A stretch of DNA of 32,000 nucleotides, taken from NCBI GenBank assembly GCA_030649345.1, contig JAUSKK010000054.1, forward strand, positions 1 through 32,000. Direction: 5' to 3'. Positions 1 to 32,000 of the stretch are shown here, piece by piece. This DNA comes from Candidatus Iainarchaeum sp. (GTDB lineage Archaea; Iainarchaeota; Iainarchaeia; Iainarchaeales; 0-14-0-20-34-12). Under the pieces are notes generated by a model. That model did not search any database and was not told where the DNA came from. It worked only from the letters and a program-made list of their open reading frames with translations. How positions within the stretch are numbered: the stretch's first letter is position 1; each line of letters begins with the position of its first letter. The position numbers were made by a program, and so were the translations under genes.

Positions 1-3000
1 GGTGTCACCATTAATGCATTGGTCTCTGGGCTCTTGTGTACATTGAATTCCTGTTTCTCCTGCACTAGTCATTAATCGTACTTTGACTTCATACGTGCCT
101 GCAGTTAAATCATTAAAATTAAAGTCTTTGCTGGAAGTGCTTACAACATTTCTGGTTTCTCTAATCGGTGATCCTGTTACTCCAACTCCGCTGCTGGTTA
201 CAGTTAATTCATAAGGTACTGCTGTTTCAATATCATTGTTGGATTTTAATTCAACTGTAATTTTTACATTATTGGTTCCAGTGATTGGAACTGCTTCTAC
301 TTTAGATACTGTTACATCTCTGGTGGTTGTAGATAATTCTTGAGTATTTCGTGAAGCTGTTCTTGAACTCGCTGGACAGCTGGCATTTCTTGTTGGTTGT
401 AATTCTTTTTCCAATAATTGAATTTTCTTTAATAATTCTATTGTGAATTGAGTTGAATCACAATAAATATTGTTTCTGTTTCCTTCATCGCATGAACCTA
501 AACCAATTCCAACTAATTGATTTCTAGCTTCTTCTATTGGATCAGGTATTGGAATTTCTACATTGGTTCCAGGAATTGTTGCAGTTCTAGTTGTTGAACC
601 AGTTACTAAAATGCTGTTCCATTTCCATGAATACAATACTTTAGGTGCTGCTTGGGTTCCTGTGCTTCCAATTCTGGATCCAATTCTGCAGCTTTCCAAT
701 CCCAAAGGAGTAGGCAAAGCTTCTTCTGGTTTGAATGAATTGAATTGGACTTTTATTTTTTCAAAATAAGATTGTTTGTCTTTAATTTTTTCTTGCAAGT
801 AAGCTTCTGTTATTTCTGTTTGAGTTGGATTGTCTTTACAGATTCCTGAACTAATTCCTTCAATTACATTATTTCCTGTTTCTTTGCTTTCTTCTGAAAT
901 ACTTTCACAATAAATATTTCGAATTTCTGTTCCTCCAACTTTTAAAATTCCTTTCAATGGAGTGAATGGATCCACTTGTTTTACATTGCCTGTATTTCTG
1001 AATTGGATTTCAAATTCATGCAATGGTTTTCTAAAGTCTGCTGGATTTGGTTTTTCTTTAGCTGTTCCAACTGCAATACTAATTCCATCAAAGGGCGGTT
1101 CGTCTATGAATCCAGTTGGATTATTGGTGTCTGGGATAGTTGCTAGTTCTGCTGCCAATAATTTAAAGTGTGCATTGCTGTCTAATTCTGGAATATCATT
1201 TACTATGACTGCTTTGGTTACTTCTCCTTCTCGGTCTGAAAATAAATAAGTTGTTGCTCCAGTAATTGCTCCTAAGCCAGCTCCAGCTAAAGGATTGGTT
1301 ATTCCGGCTCCAATTAATCCGCCTACGCCTCCCAACATGCTTCCAAATCCATTGCCTAATTGCTGTAAACCAAATCCTGAATTTTGTGCTCCCAATCCTT
1401 GGAAACCAGTTGGATTTTTTGACTGTAAATTAGCTAAAGTAACCAAACCTTGTCTGGCTCCAGTTGAAACTAAAGGTTCAGTTGCTGGGGCTGCTGTAGC
1501 TCCTGGAGTTTCTCCAACACATTTGTTGGCTGTACATACATTACTAGCACACCAAGTAGCATCTTGGCAGTCTTGGCCAGCTCCTAAGAAACAATAGAAT
1601 TTTGTGTCCGCAATTGCTGCTTGTGTGGCTCCTGCTCTTTTAGTATAATCTCCTTGTGGTGAAAAATTTATTTTTGAAATACATTTTAAATTAGCTGAAC
1701 TACTGGGATCACTACATTTTGCATTATCTGCTGAAATCCACCATATTCCACTTGTTTCATGGGGTGTATTTTGACATTCTGCTTGTAATTTTGCTGGTCG
1801 TGTAATCGTGCCAGGTGGACTTCCCCCAGTTGTTGCTATACAAACTCCGCTAGTACAAGTTGCTCCAGTTACACAAGTGTCTCCTGTGTTACAAACTGTG
1901 CCAATAGGTATATTTGTGCGTGCTGCTGGTCCGCCCCCTGGCAATCCTGTTCCTGGTAGTACTTCACAAAAAGAATCTCCTGCGAGTGGGTCGGAACATC
2001 TTCTGCCTGTAATTGATTCACATTCTTCTTCTATTTTGGTTGCAGTTCCAGTTGTTCCGCAAGTTTCAGTTATTAATTTTCCACCTGAACAATATTTTTT
2101 AGTTTGGCCGGCAGTAACTGTGCTCCCATTAATTTGACAGGTAAATTCTACTGAAGTAATTTCTGCACATTTATTTGTTGAAGAATCACAATAACTTGAA
2201 GCACATTCTGAATTATTTGTGCATGCTTCACCAGTTGCTTTTGGAGTTCCTGGCACTGCAATTGTTTTTTTACAAATATTACTTTCACAGGTTAAATCTT
2301 TTCCACAGTCTTCTTGTTTTGCACAAGCTTCTCCAAGTTTTTTAGTTCCTGCAGGTGGAGCTGTTGTTCCTTCTTTGACTTCTTGACATTTTCCGTCTTT
2401 CCATTCTGCGTTTTTGAATTTGTCACATTCTGCATCTGTGGTTGCAGCTGCAATAGCTGCTGCTCCGCCTAAAACTTTAGCTGTCTTGCTTCCGAATGAT
2501 CCAGCTAAGCCTGTCATTCCGCCAATTCCTGCACCTAAAGCCATGCGAGTACCCAAACAACTAGAGTCTGCTTCTCCGGATGCAATGCCTGCAATACTAG
2601 CTCCAGCTGAACCGCCGGCAATAATTCCTCCAGCAATCGCTACTCCGCCACCGACTCCAAAGCCGCCTAATAATCCTCCGACTAACATTCCTCCAGCCAT
2701 TCCGCCTAAAGAATTCCAGCCAAAGCCTCCACTTTCTTTATTACTCCAAAAACAAGAATTGTCGTAATGTACTTTGAATTGTTGTTCTTTTTTCACACAT
2801 TTATTAATGACTTTAGCTGTATCGAACGCGTCAAATGGTGTTGCTGGATCATCAAATACATCAAACTCGTATCTGGATAATTCAAAGCATTCATCGCCTG
2901 TGACTCTGACTCTTAATAATTTGCTTTCTCTGTAATCCAAAAATCCTGCCCCGCGAGCCAATACTGTAATTTGGTATTGTCCAGAAGTTTGACTCGGGTC

Positions 3001-6000
3001 TGTTAAAATTGTAAACATTTGTTTGTCTGTGCCTTGCAAGCTGGCTTGTTTTGTACTCAAATCTAATTCACTTTCAAATTTGAAGTCTACTGTTGCTCCG
3101 CAGTTTTTGGTTTCAATTTCAAAAGTAGTTTCTTCTCCTTTTTTGAGCTTAAAAAGATCTCTGTTGTATCGGATACAGTCTCCTAAACTGACTACTCCAA
3201 TTTGGGTTGTTAAAGAATCGCTTAATTCTTGTACACTGGCTGAAGTTGGATTTTCTGCTTTAATTTCAATAGTAGCTTCTCCTAAACCAGAGACTCCGCC
3301 GTCGGGTGTAAATGTTAATATTGCTTCAGTGCGCGAGTCTTCCAATACTCTGGGATTTACTAATTTGAAATAAGATTCGCGTAATTCAACTGTATCATTT
3401 CCAATGGTTAAAGAATAATTTCCTAATTTGTTTCCTTTCCAATGAACTTGAGCCTGCAAGTTCTTTAATTCAATTGGAATTCCTTCGATTGTACAATTAT
3501 TTTCAACTCTTAACTGCAAGCTTACTGGTTGTCCTTCTGTGGCTGCATCAGTCCAAGAATCTTTATCTACATTTAAGCATGCTGGATTTTCTACTTCTCC
3601 ACCAATTCCTATATTAATCAATACAGGTGTTTCTGTAATCCATTGTTCTCCTAAAGCACTTGCAATAATTACTAAATTTCCTTGCAAGTCTACGGGTGAA
3701 TTTAACTGTAATCCTAAATCGCTTAAGGCTAATCGTACATCAATATTCACTGAACTTTTTGCACTAATTTCTCGGCCAGTTAATTGACTAAAAATATATG
3801 CAATAGCCTTGGGTTGGTCAATTAATCCTTTTAAGTCTCCGCGTAAATCTACAGTATCAATGGTTACTCCAAATTCTGTTGCATTTCGTACATTGATAGT
3901 TCGAGTATTTTCTTTGATTGTTTTTGGATTCAAAGCATACCCCAATCTTTCCGGTGTAACTTTTACAACTGTAGTGTCTGCAGTTAAATCAACCACTAAA
4001 GGCTTGTAGTCTGGCTTTACTAAATAAAGTTGGATTGTTTCTCCGGGTCGAATGGCTGGCAATCGAATTCTAGCAATGCCCAATTCATTACTGGTTTCTG
4101 TAGTTGTAGCAATTATATTTCCGAATCTGTCTTTTACATAAACTTGTGTTCCTTGAACTTCTACACTGGTTCTTTTGTTTTTAATTTTCAAAACTAAAGT
4201 TTGTTCTACTCCTGTAGACAAAGTTGGCAAATCTTCGGAGAATGAAGAATTTTCTTTTTGGAATTCTATAGTAAATTCTTCTCTGGCCAAAACTTGTACA
4301 TTCAATACTTTACTGTATACAATTCTATTCGCTGATTTTAATTGCAAAGTTACTTGAGAAGTTGAAGGTTGTTCTGTGAGTAAATCAATTTCTCCAGTAA
4401 TTCTTGAATTTGGCTTTACATCTCCAACCAAGTCTGTAAAGTCGGAATCAATTCCATCAAATCCAGTTAAACCTCGAGCATGTGCTAATTCTCTTCCTGT
4501 AACATCGCGTACTTTGTATCCTAAAATACTCGAAGTTTCAGTGGGTTCAGCTATTCTGATTTGTGCTCCAAAAAAAGAATCTCTTTCACTTTCAGAAGTA
4601 TTCACTAAAGTAAATTTGAGTTTGTATTGTCTTCCAATATTTGCACTAAATCCATTGTTGGCTGAAACCATTAAATCCGATTCAGTGTCTAAAGCTGTAG
4701 CACTAAAGCACCAAATTCCAATACAAGTGCTTTCTTCTCCTGTACTGAATTGTTCTTCATTGGTGGCTGCTCGTAAATCTGCAAAGCTAGCTGTACTTGC
4801 AAAGCTTGCATCAGATGGCACTCGTACTAAACTTGTTCCTTCTTGAGCCCAAGCTCTCCAGTATAAAGATAATTGTTCATCCAATCCAGCAGTTTCTTTG
4901 ACTTTGAGTACCACATCTAAATTCATTAATCCAGTAAATGTTTGAGGATAAACAATATTCACCCATTTGCTTCCGTCTTTGCTTAAATTGCTTGAATCTT
5001 CCAACAATGCCAAAGCATCTGGTCTGTCATGCAAACTAGTTCCTTTCCATAAACTGGCTCCAGCTGGAACACTTACACTTTTCACAAACCATGGATCTGT
5101 TTCCATTTTTTCCCCTGGGCTAGTGCTGGCTGTAGGCACTCCAGTTCTTGCATGCAATCCAATTTGAGTGTAAATTTTATTGGATGGAATTCGTATTTGG
5201 AATCTTGCAGTATATTCTTCTCCAGGTGTAACATTTTGGACTCTGGTTCCATCTTTAAATAATCCAATAAATTTAGCTTGTAAGTCTCCGGAAATAATTT
5301 CTGGTTCTAATACAACAGTGTGTGTGCTTAATTCTGCTGGATTAATTTCAATCGGCTGAGAAATATATCTGGTATACGAAACACTTCTGCTGGGGTCATT
5401 AAAATTGCTTAAAATATAAACTTTGGTTCCGCCCGGAATAGTATCAAACAAAATACTTCCATTATTATCTGTTGGAGTAAATCCTTGAATAAGTTCATTC
5501 GAGTAAGAATCTCGTACACTGACTAAAGCAAAAGGTACTGCATGTCCGTCTTTATCTTGGACATTTACTTGCAAACTTCCATTCGGAATTTCTAAAACAA
5601 CAGTATAAACAATTTCTCCAGCTCTATTTTTTTGGAATTCTTGTACATCACTCCATCCGCTTGCTAAACCTTTGAATGCAAATACTTTATAGGTTCCATT
5701 ATCTACTGGAACAAATTTAGCAGCACCATTCACATCAGTAATTAATTTATCCGGACTTCTGGGTACAGCAAATCCTTGGCTGTCAAATAATCCAACCACT
5801 GCATTGGCAATTCCTTTTCCATCCGAATTTACTACTTTTAATTTTAAAGTTGCACATTCAGTTCCAATACATTGTTCTAAATTAATTCTTGTAACAGTTT
5901 CTCCGGGCGCGACATTAATAGGTCCTTTAGGTTTGTATCCATCCTTGGTTAAATAAACAGTAAATCCAGTTGTTTTGTCTACAGCAAATTCTGCAATTGC

Positions 6001-7140
6001 ATTATTGTCTAAACTTGTAGTTCTAAATTCTCTTTGATTGCTTCCATCAAATAATTTTACACTCACTCCTTCCAAAGCTCTGTTGCGTGTATCCAATGCT
6101 TGTATTTTAATTCGTCCAACTACATTTTTTTCCAATTCTAATTGAACAGTTTGAGTTCCGTTGGCAGTAATTTGTACAATATCACTGGTTTGACTGGAGT
6201 ATTCTCCTGTGCCATTGCTTTGCACACAATAAGTTCCTGCTGGAATATTAAACGAAACTTGTCCGGCTGTAGAATATTCTACACTTTCATACAATCCAGG
6301 GCAAGCAGCAAATCCATTGTCTGCTTTAAATAAATTTACAGAAATACTTTCAGTGGTTAAAGGTCTTTGCAGGCCAGCAGGATCTTGTGCTGTTAAATTT
6401 ACAATTAATGTTCCGGTGTTTGGAATATCTTCAGCCAATAAAATTTCTCCGCCGTCTGCAATCGGTTGTCCATCAACTCCCAAAAATCCAGCGACTGCAT
6501 TGACTGTTGCCCTTAGTTGTCCGCATTCTTCTGTTTTTTCTACTTCAAATCCATCAAAAGGCTGTATTTGATTGTAAATCGTTGCAGGAGCTGTATTAGA
6601 TCCAGAGCAAGAAAAAGTTACAGTTAAAGGAACTCCTGTTAATAATTGCCCGTTATTTTTTACATAAAATTTAATGGTTGTTCCAGTACTTTCTGGAATT
6701 AAAACAATTTCGCTTTGCAAAGATTGTTCTACAACTTCAATTCCTGCAATAGTATTGTATCCTGTTTTAGTTACTGCATAATTTACTGAAGTTCCTTTGG
6801 GTACTTGAATTTTTTCAGTAATTCCTTCAGCATTGGTAATTTTTGTAATTGGTTCAGTTAAACCATCGTACGAAAAAGTTACACTGGCTCCAGCAATAGG
6901 ACTGCCTTGGCTGACTGCTTTCAAACTATAGTCTACTGTATTTCCTGGTCCTAAAACTGAAGCAATTAAGAAGACTCCTAAAATAAGAATTAAAACTAAA
7001 AATACTGCAAAACTTGGAACAACTCTGTCAATGGGTTCAATGACTTTATAGATTGGGATGCGGGCATCAATTTTATCTAAAAAACCGTACCATTTTTCTT
7101 CCAACTTGAAATAAAACTCTTTTAAAGCTTCAAAAACCAT
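1..7140 (-). CDS. Giant membrane-anchored surface protein, paralog 1 (5'-complete; C-terminus runs off the left edge; 2380 codons in window)
   Basis: ATG at 7140-7138 with GAGGA 7 nt upstream. The track lists no terminated minus-strand ORF starting here, so the frame (codon first bases at multiples of 3) must stay open to nt 1. Hand translation gives MVFEALKEFYFKLEEKWYGFLDKIDARIPIYKVIEPIDRVVPSFAVFLVLILILGVFLIA..., the same N-terminal motif plus TM helix as the two complete giants. Hand-translated stretches at 5820-5641, 3540-3421, 2769-1261 and 471-441 are all in frame. They show a beta-sandwich repeat (GKGIANAVVGLFDSQGFAVPRSPDKLITDVNGAAKFVPVDNGTYKVFAFKGLASG) and paralog matches. The + strand ORFs at 563-6571 are antisense shadows. 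Confidence 0.85.
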   Translation of the reverse strand, partial: MVFEALKEFYFKLEEKWYGFLDKIDARIPIYKVIEPIDRVVPSFAVFLVLILILGVFLIASVLGPGNTVDYSLKAVSQGSPIAGASVTFSYDGLTEPITKITNAEGITEKIQVPKGTSVNYAVTKTGYNTIAGIEVVEQSLQSEIVLIPESTGTTIKFYVKNNGQLLTGVPLTVTFSCSGSNTAPATIYNQIQPFDGFEVEKTEECGQLRATVNAVAGFLGVDGQPIADGGEILLAEDIPNTGTLIVNLTAQDPAGLQRPLTTESISVNLFKADNGFAACPGLYESVEYSTAGQVSFNIPAGTYCVQSNGTGEYSSQTSDIVQITANGTQTVQLELEKNVVGRIKIQALDTRNRALEGVSVKLFDGSNQREFRTTSLDNNAIAEFAVDKTTGFTVYLTKDGYKPKGPINVAPGETVTRINLEQCIGTECATLKLKVVNSDGKGIANAVVGLFDSQGFAVPRSPDKLITDVNGAAKFVPVDNGTYKVFAFKGLASGWSDVQEFQKNRAGEIVYTVVLEIPNGSLQVNVQDKDGHAVPFALVSVRDSYSNELIQGFTPTDNNGSILFDTIPGGTKVYILSNFNDPSRSVSYTRYISQPIEINPAELSTHTVVLEPEIISGDLQAKFIGLFKDGTRVQNVTPGEEYTARFQIRIPSNKIYTQIGLHARTGVPTASTSPGEKMETDPWFVKSVSVPAGASLWKGTSLHDRPDALALLEDSSNLSKDGSKWVNIVYPQTFTGLMNLDVVLKVKETAGLDEQLSLYWRAWAQEGTSLVRVPSDASFASTASFADLRAATNEEQFSTGEESTCIGIWCFSATALDTESDLMVSANNGFSANIGRQYKLKFTLVNTSESERDSFFGAQIRIAEPTETSSILGYKVRDVTGRELAHARGLTGFDGIDSDFTDLVGDVKPNSRITGEIDLLTEQPSTSQVTLQLKSANRIVYSKVLNVQVLAREEFTIEFQKENSSFSEDLPTLSTGVEQTLVLKIKNKRTSVEVQGTQVYVKDRFGNIIATTTETSNELGIARIRLPAIRPGETIQLYLVKPDYKPLVVDLTADTTVVKVTPERLGYALNPKTIKENTRTINVRNATEFGVTIDTVDLRGDLKGLIDQPKAIAYIFSQLTGREISAKSSVNIDVRLALSDLGLQLNSPVDLQGNLVIIASALGEQWITETPVLINIGIGGEVENPACLNVDKDSWTDAATEGQPVSLQLRVENNCTIEGIPIELKNLQAQVHWKGNKLGNYSLTIGNDTVELRESYFKLVNPRVLEDSRTEAILTFTPDGGVSGLGEATIEIKAENPTSASVQELSDSLTTQIGVVSLGDCIRYNRDLFKLKKGEETTFEIETKNCGATVDFKFESELDLSTKQASLQGTDKQMFTILTDPSQTSGQYQITVLARGAGFLDYRESKLLRVRVTGDECFELSRYEFDVFDDPATPFDAFDTAKVINKCVKKEQQFKVHYDNSCFWSNKESGGFGWNSLGGMAGGMLVGGLLGGFGVGGGVAIAGGIIAGGSAGASIAGIASGEADSSCLGTRMALGAGIGGMTGLAGSFGSKTAKVLGGAAAIAAATTDAECDKFKNAEWKDGKCQEVKEGTTAPPAGTKKLGEACAKQEDCGKDLTCESNICKKTIAVPGTPKATGEACTNNSECASSYCDSSTNKCAEITSVEFTCQINGSTVTAGQTKKYCSGGKLITETCGTTGTATKIEEECESITGRRCSDPLAGDSFCEVLPGTGLPGGGPAARTNIPIGTVCNTGDTCVTGATCTSGVCIATTGGSPPGTITRPAKLQAECQNTPHETSGIWWISADNAKCSDPSSSANLKCISKINFSPQGDYTKRAGATQAAIADTKFYCFLGAGQDCQDATWCASNVCTANKCVGETPGATAAPATEPLVSTGARQGLVTLANLQSKNPTGFQGLGAQNSGFGLQQLGNGFGSMLGGVGGLIGAGITNPLAGAGLGAITGATTYLFSDREGEVTKAVIVNDIPELDSNAHFKLLAAELATIPDTNNPTGFIDEPPFDGISIAVGTAKEKPNPADFRKPLHEFEIQFRNTGNVKQVDPFTPLKGILKVGGTEIRNIYCESISEESKETGNNVIEGISSGICKDNPTQTEITEAYLQEKIKDKQSYFEKIKVQFNSFKPEEALPTPLGLESCRIGSRIGSTGTQAAPKVLYSWKWNSILVTGSTTRTATIPGTNVEIPIPDPIEEARNQLVGIGLGSCDEGNRNNIYCDSTQFTIELLKKIQLLEKELQPTRNASCPASSRTASRNTQELSTTTRDVTVSKVEAVPITGTNNVKITVELKSNNDIETAVPYELTVTSSGVGVTGSPIRETRNVVSTSSKDFNFNDLTAGTYEVKVRLMTSAGETGIQCTQEPRDQCINGDT

Positions 7141-7239
7141 TCAAATTTCCTCGGATTTTAAAACTACATCAACCCATGCTCACTGGTTAATTTAATTCAA
7201 TTAATTTGTAATATAATATATGTAATAAAGTAAAGAATC

Positions 7240-7252
7240 CTTAATAAAGCTT
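7240..7252 (-). promoter_or_regulatory. BRE/TATA-like box AAGCTTTATTAAG upstream of giant 1
   Basis: Minus-strand AAGCTTTATTAAG lies 100-112 nt upstream of the giant 1 ATG. Near-identical boxes occur at 7766-7781 and 18689-18701. It is not mapped experimentally. Confidence 0.4.
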
Positions 7253-7260
7253 ACGCCCAG

Positions 7261-7749
7261 TTATTTTGCTAAATTTAAGGTTATAATAGGCAAGCTGGGA
7301 ATTAAGAATTCTAAACCAATTGCCAATATTATTGCAACTAGTAAAATTAAACCAATTTTTTTAATTTGAGTTTCCAATCTGGTATTTTGCTTTAAATCTT
7401 GCTGAATCCAGTAACCCAATTGCATTCCAGCATAACACGCAATCAATAAAGGCAAGACCCGAATTAAATAAGTTAAATTTCCAGCAAAAGTATTTCCTTC
7501 ACTGATTCCAAAAACCAACAAAACTAAGGGTGCTAAATATCCTTGAAATAAACTGCTTAATCCAAATACTCCTAAAACCAACAACGCATTGTCCAAGAAA
7601 TTGAGTTGAGTGAGTTTGATTTGGAAATCAAATTGAATTAAGTTTGTGAATATGGCTAGTACTGCAATGGCATAAAACAATACTCCAATGAGCAAGTATA
7701 ATCGTGTGACCAAGCTTTGAGCTGTATTCTTTTCTTCAATTAAACTCAT
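7261..7749 (-). CDS. Small polytopic membrane protein, family not recognised
   Basis: 162-aa ORF in the track with 4-5 hydrophobic helices (LYLLIGVLFYAIAVLAIFTNL; ALLVLGVFGLSSLFQGYLAPLVLLVFGI; LIRVLPLLIACYAGMQLGYWI; IGLILLVAIILAIGLEFLI). An AAGCTTTAAATAAAAG box sits 17-32 nt upstream of the ATG and there is no SD, so the transcript may be leaderless. Confidence 0.75.
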   Translation of the reverse strand: MSLIEEKNTAQSLVTRLYLLIGVLFYAIAVLAIFTNLIQFDFQIKLTQLNFLDNALLVLGVFGLSSLFQGYLAPLVLLVFGISEGNTFAGNLTYLIRVLPLLIACYAGMQLGYWIQQDLKQNTRLETQIKKIGLILLVAIILAIGLEFLIPSLPIITLNLAK

Positions 7750-7765
7750 GTATAAAATTAGGTTT

Positions 7766-7781
7766 CTTTTATTTAAAGCTT
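7766..7781 (-). promoter_or_regulatory. BRE/TATA-like box AAGCTTTAAATAAAAG upstream of the membrane-protein gene
   Basis: The spacing to ATG 7749 (17-32 nt) fits an archaeal TATA box in front of a leaderless or very short-leader mRNA. It shares the AAGCTTTA core with 7240-7252 and 18689-18701. Confidence 0.45.
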
Positions 7782-7800
7782 TTACTTAATTTAATTGAGG

Positions 7801-7920
7801 TTATTTTCTGGTGTATAACTCAGATCTGTGTTTTATTAGTATTTTTTTCATAGCATATCCTTGATTCATTTTTTCAACCAATATTTGAACAGCTGCTTGT
7901 CTTTGTGTTTCATTTTTCAT
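7801..7920 (-). CDS. Possible 39-aa small basic protein immediately downstream of mazF
   Basis: Hand translation gives MKNETQRQAAVQILVEKMNQGYAMKKILIKHRSELYTRK*. The ATG lies 4 nt after the mazF TGA, and GAAAGTGA just upstream could act as a weak SD. The ORF is below the track's size cutoff and I recognise no homology. Confidence 0.3.
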   Translation of the reverse strand: MKNETQRQAAVQILVEKMNQGYAMKKILIKHRSELYTRK

Positions 7921-7924
7921 GGTA

Positions 7925-8260
7925 TCATTCACTTTCCAATAGTTTGACCAGATTTTGAATTATTTGTTTTGTTTTTTGTTCTTTTGTATGCCCTGCTTTA
8001 TATAAAATAAGAGATTGATCTGCAGTAAACAATTTATTGATTCTTACATTGCTGTTTTGCTTAAGTGTTCCTTGTGCAAATTCTTTTTCTGACAAAGGCA
8101 CTGCATAACTGTCGCTTGTTTCTTGGCTGGTGATTTGGCAGAGAATTAAATCGTCTCCTTTTAATGTTTGAATGACAAATGCAGGACGTTTTTTTGTTGT
8201 AGATAAGTCAGAAAAAGGAAATGGGACAATTACAATATCTCCTTTTACAAATCTTTCCAT
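7925..8260 (-). CDS. mazF: MazF/PemK-family type II toxin (mRNA interferase)
   Basis: 111 aa. MERFVKGDIVIVPFPFSDLSTTKKRPAFVI matches the PemK/MazF hallmark (GDIv.v.FPfsd...KkRPalVl). The gene overlaps the upstream antitoxin gene by 16 nt and ends in TGA. Confidence 0.9.
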   Translation of the reverse strand: MERFVKGDIVIVPFPFSDLSTTKKRPAFVIQTLKGDDLILCQITSQETSDSYAVPLSEKEFAQGTLKQNSNVRINKLFTADQSLILYKAGHTKEQKTKQIIQNLVKLLESE

Positions 8261-8523
8261 GCTTGATCTTCCTTTTTAGACAGCCACTCTTTGGCTAATT
8301 TTTTTTCGCTTAATATTGCTGAGCTCATTTTTTCATTGAAACTATTTGTTTTTCCAAATACTGCAGATGCTACTTCAGATTCTTTTTTTATAATAATTTC
8401 ATTATTCCTTTCAATTAAAACCAATGCTTGTCTTCCGTTTAAGTTCAAGTCTTGTCTTACTTCTTCTGGAATAACTATTTGCCCACGGTCGCTCATAACC
8501 ACAGACCTAATACGTACATTCAT
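8245..8523 (-). CDS. mazE: AbrB/MazE/SpoVT-family antitoxin
   Basis: It has the swapped-hairpin motif SDRGQIVIPEEVRQDL near the N-terminus and a C-terminal tail ...AKEWLSKKEDQAWKDL typical of AbrB-type antitoxins. I prefer ATG 8523 (MNVRIRSVVMSDRGQ..., 92 aa) to the track's GTG 8604, because TATA-like A/T boxes lie at 8541-8570 inside that extension. Confidence 0.85.
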   Translation of the reverse strand: MNVRIRSVVMSDRGQIVIPEEVRQDLNLNGRQALVLIERNNEIIIKKESEVASAVFGKTNSFNEKMSSAILSEKKLAKEWLSKKEDQAWKDL

Positions 8524-8540
8524 ATCAATCAACTCAGTAA

Positions 8541-8570
8541 GTATAATATGTTTAAACTTATTTAAATAGT
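8541..8570 (-). promoter_or_regulatory. Candidate mazEF promoter (TATA-like boxes)
   Basis: The minus strand reads ACTATTTAAATAAGTTTAAACATATTATAC, 18-47 nt upstream of ATG 8523. Assigned by position and A/T composition only. Confidence 0.3.
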
Positions 8571-8620
8571 TTTGCGTGTTATTGGAGTATCTGGATGTAC
8601 TCACTAGTTAAAAATTAAGA

Positions 8621-8680
8621 AAATAGAAATTCTTAGTCTTTTTAGTTGACTAAGAATTTTGTGCATTCCAGACAATTTCT
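8621..8680. repeat. Direct repeat copy A: relic of the 3' end and terminator of a giant gene
   Basis: By hand alignment, 56 of 61 columns are identical to 9473-9533 (4 mismatches, 1 indel). Read on the minus strand it gives ..EIVWNA then a frameshift and a premature TAG, a decayed copy of the last ~13 codons of giant 2 plus its downstream hairpin. Confidence 0.8.
8630..8656 (-). terminator. Perfect 9-bp stem hairpin (ttcttagtc-N9-gactaagaa) inside repeat copy A, followed by a T-rich tract on the minus strand
   Basis: TTCTTAGTC (8630-8638) is the exact reverse complement of GACTAAGAA (8648-8656). The minus-strand RNA would be followed by UUUCUAUUUUCUUAAUUUUU. The homologous hairpin at 9482-9508 is imperfect and straddles the giant 2 stop codon. 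Confidence 0.5.
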
Positions 8681-8697
8681 ATGCAGTTAAATTGTAG

Positions 8698-8747
8698 TTC
8701 TATAATTAACTATAGAAATGCTTTTATACTATAGTATTCTATAGTAT
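8698..8747 (+). promoter_or_regulatory. Promoter/operator region of the RHH-PIN cassette (TTCTATAG-type repeats plus TTTTATA box)
   Basis: Inverted repeat ttctata(8698-8704)/tatagaa(8711-8717). Direct repeat ctatagtat at 8729-8737 and 8739-8747, spaced 10 bp apart. A TTTTATA box lies about 33 nt upstream of ATG 8760, and GGTGG lies 4 nt upstream of it. Confidence 0.45.
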
Positions 8748-8759
8748 ATAGGTGGTTTT

Positions 8760-8960
8760 ATGTCTGTGATGCAAGCTATTCCAGCAAAATTAACTTCGAA
8801 ACTGGTTAAAGAAATGGATGTTTTGGTAAAAGAAGGATTGTATTCCTCTCGGAGCGAAATTTTGAGAGATGCTGTTCGTCAGCTAATTTATAAAAAACAA
8901 TTGAAGCAGTTAACTCAGGCTGTTGAAGAAGATATTGAATGGGGTTTGCATGGCAAATAA
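8760..8960 (+). CDS. Ribbon-helix-helix (CopG/Arc/MetJ-type) antitoxin
   Basis: 66 aa. AKLTSKLVKEMDVLVKEGLYSSRSEILRDAVRQLI has the beta-strand/helix/helix pattern of RHH antitoxins. There is a GGTGG SD, and the stop overlaps the downstream PIN start (ATGGCAAATAA). Confidence 0.85.
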   Translation: MSVMQAIPAKLTSKLVKEMDVLVKEGLYSSRSEILRDAVRQLIYKKQLKQLTQAVEEDIEWGLHGK

Positions 8961-9456
8961 AGAAACAGCTGTTTCAGATACTGGCCCAATTTTGCATTTA
9001 TCTTCGATAGATTCTATTTCTACATTTAGTGTTTTTTCTAAAGTTTTTGTTTCTGAGATTGTTTTGTTTGAATTAAAACAGAATGATTTTAATTTTTATT
9101 TTTTTAAGAAATATAATTTTACAAAACTTTTTTTGAATCCTGATTTTAGACGAAAGTCTAAGCTTTTTCTTCTGGAATACGGTTTGCATTTAGGCGAAAG
9201 CAGTACTTTGGCTTTGGCTTTGCAGGAAAAAATTGAGTTATTTTTAACAGATGATTTGGATGCCCGGGAGACTGCAAAACGTTTGGGTTTAACTCCGGTA
9301 GGTTCTATCGGGATTCTTGTACGTGCATTTCGTGAAAAAATTTATTCCAAACAAGAAACTGTTCAAAAATTACTGGATTTAAAACAAAAAGCAAATTTTT
9401 TTGTAACTGATTCTTTAATTCAAAAAGCAATACTTATTGTAGAAAACTTCAATTAG
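8950..9456 (+). CDS. PIN-like (DUF3368/COG2405-type) nucleic-acid-binding toxin
   Basis: I moved the start to ATG 8950 (MANKETAVSDTGPILHL..., 168 aa), which overlaps the RHH stop by 11 nt. Acidic positions sit in VSDTGP, LGESST and LTDDLDA. GLTPVGSIGILVRA resembles the DUF3368 PIN-like family. The stop is TAG. Confidence 0.8.
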   Translation: MANKETAVSDTGPILHLSSIDSISTFSVFSKVFVSEIVLFELKQNDFNFYFFKKYNFTKLFLNPDFRRKSKLFLLEYGLHLGESSTLALALQEKIELFLTDDLDARETAKRLGLTPVGSIGILVRAFREKIYSKQETVQKLLDLKQKANFFVTDSLIQKAILIVENFN

Positions 9457-9472
9457 ACTTCTTTCAATAAAA

Positions 9473-9533
9473 AAATAGAAATCCTTAGCTTTTTTAGTTG
9501 ACTAAGAATTTTTCTGCATTCCAGACAATTTCT
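9473..9533. repeat. Direct repeat copy B: the functional 3' end of giant 2 plus its hairpin
   Basis: Matches 8621-8680. It contains the last 13 codons (..TEIVWNAEKFLVN*) and the stop of giant 2. Confidence 0.8.
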
Positions 9534-12500
9534 GTAGCTGTGTCTGTAGTATTCATGCACAATTTTTCTGTTTGAATATCTTCAACCATTTGTTTTAATC
9601 CAGCTGAATATGGGTTGGTCAATAAGCTAACTGCTCCTCCGCTGGTTCCACTGATTGTAGGCGTTGTTGTTAGATTGCTTTGCAATTGGATGGATTGCTC
9701 TGAGCACAATACTAATAAATTTCTGGCATTAGATTCTTTGGGGACATATACTACTCCAATTACTGAAGCTGTTCCACTGGCGATGGTTACTTGAGCCGCA
9801 TTTTCTTTTACAATATTGGCACAAGTTGTTCTAGCAGATTCTCGGGTAAAGTCTTTGACTAATTCTGTTATTGTGTTTTTCTGATCTTTGTCTGTTTTGA
9901 ATCCAACTAATTTATCTGAAGGCAAAGCTCCAGGTAAATGACTGGTTGTTGCAGATTCTGTCAAAGTCAAGTATACTGTATTTGCTTTGGATGTTGTATT
10001 TAATAATTTTATTCCGCTTACTGTGCTTGGACTAAACAATAAATCTACTGCGTTTGCTTGTTTGGTTAAAGTTAATAATTTTCCATTTTTCACGTCTTCA
10101 AATAATTGTTTGTATCCTGTTTGTTTCAATGCCAAAGTACTTCCAGTTCCTAAAGTTTTAGCTAAAGGATTGGCTCCATCTAATGTTAACTTGAATCCTT
10201 CTTCTATGCTTACACCGTATCCTTCTCTTGTGTCAGTGCCTGTCATTCCTAATTCTCCATCAAATGGCAAACTGAACAATAAGTTCTTGGCGTATTCTGT
10301 TGTATTTGCTGTGTCCATTTCTGCTAATGTTTGAGCTAAACCAAATTTGACTGTTGGGCCTGCAGGTGTAACAGTCCAATTAGTTATATTTACTGCTACG
10401 ATTTCATCTAATTGTACTGTGTATAATCCTGAATTCTTTCCTGGACTCATTTTTTTGGCAGAAACTTCGTCATCGCTTGTTAATATAGTTCCTTCTAATT
10501 TGACTTGTTTAAATGTCCAGTCGCTATTGACATTATTTCCTGGATACGTTGAATCAAAGTGTCCTGTGAAGTTTGCGCTTGTTTCTTGTCCGTCTCCAAT
10601 TAAGTAAGCCTTAAATGGTTTCAAGTCTACTCCACTGGGCAAATCGCTTGTTGTGTAATTGTCTGCTTGCTCAATTAATAATGCATTAATTTGAGCTGAA
10701 TTGCTTGGAAGTACTTTGTAGGTTGGCAATACTTCTTCTAAAGAATTATTTAAAGCATTCAAGGCTGTGATCCATTCATTGGTTGTTCCTTGAATGGTTA
10801 ATCCACTAATTGTACTTTGGCATTGGTCTATTGTTCCATTATTGCAGGTGCCTGCATTTGTGCCTGTTTTTTGCAATACATCCAACAGTCCTGAAACCAA
10901 TTGAGAATATTCTTCATAGGTCATTAAATATTTGTTTTGCAATCCAGTTGGAGCGCTAGCTGATTGTAATTCCGCTACACTTGTTTTGATTGTATTTAAT
11001 ACTGGACTATCTGTGTTGGTTAATGTTGTGCCTTCAAATACTAAAACAATTGGAACGCTGTCTTGCATGTCGTAACATTCTTGGACTCTTGTGCTTACAT
11101 TGGTTAAATTTGTTTTCAGTGTACTAATTTGAGTTCCAGTATCTGTTGCACTAACTCCTGTTAAGGTTGCAATTAAGTCATTGCCATTACAAGTTGTTTC
11201 AGTTCTTCCTTGTTTGAATCCTGCTTTCAGTAAACTTGCTCCTTTGACATAGAATGCTTGTGCTTTATTCTCTTCATCTTTCAATGTGATAGTTTTCTTG
11301 GTTAAAGAATGTAATTCAATTGGTTGTACTTGGGTACAAACTTCTTTGAAGTTAACAGAGTCTGCTGCAGCCAATCTGGCTTGCACTACTTTGACTGCTT
11401 TTTCTTGCAGGTCTTTTACTTTTTTAGTCATGCTTAAAGTGAATTGAGTTGCATCACAAAATTTGTTTTCACAAGTTTCTGCTGTAAAGTCTGCTTCTGC
11501 CCAAGTGAATAATAATTTATCCAAACCATATTTGGTTACTGCGTCTGTTCCAGTTACTGGTGCATCGGCTGCTTTGGCTAATGCAATATCTCCAACTGAA
11601 CAATAGAATGCACTTCGATCTGCTTTGGCTGCTGCTGTGGCATTACAGCGTTTTTCTTTTTCACTGTTAAAGAATTCTAAGTTTGCTTTTTCTAATTTTG
11701 GAATACTTAATGCGTGTGTTGTTTCAAAGTCAATGGCTTTTTGGTAATCTGTTTCCCAATTAGGTACTAGTCTATTGAATTCAGTTGTATAATCTCTAAT
11801 AAATGCATCAATTTCTGCTTGGACTCCTGTTTTGGTGTATCCTGTACAATCATCGCTGAGTAATTTTTTCATTAAAGCATTCCATCGATCAGCTAATGCA
11901 TCTGGGAATCCTGCTGTTTTCATTTTTTGTGTTCTTGCATCCACCAATGCTTCTGTGTTGGCTGCTTCTGGCGGGCATTTTTCTACAAAGATTTTTTTCA
12001 TAGCTTCTTTCATGATTTGTTTTTCTGTAGGATTCCATAAACTTGCGTCAATTGCATCAATTTCTGCCAGCAATTTATCTAAGTCAGCTTTTTGTTCTGC
12101 AAAGGTTGTTCCAGTAAATGGACAAACTGTGTGAGCTGTTTCAGTAAGTGATTTTAATTTTGCATACAATGTTGGATTGGCTATTTTAATTTTATTTAAT
12201 ACTGGTGCTGCTGCTAATGCTCTAGCATCGGCTGCTGCTTTTTCTGCACAAGCTTTTTTGCCTTGGTCAATTAATTCATCTGCTTTTGCGCCGAATACTG
12301 TTGAATTCGTTGCCTTATCTGCTGCATCCGATGAAGCTAAAGCGACTTGATTCATTAACTGTACTTTTTCAGTATTTGGATCTGGTTTACAAACTGTTGG
12401 ATTGACTGCAGTTCTTAATGCATCTAATACTGTTTTGTAATTTGCAGGGAATCCTTTGGCTTTTCCTGTGTTCAATAACCATTGGTATGGATCTGTGCAT

Positions 12501-15500
12501 TTGTCCTTGTAATCTTGTTCTAATTTAGTAACTTTTGCAACTGCTTCTGCACTTTCTGTAGCTGCTTTTACTTTTAATTTAGCAATATCTGCTAAACTGG
12601 TTGCAGTACAATCAAATCCGCTATTTTTATTTAATGCTTTATCTAAATCATCAATTTCTTTTGCAATTCCTGTTAATCCTGTGGGTGGTGTTACCGGTGT
12701 TGCAGTTGTACATTTCAATTGTTCTCTGGCTGTTCCAATAACTAAATTAATTGATTTTTTGTTTTCGTCTCCAGGATATTTTGTAAGCAATGCAGTTTCT
12801 TTTACTTTCAATTGATCGCAGTTAACTTTTCCTGCTATAATATCATCTGCTAATTGTTTGAGTTCAGTTTTTAATTCAGTATCAGTTACTTTTTCTGCTT
12901 CTGCTTTAGCTGCTGCTCCAGCCAATGTTTTTCCAATCTCTGCTGGTGTTCCTGTGGTTGTTGCACAGAATGTATCTAGTGTTCCTGCTTTTTCTTGAGC
13001 TTCCACTTGTTTGACTGTAACTCCTTTATTCAATACTTTGACTTTAACTGGCAATTGAAGAATATCTGAAGTTCCTGGATTGTTTTGTGTTCTGGTAATT
13101 CTAAATCTGGCAGGCGATCCTGATTCAGATAAATTAATGACTGCACAATTTTGTTTCATTGCACTTCGATCAATGGTTAACAATCCATTGTGTCCTTCGT
13201 CTGTGACTCCGAATTGCAATTTGACTCCAGAATCATCTGTATAGCTTCCGTCTCCTTCGAGTGTTAAAAAGTCTCCAGTTCCACATACTGGACCGTCAGC
13301 ACATTTTCCTCTTTGAGCTACATCTGCTCTATTGCGTGGAATTTTCATTAAATAATCTGTAACTTGGTCACTTCTCTTGAATGCATAAGCATCCGAGCCA
13401 TTAGTGAAATGTAATTTGTCATTTAACCATCCGTCTCTGGCTGTGACATCAAAGTAATCTTGCTTGGTGCTCGACGTTTTTGCTCGCAAACAAGCAGCTG
13501 GCTGGATGTCAATATCTCCGGCTTGCATGACTGTGTCAAATACTCCGAATGCTTGATAGGGATCTACAAATTGTACATCAAATAATTCTACTTGAGGTCC
13601 AGTTGGAGTAAAGTAAGGTACTGTAACTCTTCCTGGACTAATAATACTGTGACCAAATCTGCTTGCACTGATTCTTAAATTTCCAACTTGCTGGTTGACA
13701 GAACCTTCAGTGAATCCAGGGAATTGATCAATCACTTGAGGATTATAGTAGACTGAGAAATGCAATACTTCGCTTCTGGATTGTCCTGATCCGCCTTGAA
13801 TAACTGCAGGTGTTGTATTAATGTAACTGATTAAAGGACAAGCTCCTAAATTATACAAACCTCGGCCTGGAATCATTTGTTGTCCAGGTAAAAGTCCTTG
13901 CTGTTGCCCTTGGAATCCTTGTTGTTGGAATTGCTGCTGGGCTGGTACTGTAACTCCGCAAGATTGGTTAGGCATTCGTAACATGTCGGATGTTGCAACT
14001 GGATAACATTCAATGTTTTGTAATCCAAAGGTTGGATCTAGTTTGTATCCGAAGTCTACACAATTGTTGGTAATTTTTCCTGTACTGGCAATACTGGTTA
14101 CAAAGTCTACTTGGAAAGTACTAGGACTTAATACTGGCTTGCACATTTGTTCTACTTCGCCAGCTCGCATAACTGTAGCTTGTAATTCGCCTAAACCAAT
14201 AAAGCTAGTTTCTGCTCCTAAGATTCTTCCATTAATACTTACAGGATATCTTCCAGAAAATATTGTTGGACTAACTGTTACTTCTGCTTCTTGTTTAGGC
14301 TGCAATTCTATTCCTGGTTTTCCTACTCTTAATCGTGAATCTGGTTCAATTTTTAATTCTACGGAAACTTCACAATTATTTCGTATCAAAAATTTTCCTT
14401 GACTGACTGGATTATTGGGGTCAGTGCAGGAAAAAGAATTTCCAAACAATGGACTTTGCATTCCATAGCCTTGTTGAGATCTGTAAGGTGAATCAAATAC
14501 ACTGGTTGGTCTATTGTATAAAGTATTTTGGTATTGATCGTATGGACTGTAATTGGCGCTGCCATAAATGGGTTGTCCTGTTTGTGTAGGTTGCGTTCCT
14601 ACTGTTCCTGCATATCTTCCGAAGTTGGTTGGATATTGTCCTTGGGGGATTCCTTGTCCACCGTACAATCCGCTAAATCTTGGGTCTGTCATTCCTTGAT
14701 TGAATCCAAAAGAATTCTGCATTATTCCAGAACCTAAATCATAACCACAAGTATACAATTGCAAGGGTTGTCGTTCAATGATTTCTACACATTGACTTAA
14801 TTGACTGACAATGGCGTCTGTTTCTAATTTGGCTGTTAATGTTTCTGGCCCAGCTAAAGTTTGATGGCTTCCGGAGATAATTAAAGTAGGCTTGGCTTTC
14901 GCACTTTTAATTTTTTTGTCTGGAATAAAAGTAAATCGTACAGTTCCTTCTTTGCTTTCTGGAAATACTTGTGCTAATTTTTGTTCTTGTTCATTTAAGG
15001 CTACTGCTCCTTTGTCTTTGAATAATTCGCTTTCAATTCTCATTTCACCTAAAGGTTGTGCTGTTTTCCAGTCAATTTTGGCTGAAATATTTTGCAAAGA
15101 AATTGGAATTCCTTCCACTGTACAAGAATTTTTGATTTTAACATCAATGCTTTCTTGAGCTGTTTCGGTTGCAAACTTCCAAGTACTTGGAGTAAATGTT
15201 AAACAGTCTGCTAAATCTACTTCGTTTCCTAAAAGGATTCTGAATTTTAATGGAATTCGTGCAGTCCAAGTTTTTCCTACTGTGCTATTTGTAATTTGGA
15301 AAGCTAACATTCCATCGATTGTTTGAGTTTCTGTAACCAATTTTCCTTTCTCCGTTAATTCAAATAAAATACTGGCATTACTGTCATGGTTTACATCTAA
15401 TTTGAGTCCTTCAATTTCTTTCAAGTTTTTAGCTTGAACCAATTCAGTGCTTTTAGAATCTAAAGTAACTTTGCTGATGGTTAAAGGCAAAGGAGTAATA

Positions 15501-18500
15501 TTCACTAAAATAATTTCCAAAGATTTGCTAGAACCTGATCCTGGAGTTAAATCCAATTTAAGTTCCAGGGGTTTGACTGCAACCAAAGTTTCATCGATTT
15601 TGATTTCTAAATTATTGGCTTTGAATGAATTCTTTTTAACTTCAATTTTCAAAATTGAATCTACATTGGGTGATTCTAGTTTGAATGCAAATATTCCTTC
15701 AGAATTGGTTGTGCCTTGAGCTACAATTGGATTAATGCTGGCAATAACTTCTGCATTGGCTATAGGCTGGCCTGTTATATCTGTGACTTTAACTACAATT
15801 GGATTGTCTACAAATGGAATGATTGCAATGGGCAATACTTCAATTTTAAGTTCTGCTGCAGGCAATACTTCTATTCCCAATGCATGCGTAAATGTTTTTT
15901 GCTGTCCGCTGACCAAACTTAATTCTAAAGGATTGAATCCTTCTTTGGTTGCTTCAAAATCTAAAGTTCCAGTAATTTGTCCGTCTTTTTCTAAGCTTCC
16001 GATTTCTAAATTGAGTTCAGATCCATTTCCTGTTCCTGTAACTTTTCTTCCTTGAGCATCTGTAATATTGTATCCTTTCAATACAATTCCTGCAGTTTCA
16101 TTTACAATTTGAAGTTGTGCATTGGCCAACAATCCTGTGGTTGTTTTGGTTAAAGTAAAATGCAGTCTATAATTTCCAGTAATGCCTGCACTGTAGGAAT
16201 CAATGACATTGCTTTTCAGTCTGGTTGAAACATTTTCTATTTGTAAAATTTTACAAAATCCTTGAGAACATAAATTACTAGGCCCGACAGTATATACTTG
16301 AACTTTGGCTTCAGCATACAAGTTTTGTTTTTGTCCGGTATTTTCTTCAGTTCCTAAACTATCATCTCTTGGATCTCTTGTGTAAGTATTTCCTTTGATT
16401 CCATAGCCTCTGTACAATACTTGGACTACGTCTCCTTGGACTGCTTCGGGTTGAACCAAGATTTCTGCTTGAACTTCAAATACTCCAAAAGCAGGCAATC
16501 CATTTCTGTTAATTGTCCATTCTACATTAGCCCATTTACTATCTCCTGTAGTTAATTTTGAATAATCTGTAGCAGTATTATTATTGGGAGTATAAGTTGT
16601 TCCTTTTTTGATTACGCCTATGCTTAATACTTCTCGGATCAAAGAATTGTCTTCATCCAATGCTGTGGTTGTTCCTTCTTGTTCTCTTCCAGTTCGCAGG
16701 TGTACTCCTACAGTATCTAAATTGCTTCCTTGGGGTGCCAATACTTGTACTGTTGCTAAATATTTTCTGCCTGCACTGACACTATTTTGAATTGTTTCTC
16801 CTTCTAATTCTAAATTTTTTAATTTTACAGTTAATCCAGAAACATCTTTTTCCAATTCAATCAAGCGTGCTTGTAAATTAGCAACAGCTGCATTCATTGG
16901 GACTGTAACATAGGGTAAAAATTCGTCGGCTTCAATTACAAAAAATACTTGTTTGTCGGCTCGAACTTGTGCAGTGACTTTTCCGTCAATATTGGAAGTT
17001 AATTCCTGCAATGTTCTATTGGTTCCTTTTTCCAATACTTTAACCAAAGCACCTTGAACTGCTTGTTGTTCTGCATCCAATAAACTTAATTCAATGGCTG
17101 TAGTTCCAATGGTTAAGCTGACAGAAACTTCTTTAATTTCGCGTTCTCTTACTGTAAATTCTGTACTGGCTTTTCCTTCAAATCCTTGTTTTAAAACAAA
17201 AACATAATAATCGCCTGGAACAATATTCGTAAATTCAACTCGTCCATCTGTTCCAGTAGTCAATTGTGCTCCGATGGGTGTATCTTGAGAATCTTTTAAT
17301 CGAATTTTTGCATTCTCTACTGGCTGTTGGTGTTCATCTACAACACTTACGACCAAAGCTTGAGCATTGACTACACTGACTGCTTGCAATGAAATAGAAT
17401 ATTCTTGTGCTTGTGCTCTAACATTATTTTGGGTTGCAATATTGTATCCTGCTTTATCCACTTCCAAAGAATACGTTGTACTGGCTGGAACATTTAACAC
17501 AACTTGTCCAGCTGTATTCGTATAAGCTTCATACGGTTGTGATGCTCCAGTTTTTAATTTAACCAAAGCTCCAGCAATAACTGTTTGAGTTGTGCTGTCC
17601 ATTACTTTGACTTTAATTTCTCCTAAAGTAGTTGTTTGTAATACTGCAGTAAATGAAATACTTGTTTCAGCTCTCAATACTCTGGGTTCGCTGGTATAAT
17701 CTTCGTATAATCCGTTTCCGGAAACTACAATATAATATTCGCCTGCATTAATTTCTGTAAAATTTACTGCTCCAGATTCAGAGGTTACTTCAGATGTTTC
17801 AATTAAGTCATCGCGATCTGAACTGGTTCCATTGGTATTCATTAATTGTACGCGTACTTCAGAAACAGTATTGCCTGTAGAATCTTCTGCTTGAACTGTT
17901 ACACTTCCTTTCAATACTTCATCTTGTGCTAAAAAGATTTGAGGCAATGCTTGTTCTAAACTAACTTGTTGTCCGGAAACATTGAATCCAGTAATATTGT
18001 CGACCAATAAAGATCCGCAGTTGCTGGGAATATTTTGTACATTGGCCAAGCCATCTTCGACTGTAACAGTAGAAGTATAAGCTGCACTTGCATTGGCACA
18101 ACTAAAAGTTGCAGTTACACTGGTACTTAATACTGCACTGCCTTGCATAAATTGAACTGTTTTGTTGAGTAAAGTAATTTCTTTTCTTAATCGAATGGTT
18201 TGAGTGTCTGCTTGAGTTAAAGCTGAATAGTTTTGGGTTTGTGAAACAAATCCTTCTTTAGAAACAGTTACTGAAAAATCTTTTTGCAATGGAACTTTTA
18301 ATTCAAGAATTCCTTCTTCATTGGTGTTTGTAGTGGTTGTTTGTTCTCCGACTGTTAAAGTAATTTCTGCATTTCCTAAGGCTGTTCCTTCTTCAGAATA
18401 AACACTTAAACTTAAAGCTGTCTGGCTAGGCACCAAGACCATGAACAAGCCGGCTAGAATTAAAACAAGTAAAAGAACTGCAATTGGAAAACTTGGAATA

Positions 18501-18628
18501 TTTCTGTTTTCAAAAATATCTGCCACTTTGTAGACTGGAATTTTGTGACTATCTAACCAATCCAAAAAACCATAGTATTTATCTTCGAGTTTAGTATACG
18601 ATGATTTCAATGAATTGCCCAGTCCCAT
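9494..18628 (-). CDS. Giant membrane-anchored surface protein, paralog 2 (3044 aa)
   Basis: Uninterrupted ORF in the track, with GGTG 5 nt upstream of the ATG. N-terminus: KLEDKYYGFLDWLDSHKIPVYKV...IPSFP plus TM (FPIAVLLLVLILAGLFMVLV, about nt 18431-18490). At least 5 carboxypeptidase-regulatory-like beta-sandwich repeats follow, e.g. LVVSVVDEHQQPVENAKIRLKDSQDTPIGAQLTTGTDGRVEFTNIVPGDYYVFVLKQGFEG. It also has Q/G/Y/P low-complexity tracts and a long helical region punctuated by single Cys residues. Confidence 0.92.
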   Translation of the reverse strand: MGLGNSLKSSYTKLEDKYYGFLDWLDSHKIPVYKVADIFENRNIPSFPIAVLLLVLILAGLFMVLVPSQTALSLSVYSEEGTALGNAEITLTVGEQTTTTNTNEEGILELKVPLQKDFSVTVSKEGFVSQTQNYSALTQADTQTIRLRKEITLLNKTVQFMQGSAVLSTSVTATFSCANASAAYTSTVTVEDGLANVQNIPSNCGSLLVDNITGFNVSGQQVSLEQALPQIFLAQDEVLKGSVTVQAEDSTGNTVSEVRVQLMNTNGTSSDRDDLIETSEVTSESGAVNFTEINAGEYYIVVSGNGLYEDYTSEPRVLRAETSISFTAVLQTTTLGEIKVKVMDSTTQTVIAGALVKLKTGASQPYEAYTNTAGQVVLNVPASTTYSLEVDKAGYNIATQNNVRAQAQEYSISLQAVSVVNAQALVVSVVDEHQQPVENAKIRLKDSQDTPIGAQLTTGTDGRVEFTNIVPGDYYVFVLKQGFEGKASTEFTVREREIKEVSVSLTIGTTAIELSLLDAEQQAVQGALVKVLEKGTNRTLQELTSNIDGKVTAQVRADKQVFFVIEADEFLPYVTVPMNAAVANLQARLIELEKDVSGLTVKLKNLELEGETIQNSVSAGRKYLATVQVLAPQGSNLDTVGVHLRTGREQEGTTTALDEDNSLIREVLSIGVIKKGTTYTPNNNTATDYSKLTTGDSKWANVEWTINRNGLPAFGVFEVQAEILVQPEAVQGDVVQVLYRGYGIKGNTYTRDPRDDSLGTEENTGQKQNLYAEAKVQVYTVGPSNLCSQGFCKILQIENVSTRLKSNVIDSYSAGITGNYRLHFTLTKTTTGLLANAQLQIVNETAGIVLKGYNITDAQGRKVTGTGNGSELNLEIGSLEKDGQITGTLDFEATKEGFNPLELSLVSGQQKTFTHALGIEVLPAAELKIEVLPIAIIPFVDNPIVVKVTDITGQPIANAEVIASINPIVAQGTTNSEGIFAFKLESPNVDSILKIEVKKNSFKANNLEIKIDETLVAVKPLELKLDLTPGSGSSKSLEIILVNITPLPLTISKVTLDSKSTELVQAKNLKEIEGLKLDVNHDSNASILFELTEKGKLVTETQTIDGMLAFQITNSTVGKTWTARIPLKFRILLGNEVDLADCLTFTPSTWKFATETAQESIDVKIKNSCTVEGIPISLQNISAKIDWKTAQPLGEMRIESELFKDKGAVALNEQEQKLAQVFPESKEGTVRFTFIPDKKIKSAKAKPTLIISGSHQTLAGPETLTAKLETDAIVSQLSQCVEIIERQPLQLYTCGYDLGSGIMQNSFGFNQGMTDPRFSGLYGGQGIPQGQYPTNFGRYAGTVGTQPTQTGQPIYGSANYSPYDQYQNTLYNRPTSVFDSPYRSQQGYGMQSPLFGNSFSCTDPNNPVSQGKFLIRNNCEVSVELKIEPDSRLRVGKPGIELQPKQEAEVTVSPTIFSGRYPVSINGRILGAETSFIGLGELQATVMRAGEVEQMCKPVLSPSTFQVDFVTSIASTGKITNNCVDFGYKLDPTFGLQNIECYPVATSDMLRMPNQSCGVTVPAQQQFQQQGFQGQQQGLLPGQQMIPGRGLYNLGACPLISYINTTPAVIQGGSGQSRSEVLHFSVYYNPQVIDQFPGFTEGSVNQQVGNLRISASRFGHSIISPGRVTVPYFTPTGPQVELFDVQFVDPYQAFGVFDTVMQAGDIDIQPAACLRAKTSSTKQDYFDVTARDGWLNDKLHFTNGSDAYAFKRSDQVTDYLMKIPRNRADVAQRGKCADGPVCGTGDFLTLEGDGSYTDDSGVKLQFGVTDEGHNGLLTIDRSAMKQNCAVINLSESGSPARFRITRTQNNPGTSDILQLPVKVKVLNKGVTVKQVEAQEKAGTLDTFCATTTGTPAEIGKTLAGAAAKAEAEKVTDTELKTELKQLADDIIAGKVNCDQLKVKETALLTKYPGDENKKSINLVIGTAREQLKCTTATPVTPPTGLTGIAKEIDDLDKALNKNSGFDCTATSLADIAKLKVKAATESAEAVAKVTKLEQDYKDKCTDPYQWLLNTGKAKGFPANYKTVLDALRTAVNPTVCKPDPNTEKVQLMNQVALASSDAADKATNSTVFGAKADELIDQGKKACAEKAAADARALAAAPVLNKIKIANPTLYAKLKSLTETAHTVCPFTGTTFAEQKADLDKLLAEIDAIDASLWNPTEKQIMKEAMKKIFVEKCPPEAANTEALVDARTQKMKTAGFPDALADRWNALMKKLLSDDCTGYTKTGVQAEIDAFIRDYTTEFNRLVPNWETDYQKAIDFETTHALSIPKLEKANLEFFNSEKEKRCNATAAAKADRSAFYCSVGDIALAKAADAPVTGTDAVTKYGLDKLLFTWAEADFTAETCENKFCDATQFTLSMTKKVKDLQEKAVKVVQARLAAADSVNFKEVCTQVQPIELHSLTKKTITLKDEENKAQAFYVKGASLLKAGFKQGRTETTCNGNDLIATLTGVSATDTGTQISTLKTNLTNVSTRVQECYDMQDSVPIVLVFEGTTLTNTDSPVLNTIKTSVAELQSASAPTGLQNKYLMTYEEYSQLVSGLLDVLQKTGTNAGTCNNGTIDQCQSTISGLTIQGTTNEWITALNALNNSLEEVLPTYKVLPSNSAQINALLIEQADNYTTSDLPSGVDLKPFKAYLIGDGQETSANFTGHFDSTYPGNNVNSDWTFKQVKLEGTILTSDDEVSAKKMSPGKNSGLYTVQLDEIVAVNITNWTVTPAGPTVKFGLAQTLAEMDTANTTEYAKNLLFSLPFDGELGMTGTDTREGYGVSIEEGFKLTLDGANPLAKTLGTGSTLALKQTGYKQLFEDVKNGKLLTLTKQANAVDLLFSPSTVSGIKLLNTTSKANTVYLTLTESATTSHLPGALPSDKLVGFKTDKDQKNTITELVKDFTRESARTTCANIVKENAAQVTIASGTASVIGVVYVPKESNARNLLVLCSEQSIQLQSNLTTTPTISGTSGGAVSLLTNPYSAGLKQMVEDIQTEKLCMNTTDTATEIVWNAEKFLVN

Positions 18629-18688
18629 TTAAACACCAAAGTTAACTTTGTAACTTTACTTTATAACTATAATATTTACCTTATTAGT

Positions 18689-18701
18689 CTTTTTAAAGCT
18701 T
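18689..18701 (-). promoter_or_regulatory. BRE/TATA-like box AAGCTTTAAAAAG upstream of giant 2
   Basis: Lies 61-73 nt upstream of ATG 18628, in the 134-nt spacer after the pilin-like gene. It has the same core as 7240-7252 and 7766-7781. Confidence 0.4.
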
Positions 18702-18762
18702 CTCTTACTGGTTTTTGTGCATTTTTCTACTAATATATTAGTCTTCTTTATATTATATATTA

Positions 18763-20184
18763 TTATGGCCTGTTTTCGCAAGTAAATGGTCCACTAGGCG
18801 CTCCGTTTGTTTGACAATTCCAGTGTGTATTTGGAGTAAATCCTTGAGGCAAAATATCCAATGGATTACTTCTCATTTCTATTTTGTATTCTGTATCCAA
18901 TAATTTATTCACTTTGTATAAATCATTTTCTTCTTTGATTCCAACTTGTACTCTTAAAATATTAATTCCTGCGCATTGTGCACTTCCAGTTCTATTGTTT
19001 CCATAATAATTTTCTGCAGTTGGAGTATTGGATACTTCGGGAGTAATTTTTATTCCAACTTTGCTTACGCCTACTGTACATTCTCCTGTGCTAGCATCCA
19101 ATGCAATTCCAAAATCATTTCCTACTCCTTCAATTGGAATATTTTTGGTTTGAATTTGTGCTTGTACTTTTTGACAAGTTTGAAATTCAGTGTATTCATG
19201 CAAGGCATTGTTGGCAGAATTTTCTGCACTGAATTGAAATTGAATTGGATTGCCGCGAACACTGGGTCCAAAAGTAACTCCTGCATTGGGTGCTCCAGCT
19301 GAACTTTCTCCAATACAGGCATTGTTTCCAAGATTTTGTTGTGAAACTATTGCAGAATATTTATCGCACGTATTTGGAATGCAGGCTCCCAAAGCCCAAG
19401 TGTCTAGTTCTCCTCCAGTTCCAGAAAAGTTTTCATTCATGACTCCGCTATTGCCTTGTGGATCTGCAATTGCTCGAGCATACGTTAATGCTTTAAATAT
19501 TCTTAACGGAACATATATTCTGACATCATTGTCCGGCAAAATGGGATCTTTTAATATTCGTCCAGTGCTTTTGTCTTCCACTACAATTTTCGGCAAATTT
19601 TCTCGGTCTGTTGGAGTTAATGAAGATAATTTTAAGTTTACATAAAATGTTCCAGTCGGGCATTCGGTATCTTTATCTTCTCCTAATTTTCCAGTGCATT
19701 CAATGACTTCAAAAAATTTATTTTGTTGATCAATGGGCAAGGTTGGATCCGGCAAACTGTTTTGTACAATGGTTCTCATGGAGTTTCTGAATCCTTCAAT
19801 GTTTTCTGCTTTAATGGAATAGGTTGAAAACGAAAAACCAAATCCTTGATATAATGCAATTAAGAAATTTGCAGCAGTATCTGCAAAAGCTGTTCTTCCT
19901 GTAGTGGTTCCAAAAGTTCCGTTGGCAAAATCATTCACCAATAAATCCCAGTTATCCCAGTTGGTTACAGTGAATACATTGTTGGGGTCAGATAAATATT
20001 CATGCATTTGTTTGCGGATTCCGAAATTAAAAATTTGAATAGCGTCAGCTCTTGTTAATTCAGCTACACTTTCCAGTCTGGATTGTTCTTGGATGTCTGC
20101 AATAATATTCTGCGTATTGTTTTCGGTTTGAATCATGGTATTGACTAAGACTGCAGTTAATACAATTAAAATCATGCCTACCAA
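18763..20184 (-). CDS. Secreted/anchored Cys-rich protein with a type IV pilin-like N-terminal hydrophobic segment (true start probably upstream at 20217, see findings)
   Basis: 473-aa ORF in the track, TTG start. After the N-terminal helix (VGMILIVLTAVLV) comes a polar helix NIIADIQEQSRLESVAELTRADAIQIF, then a region of about 400 aa with 14 Cys residues, mostly falling into short-spaced pairs (CTGKLGEDKDTEC, CIPNTC, CQTNGAPSGPFTC). The in-frame codons between the TAA at 20220-20218 and the TTG read I-N-S-K-A-F-N-L-F-T-A. Confidence 0.8.
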   Translation of the reverse strand: MVGMILIVLTAVLVNTMIQTENNTQNIIADIQEQSRLESVAELTRADAIQIFNFGIRKQMHEYLSDPNNVFTVTNWDNWDLLVNDFANGTFGTTTGRTAFADTAANFLIALYQGFGFSFSTYSIKAENIEGFRNSMRTIVQNSLPDPTLPIDQQNKFFEVIECTGKLGEDKDTECPTGTFYVNLKLSSLTPTDRENLPKIVVEDKSTGRILKDPILPDNDVRIYVPLRIFKALTYARAIADPQGNSGVMNENFSGTGGELDTWALGACIPNTCDKYSAIVSQQNLGNNACIGESSAGAPNAGVTFGPSVRGNPIQFQFSAENSANNALHEYTEFQTCQKVQAQIQTKNIPIEGVGNDFGIALDASTGECTVGVSKVGIKITPEVSNTPTAENYYGNNRTGSAQCAGINILRVQVGIKEENDLYKVNKLLDTEYKIEMRSNPLDILPQGFTPNTHWNCQTNGAPSGPFTCENRP

Positions 20185-20226
20185 TGCAGTGAATAGATTA
20201 AATGCTTTCGAGTTTATTTAAAAAAA

Positions 20227-20232
20227 CCTCCT
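20227..20232 (-). promoter_or_regulatory. Perfect Shine-Dalgarno AGGAGG serving the pilin-like gene
   Basis: The minus strand reads AGGAGG-TTTTTTTAA-ATA AAC TCG AAA GCA TTT.... That is a 9-nt spacer to the in-frame ATA at 20217-20215, but 42 nt to the first canonical start (TTG 20184). Confidence 0.6.
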
Positions 20233-20243
20233 GTTTTTTAAAA

Positions 20244-20269
20244 ATATAAAATTCTTCTGAATTTTATAT
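20244..20269. promoter_or_regulatory. Perfect 11-bp-arm palindrome atataaaattc-ttct-gaattttatat between the DinD-like 3' end and the pilin-like gene
   Basis: ATATAAAATTC (20244-20254) is the exact reverse complement of GAATTTTATAT (20259-20269). It could be a terminator hairpin for the upstream gene, or an operator/TATA element (TTTATAT) for the downstream one. Confidence 0.4.
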
Positions 20270-20310
20270 CAACAAATCATGTATAGAATAAGGGTTTGTT
20301 TTTATTTAAT

Positions 20311-20784
20311 TTATGGTTTAGCTTTAGGCTTGTTTTTGGTCAATTGTCTTCTTTTTTCCTTTTCTGGTTCTTTTAAGTAATTTTCTGAAATCATGACTTT
20401 TTCTCCAGCTTCTATTTCTAAGTTTTTTCTAGCATCTCCTGCAATGGTTCCTCCTTTGACTGCAGCTATTTTGTTTTCAAAAAATCCTTGCGCATTTTTG
20501 TTTTTAGCAATATGTGTAATGGAAGCTTCGCCTAACATTGTAAAGATTAGTTCTAAATCGTTCATATGATCTCTTAGATTTTCTTTTTTTAATTCTTTGA
20601 ATTTTTTGTATTCGTCTACAGTTTTTCCGAAAGTAGCTTTTGAAATTTCGTTAGTTAGTATTGCAAATTCTTTTCCTTCATTTACTTTTCGATTTTTCCA
20701 CTCATCCGTTAATTCTTGTCGTACTGCAATTCCGCGAACTCTTTTCTCAATCCATTCATTGGAATATCCTTTTTGTTGATACAA
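20311..20784 (-). CDS. C-terminal fragment of a split Bro-N/DinD-like (DNA-damage-inducible protein D family) gene
   Basis: KGYSNEWIEKRVRGIAVRQELTDEWKNRKVNEGKEFAILTNEISKATFGKTVDEYKKFKELKKENLRDHMNDLELIFTMLGEA matches, from memory, the conserved C-terminal half of DinD-like proteins. The only available start is a TTG directly abutting the upstream TAA, in the same frame. Confidence 0.7.
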   Translation of the reverse strand: MYQQKGYSNEWIEKRVRGIAVRQELTDEWKNRKVNEGKEFAILTNEISKATFGKTVDEYKKFKELKKENLRDHMNDLELIFTMLGEASITHIAKNKNAQGFFENKIAAVKGGTIAGDARKNLEIEAGEKVMISENYLKEPEKEKRRQLTKNKPKAKP

Positions 20785-21174
20785 TTATTTCATTCTTTTT
20801 TGTGCCAATTCTGGATCTTGAATTTCCTGCACTCTTTCATATCCAACTTTTGCCAGCCATAGTTTGAAGGGTTCTGCTTTCGGAGAAAGAATGGATTGAA
20901 TGATTCGAAAAGCACCTTCTGTATTGACGCAGTTTGTTTCTCTTTTTTTGCCGTCTGGTGCGAGAAGTTCAAGTGGGGTACAAATTGTACCCCAGTTCGA
21001 ATCCAAAATTGGGCCCCGGTTGCGCATCTTTTTGATGTACTGCTTGGGGTCTGAACTCTCTGTTAAAATGACCACTGTGTCAAATATAGAAAACCACCAT
21101 TCATTCTTATGCCAAACTTTTCGTATTTGTTTTCCTTCAAAAATAGCAATTGCATTTTCTTCATTCATTTTCAT
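20785..21174 (-). CDS. N-terminal Bro-N (phage antirepressor-like) fragment of the split Bro-N/DinD-like gene
   Basis: IAIFEGKQIRKVWHKNEWWFSIFDTVVILTES...TEGAFRIIQSILSPKAEPFKLWLAKVGYERVQEIQDPELA shows the Bro-N pattern (F....IR.....e.WF.a.Dv...L). It ends at a TAA in frame with the next ORF. The start is either ATG 21174 or ATG 21168. Confidence 0.75.
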   Translation of the reverse strand: MKMNEENAIAIFEGKQIRKVWHKNEWWFSIFDTVVILTESSDPKQYIKKMRNRGPILDSNWGTICTPLELLAPDGKKRETNCVNTEGAFRIIQSILSPKAEPFKLWLAKVGYERVQEIQDPELAQKRMK

Positions 21175-21293
21175 TCACTCTAGTTTAATTTTTTCAAATA
21201 GTTTAAATACTTGTTTAAGGTAGACTTCCGGTATTTCCGGTTAGTTTATTGGAATCTGTTGGGCTAGAATTAGTTTTATGAATTAATTTATGT

Positions 21294-24200
21294 TTAGTTT
21301 TTGCACTTGACTTTTGTTGTTGATAATCCTGAAATGCCCAGTGCTTTAATTTGGACTTCAGCTCTGTTCTGGATGCAGAATTTTGAAAATTTTTCGTATT
21401 GTTGTTTAACCAGTGAAACAAATTCTTTTTCAGTTCCAATTGCTTTATGCAAGTACCTTGCAGAGATTCCATTATAGTCTCCTGTGGATGTTCCATTATA
21501 GTAATTCTTTAATGCTGTTTCGAAATTGGGTGAATTAATTCCACTGGAGTCTGTGTAAGGTTGATCCAAGGCTTTCCAATCATTCAGTCTTTTTGCAATG
21601 CATTTAATGTTTTCTTCAGCATTGTTGACGCTAACTGCATCATGGGTGTCACATAATCCGATGTAGTCTGCAATTAAGTCTACTCCTGTTAATTGTTTGT
21701 TGTCTCCTTGAGCAAATCCAATTCTGGTTGTTACATTCATTACTGCAAATATCAATGCATCATCTACGTTTGCTTTTCCTTCTGTTGCTTTGGCTATTTC
21801 GCTTTTGTATTTTTGGTATCCTACAAATTCAAATACATCGGTGCCTTGGTTTTCACTTGGAGCAGGCACTCGTAAATTTCCAATGACTGGTTTTTCACTT
21901 AAATAACTGGCATCGCATTTGGCTTTGATTTCATTCTTTTCTGGAATGTCTGCAGGTCTTTCTGGTTTATTGCATAAATTTTGAATAATATACTTTCTAT
22001 CTCCTGCTTTTCCAACAGAAATATCAACGCGGTGTGCACAATTGTTTTTGAGTATTTGTCCAAAAGGTATAGGAATAACATCTGCTTTTCCGTCTCCGTC
22101 AATGTCGGAAATATCTTTTCCGCTAAAGTCTTGAGTTCCTATTCCGGCTGTCAAATTTCGTTTAAATAAGTCATCCCATGCTAAATTTCCTGCTCCGTTG
22201 GCTAAGCCTGCACACAGTATTCCTTTTCCCAATCCTTTAGCTCCTTCCCAAGTAAACATATTTCGAATAACTGAACCCAATCTAGCCAATCTTCCTCGGC
22301 TGAAGCTTACTGTTTCTCCTTCAATTCCTTCTTTGATAATTGCTTTGAATTCTTCAGAATCTTTTAATAATTGTTTGGCTGCTTCTCCTTCGCGTTGAGC
22401 TGGATTAGCTAATTCGCTGTAATTGATTTCTGCAGTTCCAATTTTTACTTTAGCTCTTCCAGTAGTAGCTGCATTTTCTAATAAAATATTTCCTGGACTT
22501 TCAGGAGCTAAATTTAATGCTCTTTTGGTGGCTTGTTCTATTTGCACTGCATCTAATTTGAAATGAATTTTTCGAGCAACTTCGTTGGGTCTAGTTTCTG
22601 TGACTGTTCCAAAATTGTGATAAATTTCGTTGACTGTTTCTTTGCTTCCAACTTCTTGCAATACTTCTTTGACTAATTTTTGGTTTTCACTTTTTTCTAC
22701 TAATTCTTCCAATAAATTGGTTCCAAATGTTTGCTCCATTCTGGTTTGTACATTGGTTGCATGAATATTGTCAAGAATGGCATTAATGACTCTTGTTCTT
22801 CCAGGTGCTCCAGTTCCAATGGATCGTGTGTCTGTAATGGTTAATTTTCCTGGAATTTCGTCATAAATTGCTTTCAATTCATCTACACTGGCTTGTTCTA
22901 ATTTTTCTGTTAAATGAGAACTTTCTTTAGCTAGTCTTTCAATGGTTTCAGTTAATTGTTCTTTGGTAAAACGTTTTTCTAATTCTTTGACTACTTCTTT
23001 GGTTCCAACTTGAGTTGTTCTAGACGTTGATCCTTTTTCAATAACATCTCCGACTGTTAGATTTCCTGGATTTAATGTTAATACTCCAGGTGTAGCTAAT
23101 TCTGCTTCAATGTTTGCAATAAATGCTGTTTTGGTTACATCATCTATGCGTCCAGCTAAATTTCCGGATTCTTCTACACTGCTCCAGATACTTTCTGCAA
23201 TTCTGTGACGAATGGATGTTAATTCTGTTTGCACTGTTGGATTGCCCATTTGTGCTGCAATAGCTGCGGCATCTCCGCTGGCTAATAATTCTCCAATAGC
23301 TGGTGTTACCTCTAAAGCAATTCCTTTTTCTCCAATGCTTTTCGCTGCAGCTTCAGCTGCAGTTAATGCTTGAGTTCGAATTCCTTTTCTGGCATCGATT
23401 ACTGCATCTTCTACTTTTTGTAATTCTTCAGCATATCCTGCTCCAGGTGCTCGGTATCTTGGAGCTAAAGCAGCATTGCTTGCTCCAATTTCTTGATACA
23501 ATGTTCTGAATCTTTGAGCCAATGCTGGATCTGCTTTGGCATGCGTTAATGCAGCATCAAATTCTGTTTGCAATAATTGTGCTGTTACTATTGTTTTGGC
23601 TCTTTGCAATGCTGTAATTCGTTCTTGAATACTGTGTTCTAAAATGGCATGCAATTCATTTCGAATTAAACCCCAATTTACAGGCCTGGGGATGGGTGCT
23701 GCTCCATACAATCTGTTTCCAATAGCTTCAATTGAATTGTTAGTCATTAATTGGGTTACTTCAGCTACTTGTCCTGCGGTTAAAATTTTTCCACTGACTT
23801 GCAAGTATTCTCCAATAAATGCTCCAATTGTTACACTGGTTAATGCTTGTTCTAATCTTCCGCCAATTATGCCAGTGTCATTATTGTTGGCTGCATCAAT
23901 GACTGCTTGTCTGGGATCAGGCGTAGGCAAATTTTGGTAAGCTGTAATGTCTTGACTTAAATTATAAGGCGGTAAAACATAGTCTCCTAAATTTTTCAAA
24001 GTTTGAGAATAATCCACTCCCGGCATATTGAATAAAGCAGAGCCTGCTGTAATTCCGCAATCTCCGGCAACACTTAAAGCCAATCCGCCTAAACCTATTC
24101 CTCCACGGAATGAAATTGCATTGCAGGCTATAGATACGGCTGCACAGGTTCCAGTGTATCCTGCTAAAGCCCATTTTTTGGCTGTTCGAACTTCTTGATA

Positions 24201-27200
24201 ATATTCGGGTTGTCCAGCCAATGTTGCACTCGTAGATCCAAAGAATACGTCAGCTTGTTTTCTTTTTTCTGGATCATTTAATCCTTCTTCTTGTCTTCTG
24301 GCAACTACTTCGAGTAAAATATCATCTACACTTAATTCATCTGGGCCAGTCCAAGCTACATTCGGAATATAGTACGAGCCTACATCTAATTTGATTAATC
24401 TGGAAACCAAATCATACGGGCTTAGTCCACAGCTTTCTAATTTAATTAAAGCTTCATTGCTTTCTCTTGTTACTTTGTCTTTGGCTCTAGCTTTAACTTT
24501 CAATTGAGTGCTTAATGCATTTTTGATTTGAGTTACATCTCCTACTGCACATAATTTTACTGCAAAAGAATAATTGGTCAAATTTTTTGGATCTTGTTTT
24601 AATTGAATTACTGTTCCTTCAATTTTATTAGTTGGATCATCGGAGTATTCTTGAATAATTTCATCTTTTTTAATATCATTTAATCCAGGAATTCCTGTTT
24701 GTTCTTCGTTAGCTAATAAATAAACCGGTGTTTTTGCATTTGCTCGAATGACTTTTGTAATGTCTGCAAATCCTGCTGTGCTAATTTTTCCATTTTTGGC
24801 ATCTTCTACTAATTGAGCCCAATTGGTTTGCAGAATAATTCGTTCTCCAATGGTGCTGGATACATTCATATCCAAACAAGTTTCTGTAGAATACAAAGCC
24901 AAAGCTGCTTTAGGATCAGGCTGGCTGGGATTAACTTGAGGTCTGGCTGAAGTTGGCAAGTCTCTTAGTACTAATTCTGTTTTGTCTGCATTCATGCATC
25001 CATTGCCTTCCAATCCTCCTTTGGCTAAACTATCTATTCCTTTTCCAATTTCTGTGCCTAATTGTTTTTGGAATTCTGGATTGCTGGAAACATAAATGTC
25101 ATTAATAATGGCATCAATTTTGACTGGTTTTACATTGCCTTCAGCGTCTGTGACTTTTTCCATTTTTAATTTGATTACTCCAGAGCCTTCGACTGGCCCA
25201 ACTGTTAAATTCAAGTAATTATTGTTTCCGCTTTTTCCTGTTCTGCCTTCATTTTTTCCAAACAAGCTTTTTGCTAAACTACTTTTTAATTCTTCAAATT
25301 GTTTGGCATCTGTATTCGCTGGAGTGTCTCCTGCAACTGTTCCCAAAAAAGTATTGCTTCTTGTATTCAAAGTTAAGTCTTCGTCTTTGGGTAAAAAATT
25401 CATTACATTTTGTATTTGTTCAGTACATTCTGCAGTAATTTTTCGTTCATCTTGTAATTGGAAAGAAAATACCAATCCTTCGTCGCTGAATTTTCCGCCT
25501 ATATTTTGTACAGCTCCATCCAAGCTAATTCTGTATCTTCCACAGCCTGCTAAAATTCTAGGAACTCGAATTTGGTGGACTGAAAAACTGGAAGTAATTA
25601 ATTCTGCACTTTCTTCTATGGTGTTGACTGCATATCCTTTGATTTCTTTGAACTTGGTGCTGTCATCTAATATTTTTTTGACCAATTCACTGGTAACTAC
25701 ATCGTTTTGCAAGTATACTTCTAGGAAAGGAACACTAATTCCAAGAGAACTGAATGAACAAAATGTTTGGGTTGGATCACAACTTCCTGCATTGCGTGCA
25801 TCATAGCTTATTTCTCTTAATCTTCTGCGTACATCTCCTGCCAATCTGTTTATTTTTCCCAAAACATGCTGAGTCATTTGTTTGGCGTCACAATAATGAG
25901 CTGAACAATCGGCTTCATTTTGGGTTGCAATATCCGGCAATTTAATGCTTACTGTTGTTTTTTCGTCTCCGCAAATTGGCATTTCAAAACTAGCTGTAGC
26001 TTTTCCTTCTTCGCTTAATTCTTTTCCCAATAAAATAGTAGCCAATAACTTGTTGGATTTACTGAATTGCTGGCTGCGTACTAAAAATCCTTTGACACTA
26101 ATGGCTTCAGGTCTTTGTCCTGGACTAACATAGTCTGATTTTTTTCCTAAAGTTAATTTGTATTCTTGGCTTTCTCCTGGATTCAATACAGTACTTGCGC
26201 CTTCAAGTTTGAGTTCATTTTGTCCGAATAAAGTTCGGTCTAAAGTTAATTCTCTAACTTCTTCTGCACAATTGTTTTGGATTCTAATTTTTTTCTCCAA
26301 TACTCCGGCTGAACTAACTTCACTTTGGAATCGTAAAGGTTCTACTTCAAATACTTTCAGGCATTCTCCGCCGGAAATATAAACTTGTAAATCTACTGCA
26401 GTTAATTCAATTCTTCGGCCATTCACTGAACCCCAAATAATAATTCGTGCAGGAATTGTTTTTCCTTCCAAGGCTTTGGTAGCTGCAGTGCTTAAGTAAA
26501 TTGTTTTCGGAGGATTCAATTGTTGTCCTGGCATTAACATTCCTTGCCATAAACTTTTTTGGCTTCCGAAATAAGTAAAATTATTAGAGCCAAGCTGACT
26601 GAATGAATTGTTTGGATTTCCAAATTGGGTTTGTCCAAATCCTTGATTGTATCCTAAATTATATCCGCCAGTTGGACTGGAATTAAATCCTCCAAAGCCA
26701 GGCTGTTGGCTGAGTGCATACATTGGATTTTGCAAAGGATTATTGGGCACACCGTATTGGGGTGTATCGTAGGGCAATACTTCTGGTCTTTGATACAATG
26801 TTTGATTGTCATAACTTGGCTGTGTTCCTTGTGTTGATTGATATCCTGTAGCAAACAAGGCATTGCCTCCAGATTCTACTGGCAAAATATCAATGTCTAA
26901 ACTACCTGAAAATCCAGGTGCTAAAACTGTAGTGAATTGCAATGCATTGATTGGGAATTCTCCCACGTTTTTAATATACAAAGGCAAGTATCCTGTGGCT
27001 CTTTCTTGTAAATTTCCAGTAGTTTGGTTTTCTCCTTTGGCTAAAAATACTTGTCCATTATTTCCTGCAATAGCCTGCAATCCAAATTGCGGTGGAACTA
27101 CTCGGACAAATAAAGGAATACTGGCAGTCATTTGCGGAGAATTGAAAAATATTCTATACGGGTATTGTAAAATTCCTTGTCTTGGAATCCGGTTGGATAA

Positions 27201-30200
27201 ACTTAAGCTAATGCTTTTTTCTTCTCCAATTTGTAAACTCAAAGAAGGAGCTGTAATGGTTAATTGCTGGTCTTGTTCCAATCCTTCAATTCGGGTTGAA
27301 AAACTTAAAGCTTGCGAGCATTCATTTCGTACAATAATGTCTACTCTTGCACTGGTATTATCTAAGCCTAACAAGAAAGCTTGAGCTTGCGGTGTATTAA
27401 ACACCAAACAATCTTGGGGTAATTCTTTATTGTAATTTACTGTTACTCTTGTTCTGATTTCCACTGGGAAAACATCTTCAACTGTACCGCGAACAATTAC
27501 TTCAGCTTCGCCGTGCAGTCTTTCTTCTGGATTGGTTCCTTTAAATCGTGCATTCAAATTTAGTGAACCTGTTTCATTTTCGCTTAAAGCGCTTTGAATT
27601 TGTGCTTCAAGTACTAAATTTTCCGGCCAAAATTCAGATTCTTGTACTTCTACAGTTAAAGATTTAATTTTGAACGAACTTTTGTTTTGAATATTGATTC
27701 GTTTGCTTTCGGTTTTTTTATTGGGCTGTAAATCAAACAAAGTAGTTTCCTGTAAAGTTAAAACATCTGTTTTTCCAATGAAAATAGATTGTTCGATTTT
27801 TCTATAATTGGGTGCAGTAACTTCTACAATTAATACTCCAGCTGGCAGTCCTGCAGGAAAACCATATTCTCCGTTTCTTCCTTTTTTACCAGCATTATTT
27901 CCAATGACACTTCGTAAAGATTTTTTCTTTCCATCCAATATGCGTACAGTTGCATTGCTTACAAATTCACTGCTTTCTGAATCTTTGACTTGAATGGTAA
28001 ACGGCTGTCCAATCACAATTTTTTCAGGAACAATTTTGAGGTCCATTTCTTTTTCAGAATATACTGTAAAAAAGTGTGTTTTTTCTGTTTCTGTTTCTCC
28101 AACTTTGACTTTGATTTGCAGGAAAGTATTTTCTGCTTTTTTGGTTCTAAATGTTATGCGAATCTTTTTTTCTTCTCCTTGAGTTAATTGCAGTAAATCA
28201 ATGCGGTCTTCTACATCCAAAGAATCTTCCTGTGAAAATACATTGCTGAGTTGTCCAATTTGTCTTCCATTCAATCCAATTTTGGGGTTTTGTTTATCTG
28301 TGCTTACCGTAATAATAGGCCGGGCATTTTGGGTTGCTTTTAATGTTAATTCCAATGCATAAGTTCGATTCGTTAAAGGATTGAATTCATGTTCTAAAAA
28401 TTTGTTGCCTTGATCGTCTACAAATATGCTGGAAAAACAAACAGTGTTTACACATTCGGGTGTATCTTCAAATAATGGAATGGCTGCAAGTTTAGCTTCT
28501 GCATACAATGCACTTCTATGTTCATTCGAATTAGCTGTTTCCAAAACTGAGTCTAAAGGTTCTCTGAAAAATTCTCCATTGAGTGTACTCCAAGCTCTGT
28601 ATCTGACTGTAATCTCATTTTCTTGCAATGTTTCTCTGGCTCGAATTTTTAATCGTACAATTTCGACTGTATTGGGTTTGTCAAAATATAAATCCAGCCA
28701 TTTATTGTATGAATTTGCAGTTCCTTTATTGCTGCGGTCCAATCCTTCATTGCCGGGTTCAGGTGTAGCCATATAGGTTCTGCCATATGCAAAATTGCTG
28801 GCTGTGGAATCAAATCCTAAAATTCCTGAACTTTGAGAGTCTGCGAATTTTACAGAATCATCTCCGATTCTAAAATGAGCCCCTGAAGACAATTGAGTTG
28901 GACTAAATTCTAATTTGAATTTTAGCCAATAAAATTTTTCTTTCGAAATTCCTTCAACTATTTTTCCATGCTCGTCTTCAATTCCAATGAATTCAATTTT
29001 TGGGCTTAATCCTGCAGTGCTTTTGGATAAAGTAATATCTGCAGTTTTTCTTCCATTCATTTGAATTTCTTGAGAAAAAGTATTTCCATCCAAAAAAGTT
29101 GCCTGCAGTATAAAGTTTTCTTTGCCCAATCCATCAAAACTAACTTGGCCTAAATTACTAGGCCCAGTGTATAAAACTGTTCCATCTTTGGCTGTGATAA
29201 CCAAATTTCCGTCAATGATTTGTCCTGTTTCGTCTTTTAAATTTAAAGTAACCAAAGTCAAAGGCTTAATTAATTGAATTTTGATTTCATTTCTTTTTCC
29301 AGACTCAATACTTGTACTTCCTGTTCCTGCTTCAAAGTCTTTTCTGGCTTTGGCTTTAATTTGAGTATTCAATCGCACAGTAGCTTGCTGATATCCTGTT
29401 AAGTCTGTAACACTCGAAGGATAACCTGCAGGCCATTCTTTTCCATCTATAATTTCCAATAATTCAATGGTTGCATTATTGGCTGGTCTAAGCAATGAAT
29501 CCAATACAAAAATATTCAATAAAGTAGAATTTCGGCTATGCACTGGTTCTAAGTTTAAATTTACAGTTGGCTGATCTACTGGTTTGATTGTTTTATGTTC
29601 TGGTAAATATCCTGCTTTAAATCCTGTGACAATATATTCTGTGTTTTGATCCAAGCCTCGGAATTCTATTGTGCCAGATAAATCAGTTGTTTTTTCTTCC
29701 AGTAAAGTATTTTCCAATGAATAAATTTTTACAATTCCATCACTTAAAGGAACACTGCCTTGATCCAATAAATGTACTTCAATACTTTCTCCGCCTTGTT
29801 CTAAAAATGCTTCTACAATTTCTTGTTCTTGTCTTAATGTTCTGGCTGAAATTTCTGTACTAATGTATCCTAATTTTTCGACTGTAATTCGTACACTGGT
29901 TCCAGTATCCAATAATTCAGTATAACTTCCATCTTCGTCTTGGACTTCAGAAATTAAATCATTGGTTAAACCGTCAAAAATTTTTATTTTAACTGCAGTT
30001 AATTGCTGCTGTGTTTGTTTGTCTTTGGCTACAATTAATAATTGGGTTTTTCCTTGAAATGAAATAATGCTGGGCTTTAATTCAAATAAAGTAATTTGTT
30101 CGCTGTCAAATACAAATGGATCACTGCTTTGTTCATAGCCATTGGCTCGGGTAATTAAAAATCCCTGCAAGCCTACTGGAATTCCAGTAAATGAAAATAC

Positions 30201-30791
30201 ATTATCTGTTCCTAGAATTCCGTCAATTGTTTTTTCTGCAACTACAAACTGGGCTTGCACTTCACTGACTGGTAAACCGGATTCAGAGTCTACAAATTTA
30301 ATTTTTCCATCTACATAGCTTAAAATTTTATTCAAAGTTAAACGCAATGAAAGTTGTTCTGATTCTAAAACAATTTCTTGTTCTGTGCTTTCATATCCTT
30401 CTTTGCTGGCCCGCACTAAAAGTGTACTGCCAATTTTGAGTCCTTCCAAGGAAAGCGTTTGATTGGCGGAAACAATTTCTCGCTTGATTGAATTACCGGC
30501 TGCGTCCAAAATTTCTAAAGTGACTCCGCTAAGAGATTGATCAAAATTATCTTGTAAGCGTAAAGAAATTTCTGGATTAATGGATGTTCCCAAAGGAGAC
30601 AAAGAAAATACAGCAACAAAAATTAAAATAATTAAAGCCAAAGTTACAGGCAAACTCGGCAAGCCTTTGCTTTCCCAAAAATTATTGTATACATGAACTG
30701 GAATGCCGCGTGAATCCAAAGCTTCCAGCAAAGCATACCATTTGTCTTCAATGCCTGCATAAATTCTGCCTAAAATGTCAGAGATTCCCAT
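21294..30791 (-). CDS. Giant membrane-anchored surface protein, paralog 3 (about 3165 aa)
   Basis: Uninterrupted ORF in the track. I prefer ATG 30791 (MGISDILGRIYAGIEDKWYALLEALDSRGIPVHV...LPSLP plus TM TLALIILIFVAVFSL) to the track's GTG 30800, because giant 2 also starts MG... It has 6-7 beta-sandwich repeats, e.g. IEVHLLDQGSVPLSDGIVKIYSLENTLLEEKTTDLSGTIEFRGLDQNTEYIVTGFKAGYLP. It also has a Q/N/G/Y/F low-complexity tract, a Gly/Ala-rich hydrophobic hairpin, a long helical region and an SLT-like C-terminus. Confidence 0.92.
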   Translation of the reverse strand: MGISDILGRIYAGIEDKWYALLEALDSRGIPVHVYNNFWESKGLPSLPVTLALIILIFVAVFSLSPLGTSINPEISLRLQDNFDQSLSGVTLEILDAAGNSIKREIVSANQTLSLEGLKIGSTLLVRASKEGYESTEQEIVLESEQLSLRLTLNKILSYVDGKIKFVDSESGLPVSEVQAQFVVAEKTIDGILGTDNVFSFTGIPVGLQGFLITRANGYEQSSDPFVFDSEQITLFELKPSIISFQGKTQLLIVAKDKQTQQQLTAVKIKIFDGLTNDLISEVQDEDGSYTELLDTGTSVRITVEKLGYISTEISARTLRQEQEIVEAFLEQGGESIEVHLLDQGSVPLSDGIVKIYSLENTLLEEKTTDLSGTIEFRGLDQNTEYIVTGFKAGYLPEHKTIKPVDQPTVNLNLEPVHSRNSTLLNIFVLDSLLRPANNATIELLEIIDGKEWPAGYPSSVTDLTGYQQATVRLNTQIKAKARKDFEAGTGSTSIESGKRNEIKIQLIKPLTLVTLNLKDETGQIIDGNLVITAKDGTVLYTGPSNLGQVSFDGLGKENFILQATFLDGNTFSQEIQMNGRKTADITLSKSTAGLSPKIEFIGIEDEHGKIVEGISKEKFYWLKFKLEFSPTQLSSGAHFRIGDDSVKFADSQSSGILGFDSTASNFAYGRTYMATPEPGNEGLDRSNKGTANSYNKWLDLYFDKPNTVEIVRLKIRARETLQENEITVRYRAWSTLNGEFFREPLDSVLETANSNEHRSALYAEAKLAAIPLFEDTPECVNTVCFSSIFVDDQGNKFLEHEFNPLTNRTYALELTLKATQNARPIITVSTDKQNPKIGLNGRQIGQLSNVFSQEDSLDVEDRIDLLQLTQGEEKKIRITFRTKKAENTFLQIKVKVGETETEKTHFFTVYSEKEMDLKIVPEKIVIGQPFTIQVKDSESSEFVSNATVRILDGKKKSLRSVIGNNAGKKGRNGEYGFPAGLPAGVLIVEVTAPNYRKIEQSIFIGKTDVLTLQETTLFDLQPNKKTESKRINIQNKSSFKIKSLTVEVQESEFWPENLVLEAQIQSALSENETGSLNLNARFKGTNPEERLHGEAEVIVRGTVEDVFPVEIRTRVTVNYNKELPQDCLVFNTPQAQAFLLGLDNTSARVDIIVRNECSQALSFSTRIEGLEQDQQLTITAPSLSLQIGEEKSISLSLSNRIPRQGILQYPYRIFFNSPQMTASIPLFVRVVPPQFGLQAIAGNNGQVFLAKGENQTTGNLQERATGYLPLYIKNVGEFPINALQFTTVLAPGFSGSLDIDILPVESGGNALFATGYQSTQGTQPSYDNQTLYQRPEVLPYDTPQYGVPNNPLQNPMYALSQQPGFGGFNSSPTGGYNLGYNQGFGQTQFGNPNNSFSQLGSNNFTYFGSQKSLWQGMLMPGQQLNPPKTIYLSTAATKALEGKTIPARIIIWGSVNGRRIELTAVDLQVYISGGECLKVFEVEPLRFQSEVSSAGVLEKKIRIQNNCAEEVRELTLDRTLFGQNELKLEGASTVLNPGESQEYKLTLGKKSDYVSPGQRPEAISVKGFLVRSQQFSKSNKLLATILLGKELSEEGKATASFEMPICGDEKTTVSIKLPDIATQNEADCSAHYCDAKQMTQHVLGKINRLAGDVRRRLREISYDARNAGSCDPTQTFCSFSSLGISVPFLEVYLQNDVVTSELVKKILDDSTKFKEIKGYAVNTIEESAELITSSFSVHQIRVPRILAGCGRYRISLDGAVQNIGGKFSDEGLVFSFQLQDERKITAECTEQIQNVMNFLPKDEDLTLNTRSNTFLGTVAGDTPANTDAKQFEELKSSLAKSLFGKNEGRTGKSGNNNYLNLTVGPVEGSGVIKLKMEKVTDAEGNVKPVKIDAIINDIYVSSNPEFQKQLGTEIGKGIDSLAKGGLEGNGCMNADKTELVLRDLPTSARPQVNPSQPDPKAALALYSTETCLDMNVSSTIGERIILQTNWAQLVEDAKNGKISTAGFADITKVIRANAKTPVYLLANEEQTGIPGLNDIKKDEIIQEYSDDPTNKIEGTVIQLKQDPKNLTNYSFAVKLCAVGDVTQIKNALSTQLKVKARAKDKVTRESNEALIKLESCGLSPYDLVSRLIKLDVGSYYIPNVAWTGPDELSVDDILLEVVARRQEEGLNDPEKRKQADVFFGSTSATLAGQPEYYQEVRTAKKWALAGYTGTCAAVSIACNAISFRGGIGLGGLALSVAGDCGITAGSALFNMPGVDYSQTLKNLGDYVLPPYNLSQDITAYQNLPTPDPRQAVIDAANNNDTGIIGGRLEQALTSVTIGAFIGEYLQVSGKILTAGQVAEVTQLMTNNSIEAIGNRLYGAAPIPRPVNWGLIRNELHAILEHSIQERITALQRAKTIVTAQLLQTEFDAALTHAKADPALAQRFRTLYQEIGASNAALAPRYRAPGAGYAEELQKVEDAVIDARKGIRTQALTAAEAAAKSIGEKGIALEVTPAIGELLASGDAAAIAAQMGNPTVQTELTSIRHRIAESIWSSVEESGNLAGRIDDVTKTAFIANIEAELATPGVLTLNPGNLTVGDVIEKGSTSRTTQVGTKEVVKELEKRFTKEQLTETIERLAKESSHLTEKLEQASVDELKAIYDEIPGKLTITDTRSIGTGAPGRTRVINAILDNIHATNVQTRMEQTFGTNLLEELVEKSENQKLVKEVLQEVGSKETVNEIYHNFGTVTETRPNEVARKIHFKLDAVQIEQATKRALNLAPESPGNILLENAATTGRAKVKIGTAEINYSELANPAQREGEAAKQLLKDSEEFKAIIKEGIEGETVSFSRGRLARLGSVIRNMFTWEGAKGLGKGILCAGLANGAGNLAWDDLFKRNLTAGIGTQDFSGKDISDIDGDGKADVIPIPFGQILKNNCAHRVDISVGKAGDRKYIIQNLCNKPERPADIPEKNEIKAKCDASYLSEKPVIGNLRVPAPSENQGTDVFEFVGYQKYKSEIAKATEGKANVDDALIFAVMNVTTRIGFAQGDNKQLTGVDLIADYIGLCDTHDAVSVNNAEENIKCIAKRLNDWKALDQPYTDSSGINSPNFETALKNYYNGTSTGDYNGISARYLHKAIGTEKEFVSLVKQQYEKFSKFCIQNRAEVQIKALGISGLSTTKVKCKN

Positions 30792-30855
30792 ACAGTTCAC
30801 ATTTCACTAAGTATAATTAATTAAACCTAATTCCCTTAATTAATCTAATGTTTAG

Positions 30856-30925
30856 CAGAATGTTGAATATTTGCTAATTCAATATACTGAAATCAAGCAT
30901 ATTCTTTTATTTGTTCAACATTCTG
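30856..30925. promoter_or_regulatory. 12-bp perfect inverted repeat (CAGAATGTTGAA ... TTCAACATTCTG) in the divergent intergenic region
   Basis: Arms at 30856-30867 and 30914-30925 with a 46-nt A/T-rich spacer. It lies between the divergently transcribed giant 3 and the 198-aa gene. TATA-like ttataatatataaa follows at 30929-30942. Confidence 0.4.
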
Positions 30926-30987
30926 TTCTTATAATATATAAATGTAAATAATAAATAAACCAGTAGGGTTATTTTTGGGTTGATTCA

Positions 30988-31584
30988 ATGGTTTCTGCAA
31001 GGCCAAGTGCTCGTTTTCGTGTTTTAGGCTCTAAACTTTTGGCTGAACTTCGCAGGCCTAGAACAGGCAAACATAGTATACTTCAAAAAAGAAGCAGACT
31101 TAAAGCAGCTTTTGAAAAACGTTTAGGCCAATTTCAGCAAGTTTTCAAGTTTTATAAATTGGACCAAATTTCTGTTTCTGCAAAATTATTAAGATCTCCG
31201 AAAGGCTTGCAAAAATTTCGCGGAATTTTGGTTGAAATTTCCAGAGTTGAAAAAGAATATGGCAGTGAATCTAGAAAAATTAATTTATTGAGAACTGAAT
31301 TGACTGAAATGGCGCAAGCAACCAGAGCACGCAGAGGTCCGCATTTGACTGCCTTGGAAAATTTGTATACTTTGCAAGCTGTGAATTTTTCTTTGGAACG
31401 CGAATGGCAAACGCGTGCATTGCATAATCGTTTAAGAATTCTTTCCAATAATCCAGAAGCGCATTTTGATGTTTTGAAAAATGACTTGATTTATTTTCAA
31501 AACATTCAGGCATCTATGGCTGCCAATGTAAAAGAAATGGAACGCATTCAAGGCAGTTTAAGAAAAAGTTATTTTGTTCAATAA
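30988..31584 (+). CDS. Hypothetical Arg/Lys-rich, predicted helical protein (198 aa)
   Basis: Longest ORF here, and together with the RHH-PIN pair one of only three credible + strand genes in the window. The composition is basic (RRPRTGKHSILQKRSRLKAAFEKRLGQ...). No family recognised. The minus-strand ORFs inside it translate to low-quality sequence. Confidence 0.6.
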   Translation: MVSARPSARFRVLGSKLLAELRRPRTGKHSILQKRSRLKAAFEKRLGQFQQVFKFYKLDQISVSAKLLRSPKGLQKFRGILVEISRVEKEYGSESRKINLLRTELTEMAQATRARRGPHLTALENLYTLQAVNFSLEREWQTRALHNRLRILSNNPEAHFDVLKNDLIYFQNIQASMAANVKEMERIQGSLRKSYFVQ

Positions 31585-31585
31585 T

Positions 31586-32000
31586 TTATGCAAAATCCGT
31601 TACTTGAATTCGTACAGCTGTAGTGAATGGATTAATTTGAATGACTAATTGTCTGTCCTGAATTTTTATTTGTGCTTGATTTCCTGAAGTAAATTGCAAG
31701 CTAACATTTTTGTAAAGTGTTTTGGCAAAATCTCTGGGCAAAATAATTTCCAAATAATTTACATTGGGTACATTTTTAGTTTCAAATACTTCCGTGATTC
31801 GTACTTGAACTGGTACAATTCCCTGCTGGTCAAATTCTTGTACTTTTTGTTTATTCCAATAAATTACTTTAACTCGATCCCATTCAATTTGGAATACTGT
31901 GAAGTCATTGCTTTTGCTTCCAGCCAATAATCCGCCAATCATTCCTGCGCCTTGAAATTCAAATACAACTTCTTTTCCTGCTTGTGTTCCAATTCCAGTT
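31586..32000 (-). CDS. Hypothetical protein, 3' part (N-terminus beyond the right edge)
   Basis: The frame stays open upstream of the track's Met 31942 to the window edge (hand translation ..TGIGTQAGKEVVFEFQGAGMIGGLLAGSK..). Alternating hydrophobic pattern suggests a beta-rich fold (VKVIYWNKQKVQEF, VPVQVRITEVF, LVIQINPFTTAVRIQVTDFA). It converges on 30988-31584 with a 1-nt gap. Confidence 0.6.
   Translation of the reverse strand, partial: TGIGTQAGKEVVFEFQGAGMIGGLLAGSKSNDFTVFQIEWDRVKVIYWNKQKVQEFDQQGIVPVQVRITEVFETKNVPNVNYLEIILPRDFAKTLYKNVSLQFTSGNQAQIKIQDRQLVIQINPFTTAVRIQVTDFA

What the first reader, a model, noticed from the sequence alone, without database searches (positions are those of the whole stretch)
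1..30791. Cluster of three paralogous ~3000-aa single-pass-anchored surface proteins: candidate cell-cell attachment/penetration apparatus
Giants 1, 2 and 3 are co-oriented and share an N-terminal motif plus TM helix. They also share tandem beta-sandwich repeats of the carboxypeptidase-regulatory type. Their mid-regions match collinearly: giant 2 NLYAEAKVQVY vs giant 3 ALYAEAKLAAI, and giant 2 KIKNSCTVEGIPISLQNISAKIDWK vs giant 1 RVENNCTIEGIPIELKNLQAQVHWK (nt ~3430-3505). The distal parts differ in each paralog. Giant 1 has Gly-zipper segments plus Cys-rich repeats. Giant 2 has Cys-punctuated helices. Giant 3 has a hydrophobic hairpin, a helical region and an SLT-like end. So a common anchored stalk carries different distal modules. 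I recognised no S-layer signature, enzyme or secretion ATPase. Devoting about 80% of 32 kb to three such proteins is what one expects of a small-genome episymbiont that depends on host contact, and I do not recognise the family as a characterised one.
Basis: partly seen in the sequence, partly recalled or inferred. Interest (0 to 1): 0.85.

Follow-up and report, generated by a model that had tools for sequence, protein, structure and literature searches.

The report
Giant surface-fibril gene cluster, DPANN archaeon
The three huge membrane-anchored proteins are real paralogues. They are the first three giants of a conserved, uncharacterised gene cluster (four giants, a pilin-like protein, small membrane proteins) found across Iainarchaeota-type DPANN archaea. 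The cluster probably builds long cell-surface fibrils with a new kind of tip domain, but its function is untested.

Summary
Three co-oriented giant ORFs on the minus strand fill 80.5% of the window. They share a conserved N-terminal motif with one strong TM helix, and 6-7 collinear prealbumin/CarboxypepD_reg-like beta-sandwich domains. g1/g2 match at E 2e-68 and g2/g3 at E 1e-21.

Corrections:
- g1 is cut at the contig end (2380 aa).
- g1 and g2 do not end differently. They share a ~700-aa C-terminal "head" module found in the whole family, and g3 may carry a divergent copy mid-protein.
- The "SLT-like end" of g3 has no support.

The giants are orthologues of fixed positions in a syntenic cluster: g3-type, type-IV-pilin-like protein, g2-type, 4-TM protein, g1-type, a fourth giant, then five small membrane proteins. 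This cluster occurs in Iainarchaeota/Diapherotrites and some Micrarchaeota-labelled MAGs (117 loci in GTDB genomes, none in viral contigs).

The head module has 328 representatives among 1.84 billion proteins. It has no Pfam or PDB match by sequence. A usable AlphaFold model (pLDDT 75) has no significant Foldseek match.

Best reading: N-anchored extracellular fibrils with a stalk, flexible linkers and a conserved head, used for cell or surface contact. The "penetration" and "episymbiont" ideas remain untested. An envelope-scaffold role is a serious rival.

The parts
1..7140 (-). g1: g1-type giant, 2380 aa seen. The C-terminal ~450 aa are missing because the contig ends here.
   Evidence: P0009 is identical and ends at the same residue. 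Orthologues are 2400-2870 aa with module B after module A.
6934..7140 (-). g1 N-terminal conserved cytoplasmic motif plus TM anchor (aa 1-69).
3976..6912 (-). g1 stalk: six detected prealbumin/CarboxypepD_reg-like beta-sandwich domains plus conserved unassigned regions (aa 77-1055).
2431..2736 (-). g1 Gly/Ala-rich hydrophobic 'glycine-zipper' segment (aa ~1469-1570). A second such segment lies at aa ~1905-1968 (nt 1237-1428).
   Evidence: Similar segments occur at the same relative place in several g1-type orthologues.
1516..2427 (-). g1 Cys-rich repeats with a C-x5-6-C-x5-6-C-x4-5-C pattern (aa 1572-1875).
   Evidence: No Pfam hit.
1..690 (-). g1 module A of the conserved head (aa 2151-2380, motif IYCDSTQFTIELLKK), cut by the window edge.
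   Evidence: HMM domain E 2e-30.
7264..7749 (-). 162-aa protein with four predicted TM helices, a conserved cluster member located just upstream of g1-type genes.
   Evidence: One search finds this family in 18 loci.
9497..18628 (-). g2: g2-type giant, 3044 aa, complete.
   Evidence: Orthologues are L002 gB and L005/L082 and others.
18401..18628 (-). g2 N-terminal motif plus TM anchor (aa 1-76).
15578..18415 (-). g2 beta-sandwich stalk (aa 72-1017).
14429..14731 (-). g2 Q/N/G/Y/P-rich low-complexity linker (aa ~1300-1400).
   Evidence: Present at the same place in many g2-type orthologues and in g3.
11579..13003 (-). g2 lineage-specific helical insert with one Cys every ~35-50 aa (aa ~1876-2350).
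   Evidence: Absent from the closest orthologues.
9497..11581 (-). g2 conserved C-terminal head. Module A covers aa ~2350-2490 (motif KFCDATQFTLSMTKK). Module B covers aa ~2650-3044.
   Evidence: AlphaFold model pLDDT 75.2, pTM 0.67. No Pfam, PDB or Foldseek match.
18766..20217 (-). Type-IV-pilin-like protein, ~484 aa. The N-terminus (M)NSKA-FNLFTALVGMILIVLTAVLV resembles a class III signal peptide. It probably starts at an ATA codon.
   Evidence: One search shows 14 homologues with the pattern [KR][GA]F[NT]LF[TS]ALV. The family is found in 19 loci.
21297..30791 (-). g3: g3-type giant, 3165 aa counted from MGIS, and the first gene of the cluster.
   Evidence: Orthologues occur in L002/L078, L051, L085 and L086, each followed by the pilin-like gene.
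30573..30791 (-). g3 N-terminal motif plus TM anchor (aa 1-73).
27765..30569 (-). g3 beta-sandwich stalk with seven detected domains (aa ~75-1009).
26520..26777 (-). g3 Q/N/G/Y-rich low-complexity linker (aa ~1339-1424).
23967..26039 (-). g3 region conserved among g3-type orthologues (aa ~1585-2275). It is possibly a divergent copy of the head module (motif HYCDAKQMTQ at aa 1634). It ends in the conserved Cys hairpin motif Y.GTCA.VS...DCG at aa ~2205-2250.
   Evidence: hhalign against the head profile gives probability 43%, E 2.5e-4. HMM gives only E 0.006 at aa 1629-1657.
21297..23966 (-). g3 lineage-specific tail, helical with a Cys-containing end (aa ~2276-3165).
   Evidence: No homologue in any fetched locus. 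No Pfam hit. The AlphaFold single-sequence model was unusable.

Best explanation
The window holds the first three giants of a conserved gene cluster of Iainarchaeota-type DPANN archaea that builds a multi-component cell-surface apparatus.

Each giant is a type II membrane protein. It has these parts, in order:
- a conserved ~45-aa cytoplasmic N-terminal motif;
- one TM anchor;
- an extracellular stalk of about seven prealbumin-like beta-sandwich domains plus conserved unassigned regions (~1000-1300 aa);
- a paralogue-specific middle. This is a Q/N/G/Y-rich flexible linker in the g2 and g3 types, and glycine-zipper and Cys-rich repeats in the g1 type;
- a conserved ~700-aa head of unrecognised fold at the far end.

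g3 adds a lineage-specific tail after its probable head.

Inferred mechanism: the stalks hold the heads tens of nanometres from the membrane, and the heads bind a partner cell or a surface. The pilin-like protein, the 4-TM protein and the five small membrane proteins would form or organise the membrane base.

What is shown: the architecture, the outside location of the head, the orthology and the synteny. What is inferred: binding or contact as the function, the length of the fibrils, and the roles of the accessory proteins.
For: Architecture and paralogy.

Outside location of the head:
- There is only one strong TM helix, at the N-terminus.
- In the split form of the system, the head is a separate ORF with its own Sec-type signal peptide.

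Conserved head:
- It is found in 89 proteins of the fetched loci.
- It is found in 328 of 1.84 billion representative proteins.
- The AlphaFold model is usable, with pLDDT 75.2 and pTM 0.67.

Fixed gene order with one-to-one orthologues at ~30% identity:
- L002 has g3-type, 469-aa pilin-like, g2-type.
- L085 and L086 have the same order.
- L082 has pilin-like, g2, 165 aa, g1, a fourth giant, then five small ORFs, by independent gene calls.
- About 20 further loci show the same order.
- The accessory families recur: pilin-like in 19 loci and 4-TM in 18.

Distribution and investment:
- 117 loci in GTDB genomes are almost all from Iainarchaeota or Diapherotrites.
- None are found in viral contigs.
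- Several loci occur per genome. For example, one 853-kb contig carries L004 and L019.

Paralogue-specific low-complexity segments are conserved by position.

Some relatives fuse the head module to hydrolases, which fits action on something outside the cell:
- Beta-lactamase-like;
- CN_hydrolase;
- Peptidase_M64;
- a weak SLT match.
Against: - No adhesive or ligand-binding domain is recognised. The head matches nothing in Pfam or PDB. Foldseek best E is 0.076 against PDB and 0.027 against BFVD. Binding is therefore an inference from architecture only.
- No expression, localisation or imaging data exist for any member.
- The phylum's lifestyle is unknown, and it has been suggested to be free-living (PMC8407392). 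A host-contact role is therefore not required.
- Strict conservation of paralogue identity and gene order looks more like a housekeeping structure than a variable adhesin repertoire.
- N-glycosylation sequons are not enriched.
- No assembly ATPase or prepilin peptidase lies in the loci.
Confidence: 0.55

Rival explanations
1. Envelope scaffold. The giants are the structural cell envelope of these archaea, a long-stalked S-layer-like canopy. The stalks act as spacers and the conserved heads pack laterally. On this view the cluster is housekeeping, not a contact device.
For: - The cluster is present across the phylum with a fixed gene order. Each paralogue is retained as an orthologue.
- The head is conserved rather than hypervariable.
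- The co-encoded small membrane proteins could serve as anchors.
- The investment is large.
- From my own knowledge: long-stalk S-layers exist, such as Staphylothermus tetrabrachion.
Against: - No S-layer Pfam domain is found.
- The known Micrarchaeota S-layer protein is a 101-kDa PF05123 protein of a different family (10.1101/2021.04.28.441871).
- Four different 250-350-kDa subunits would be an unusually costly lattice.
- Sequences diverge fast. The nearest relatives are 35-37% identical.
- Glycosylation sequons are not enriched.
Confidence: 0.25
2. Contact-dependent attack or feeding device. The fibrils deliver membrane-active segments or lytic modules to a neighbouring cell to open it or to form a bridge. 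The candidate segments are the g1 glycine zippers, the g3 hairpin and the g3 tail.
For: - Glycine-zipper-like hydrophobic segments sit in an extracellular protein and recur in g1-type orthologues.
- The tail after the conserved g3 hairpin differs between lineages, as in polymorphic effectors.
- Relatives fuse the head to Beta-lactamase-like, CN_hydrolase, M64 protease and weak SLT domains.
- Large lytic transglycosylases have been proposed as predation tools in other DPANN (PMC9723730).
Against: - No toxin, pore-forming or lytic domain is detected in g1, g2, g3 or in the orthologue tails.
- No immunity-like gene follows g3. The next conserved gene is the pilin-like one.
- The g3 'hairpin' is only mildly hydrophobic (Kyte-Doolittle ~1.3) and is a conserved Cys motif, not a TM pair.
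- The enzyme fusions are few. One of them, P0021, sits at a contig end.
Confidence: 0.12
3. Mobile-element or viral cargo, or an assembly artefact.
For: The window contains MazEF, a DUF3368 PIN-like gene and a Bro-N gene among the giants.
Against: - These small genes are insertions that are absent from the same positions in other loci.
- The giants sit next to housekeeping genes elsewhere, for example the Hel308 helicase.
- No relative is found in 2.9 million viral contigs.
- An independent Logan contig carries g2 identically.
- GC content is even across the window.
Confidence: 0.02

Closest known systems
Fibrillar adhesins of bacteria (membrane- or wall-anchored proteins with a stalk of repeated Ig-like domains such as SpaA/Cna-B, SdrD-B and Big, plus a tip adhesive domain)
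   Same: An anchor at one end, a long stalk of prealbumin/Ig-like beta-sandwich repeats (Pfam CarboxypepD_reg, SpaA, SdrD_B), and a non-repeat domain at the far end.
   Different: - The anchor is an N-terminal TM helix preceded by a conserved cytoplasmic motif, not LPXTG or an outer-membrane anchor.
- The tip is a ~700-aa module with no known adhesive domain.
- The proteins come as four fixed paralogues in an operon-like cluster with pilin-like and small membrane proteins.
- The organism is archaeal.
Giant surface proteins of other DPANN and ultrasmall prokaryotes (the Nanohaloarchaeota SPEARE proteins, from my own knowledge; Omnitrophota and CPR giant genes, bioRxiv 10.1101/2023.11.21.568195; large lytic transglycosylases of Woesearchaeota, PMC9723730)
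   Same: Very large predicted extracellular proteins in a small genome, proposed to mediate contact with other cells.
   Different: - No protease, nuclease, SLT or other enzymatic domain is found in g1-g3.
- There is no sequence relationship.
- Here the defining parts are the N-terminal motif and the conserved head, both restricted to Iainarchaeota-type genomes.
Archaeal S-layer systems with stalks (Sulfolobales SlaA/SlaB and Staphylothermus tetrabrachion, from my own knowledge; Micrarchaeota SLP, bioRxiv 10.1101/2021.04.28.441871)
   Same: A membrane-anchored stalk that holds a distal domain away from the membrane, encoded by conserved chromosomal genes.
   Different: - No S_layer_N or S_layer_C domain.
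- The subunits are 2-3 times larger.
- There are four paralogues instead of one or two.
Thermococcales gene module centred on a hypervariable Ig-domain protein (PMC8416519)
   Same: A large archaeal Ig-domain protein with co-located accessory genes of unknown function, discussed in the context of cell-cell recognition or conflict.
   Different: It occurs in a different phylum and has no detected homology. In that module the downstream genes vary between loci. Here the order and content are fixed.
Archaeal type IV pilin-like proteins (class III signal peptide proteins)
   Same: The 473-aa neighbour begins with a short polar leader, then [KR][GA]-F-[NT]-L-F-[TS]-A-L-V and a hydrophobic helix.
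   Different: It is 360-650 aa long, far larger than the pilins I know of. No Pfam pilin family matches it. No pilus ATPase, platform protein or prepilin peptidase lies in the cluster.

Membership tests
Fibrillar adhesin (architectural class) | Stalk of tandem repeated Ig-like or beta-sandwich domains | tested here: met
   Pfam CarboxypepD_reg E 4e-35 (g2), 1e-14 (g1) and 1e-15 (g3). There are 6-7 collinear domains per protein.
Fibrillar adhesin (architectural class) | Cell-surface anchor | tested here: met
   One strong N-terminal hydrophobic segment. Head-only relatives carry Sec signal peptides, so the C-terminal part lies outside the cell. The anchor type is unusual.
Fibrillar adhesin (architectural class) | Recognised adhesive or ligand-binding tip domain | tested here: not met
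   The head has no Pfam or PDB sequence hit. Foldseek finds no significant match; the weak hits are generic lectin- or fimbrial-type beta-sandwiches at E>=0.076.
Archaeal S-layer proteins (PF05123/PF05124 type) | S_layer_N or S_layer_C domain | tested here: not met
   No such hit in g1-g3 or in 66 head sequences.
Archaeal S-layer proteins (functional class) | Forms a regular lattice and is among the most abundant proteins | not testable with these tools
   Needs proteomics or cryo-ET.
Lytic transglycosylase (SLT/GH23), claimed for the g3 end | SLT domain with a catalytic Glu-Ser motif | tested here: not met
   No Pfam hit at E<=1 in g3 aa 2765-3165. The corresponding stretch reads MNVTT, with no Glu. 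No BLAST similarity to the SLT-like part of P0005.
Lytic transglycosylase (SLT/GH23), claimed for the g3 end | Lysozyme-like fold | tested here: inconclusive
   The single-sequence AlphaFold model has pLDDT 34.
Type IV pilin-like (class III signal peptide), for the 473-aa protein | Short leader, [KR][GA] cleavage motif, then a hydrophobic N-terminal helix | tested here: met
   The pattern is conserved in the 14 homologues inspected.
Type IV pilin-like (class III signal peptide), for the 473-aa protein | Processing by a prepilin peptidase and assembly by a pilus ATPase and platform | tested here: inconclusive
   None of these genes lies in the fetched loci. The rest of the genomes was not examined.
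Polymorphic toxin / contact-dependent inhibition | Variable C-terminal toxin domain followed by an immunity gene | tested here: not met
   The g3-type tails vary but have no Pfam toxin domain. The next conserved gene is the pilin-like one.
SPEARE proteins of Nanohaloarchaeota | Serine protease plus adhesion plus restriction endonuclease domains | tested here: not met
   No protease or nuclease Pfam hits.

The most novel reading that the evidence does not exclude
The cluster encodes a previously undescribed archaeal cell-contact machine. Its base would be made of a pilin-like protein and six small membrane proteins. Four giant fibrils would rise from it. Their conserved heads would dock on a partner cell. 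Their paralogue-specific hydrophobic segments (the g1 glycine zippers and the g3 Cys hairpin and tail) would then insert into the partner's membrane. That would create the pores or cytoplasmic bridges through which DPANN cells are thought to obtain lipids and metabolites.
Probability: 0.1. Interest if true: 0.9.

Novelty: new variant of a known kind. Interest (0 to 1): 0.6.

Why it matters
Iainarchaeota (Diapherotrites) have no cultured member, and their lifestyle, free-living or host-dependent, is unresolved. These genomes are about 1.2 Mb (AR10). The main cluster holds four giants, and some genomes carry further loci (e.g. L004 and L019 on one contig), so this family takes up several percent of the coding capacity, in a fixed gene order. 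The cluster is thus probably central to how these cells meet their surroundings.

The work defines concrete targets:
- a family-specific N-terminal anchor motif;
- a ~700-aa head domain with no known relative, for which there is now a usable model;
- a pilin-like partner;
- a set of small membrane proteins.

These can be looked for in metaproteomes and in cryo-tomograms, and they can be expressed for binding tests. If the heads bind other cells, that would be direct molecular evidence for symbiosis in this phylum. If they form a lattice, that would be a new type of archaeal envelope.

Tried and rejected
- A full-length g2 query in the word-indexed protein search timed out.
- The same tool gave 4 hits for the N-terminal 1300 aa. 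It gave only 1 hit for the head, even with a 66-sequence profile. Family size was therefore taken from the exhaustive representative search and the GTDB scan.
It was rebuilt from representative-search proteins.
- Single-sequence AlphaFold of the g3 end was useless.
- PDB sequence searches of all parts of the giants found nothing. NCBIfam found nothing meaningful.
- The attempt to cut a clean alignment of the 590-1300 region failed, because the repeated domains cross-match.
- N-glycosylation sequon counts are no higher than in shuffled sequences.
- There are no DNA tandem repeats and no tRNA or Rfam features.
- The viral-contig scan was negative.
- I considered and rejected these readings, for the reasons given in the membership table:
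  - an S-layer family;
  - SPEARE-like proteins;
  - a polymorphic toxin system;
  - an SLT domain at the g3 end;
  - phage or mobile-element cargo.
- The weak Foldseek hits to class II viral fusion proteins and HAP2 have probability 0.01-0.04 and are not evidence.
Full report
**What is in the window**

All long open frames lie on the minus strand.
- g1 is 1-7140. It is 2380 aa and open at base 1.
- g2 is 9497-18628, 3044 aa.
- g3 is 21297-30791, 3165 aa counted from MGIS.

Together they take 25,770 of 32,000 nt, which is 80.5%. GC content is even at 32-38%. There are no tRNA or Rfam features and no DNA tandem repeats.

The smaller genes between the giants are these:
- a 162-aa protein with four predicted TM helices (7264-7749);
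- a MazF/MazE pair (7928-8604);
- a DUF3368 PIN-like gene (8923-9453, plus strand);
- a ~480-aa ORF (18766-20217);
- a Bro-N gene split by an in-frame TAA (20314-21174).

An independent Logan assembly (SRR13727527) carries g2 identically. The database copy of g1 ends at the same residue as the window. The window therefore starts at a contig end, and g1 is truncated.

**Check of the observation**

The shared N-terminus is real. The motif Y..LE(E/D)K(Y/W)Y.(F/L)L(D/E).(L/I)D...IP(V/I)(Y/H)...(I/V/L)PS(F/L) is followed by the only strongly hydrophobic segment of each protein.

Pfam sees CarboxypepD_reg, SpaA and SdrD_B-type domains only in the first ~1000 aa. An iterated search places 6-7 such domains at collinear positions in all three giants.

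Pairwise BLASTP gives g1~g2 E 2e-68 over aa 5-1324, g2~g3 E 1e-21 over aa 1-776, and g1~g3 E 2e-8. The paralogy is therefore far beyond chance, and it is not confined to generic Ig repeats.

1. The distal ends are not all different.
   - An iterated search over homologues fetched from genomes shows that the whole family shares a C-terminal region of ~700 aa.
   - Module A has the motif C..(Y/F)CDATQF(T/S)..L.KK.
   - Module B has the motifs PFDG.VG...G.R.GYG and VC...F.WN.
   - g2 carries the region at aa ~2350-3044. g1 carries module A at aa 2151-2380 and loses the rest to the contig end.
   - What differs between paralogues is the middle. g1 has glycine-zipper and Cys-rich repeats. g2 has a Q/N/G/Y-rich linker and a 470-aa helical insert that its closest orthologues lack.
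   - g3 has the same kind of linker. It then has a region conserved among g3-type orthologues (aa ~1418-2270).
   - A profile-profile comparison aligns part of that region (aa ~1585-2275) to the head module at only 43% probability. I treat this as unproven.
   - The last ~900 aa of g3 match nothing in any fetched locus and nothing in Pfam.

2. The unit is a larger, syntenic cluster. A scan of one genome per GTDB species with the N-terminal alignment found 117 confirmed loci. Almost all are labelled Iainarchaeum, Diapherotrites or "archaeon", including the complete AR10 genome and Ca. Iainarchaeum andersonii. Gene maps show a fixed order:
   - g3-type giant;
   - pilin-like protein;
   - g2-type giant;
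   - ~160-aa 4-TM protein;
   - g1-type giant;
   - a fourth giant;
   - five small multi-TM proteins (~75-140 aa).

   Each window giant has its own orthologue at ~30% identity in distant genomes, for example in L002, L085 and L082. The paralogues are therefore old, and each is kept. The toxin-antitoxin and Bro-N genes of the window are local insertions.

3. The ~480-aa ORF is a type-IV-pilin-like protein. Its homologues start with M..[KR][GA]-F[NT]LF[TS]ALV plus a hydrophobic helix. In the window the only possible start before this conserved leader is an ATA codon, 8-9 nt after GGAGG.

4. A second locus type, next to the Hel308 helicase, encodes the system in three pieces:
   - an anchored stalk;
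   - a small type I membrane protein;
   - a head with its own Sec signal peptide.

   This shows that the head works outside the cell and can be a separate subunit.

**How far the family reaches and whether it is known**

- The exhaustive search of 1.84 billion representative proteins with the head profile gave 328 hits at E<=1e-3 and 102 at E<=1e-10. Most are 2300-2700 aa with the head at the C-terminus.
- Source names are "hypothetical protein" or "carboxypeptidase regulatory-like domain-containing protein" from Candidatus Diapherotrites/Iainarchaeum.
- The nearest relatives of g1 and g2 are only 35-37% identical.
- No relative occurs in IMG/VR viral contigs.
- The head has no Pfam hit in 66 members and no PDB sequence hit. 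No other part of the giants has a PDB sequence relative.
- An AlphaFold model of the g2 head, built on 53 diverse sequences, is usable (pLDDT 75.2, pTM 0.67). It has a helical N-terminal part carrying the CDATQF motif and beta-rich domains after it.
- Foldseek finds nothing significant in PDB (best E 0.076) or BFVD (best E 0.027). AlphaFold DB was not available, and the model could not be searched domain by domain. "No known fold" is therefore not proven.
- Full-text searches found no description of this family.
- The known Micrarchaeota S-layer protein is a different, 101-kDa PF05123 protein (10.1101/2021.04.28.441871).

**Mechanism**

Shown:
- an N-terminal anchor;
- an extracellular stalk and head;
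- fixed paralogues;
- fixed accessory genes.

Inferred: the giants are long surface fibrils. Seven beta-sandwich domains at roughly 4 nm each, plus ~600 aa of further conserved stalk, suggest at least 40 nm; this is my own estimate. The conserved heads would contact something outside the cell. The low-complexity segments would act as flexible spacers. The pilin-like and small membrane proteins would organise the base.

A few relatives join the head to hydrolase domains: Beta-lactamase-like, CN_hydrolase, Peptidase_M64 and a weak SLT. This hints that the module is used to bring activities to an external target.

I put this contact-fibril reading at about 0.55.

**Rivals**

- An envelope scaffold (0.25). 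It is favoured by the strict conservation across the phylum.
- A contact-dependent attack device (0.12). It is favoured by the glycine zippers and the variable g3 tails, but no toxin, pore or lytic domain supports it.
- Mobile-element cargo or an artefact (0.02). It is effectively excluded.

Diapherotrites have even been suggested to be free-living (PMC8407392).

**Verdict**

The finding is a real and well-delimited feature. It is a phylum-wide, uncharacterised cluster of giant anchored surface proteins with a new conserved head module.

It belongs to a known general kind, the giant Ig-repeat surface proteins of ultrasmall prokaryotes. Within that kind it is a new variant, with its own anchor motif, head, partners and gene order.

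Interest is moderate to high. The function is open, but the parts are now defined well enough to test.

Noticed in passing
window 20314-21174 (- strand), stop at 20785-20787: A Bro-N (KilA-N-like) gene is split into 129-aa and 157-aa ORFs by a single in-frame TAA. An intact 287-aa homologue (55% and 72% identical to the two parts) lies in L018 8681-9541. This is probably a recent pseudogene, or a sequencing or recoding issue.
   Followed up: partly
window 20190-20226 (- strand): The pilin-like gene has no ATG, GTG or TTG upstream of its conserved class-III-like leader. The first codon after the upstream stop is ATA, 8-9 nt downstream of GGAGG. Standard ORF callers start 11 codons too late and lose the signal peptide.
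   Followed up: partly
window 7928-9453: Two toxin-antitoxin-type modules are inserted between g2 and the 4-TM gene. One is MazF (7928-8260) with MazE (8248-8604). The other is a DUF3368 PIN-like gene (8923-9453, + strand) with a small RHH ORF next to it in the L001 gene calls. They are absent from this position in other loci.
   Followed up: partly
L019, L022, L032, L054, L056, L060-L063 (around 10000-19000): This is a second locus type, beside a Hel308-type helicase. The stalk (with the N-terminal motif), a 170-590-aa type I membrane protein and the head (with its own signal peptide) are three separate, tightly abutting ORFs.
   Followed up: partly
P0021 (L083 88-5163), P0045, P0077, P0065, P0005 (L084 5737-9645): Some relatives of the head module are fused to Beta-lactamase-like (E 2e-20), CN_hydrolase (E 4e-7), Peptidase_M64 (E 1e-6) or weak SLT (E 0.005) domains. 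P0005 also has an HEARH motif. P0021 starts at a contig end and may be incomplete.
   Followed up: partly
L006 17150-18923; L059 16974-18660; L079 16704-18110; L082 27422-29060; L003 22735-24757: Five small multi-TM proteins of ~75-140 aa, with no Pfam match, always follow the last giant of the cluster. This holds even in a GC-rich distant relative (L003).
   Followed up: partly
It is only mildly hydrophobic. The sequence after it differs completely between lineages.
   Followed up: yes
window 30988-31581 (+) and 31589-31999 (-): Two ORFs of 198 aa and at least 137 aa lie upstream of g3. They have no Pfam hit and no homologue in any fetched locus.
   Followed up: no
L034 and L081 (record titles): Two family loci come from a MAG labelled Candidatus Falkowbacteria (AB_1215_Bin_116), and one (L066) comes from a 'Thaumarchaeota' MAG. 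These are probably mis-binned or mislabelled contigs rather than true occurrences outside DPANN.
   Followed up: no

Follow-up and report, generated by a model that had tools for sequence, protein, structure and literature searches.

A giant surface protein of Iainarchaeota, giant 1 (g1), carries beyond its predicted Ig-like stalk two glycine-zipper segments that bracket a Cys-rich insert, and we tentatively read this junction as a membrane-proximal clasp or anchor by which a DPANN archaeon would present a variable cassette. The protein is encoded at the left edge of the window, i.e., the whole 32,000-nt stretch of Candidatus Iainarchaeum DNA that was analyzed. Its architecture, the conservation of that architecture, a hypervariable insert, and zippers of marginal hydrophobicity were observed directly. 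To our knowledge, it is largely unknown how DPANN archaea attach to, and exchange material with, other cells, and we know of no cultured representative of the Iainarchaeota. The analysis defines a conserved multi-giant locus with a precise junction of glycine-zipper helices, accompanied by a predicted membrane hairpin in some of the proteins and by a hypervariable, probably extracellular cassette in others.

The g1 protein and its family

The minus-strand frame of g1 is open from position 7140 to the left edge of the window (2380 codons). The features of the gene and its surroundings are as follows.

1..7140, minus strand: g1, giant surface protein of >2380 aa, C terminus cut by the window edge (open frame and translation)
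7015-7140, minus strand: conserved 42-aa N-terminal motif preceding the anchor (sequence recurrence)
6952..7014, minus strand: N-terminal membrane anchor, aa 43-63 (ΔG and Kyte-Doolittle)
2725..2937, minus strand: conserved block A, the last stalk domain ahead of the junction, aa 1402-1472 (HMM)
301..1020, minus strand: conserved block B of the C-terminal module, aa 2041-2280 (HMM and invariant columns)
7261..7749, minus strand: 162-aa polytopic membrane protein directly upstream of g1 (sequence likeness and gene order)

Transmembrane helices were assessed with simple scales only, requiring a 19-residue window whose Kyte-Doolittle value is >=1.6 and whose apparent free energy of insertion is about 0 or lower. 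The N-terminal anchor scores well on this basis (best 19-residue ΔG sum, -5.2; Kyte-Doolittle, 3.22). G2, G3, and all homologs share both this anchor and the preceding motif. The initial annotation had placed the zippers about 1470 residues after this anchor, which was about right: counted from aa 43-63, the distance is roughly 1410. Pfam matches of g1 comprise CarboxypepD_reg and Ig-like domains and are confined to the N-terminal half. A small protein resembling the 162-aa upstream protein by eye occupies the equivalent position in locus L001, with matching gene order. The neighbors of g1 also include an unrelated MazEF pair, and no tRNA or Rfam features were detected in the 32,000-nt window.

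Its sequence places g1 in an unnamed family of giant proteins, anchored in the membrane and encoded by Iainarchaeota/Diapherotrites, of which no description was found in the literature. The family is defined by the N-terminal LEDKWY..IPVY motif and anchor, an Ig-like stalk, block A, a glycine-zipper junction, and block B, the latter recognized by YCD[AS]TQF and four invariant Cys residues (invariant columns of alignments A1 and A3); g1 possesses every one of these features. An HMM of block A built from alignment A1 matched 102 giants, with g1 scoring 88.5 bits, and g1 reached 189.6 bits with the block B HMM. Both blocks are present in 96 further giants. Homologs of g1 span 2000-2900 aa and stem from Diapherotrites/Iainarchaeota, complete genomes included; a metagenome scan yielded no close relatives (best identity, 35%). 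Family arrays are conserved; in them, several giants occur alongside membrane proteins of about 500 aa and small polytopic ones.

Zipper segments and Cys-rich insert of g1

The elements between blocks A and B of g1 are arranged as follows.

2575-2712, minus strand: segment 1a, expanded glycine zipper, aa 1477-1522 (composition and ortholog alignment)
2443-2547, minus strand: segment 1b, second Gly/Ala-rich stretch, aa 1532-1566 (translation and composition)
1441..2442, minus strand: hypervariable insert, aa 1567-1900 (334 aa), with 28 Cys (translation and composition)
2272-2334, minus strand: 4-Cys repeat 1, aa 1603-1623 (pattern)
2167-2232, minus strand: 4-Cys repeat 2, aa 1637-1658 (pattern)
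1840-1902, minus strand: 4-Cys repeat 3, aa 1747-1767 (pattern)
1519-1578, minus strand: 4-Cys repeat 4, aa 1855-1874 (pattern)
1255-1353, minus strand: segment 2, Gly-rich and hydrophobic with a central NP, aa 1930-1962 (composition and ortholog comparison)

Residues 1470-1566 form a 97-aa Gly/Ala-rich hydrophobic region, in which EADSSCLGT, including Cys1528, divides segment 1a from segment 1b. Segment 1a comprises 46 residues, of which 19 (41%) are Gly and none is D, E, K, R, P, N, Q, or H, the non-Gly residues being almost entirely hydrophobic; it aligns with a conserved GxxxGxxxGxxGG helix of the orthologs. Segment 2 has 12 Gly among 33 residues. GxxxG motifs number 12 in segment 1 and 6 in segment 2, and segment 1 additionally holds 23 small-xxx-small-xxx-small motifs. 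A glycine zipper being a tandem GxxxG in an uncharged hydrophobic stretch (GxxxGxxxG; Kim et al. 2005, as cited in PMC10240207), both segments qualify. The two zipper segments around four Cys-rich repeats described by the initial annotation are real, every quoted peptide matching the translation, and composition, GxxxG counts, and hydrophobicity set the segments apart from hydrophilic linkers. Absence from orthologs had been named as an argument against them; orthologs retain hydrophobic GxxxG segments at both positions, and this objection therefore fails.

A clear membrane-spanning score was not obtained. On the crude scales used, segment 1a is borderline (Kyte-Doolittle, 1.82; summed Hessa ΔG, +2.4 kcal/mol; about +5.8 for each half) and segment 2 lies below threshold (1.26 and +6.0), compared with -5.2 for the N-terminal anchor. 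Segment 1 had no match to Pfam models PF13488, PF13436, PF13441, and PF05433 at E<=10, and the best Pfam model for segment 2, Gly-zipper_OmpA, reached 13.0 bits against a cut-off of 27, with other zipper models at <=8 bits; judged by gathering scores, the g1 segments fall outside the Pfam glycine-zipper domains. Slippage as the origin of segment 1 was considered and rejected, the region not being a DNA tandem repeat (the sole tandem repeat in its DNA is a 15-bp unit in 2.1 copies).

The insert contains four repeats, as annotated, whereas the spacing given for them, GxxC-x5-C-x5-C-x4-C, holds only approximately, since repeat 2 reads C-x5-C-x4-C-x6-C. The consensus of this unannotated unit is GxxCxxxx[DE]CxSxYCDxxxxxCA, and when the insert was shuffled 20,000 times, >=4 copies of a loose 4-Cys pattern never arose (on average, 0.07; at most, 3). 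Among 1.84 billion representative proteins, the insert has only three relatives, all weak. Elsewhere the unit was found only in two other, unrelated extracytoplasmic proteins, adjoining the C-terminal anchor of a membrane protein in one case and residing in a protein with a lipoprotein-type signal in the other; its being common to other giants was rejected. A word-indexed homolog search gave no matches for the insert or for the 93-sequence family alignment, and neither the insert, the entire module, nor the family profile matched any PDB sequence. Pfam scans returned nothing for the 485-aa module at E<=0.01 and, for aa 1451-1960 at E<=1, an EB module alone (E 0.15). The unit resembles Dickkopf N-terminal and Myxococcus Cys-rich repeats, which likewise occur in secreted proteins as short units that begin with Gly, follow one another in tandem, and carry four Cys spaced by 4-6 residues, but the memberships suggested earlier were not borne out even at permissive thresholds: neither Dickkopf_N (PF04706) in Pfam nor, at E<=10, any NCBIfam family matched, the latter speaking against the myxococcal repeat on the assumption that the library includes that model. 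By these searches, the Cys module of g1 appears to be an orphan, common only to the two extracytoplasmic proteins. The Cys count of g1 is even, the other ectodomain Cys residues sit as near pairs, the Cys spacings of the insert include no CxxC metal-binding pairs, and its sequons are as dense as those in the ectodomain (0.9 per 100 aa).

Junction classes and structure prediction

In all family sequences, small-residue GxxxG hydrophobic helices seem to lie between blocks A and B, which are 87-849 aa apart in the 96 giants. The hairpin class consists of 45 short-junction paralogs in which stretches free of polar residues reach 49 aa, many ΔG values lie below 0 (lowest, -5.0), Kyte-Doolittle values go up to 3.4, and both flanks are acidic; judging from these values, the junction should enter the cell's own membrane via the Sec machinery. 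In the g1 class, two short GxxxG helices surround a hypervariable insert. GxxxGxxxG occurs in 19/50 windows after block A and 25/50 before block B, an enrichment of about 40-fold over the ectodomain background (14/1501 windows), and its register is conserved among proteins with just 20-30% identity. The zippers of g1-class orthologs measure 13-19 aa with ΔG values of +5 to +15.

The inserts change faster than their surroundings. In three pairs of close relatives, the flanks are 89/92%, 83/81%, and 76/78% identical versus 79%, 61%, and 46% for the respective inserts, and insert lengths among close relatives lie up to 522 versus 143 aa apart, suggesting rapid evolution through module gain and loss. 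The insert is probably extracellular because inserts are net acidic in 41/50 cases, one contains a PKD domain (E 1e-6), nine are Cys rich (about 8-13% Cys), the Cys count of g1 is even, and the relatives of its 4-Cys unit are extracytoplasmic; a domain scan of the junction inserts revealed no domains typical of cytoplasmic proteins. Within its class, g1 appears unusual on two counts, the orphan Cys module and an expanded first zipper: the uncharged run of segment 1a spans 46 aa, versus a median of 13 and a maximum of 19 in the 51 class members.

AlphaFold2 was used to model aa 1381-2380 of g1 from 12 sequences. The mean pLDDT was 45, with values of about 25-40 for both zipper segments and below 40 for most of the insert; the first 4-Cys repeat (pLDDT ~83) was the sole module part modeled with confidence. 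The hairpin in the insert-less junction of P0014 reached 30-41. Foldseek searches with both models retrieved generic Ig-like sandwiches only, and the domains flanking the junction are accordingly modeled as Ig-like sandwiches of the extracellular scaffold type.

Possible roles of the junction

The initial annotation had placed the zippers far out on a stalk. The family comparison does not support this: at the equivalent position, sister paralogs have a strongly hydrophobic hairpin with ΔG values down to -5, predicted to reside in the producer's own membrane, and the g1 junction is therefore more likely membrane proximal. In the mechanism that we tentatively favor, the Ig-like stalk of roughly 1400 aa would end in block A, and block B would open the conserved C-terminal module. 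The junction helices would form a contiguous, strongly hydrophobic helical hairpin integrated into the own membrane in one paralog class; in the g1 class, two short zipper helices would instead bracket a fast-evolving extracellular insert, which in g1 itself would be a disulfide-type region of 28 Cys with four 4-Cys modules, the first zipper having grown to hairpin length. The zipper segments may pack helix to helix: against each other, against the membrane hairpins of giants or small membrane proteins encoded alongside, or on the surface of the cell's own membrane. Such packing, like the topology, is what we infer from the sequences; it would keep the junction near the membrane and display the Cys-rich cassette as a surface that might, more conjecturally for g1, bind a ligand or host. 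One point against the clasp is that segment 1a is far longer than its counterpart in any of the 51 class members. This expansion, unexplained by the clasp, could indicate a gained membrane-active function.

The general look of the hairpin-class paralogs and of segment 1a recalls Glycine zipper 2TM/SlyB-type hairpins (PF05433, PF13488, PF13436, and PF13441), in which two short GxxxG-rich helices form a hydrophobic hairpin for membrane association and oligomer packing. In contrast to these, the g1 element lies inside an archaeal protein of >2000 aa and between Ig-like domains, gives no significant profile match, and is split in its class by an insert of hundreds of residues.

The generally host-associated lifestyle of DPANN archaea would suit a different role, in which the zippers stay out of the producer membrane and enter that of a contacted host or competitor as a pore or fusion-type anchor, with the Cys repeats as recognition part. 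The marginal score of segment 1a (+2.4, halves about +5.8) could allow it to evade Sec stop-transfer and still partition into a bilayer, and its expansion is unique to g1. Tandem GxxxG in an uncharged hydrophobic stretch is shared with the N termini of VacA and Tde1, CdzC/CdzD, and Tse4, in which glycine zippers drive membrane permeabilization (PMC10240207, PMC5380434); CdzC/D remain at the cell surface and act upon contact (PMC5380434), and the Tde1 zipper permeabilizes target membranes (PMC10240207). Nevertheless, we consider this role unlikely. The homologous site in sister paralogs would lodge in the producer's own membrane, the zippers of class orthologs are too short and weak to span a bilayer, and the g1 zippers lie mid-protein. 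PDB sequence, Pfam, NCBIfam, and Foldseek searches revealed no homology to toxin or pore families (e.g., VacA, colicin-type, or Tse4), and no immunity-like gene is evident among the neighbors of g1.

Rather improbable, too, is that the Gly-rich stretches are neutral linkers of low complexity, left over from a former membrane hairpin and placed around a tolerated, drifting spacer. The low-confidence coil given by AlphaFold2, the seemingly limitless variation in insert length and content (87 to 849 aa), and the near absence of homologs of the g1 insert would fit such drift, but not the hydrophobic, charge-, Pro-, Asn-, and Gln-free composition of segment 1a, the zipper register retained at 20-30% identity and enriched about 40-fold, or the ordered repeats and folded modules (PKD and Cys-knot-like units) of the inserts, which are unlike random spacers.

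We regard it as doubtful that the hairpin-length zipper and orphan Cys cassette together form a contact-dependent device that would recognize a partner cell and insert part of the giant into its membrane to form a pore, a tether, or the beginning of a cytoplasmic bridge, with the co-encoded giants and small membrane proteins as the base of the apparatus. A polytopic topology, with segments 1 and 2 each crossing the own membrane once and the insert as a cytoplasmic loop with metal-binding Cys motifs, is very unlikely: the insertion point corresponds to the hairpin turn of insert-less paralogs, expected on the cytoplasmic side, Lys-rich stretches directly follow segment 1 in some homologs, and some inserts are coiled-coil-like, but class segments 1 of just 13-19 residues (ΔG >=+5), the prevalence of acidic inserts, the PKD domain, Cys spacings resembling modules of extracytoplasmic proteins rather than CxxC pairs, and the ectodomain-like sequon density all argue otherwise.

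The tandem Giant1-5 genes of Apilactobacillus and the SPEARE proteins of Nanohaloarchaeota are reported as giant multidomain surface adhesins with variable regions (PMC12863079, PMC6642349). The g1 family resembles them as very large, tandem-encoded, Ig-like-rich surface proteins of small-genome symbionts with fast-evolving portions presumed to serve cell-cell contact, but differs in being unrelated in sequence, in having an N-terminal anchor, an internal zipper junction, and a C-terminal module with YCDATQF, and in the small polytopic membrane proteins encoded alongside. The junction is an obvious candidate for the specificity-determining and membrane-interacting parts of the apparatus and supplies concrete constructs for topology, binding, and permeabilization assays. 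Combined with the junction, YCDATQF provides a sequence signature for locating such loci in metagenomes; a search with YCD[AS]TQF retrieved 141 loci in GTDB genomes.

The distal module of Giant 1

The window has a G+C content of 35.8% and carries three giant genes, all on the minus strand. The features below belong to Giant 1 (g1), a surface protein whose C-terminus is cut off by the window edge.

Features of g1 (aa, g1 residues)
nt 7140 to the left edge, minus strand: g1 frame, still open, 2380 codons, C-terminus missing
aa 43-63: N-terminal anchor
aa 1470-1566: Gly/Ala-rich hydrophobic region
aa 1477-1522: segment 1a, 46 residues, 19 Gly, the remainder nearly all A/I/L/V/M/F, without D/E/K/R/P/N/Q/H
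aa 1532-1566: segment 1b
aa 1567-1900: insert, 334 aa with 28 Cys
aa 1930-1962: segment 2, 12 Gly in 33 residues, Asn-Pro at the centre

The zipper segments flanking four Cys repeats, as described in the initial annotation, are real, and all quoted peptides were found in the g1 translation. The insert contains four copies of the unit G-x-x-C-x5-C-x4/5-C-x4/6-C; because four or more copies occurred in 0 of 20,000 shuffles of the insert, the repeat pattern lies far above chance, and the region is not based on a DNA tandem repeat. On simple hydrophobicity scales, segment 1a reaches a best-window dG sum of +2.4 (each half about +5.8) and a Kyte-Doolittle average of 1.82, while segment 2 (+6.0 and 1.26) lies under any membrane-helix threshold. 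The Pfam glycine-zipper models did not match: nothing came up for segment 1, and the 13 bits of segment 2 fall short of the cut-off, which is 27. No PDB relatives were found for the g1 module or the family profile. AlphaFold2 was uninformative: the two segments and the greater part of the insert have pLDDT values of 25 to 40, the first Cys repeat alone reaches about 83, and the hairpin of an insert-less paralog (P0014) was predicted with equally low confidence. Foldseek matched the flanks to Ig-like sandwiches only.

The proposed Dickkopf-N or myxococcal identity of the Cys repeats found no match in Pfam and NCBIfam scans. An exhaustive phmmer search of the g1 insert against 1.84 billion representatives returned only three weak matches, one of them spurious; the other two proteins each contain GxxCxxxx[DE]CxSxYCDxxxxxCA five times in tandem, adjoining a C-terminal anchor in one (670 aa) and following a lipoprotein-type signal in the other (380 aa). 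Both relatives are of extracytoplasmic type, and neither has a Pfam match or a name. An HMM of the g1 unit matched 0 of the other 139 giants. The Dickkopf or myxococcal assignment thus lacks support, and the unit is a small, unannotated module of disulfide type.

Architecture, conservation and variability of the junction

Pfam identified only CarboxypepD_reg/Ig-like domains in the three giants, all in their N-terminal halves; neither the junction nor the C-terminal module is covered by a Pfam model. A database search yielded 18 relatives (2000 to 2900 aa), all unnamed or "hypothetical", with Diapherotrites or other archaea as named sources; a literature search found no published description of the family. 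In BLAST, conservation of g1 runs from aa 1 to about 1475, breaks off, and resumes from aa 2040 to about 2360. The motif YCD[AS]TQFxI, scanned against GTDB genomes, was confirmed in 141 stretches; almost all of these come from Candidatus Iainarchaeum or Iainarchaeota MAGs, two from complete genomes (CP010424.1 and CP064981.1), and a few from Micrarchaeota or from MAGs with taxonomic labels that are probably due to mis-binning. Four archaeal contigs with giant loci (L008, L018, L023, and L035) sit in MAGs labelled Chloroflexi, Thaumarchaeota, and Falkowbacteria, probably through mis-binning.

The junction was delimited by two HMMs, one of block A (g1 aa 1402-1472), the final conserved block ahead of the module, and one of block B (aa 2041-2280), the first block behind it. 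Both blocks could be placed in 96 giants, with 87 to 849 aa between them (median 228), and two classes were distinguished. Short junctions characterise the hairpin class (45 sequences), whose members are mostly encoded downstream of a g1-type gene; after a CDWxEA motif, these junctions carry a Gly/Ala-zipper helix of 25 to 35 aa, followed by a short uncharged turn, a strongly hydrophobic helix, and a (G)[DE]DPC[DE] motif. A sequence like this motif ends the junction in 24 of 42 unique hairpin-type sequences, and the conserved Asp-Pro in it could serve a structural purpose or be prone to cleavage; in seven of the 42 (L041, L043, L047, L053, L059, L061, and L063), CxPC lies exactly at the turn. 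Many best-window dG sums of this class are below 0 (lowest -5.0), with Kyte-Doolittle averages of up to 3.4, a hydrophobicity in the range of the N-terminal anchors (-2.7 to -8.1 in close homologs). Given established stop-transfer behaviour, the Sec machinery should insert the hairpin-class stretch into the membrane of the producing cell itself. Since this stretch also has acidic flanks on both sides and the module downstream of the junction has four invariant Cys in both classes, the parsimonious topology is a hairpin that crosses the membrane twice and leaves the giant's flanks on either side of it outside the cell.

The g1 class (about 50 sequences) has long junctions. Block A is followed by a conserved helix of 13 to 19 residues with the consensus (E/D)A(M)K(T)G-a-l-v-G-l-v-t-G-l-i-G-G-f, and then comes the insert; behind it lie another Gly-rich stretch, with (D/N)P at its end, and a further helix, GxxxGxxxGT..Y. 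The two flanking segments of the initial annotation are thus conserved among the orthologs, though in short form and with weak hydrophobicity (dG +5 to +15). Segment 1a of g1 has a polar-free run of 46 residues, compared with a g1-class median of 13 and maximum of 19; it is as long as entire hairpins of the hairpin class (polar-free maximum 49), with far more Gly (41%) and far less hydrophobicity.

The g1-class inserts are mutually unrelated and include acidic low-complexity, Pro/Thr-rich, coiled-coil-like, and Ala/Thr-helical sequences, the last with a Cys cluster, as well as Cys-rich modular arrays. Nine contain about 8 to 13% Cys, and at least six of these are made of a C-x7-C-x5-C-x13-CC-x3-C unit distinct from that of g1. 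Comparison of close relatives shows faster divergence of the insert than of the flanks (flank identities of 89/92%, 83/81%, and 76/78% versus insert identities of 79%, 61%, and 46%, respectively), and insert length shifts by whole modules; in one pair, inserts of 522 and 143 aa lie between flanks that are 64 to 73% identical. Two closely related Iainarchaeum giants contain the Cys-rich unit C..EGYFCQGTV.HWKDSCGN.G.ERDCA..GG.CQNGNCVA, some 45 aa long, three times (L007) and twice (L016), which shows that a module was recently duplicated or lost within the insert.

Topology and possible role of the junction

Several features point to an extracellular insert: 41 of 50 inserts are net acidic, one contains a PKD domain (E 1e-6) and none a domain characteristic of cytoplasmic proteins, the Cys count of g1 is even with the other ectodomain Cys in near pairs, and sequon density in the g1 insert matches that of the ectodomain. 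If the insert lies outside, like both flanking domains, segments 1 and 2 cannot both cross the membrane as one helix apiece; each would have to be non-spanning, re-entrant, or a complete hairpin by itself.

The best-supported reading, put forward with some reserve, is that the module is the family's junction cassette; the data show its architecture, conservation, and variability, and its topology, packing, and binding role are inferred. The glycine-zipper helices would work as a clasp that packs helices together or as an anchor close to the membrane; they would descend from the true membrane hairpin of the sister paralogs or be exchangeable with it, and would display a fast-evolving extracellular cassette, rich in disulfides, that probably sets what the cell binds. 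Giant Ig-like adhesins, glycine-zipper hairpins, and variable Cys-rich cassettes are each of a known kind; new are their combination and a two-state junction, either a membrane hairpin or a split zipper with insert.

The original proposal that the zipper segments enter another cell's membrane is unlikely, although glycine zippers permeabilise membranes in VacA, CdzC/D, Tse4, and Tde1 (PMC10240207; PMC5380434) and the marginal hydrophobicity and unique expansion of the g1 segment would fit escape from the producer's membrane: paralogs carry at the homologous site a hairpin that would sit in the producer's own membrane, g1-class zippers are too short for a bilayer span, and neither toxin homology nor toxin context was found. 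It is improbable, too, that the Gly-rich stretches are neutral linkers; in the g1 class, GxxxGxxxG was seen at the site of the first segment in 19 of 50 windows and at that of the second in 25 of 50, with an ectodomain background in the same proteins of 14 in 1501 windows. A cytoplasmic loop is very improbable in view of the mostly net acidic inserts, the PKD domain, and the sequon density.

Gene order of the giant locus

The array conserved among Iainarchaeota genomes comprises, in this order, a giant, a protein of about 500 aa, a giant, a polytopic protein of about 150 aa, a g1-type giant, a second-type giant, and five or six small polytopic membrane proteins. Compared with two other loci (L001 and L002), the window (positions 1-30800) fits this order with G3, a 473-aa frame, G2, a 162-aa membrane protein, and g1, where G2 and G3 are the other two giants and G2 is the ortholog of the giant preceding g1-type genes elsewhere. 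The hairpin-type giant and the five to six small membrane proteins would lie past the left window edge. Genes of mobile-element type (MazEF/PIN and Bro-N) break up the array.

Other genes of the locus (window positions)
7261..7749: 162-aa polytopic protein
7925..8604, minus strand: MazF/MazE pair, between G2 and g1
8923..9456, plus strand: PIN/DUF3368-like frame, between G2 and g1
18763..20184: 473-aa frame
20785..21174: Bro-N domain gene, between G3 and the 473-aa frame (interval 20311-21174)
within 20311-21174: 157-aa basic protein, between G3 and the 473-aa frame

The N-termini of g1, G2, and G3 (window 7015-7140, 18500-18628, and 30660-30800) and of homologs share a motif of about 40 aa directly before the anchor, ..LE(D/E)KWY.FLD..D..GIPVY.V.D.ID..VPSF, which is presumably cytoplasmic. 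G3 has a Gly-rich hydrophobic pair of its own (aa 2211-2258, dG +4.4, and about aa 2850-2880; window 22161-24170), which brackets about 590 aa of helical sequence rich in Ala, Glu, and Lys and, unlike the pair of g1, lies downstream of the CDAKQ motif (G3 about aa 1636). Both G2 (aa ~1300-1400, window 14429-14731) and G3 (aa ~1320-1420, window 26541-26843) contain about 100 aa of low-complexity sequence rich in Q, N, G, Y, and P, e.g., GQGIPQGQYPTNFGRYAGTVGTQPTQTGQPIYGSANYSPYDQYQN, roughly where the stalk of g1 ends.

Follow-up and report, generated by a model that had tools for sequence, protein, structure and literature searches.

We found that a predicted RHH-PIN toxin-antitoxin (TA) cassette in the 32,000-nucleotide stretch of DNA analysed here (hereafter the window) lies between two direct repeats, copies A and B, of which copy B is the original 3' end of a giant surface-protein gene (giant gene 2) and copy A its duplicate. 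We consider it probable that this addiction cassette inserted behind giant gene 2 with a long target duplication, and not by a transposase, integrase or integron event. The sequence-only reading of this DNA had proposed just such an event, in which a self-contained TA cassette landed behind giant gene 2 and duplicated its target although neither a transposase nor an integrase is present, and four lines of evidence support that proposal: copy B has a conserved gene end; the repeat limits are sharp, with nothing giant-like beyond copy A; the architecture recurs at homologous cassettes more often than at control positions, and does so at unrelated housekeeping gene ends; and the locus holds neither a mobility gene nor an attC-like site. 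The relevant features, in window coordinates, are these:

7925-8523, minus strand: mazE-mazF pair (mazE 8245-8523, mazF 7925-8260)
Within 8524-8615: TATA-like box for mazE
8616-8680, minus strand: copy A, displaced and non-functional, duplicating 12 terminal codons of giant gene 2 together with its stop and 3' flank
8627-8659: perfect 12-bp inverted repeat in copy A (arms 8627-8638 and 8648-8659, 9-nt loop)
8681-8759 (79 bp), plus strand: left end of the insert, promoter/operator-like region of the RHH-PIN genes, read from the sequence
8698-8704 and 8711-8717: inverted repeat TTCTATA/TATAGAA
8722-8728: TATA-like TTTTATA
8729-8737 and 8739-8747: two direct CTATAGTAT repeats
8750-8755: AGGTGG
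8760-8960, plus strand: RHH gene, predicted antitoxin of 66 aa (Pfam RHH_8 4e-7, RHH_1 1.2e-6), a called gene in the Logan contig
8950-9456, plus strand: DUF3368/PIN-domain gene, predicted toxin of 168 aa, overlapping the RHH gene by 11 nt
9468-9533, minus strand: copy B, authentic 3' end of giant gene 2 (12 codons and stop at 9494-9533, then 26 nt of T-rich 3' flank)
9494-18628, minus strand: giant gene 2, encoding a CarboxypepD_reg/Ig-like surface protein of 3044 aa, with the duplicated target at its 3' end

Copies A (65 nt) and B (66 nt) align as direct repeats with 60 of 66 columns identical and one 1-nt indel, and their local alignment score of 49.5 compares with a shuffled-flank maximum of 13-15.5. 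The shorter alignment reported previously (8621-8680 against 9473-9533, 56 of 61 columns identical) was reproduced, the true repeat being slightly longer. In a self-BLAST of the 32-kb window the pair was the sole significant direct repeat (E = 1.5e-14), with exactly two copies and no third within the window, while scans with a 22-nt core (TTTTTAGTTGACTAAGAATTTT) returned a single chance match (Parasutterella) and none related among GTDB representative genomes, and no match among JGI metagenome contigs, the source genome belonging to neither collection. A common dispersed repeat, which the sequence-only reading had named as the observation that would speak against insertion, was therefore encountered neither in the window nor in the GTDB representatives or JGI contigs. 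The limits of the repeat are abrupt, such that similarity ends 12 codons into giant gene 2 and nothing giant-like lies past copy A, which has the mazE promoter on one side and that of the RHH gene on the other. Copy B lies 11 nt past the PIN stop and would serve both convergent genes (the PIN gene and giant gene 2). An independent Logan assembly contig (SRR13727527) is base-for-base identical across window positions 5847-18960, so the arrangement did not arise through faulty assembly of a single data set.

The direction of the duplication can be read from the protein ends. On the minus strand copy B translates to ...TEIVWNAEKFLVN before the stop, giving giant gene 2 the end ...IVWNAEKFLVN, and copy A translates to ..CIEIVWNAQNS before a stop, KFLVN having been moved to another frame by a 1-nt deletion; the frameshift claimed from the bare sequence is thereby confirmed. 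Searching 1.84 billion representatives with HMMER, we recovered 13 distant homologues of giant gene 2 whose matches reach the last residues of both proteins, with C-termini such as ...LYWNGENYLLNK, ...LLWNKEKLLSG and ...LAWNKDKLLSG, each followed by the stop, so that a ...WNxExL... motif is common to the giant gene 2 end and these homologues. Since copy B carries this conserved C-terminal motif of the giant family, it is the original gene end, as had been suspected. Word-index protein searches, run with the C-terminal 500 aa and 150 aa of giant gene 2, returned no match and did not recover the query. Exact-protein look-ups for strain variants or empty sites (using MazE, MazF, a 162-aa protein and giant gene 2) returned nothing or the same Logan contig, and an empty site, in which the giant gene 2 end would be joined directly to the region upstream of mazE, was not found in the collections searched, from which the source genome is absent.

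The hairpin in copy A is a duplicate of the one at the end of giant gene 2. Its stem is perfect, as previously described, and measures 12 bp and not the 9 bp given there; it stands out on DNA folding (z = -3.4) and as minus-strand RNA (z = -3.2), spanning just 33 of the 65 nt in the middle third of the repeat, with the repeat ends unpaired. In copy B the arms (9479-9490 and 9500-9511) straddle the stop codon (9494-9496), in agreement with the earlier description, and are followed by U-runs; the stem forms solely on the minus-strand RNA, via two G-U pairs. The plus strand of copy B and the repeats at other loci fold no better than shuffles.

Between the copies lie 787 bp comprising the promoter/operator-like region, the RHH gene and the DUF3368/PIN gene, and nothing else. 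This content had been proposed beforehand, and gene calls and Pfam agree with it; on the strength of its sequence motifs we regard 8681-8759 as a putative promoter/operator, and homologous cassettes likewise have a TATA box and a palindrome immediately 5' of the ATG. Both RHH matches exceed the Pfam cut-off, and the toxin scores 22.3 bits against DUF3368, under the cut-off of 27.3, as a divergent member. PF11848 is present in 38 of 38 toxin homologues, and in an alignment the acidic residues E41, E83, D101 and D102 are invariant. The pair, which is 45-49% identical to its closest relatives (again a divergent member), is a predicted type II TA cassette, and we take it to be a gene pair of the COG2886 (RHH-like)/COG2405 (PIN, DUF3368) type, a family that Makarova et al. 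are said to have predicted as type II TA in 2009. Like that family, it consists of two small overlapping genes with an RHH-type antitoxin gene 5' of the PIN protein and conserved acidic residues; as a gene pair it is no different, beyond being a divergent member. No integrase or transposase domains occur in the 32-kb window, and the insert has no terminal inverted repeats, its flanks giving an inverted-repeat score of 12 against a shuffle maximum of 13-15. The GC content of the cassette (30.5%, with 35.8% for the window) is weakly informative as a sign of foreign origin, other small genes here being likewise low.

To place the locus in a wider frame, we surveyed 56 distinct contexts of homologous RHH-PIN cassettes on DPANN-like metagenome contigs (loci named by L numbers). 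Flanking direct repeats of 30-107 bp, with 90-100% identity, surround inserts of 747-971 bp in 8 of the 56 contexts (14%; about 1 in 8), representing 7 independent events, compared with 9 of 475 control pseudo-cassette positions (1.9%; Fisher p = 1e-4). The repeats at different loci are unrelated sequences with sharp ends, and no similarity past the repeat ends, of the kind a decayed longer duplication would leave, was detected at 7 of the 8 loci including the window; L021 shows a marginal left extension, in which weak similarity (p about 0.04) may reach the 3' end of the PIN gene. Five events duplicate the 3' end of a convergent gene (ribosomal protein S7, ThrRS, Glu dehydrogenase, Nre and giant gene 2), and the Pfam domain extends to the last residue in each of S7, Glu dehydrogenase, Nre_C and ThrRS, marking these as true 3' ends. 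Across about 55 contexts the cassette is conserved at the DNA level from roughly 30-50 nt 5' of the RHH ATG to the PIN stop, and because homology stops at the promoter side and at the PIN stop, the cassette has no conserved termini.

These loci also reveal a history richer than single events. At L040 an A-cassette-B unit together with a 37-codon S7 fragment lies in a foreign context, and host fragments thus hitch-hike with the cassette. The bracketing extends to other gene pairs, namely an AbrB-PIN_3 pair at L096 with the same kind of repeats and, also at L040, a weak UPF0175-like protein (below the Pfam threshold) with an unannotated 181-aa protein. L070 and L096 carry the flanking element in 3-4 local copies within 5 kb, and some cases here are insertions between pre-existing repeats, or arrays. 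In two orthologous pairs (L040/L052 and L066/L093) the two copies either have lineage-specific states in common or do not differ at all, in genomes about 23% diverged; this concerted evolution means gene conversion or repeated events, and not a simple one-off scar. A/B identity is 90-92% at 7 of the 8 loci, a near-uniformity that would not be expected of independent events differing in age and that counts against the target-duplication reading. The concerted evolution, the extra local copies at L070 and L096, the 14% share of contexts with the signature and the lack of an empty site in the collections searched likewise weigh against it. L003 has the same cassette-ThrRS joint without a copy A; copies A and B of L021 and the L003 ThrRS end compare at 38, 35 and 38 of 45 positions, which is uninformative on donor versus recipient origin. 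At L017, mazEF and RHH-PIN stand in the same layout as in the window, with all four proteins 42-49% identical, and a co-inherited four-gene block was considered and rejected, as mazEF lies beside the cassette in none of the other ~55 contexts.

Several other histories could produce two copies around a cassette. We regard as unlikely a tandem duplication of cassette plus gene end beside giant gene 2, followed by deletion of the first cassette so that copy A was left behind, of which cyclic excision between the repeats and re-integration by homologous recombination is a close variant. The concerted evolution in L040/L052 and L066/L093 does indicate that copies recombine, and both the possible entry of L021 similarity into the PIN gene and the L003 joint would fit; however, two precise steps would be required at each of seven independent loci, at seven of the eight loci, the window among them, the limits are sharp and no cassette remnant adjoins copy A, and the origin of the first duplication is left unexplained. 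It is quite improbable that the cassette landed by chance at a place already flanked by copies of a dispersed or local repeat, for example of a terminator family, in which case the flanks would be uninformative on its arrival. Such "chance insertions between repeated sequences" form one class in Furuta et al., the local copies at L070 and L096 illustrate the possibility, and the present genome was inspected over 32 kb only. Weighing against it are the two-copy count in those 32 kb, the lack of related matches to the 22-mer core in GTDB representatives and JGI contigs, and the composition of the repeat itself, more than half of which is coding sequence from the end of a giant gene that is single-copy. 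The other giant gene with its end in the window finishes quite differently.

The resemblance to an integron deserves mention as well, since integrons and integrase-less attC clusters (CALINs) occur in Nanoarchaeota/DPANN, copy A has a strong hairpin, and L070 and L096 resemble TA-cassette arrays with intervening repeats. Yet that A and B are attC-type sites of an archaeal integron, with RHH-PIN a gene cassette moved by an integrase acting in trans, seems very unlikely: RYYYAAC...GTTRRRY pairs at 40-150 nt spacing number zero in the whole window on both strands, and neither repeat is delimited by the R'' (RYYYAAC) and R' (GTTRRRY) boxes of an attC element, which is 55-140 bp long; the copy A hairpin is limited to the middle third, and the repeats of other loci fold like shuffles; no intI-like ORF occurs in the 32-kb window; and the repeats are authentic coding 3' ends (S7, ThrRS, GDH, Nre, giant gene 2), unlike attC sites. 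An attC/integron identity was accordingly rejected on consensus boxes and folding. A DNA transposon, IS or MITE was also rejected (no terminal inverted repeats, duplications of 30-107 bp that vary by locus, no transposase), as was an integrase-mediated element (the repeats of the eight loci are unrelated with no shared att core, homology ends at the promoter and the PIN stop, and there is no integrase). The sequence-only reading had offered as an alternative that copy A is what remains of a deleted fourth giant paralogue; in the form considered here, the body of that gene was either lost or gave way to the TA genes. Three giants in tandem make turnover of this gene family plausible, but they are only 22-25% identical, and in their N-terminal halves only, versus 91% for A and B including 26 nt of non-coding flank; similarity breaks off 12 codons into the gene, and at other loci this architecture is seen next to housekeeping genes that are single-copy. 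The paralogue alternative is therefore unsupported, and we give it hardly any credence.

If, as we think probable, the cassette inserted with a long target duplication, the 787 bp would have landed tail-to-tail immediately behind giant gene 2 and duplicated a target of ~65 bp (12 terminal codons with the stop, and the T-rich 3' flank with its hairpin). Copy B would have stayed on giant gene 2 and remained functional, and copy A would have been displaced across the insert and later frameshifted. The mazE-mazF pair would form the left flank of the presumed empty site, whose junction should read ...CTAGTTAAAAAT, a single repeat and GTAGCTGTGTC.... Joining may have been carried out by host break-repair or recombination, either through a staggered break and subsequent fill-in, or through a fragment or circle bearing the cassette and a short neighbouring gene end that recombined at the resident end, the second joint being illegitimate. 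Loss of the cassette via A x B recombination would presumably be counter-selected, the toxin outlasting the antitoxin, and scars around addiction modules would persist for that reason.

A more speculative extension, to which we assign a rather low likelihood, is that DPANN TA cassettes of several families spread by a recombinase-independent cycle, possibly aided by the PIN nuclease of the cassette. Insertion at gene 3' ends, duplicating 30-110 bp, would be followed by ongoing A/B recombination (seen as concerted evolution), by excision as a one-copy circle and by re-integration at that gene end or at an orthologous one. Over successive rounds, arrays such as those of L070 and L096 would form that look like integrons but have neither attC sites nor IntI, and the circle junction expected from excision and re-integration would be the PIN 3' end, one repeat and ATGCAGTTAAATTG....

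Among known systems, the pdif modules of Acinetobacter plasmids are small, often hold TA pairs, have no mobility gene of their own and are bracketed by recombination sites on which host recombinases act, these being conserved 28-bp XerC/XerD sites, usually inverted. In the window, by comparison, the repeats are direct, longer and locus-specific target copies. The closest parallel is the insertion with long target duplication described for bacterial restriction-modification (R-M) complexes (Nobusato et al. 2000, Gene 259:99; Furuta, Abe and Kobayashi 2010, NAR 38:2428, PMC2853133), where an addiction-type module without mobility genes likewise lies between direct repeats of more than 30 bp that are local target copies of varied length and sequence, some of which extend into the 3' end of the adjacent gene (one 46-bp repeat, for instance, overlaps 15 bp of HI0105; Furuta et al. 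2010, PMC2853133). That screen sought inserts of <20 kb with a complete addiction module, no other mobility gene and direct flanking repeats >30 bp, and the window presents a 787-bp insert of this kind between repeats of 65/66 bp; the defining criterion there was a single-copy empty site in a related genome, whereas the window is assigned from its repeats and the conserved gene end. The cargo and host differ (R-M in bacteria, a type II RHH-PIN pair in a DPANN-type archaeon here), no archaeal case passed the screen of Furuta et al. (PMC2853133), and the cassettes here also show signs of A/B concerted evolution and local arrays. For the R-M insertions the mechanism is unsettled, double-strand breakage having been suggested (Furuta et al. 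2010, PMC2853133).

Other comparisons are more partial. Integron cassettes and CALINs (Ghaly et al. 2022, PMC9668308) share small promoter-bearing TA cassettes between similar elements of 50-140 bp with no linked recombinase, form arrays as the cassettes here do and are known from Nanoarchaeota, but their elements have an R''/R' consensus and a spanning imperfect palindrome, where those of the window are locus-specific coding gene ends. Elements that integrate at gene 3' ends (tRNA-gene elements; SGI1 at the trmE 3' end, PMC6531882) also leave attL/attR containing the target 3' end with the gene intact and use their own or a borrowed site-specific integrase and one fixed att core; in the window there is no integrase, and across loci the target sequence and length vary. 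In Microcystis aeruginosa PCC 7806 a ParDE-like TA module lies directly 3' of a host gene between two identical 152-bp direct repeats with a short inverted repeat, an overall layout like that in the window, but there the repeat starts 14 bp past the host stop and the gene end is not copied; it is a single case in a repeat-rich cyanobacterium, with no family-wide recurrence shown (PMC7935541). Our literature search returned no account of such long target duplications, either around type II TA cassettes or in archaea.

There is little explanation so far of how TA and other addiction modules, having no mobility genes, get from one chromosomal site to another, and long target duplication has so far been documented only for bacterial R-M modules. 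The window and seven related loci would place the same scar around classical type II TA cassettes and in DPANN-type archaea, where it appears to preserve preferentially the 3' ends of the genes behind which the cassettes landed. The cassette family, which combines many independent events of differing duplication length with arrays, concerted evolution and host fragments that hitch-hike, could help decide between staggered-break and homology-anchored models, and, should the recombinase-independent cycle be true, it would offer a natural many-event system for the mechanism of a 25-year-old phenomenon. For annotation, short frameshifted "gene ends" beside TA pairs are better read as insertion scars than as decayed paralogues.

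Evaluating the window (GC content 35.8%), we found a self-contained toxin-antitoxin (TA) cassette, composed of an RHH gene and a DUF3368/PIN gene, sitting between two direct repeats (copies A and B) of the end of its target gene, the second of three giant genes. The features are as follows, in window coordinates.

1-7140, minus strand: giant gene 1, CarboxypepD_reg/Ig-like surface protein, running off the left end
Between giants 1 and 2: 162-aa membrane protein gene
7925-8260, minus strand: mazF, between giants 1 and 2
8245-8523, minus strand: mazE, between giants 1 and 2
8616-8680: copy A
8760-8960, plus strand: RHH gene, between giants 1 and 2
8950-9456, plus strand: DUF3368/PIN gene, between giants 1 and 2
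9468-9533: copy B
9494-18628, minus strand: giant gene 2, CarboxypepD_reg/Ig-like surface protein
21294-30800, minus strand: giant gene 3, CarboxypepD_reg/Ig-like surface protein

The copies are identical in 60/66 columns with one indel and align locally with a score of 49.5, where shuffled flanks reach 15.5 at most. When the window is compared with itself, they are the only direct repeat to reach significance (E = 1.5e-14), and its 32 kb contain no third copy of the 65-bp element; an independent Logan assembly is identical to the window over 13 kb. The flanking repeats described in the sequence-only reading are real, and its account of their content also holds: translation and fold agree that copy B is the coding end of giant gene 2 (...TEIVWNAEKFLVN*) with a stem straddling the stop codon and U-runs after it (kept in the minus-strand RNA only, via two G-U pairs), while in copy A the reading frame is kept through EIVWNA, after which a 1-nt deletion shifts it. 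The perfect stem reported inside copy A is present too, at 12 bp rather than 9 bp.

To establish which copy is original, we searched exhaustively with HMMER using the last 400 residues of giant gene 2, revealing 13 distant homologues whose matches reach the last residues of query and subject alike. Because the C-terminal motif of giant gene 2 is shared with these distant homologues (TKLYWNGENYLLNK*, IELLWNKEKLLSG*, IELAWNKDKLLSG*), the residues in copy B are, judged by conservation, the ancestral end of the gene and copy A is the duplicate. The same ancestral end rules out that the repeat is a terminal sequence carried in by the cassette, and the other origin suggested for copy A, a remnant of a deleted giant paralogue, finds no support, the repeat ends being sharp.

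We surveyed loci encoding homologues of the PIN protein, gathered from exact-protein look-ups and by scanning JGI metagenome contigs for a pattern. In the 56 distinct contexts with sufficient flank, the 470 nt preceding the RHH gene were aligned to the 490 nt that follow the PIN gene; eight contexts, the window included, gave direct repeats scoring far beyond the best shuffle, with copy identities of 90-100% and inserts of 747-971 bp.

Direct repeats flanking RHH-PIN cassettes (locus, repeat length, sequence concerned).
L070, 107 bp: local 3-4 copy element between successive TA cassettes
Window, 66 bp: end of giant gene 2
L052, 55 bp: 3' end of a convergent ribosomal protein S7 gene (right-hand copy)
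L040, 51 bp: counts as one event with L052
L065, 48 bp: 3' end of a convergent Glu dehydrogenase gene (right-hand copy)
L096, 47 bp: local 3-4 copy element between successive TA cassettes
L021, 35 bp: 3' end of a convergent ThrRS gene (right-hand copy)
L066, 30 bp: 3' end of a convergent Nre_C gene (right-hand copy)

These loci represent seven independent events, and the identity of copies A and B (90-92% in 7/8 loci) is oddly uniform for such events. At control positions of like geometry elsewhere in the same loci, a score of 25 was reached at 9/475 (cassettes versus controls, Fisher p = 1e-4), and several of these control matches turn out to be small repeat-flanked cassettes in their own right: L096 has an AbrB-PIN_3 pair, L026 a DUF5678 and aspartyl-protease pair, and L040 a weak UPF0175-like protein (24.3 bits, cut-off 27.9) with a 181-aa protein lacking a Pfam match. 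The same scar thus recurs at independent sites, and this recurrence, together with the original state of copy B, supports insertion of the TA cassette with target duplication, as the sequence-only reading had proposed.

The duplicated sequences are unrelated from locus to locus, and similarity does not extend significantly past the repeat ends on either side (L021 is a marginal exception). In the four loci with the housekeeping genes for S7, Glu dehydrogenase, Nre_C and ThrRS, the Pfam domain extends to the last residue of the protein and the repeat starts 0-6 nt past the stop codon (26 nt past in the window). The PIN stop lies -4 to +4 nt from the stop of the convergent gene in 9/29 convergent contexts. 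Across 86 loci alike in cassette DNA there are about 55 different flank groups, with inter-locus homology confined to a stretch that opens ~30-50 nt before the RHH start and closes near the PIN stop; conserved termini, att cores and inverted repeats were not found on comparing the cassette loci.

Two of the loci are arrays. L070 (254-5251) holds four two-gene units, namely two AbiEii pairs (the first Pfam-checked, the second assigned by sequence similarity only, each AbiEii gene following a ~200-aa gene without Pfam match that is presumably its AbiEi-type partner), RHH-PIN, and a DUF7557/VapB-like gene with ParE, separated by a 36-110 bp element (copies at 1856-1898, 3518-3650 and 4620-4728). 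The three cassettes of L096 (1470-4561) are AbrB-PIN_3, a weak TrmB-like 181-aa gene and RHH-PIN. They are set apart by a 58-140 bp element, present in four copies, that takes in the start (5' end) of an SCP2 gene; the arrangement is integron-style in appearance but without attC features.

Integron attC sites have to be taken seriously as an explanation of the flanking repeats, as archaeal CALINs are known from Nanoarchaeota and carry TA genes more often than any other cargo (PMC9668308); however, neither strand of the window carries a suitably spaced RYYYAAC...GTTRRRY pair, folding the repeats gives no hairpin that spans the element, and the repeats consist of coding gene ends. Models based on a transposon, an IS or an integrase fail because terminal inverted repeats are missing, the duplicated stretches are long and vary in length, and, as already noticed from the sequence, no transposase or integrase gene is present. 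With a dedicated recombinase or site absent, the closest likeness is to insertion with long target duplication known from bacterial restriction-modification modules, where direct repeats of 46-423 bp, some overlapping the 3' end of a neighbouring gene, occur without mobility genes (Nobusato et al. 2000; Furuta et al. 2010, PMC2853133); no archaeal case survived the Furuta et al. screen. For type II TA cassettes our literature search found no published report of long target duplication, a Microcystis ParDE pair between 152-bp repeats being one isolated description.

We infer that host repair or recombination made the joints, for which two routes may be considered. In route (a), a staggered double-strand break would capture the cassette and its long overhangs would be filled in, leaving copies identical at birth. 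In route (b), a fragment or circle carrying the cassette and a short piece of a neighbouring conserved gene end would recombine with the resident gene end, with the second joint made illegitimately, so that copies would differ from the outset and conserved gene ends would naturally be targeted. Host gene fragments do travel along with the cassette: copy A, cassette, copy B and a 37-codon S7 fragment are 92% identical between L040 (3582-4658) and L052 (1218-2241), and the L040 unit sits in an unrelated TA-rich island without an intact S7 gene. Given this hitch-hiking fragment and a cassette-ThrRS joint common to L003 and L021, we lean towards route (b), with route (a) still plausible.

Once formed, the copies appear to interact. 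Comparing L040 with L052, four sites have A equal to B within each genome while differing between genomes, and in L066 the copies (2400-2429 and 3185-3214) are 30/30 identical, with A and B also kept in the orthologous context L093 (77% identical). These patterns point to concerted evolution by gene conversion or repeated excision and re-integration. Copy A of L066 also provides the stop codon of the upstream gene. Cells losing the cassette through recombination between A and B would suffer from a stable toxin, which would account for the persistence of such scars around addiction modules. No empty site was found in the collections scanned, which lack the source genome, or by exact look-ups, which returned the same contig only; as these look-ups missed the MazE, MazF and 162-aa proteins although the Logan contig lists their genes, and a word-index protein search missed giant gene 2 itself, this is a weak negative. 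The recurrent pattern in DPANN would gain significance if it reflects an organised cycle of insertion, excision and array-building.

Turning to the cassette family, PF11848 is present in 38/38 PIN-protein homologues, the named ones coming from Pacearchaeota/Nanoarchaeota MAGs, and E41, E83, D101 and D102 are invariant acidic residues in the family alignment. Since the closest homologue is just 46% identical to the window's PIN protein, the window most likely comes from a DPANN-type archaeon, its cassette being a divergent member of the family, and the TA function is predicted by family membership. Homologous cassettes possess a TATA box and palindrome immediately 5' of the RHH start codon; in the window, positions 8698-8755 upstream of the RHH gene show a similar combination of inverted repeat, TATA-like box and direct repeats. 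Relative to the L017 pair, across L003-L105, RHH proteins are 85-91% identical versus 57-62% for PIN, the antitoxin being far more conserved, whereas the reverse order is usually assumed for TA pairs.

L017 (1776-3492), the nearest relative of the window cassette, has a divergently oriented mazEF beside RHH-PIN with an 87-aa gene between, all four proteins being 42-49% identical to those of the window. No other cassette context has mazEF beside RHH-PIN, and the common layout may have arisen by chance or may mark a favoured TA hotspot. In the window, a 39-aa ORF (MKNETQRQAAVQILVEKMNQGYAMKKILIKHRSELYTRK; 7801-7920, minus strand) begins 4 nt past the mazF stop and may be an unannotated third member of the mazEF unit. 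A BRO-N domain protein is encoded between giants 2 and 3 (20785-21174, minus strand), and BRO-N genes also occur near the cassette in L011-L016, which hints at virus- or mobile-element-related surroundings. Downstream of the cassette in L011-L016 (5574-8486), a KH/beta-CASP (aCPSF1-like) gene of 1141 aa contains a LAGLIDADG-domain intein, while the corresponding gene in L022-L025, which share the same upstream side, is 631 aa and intein-free.

Follow-up and report, generated by a model that had tools for sequence, protein, structure and literature searches.

The fast-evolving C-terminal tail of a giant membrane-anchored surface protein family of Iainarchaeota

The giant 3 gene and its surroundings

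The window, i.e., the whole stretch of 32,000 nucleotides of Candidatus Iainarchaeum sp. DNA analysed here, encodes three giant proteins that share a common N-terminus, and the tail of one of them, giant 3, is the subject of this work (Table 1). The true start of giant 3 is likely the ATG at position 30791 (MGISD...). All strings that a first-pass annotation had quoted from the tail were recovered in their places within this minus-strand ORF, and its view that the tail lies distally on a giant protein anchored by the N-terminus agrees with the predicted anchor, for which the Kyte-Doolittle value is 2.65 and the Hessa dG is -1.5 kcal/mol. The order of the genes (giant-3-type, pilin-like, giant-2-type) is the same in 15 or more loci from different parts of the phylum. 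Elsewhere, the same window carries a MazF-like toxin (7925..8260); exact-sequence queries retrieved neither this toxin nor giant 3 from the public collection.

Table 1. Features of the giant 3 locus and of the encoded protein (positions in the window; residues of giant 3).
Feature	Position	Strand	Residues or length	Remarks
Pilin-like gene	18763..20217	-	~470 aa	directly after the giant-3-type gene in orthologous loci; conserved cluster
Giant 3 ORF	21294..30800	-	3,168 aa	conserved Iainarchaeota giant surface-protein family
N-terminal signal-anchor transmembrane helix	30597..30656	-	49-68	after conserved motif EDKWY..L..LD...IPV
Small-residue hydrophobic helical hairpin	24030..24173	-	2210-2257	C2219 (arm 1) and D2247-C2248 (arm 2) invariant
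Variable multi-helix spacer	22245..24029	-	2258-2852	Cys-free; Ala/Glu/Lys/Leu/Gln-rich
Second Gly-rich hydrophobic helix (GAKGLG...NLAW)	22176..22244	-	2853-2875	family motif GxGCGxLANxVG
DxDxDG calcium-loop-like insertion DISDIDGDGKADV	22077..22115	-	2896-2908	common to giant 3 and L028 only
Small beta unit	21966..22055	-	~2916-2945	corresponds to family motif KGxTYKV...GK
End domain, clade A type	21297..21878	-	2975-3168	mostly alpha-helical; conserved Cys in GLCD and IKCIA
Two helices matching an MltC segment	21723..21830	-	~2991-3026	T3024 (nt 21729-21731) in the catalytic Glu column

The only domains recognised by Pfam in giant 3 are CarboxypepD_reg and Ig-like domains, all of them within the N-terminal half of the protein. 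For residues 2200-3168 and sub-pieces thereof, scans of Pfam, NCBIfam and PHROGs and sequence searches of the PDB gave no match, while a word-indexed homology search and a phage tblastn returned nothing. Similarly, an exhaustive phmmer search of the C-terminal ~960 aa against 1.84 billion protein representatives was without match, as were scans for related loci in genomes and metagenomes using the tail as the query and a homology search with residues 1-1100. Nothing was found either when an alignment of the mid-region (residues 1600-2262) was scanned against viral contigs, or when profiles of the whole tail, of the mid-region and of 18 tails were compared to the PDB. Finally, the tail has nothing in common with the two paralogous giants of the window.

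A family of colinear orthologs and the plan of its tails

Despite the zero matches of the direct tail searches, the tail of giant 3 is no orphan. Searches of genomes and metagenomes with the conserved N-terminus and the mid-region of giant 3 as bait yielded about 20 orthologs, nearly all of them in Iainarchaeota MAGs. They are colinear with giant 3 over residues ~10 to 2170/2270, at 27-31% identity. These proteins are defined in the present work as the Iainarchaeota giant-3-type surface protein family, and giant 3 itself displays all its hallmarks: the EDKWY..LD..IPV motif with the transmembrane helix, a colinear body with GYCDA and WxGxPD, and, in the tail, the C...DC hairpin, GxGCGxLANxVG and KGxTYKV. 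Ortholog tails range from 590 to 920 aa and have the same order of elements, i.e., a Cys-containing hydrophobic hairpin, a variable multi-helix spacer, a Gly-rich helix, a small beta unit and an interchangeable end domain. A search with the 18-tail profile returned two fragments only, both from clade B (one of the two end-domain types introduced below). Column conservation is 0.4-0.57 in the body but drops to 0.19-0.35 in the tail, as expected for an interaction surface that is exposed. The C-terminal 960 residues of giant 3 would be the rapidly evolving, outermost part of a giant surface protein anchored in the membrane.

The hydrophobic Gly/Ala stretch singled out in the first-pass annotation is the hairpin, a conserved element found in the same place in all 11 orthologs that were aligned. 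Its first arm always contains a Cys and its second arm an Asp-Cys pair (C...DC, mostly DCxxP). Small-xxx-small motifs occur in each arm, and most orthologs have a short second arm. Within giant 3, only one stretch is more hydrophobic than the hairpin, which holds the same rank in nearly every ortholog, but its computed hydrophobicity appears to fall short of that of a membrane anchor (Hessa dG: giant 3 hairpin, +4.4 kcal/mol; ortholog hairpins, +1.7 to +4.3; anchors, -1.4 to -6.3). Considering the conserved Cys residues of the end domain and the peptidoglycan hydrolase found at the same position in one ortholog (L011, see below), the tip would be located outside the cell, and thus the hydrophobic stretch would cross the membrane either zero or two times. 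On the same two grounds, a cytoplasmic C-terminus reached by a single crossing at residues 2210-2257 was rejected.

The spacer of giant 3, which exceeds that of every ortholog in length, had been described as a long helix. This description did not hold: residues 2258-2860 contain only three heptad-like stretches (30-40 aa each) and no continuous coiled coil, no run free of Pro and Gly is longer than the two of 47 and 50 aa, and a search for internal repeats in this segment found none. The second Gly patch and the DxDxDG loop fared better. The former is present and conserved in the family, with N2868 and G2871 invariant, and the latter, found once against 0.03 expected, recurs in the closest relative of giant 3, L028 (BLASTP between the two tails: E 4e-12 over 268 aa). 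In Pfam, the DxDxDG insertion yields a subthreshold match to FG-GAP.

The end domain and its likeness to lytic transglycosylases

An enzyme domain was sought in 18 tails, and none was detected in 17 of them. The last one, L011, terminates in a Pfam Glucosaminidase/GH73 domain (PF01832; E 1.8e-8; 35.5 bits vs. a gathering threshold of 30.2) with the catalytic ES motif in KAESQYG. L029 is devoid of an end domain, while the end domains are otherwise of two unannotated types, termed clade A (to which giant 3 belongs) and clade B. Thus, a domain of the FlgJ and AcmA type occupies in L011 the terminal position held in giant 3 by a domain without significant similarity to it: neither clade A (including giant 3) nor clade B gave a significant hhalign match to the GH73 domain of L011, and the comparison of clade A to clade B was not significant either. 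Between L011 and giant 3, the end has undergone either domain replacement or very deep divergence.

The end of giant 3 (residues 3015-3121) had been aligned by eye to the SLT pattern, of which the first element, the ..VDDALIFAVMNVTT helix, obtains profile support, whereas the remaining motifs are not conserved. When the clade A profile was compared to 177,635 PDB sequences, the top three matches were to MltC (E 0.056-0.33), a lytic transglycosylase (LT) of PF01464 (PDB 4cfo, 4c5f, 9vi7). Moreover, MltC ranked first in an hhalign comparison to 60 E. coli proteins, with a score of 33.9 (next 16.9) and a probability of 47%. When giant 3 and L028 were omitted, the hhalign probability to MltC was 54%, while in the leave-out PDB search MltC was tied with unrelated matches, e.g., nanobodies and DctP. 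Against a 5-sequence SLT alignment, P was 6.6e-4, the reversed-query control scored 8.6, and one of the 80 block shuffles reached the observed score. Across the LT comparisons, the probability ranged from 27 to 54%, for a match confined to the first helices. It is a local likeness of ~29-35 residues, comprising the helix pair leading up to the catalytic Glu (Y..i..As..YgVDE.LllAi...), along with a compatible domain size and a helical composition.

This likeness does not reach the level of an HMM match. Even at E <= 10, Pfam SLT (PF01464) matched neither the pieces of giant 3, nor the nine clade A end domains, nor 17 further ortholog tails, and an SLT HMM derived from E. coli detected none of the tails. 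A profile of the clade B end domain retrieved nothing lysozyme-like from the PDB. Two single-sequence AlphaFold models (pLDDT 35 and 46) are of low quality, and their Foldseek matches are meaningless; the one of the end domain (pLDDT 46) consists largely of helices, plus two short strands at its termini.

Regarding catalysis, the clade A family profile puts T3024 on the catalytic Glu of MltC, in line with the first-pass annotation, while L028 has an Ala in this column. Two residues downstream, five of the nine clade A domains have a Glu (P-E or F-E) and giant 3 an Arg; two of the nine have an Asp at the aligned position itself. GLCD and YYNG had been taken as SLT motifs II (GLMQ) and III (AYNxG), respectively, and both were rejected, since the family conserves neither of them as such: GLCD corresponds to a conserved Cys column (xCGIP) rather than to GLMQ, and YYNG is found in giant 3 and L028 only. 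As a wall-cutting end, that of giant 3 would be at best an inactive, faint look-alike.

Possible roles of the tail

The most likely role of the giant 3 tail is that of a distal contact or binding tip. Briefly, one N-terminal helix would anchor giant 3 in the archaeon's own membrane, and a body of Ig-like and Cys-rich domains, about 2,100 residues in length, would hold out the tip, the hairpin of which is probably stapled by a disulfide. The two hydrophobic elements could be packing cores or membrane-interacting helices exposed conditionally. The end domain would most likely be derived from, or imitate, the first part of a fold of the lysozyme-like (SLT) type, and, its catalytic acid being lost, it would bind rather than cut the glycan wall polymer of a partner cell. 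In this full form, i.e., residues ~2200-3168 as a distal tip module ending in a non-cutting, SLT-related binder, the account is a tentative one, to which we give somewhat less than an even chance.

Alternatively, the giants could be the archaeon's own S-layer-like envelope proteins, in which the hairpin and the Gly helix would be buried oligomerisation cores of a canopy, the tails would vary due to weak constraint, and no partner cell would be involved. The synteny with the two other giants and the pilin-like gene fits such a housekeeping envelope structure equally well, considering that core envelope genes should keep their order across the phylum. Besides, the invariant Cys and Asp-Cys suggest a folded, disulfide-stapled element instead of a free membrane anchor, the small-xxx-small motifs of both arms are helix-packing motifs, and the rarity of enzyme domains (one in 18 tails) points in the same direction. 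We consider this scenario somewhat less likely than the binding tip. An archaeal envelope offers no substrate for the peptidoglycan hydrolase at the tip of L011, and the modular or losable end domain and the local LT-like match to MltC also speak against it.

The first-pass annotation had likened the tail to phage tape-measure proteins and T5 Pb2. Homology to these is not supported, since PHROGs gave no TMP family and the phage tblastn no match. The likeness is one of design logic only (a long, extended protein with hydrophobic segments, a helical region and a wall-targeting end), and giant 3 differs in being a cellular membrane-anchored protein instead of a virion component. It is unrelated to them in sequence and has neither a long coiled coil nor a peptidase motif (HExxH and HxH are both absent). 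What is left of the proposal is an improbable reading, in which the tip would be an undescribed archaeal device actively breaching envelopes: the stapled hairpin and the Gly-zipper helix would insert in the membrane of a partner, the helical region would serve as a conduit, and interchangeable ends (an active GH73, an LT-derived pseudo-enzyme, others) would recognise or open its wall. The conserved hairpin, with its steady hydrophobic rank, is consistent with such a device, and its moderate hydrophobicity might even allow passage through the archaeon's own secretion machinery without integration, as in secreted pore formers, yet an arm 2 that bears an invariant Asp and is mostly short, together with the positive Hessa dG values, argues against this reading. 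Likewise, the GH73 at the tip of L011 is catalytically plausible, but the catalytic acid is absent from the end domains of giant 3 and L028, and L029 has no end domain at all. Three tails show subthreshold Pfam matches to T3SS translocators (SctB2 0.0076, IpaB 0.043, SseC 1.7), but these are at the level of composition noise. Finally, the sharp drop in conservation right after the invariant DCxxP and the variable tail length could suggest a C-terminal effector of the polymorphic-toxin kind, which processing at the conserved DC motif would set free or deliver. This is very improbable, given that the tails share one common plan rather than being unrelated swapped cassettes, that toxin and immunity families were sought in them without any being detected, and that the downstream gene is the conserved pilin-like gene and not an immunity gene.

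Other giant surface proteins have been described in predators and ultra-small symbionts. The SPEARE proteins of Nanohaloarchaeota are very large, mostly extracellular and endowed with adhesion-type repeats. The same holds for the giant proteins of Omnitrophota, and the SLT domains occasionally found in such giants have been proposed to act on the envelope of the host or prey (bioRxiv 10.1101/2023.11.21.568195). Both groups differ from giant 3 in domain content and topology, and homology was not detected. In DPANN archaea, murein lytic transglycosylase domains have been described on proteins as long as 3,000 aa, which were proposed to attach to bacterial walls (PMC8204110, 2021; earlier observations in Rinke 2013 and Castelle 2015). 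This family, fam00969, is reported for Woesearchaeota and Pacearchaeota, and its SLT domain is recognisable. It resembles giant 3 in its size (~3,000 aa), DPANN host, predicted extracellular location and lysozyme-superfamily theme, represented here by the GH73 of L011 and the faint LT-like helix pair of giant 3. Compared by description, giant 3 differs in belonging to Iainarchaeota, in having no Pfam SLT match and in missing the catalytic Glu, whereas the hairpin, Gly helix and beta unit of its tail do not figure in the passages of PMC8204110 considered here.

Secreted archaeal peptidoglycan hydrolases, including some of PF01832, kill bacteria (PMC12352652). A real peptidoglycan hydrolase at the end of one lineage of the family hints that at least some members deal with bacteria rather than archaea; a search of one literature library for an identified host of Iainarchaeota found none. 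An envelope-breaching tip, if true, would amount to a cell-borne equivalent of T3SS translocators or of phage tape-measure proteins and would point to bacterial partners for Iainarchaeota. The family described here, with its ~20 members devoid of annotation, has a depth sufficient for MSA-based structure prediction. Little is known of the means by which DPANN archaea recognise other cells, attach to them and draw on them, and a giant surface protein with conserved hydrophobic tip elements and a swappable end is a testable candidate for a contact apparatus.

Anchored giants and the genes around them

The three giants of the window, i.e., its very long paralogous ORFs, share an N-terminal motif (YxKLEDKWYGFLDxLDxxxIPVYKV) and, after it, a single helix of strong hydrophobicity, which in giant 3 covers residues 49–68 (Kyte–Doolittle 2.65; Hessa dG −1.5 kcal/mol). 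Their only Pfam domains (CarboxypepD_reg, SdrD_B and macroglobulin-type Ig-like) all lie within the N-terminal halves. The picture suggested by these sequences is that of very long extracellular proteins, anchored N-terminally. The only BLASTP alignment between giants 2 and 3 covers a low-complexity linker rich in Q/N/G/Y/P, found in the middle of both proteins (residues ~1339–1410 in giant 2), and the tail of giant 3 (C-terminal ~960 residues, ~2200–3168) has no counterpart in its two paralogs.

When an alignment of the three giant N-termini was used as a query against one genome per species, 26 loci were recovered, nearly all of them belonging to “Candidatus Iainarchaeum”, to Iainarchaeota or to archaeal MAGs without classification (AR10 among these); scanning metagenomes with the conserved mid-region gave 11 more. 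L017 and L019, two contigs that carry Chloroflexi/Chloroflexota MAG labels, bear the same archaeal giant genes and are probably mis-binned Iainarchaeota contigs. In tblastn comparisons, nine of the 26 loci each contain one giant ORF that is colinear with giant 3 from residue ~10 to 2170–2270, at 27–31% identity. On this distribution of orthologs, the organism behind the window is very probably an Iainarchaeote, hence a DPANN archaeon. Since even the closest ortholog shares only 31% identity with giant 3, this lineage is poorly sampled; exact-sequence look-ups in a ~15-billion-protein collection found neither giant 3 nor the MazF-like toxin of the window (7925–8260).

In at least 15 loci, the neighbour of a giant-3-type gene, about 5–50 nt further on, is a gene of ~470 aa whose N-terminus is hydrophobic and pilin-like; a giant-2-type gene comes next (among these loci are L001, L002, L005, L010, L011, L027, L029–L033, L036 and L037, often with a giant-1-type gene nearby). 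The same order holds in the window (9494–30800), except that giant 3 is separated from the pilin-like gene by a BRO-N/DinD-like gene. As the interval at this place is only about 5–50 nt in the orthologous loci, the BRO-N/DinD-like gene looks like an inserted mobile gene, now broken. Such a conserved gene order argues that the tail module is part of a conserved multi-gene surface apparatus. The interval from giant 1 to giant 2 encodes two toxin–antitoxin pairs, one made up of a MazF/PemK toxin and a MazE/AbrB antitoxin, the other of a ribbon-helix-helix protein and a DUF3368 (PIN-like) protein.

Coordinates of the giants, of their sequence features and of intervening genes
Feature	Window (nt)	Strand	Residues	Remark
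Giant 1	1–7140	−		very long ORF, runs off left end of window
Gly-rich hydrophobic stretches, giant 1	~2461–2709	−	~1478–1560	also residues ~1905–1960
Toxin–antitoxin pair	7925–8604	−
Toxin–antitoxin pair	8760–9456	+
Giant 2	9494–18628	−	3,044 aa	very long ORF
BRO-N/DinD-like gene	20311–21174	−		in-frame TAA at 20785–20787 splits it into 129-aa and 157-aa ORFs
Giant 3	21294–30800	−	3,168 aa	very long ORF
Low-complexity linker, giant 3	26526–26873	−	1310–1425
Hydrophobic Gly/Ala stretch, giant 3	24030–24173	−	2210–2257
Second Gly patch, giant 3		−	2853–2875
DISDIDGDGKADV, giant 3		−	2896–2908
“SLT-like” strings, giant 3		−	3015–3121

A shared tail plan with a modular end domain

Searches with the tail of giant 3 returned no significant match in Pfam (tail whole and in six sub-pieces, at E ≤ 10), NCBIfam, PHROGs, PDB sequences, 5.8 billion protein clusters (word-indexed search), 1.84 billion representatives (exhaustive phmmer), phage genomes (tblastn) or our related-locus scans of genomes and metagenomes; SLT, lysozyme and tape-measure families were absent at any threshold. 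Column conservation is 0.19–0.35 in the tail vs. 0.4–0.57 in the body. The aligned tails of the orthologs share a common plan: a WxGxPD motif and a linker leading to a small-residue hydrophobic stretch (C2219 invariant in arm 1, D2247–C2248 invariant in arm 2, usually as DCxxP); a helical region whose length varies greatly and is greatest in giant 3; a Gly-rich helix, GxGCGxLANxVG (N2868 and G2871 invariant); a small beta unit, KGxTYKV...GK; and the C-terminal end domain.

Among 18 complete tails, this end domain is modular. In L011 (8500–8913, +), it is a genuine GH73 domain (Glucosaminidase, PF01832; E 1.8e-8, 35.5 bits vs. a cut-off of 30.2) with the catalytic motif KAESQYG, joined to the tail by a Pro/Thr/Ala linker; a giant protein of an archaeon here bears a peptidoglycan hydrolase at its tip. 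L029 (2–4534, +) ends straight after the beta unit (KxxxYK), without any end domain, and its pilin-like gene begins ~45 nt further. The other tails carry one of two types devoid of annotation: clade A (giant 3, L028, L001, L002, L005/L027, L010, L030–L032) and clade B (L003, L004, L006, L009, L033, L034, L036, L037). Neither the comparison between these clades nor that of either clade with the L011 GH73 domain was significant. Within clade A, L028 (a metagenome contig) has a tail whose homology to the final 270 residues of giant 3 is clear (BLASTP E 4e-12); the two have a DIDGDGK loop and a YYNG string in common.

The first-pass annotation had read the end of giant 3 as a degenerate SLT domain, and all the strings that it quoted are indeed present at the positions it gave, a DxDxDG loop among them (1 occurrence vs. 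0.03 expected). When a profile of nine clade A end domains was searched against all PDB sequences, the top three matches were MltC lytic transglycosylases (E 0.056, 0.15 and 0.33), over the helices running up to the catalytic Glu; without giant 3 and L028, MltC obtained E-values of 0.08–0.14, level with unrelated proteins. Using hhalign, clade A matched a five-sequence SLT alignment over the same helices only (P = 6.6e-4, probability 27%); the observed score of 28.9 was reached by 1 of 80 block-shuffled queries, and reversing the query gave a score of 8.6. When 60 E. coli proteins were compared individually, MltC ranked first by a clear distance (33.9 vs. 16.9 for the next; probability 47%, and 54% without giant 3 and L028). 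As for the other E. coli comparison sequences (Slt70, MltD, EmtA, MltF, FlgJ), EmtA and FlgJ aligned at the correct position with scores at noise level. Pfam SLT and an E. coli SLT HMM matched no tail. Single-sequence structure models reached a mean pLDDT of 34.6 (residues 2840–3168) and 46.3 (residues 2975–3168, mostly helical with two short terminal strands), and their Foldseek matches were meaningless (E > 1, TM about 0.1–0.2).

Of the proposed SLT pattern, the helices before the Glu stand, as a short local match to MltC. GLCD and YYNG were rejected as SLT motifs, not being family features: the Cys of the former is a conserved Cys of the giant-3 family, which probably pairs with that of IKCIA, and the latter is confined to giant 3 and L028. 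In the clade A profile–MltC register, T3024 (first Thr of NVTT) does fall on the catalytic Glu, as had been proposed, and none of the nine clade A members has a Glu there (T, A, R, D, S, S, Q, Q, D). A Glu occurs two residues downstream (P-E or F-E) in five of the nine, the corresponding residue being Arg in giant 3 and Gly in L028. On these alignments, clade A appears to show a real local resemblance, over a short distance, to the beginning of an SLT-type domain; homology over the whole domain is unproven, and a catalytic acid is missing from giant 3 in any case.

The hydrophobic hairpin and the helical region

By hydrophobicity of 19-residue windows, the Gly/Ala stretch ranks second in giant 3 (Kyte–Doolittle 1.35; Hessa +4.4 kcal/mol), and in nearly all orthologs it is the most hydrophobic part apart from the N-terminal anchor. 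Across orthologs, the insertion free energy predicted for this stretch ranges from +1.7 to +4.4 kcal/mol, vs. −1.4 to −6.3 for the anchors; arm 2 is short in most of them and contains an Asp in all, and both arms of giant 3 show small-xxx-small motifs. These data exclude a plain second membrane anchor. They fit either a buried packing element stapled by a disulfide or a hairpin of the colicin/translocator kind that inserts conditionally. The conserved Cys of the end domain and the peptidoglycan hydrolase found at that place in L011 argue for a C-terminus outside the cell, in which case the stretch should cross a membrane either zero or two times. Gly-rich hydrophobic stretches of giant 1 (GGMLVGGLLGGFGVGGGVAIAGGIIAGG..; Hessa dG +2.4) may be analogous to this hairpin.

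The region after the hairpin has a composition rich in Ala/Glu/Lys/Leu/Gln and lacks Cys. The long helix claimed there dissolves into just three heptad-like stretches of 30–40 aa, with longest Pro/Gly-free runs of 47 and 50 aa and no internal repeats. T3SS translocator matches in three tails (L003, L009 and giant 3 residues ~2605–2646; SctB2 0.0076, IpaB/EvcA 0.043, SseC 1.7) fall under the curated Pfam cut-offs and, though recurrent, probably reflect Ala-rich helical composition.

Possible roles of the tail

Altogether, the observations of the first-pass annotation are partly confirmed and its interpretation is partly supported. Our tentative preference goes to a distal contact or binding tip, whose end domain would be catalytically dead and possibly derived from a lytic transglycosylase. 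A purely structural role in the envelope is a somewhat less probable reading. An active penetration device is improbable: the likeness to tape-measure proteins and T5 Pb2 lies in design only, with no match in PHROGs or phage genomes and none of the scorable hallmarks of that family present. A toxin-like effector is very hard to credit.

A contact or binding tip has parallels elsewhere. For DPANN proteins of up to 3,000 aa that bear murein lytic transglycosylase domains, Castelle et al. proposed attachment to, or degradation of, bacterial walls (PMC8204110, which credits earlier sightings to Rinke 2013 and Castelle 2015); SLT domains occur occasionally in Omnitrophota giant proteins (bioRxiv 10.1101/2023.11.21.568195); and secreted archaeal peptidoglycan hydrolases, PF01832 included, kill bacteria (PMC12352652). 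The available portions of these three texts do not mention the giant-3 tail plan. The giant-3 family is the same kind of thing as the proteins of Castelle et al., in another phylum, with traits of its own: its proposed wall-targeting end is swappable, and degenerate in giant 3.
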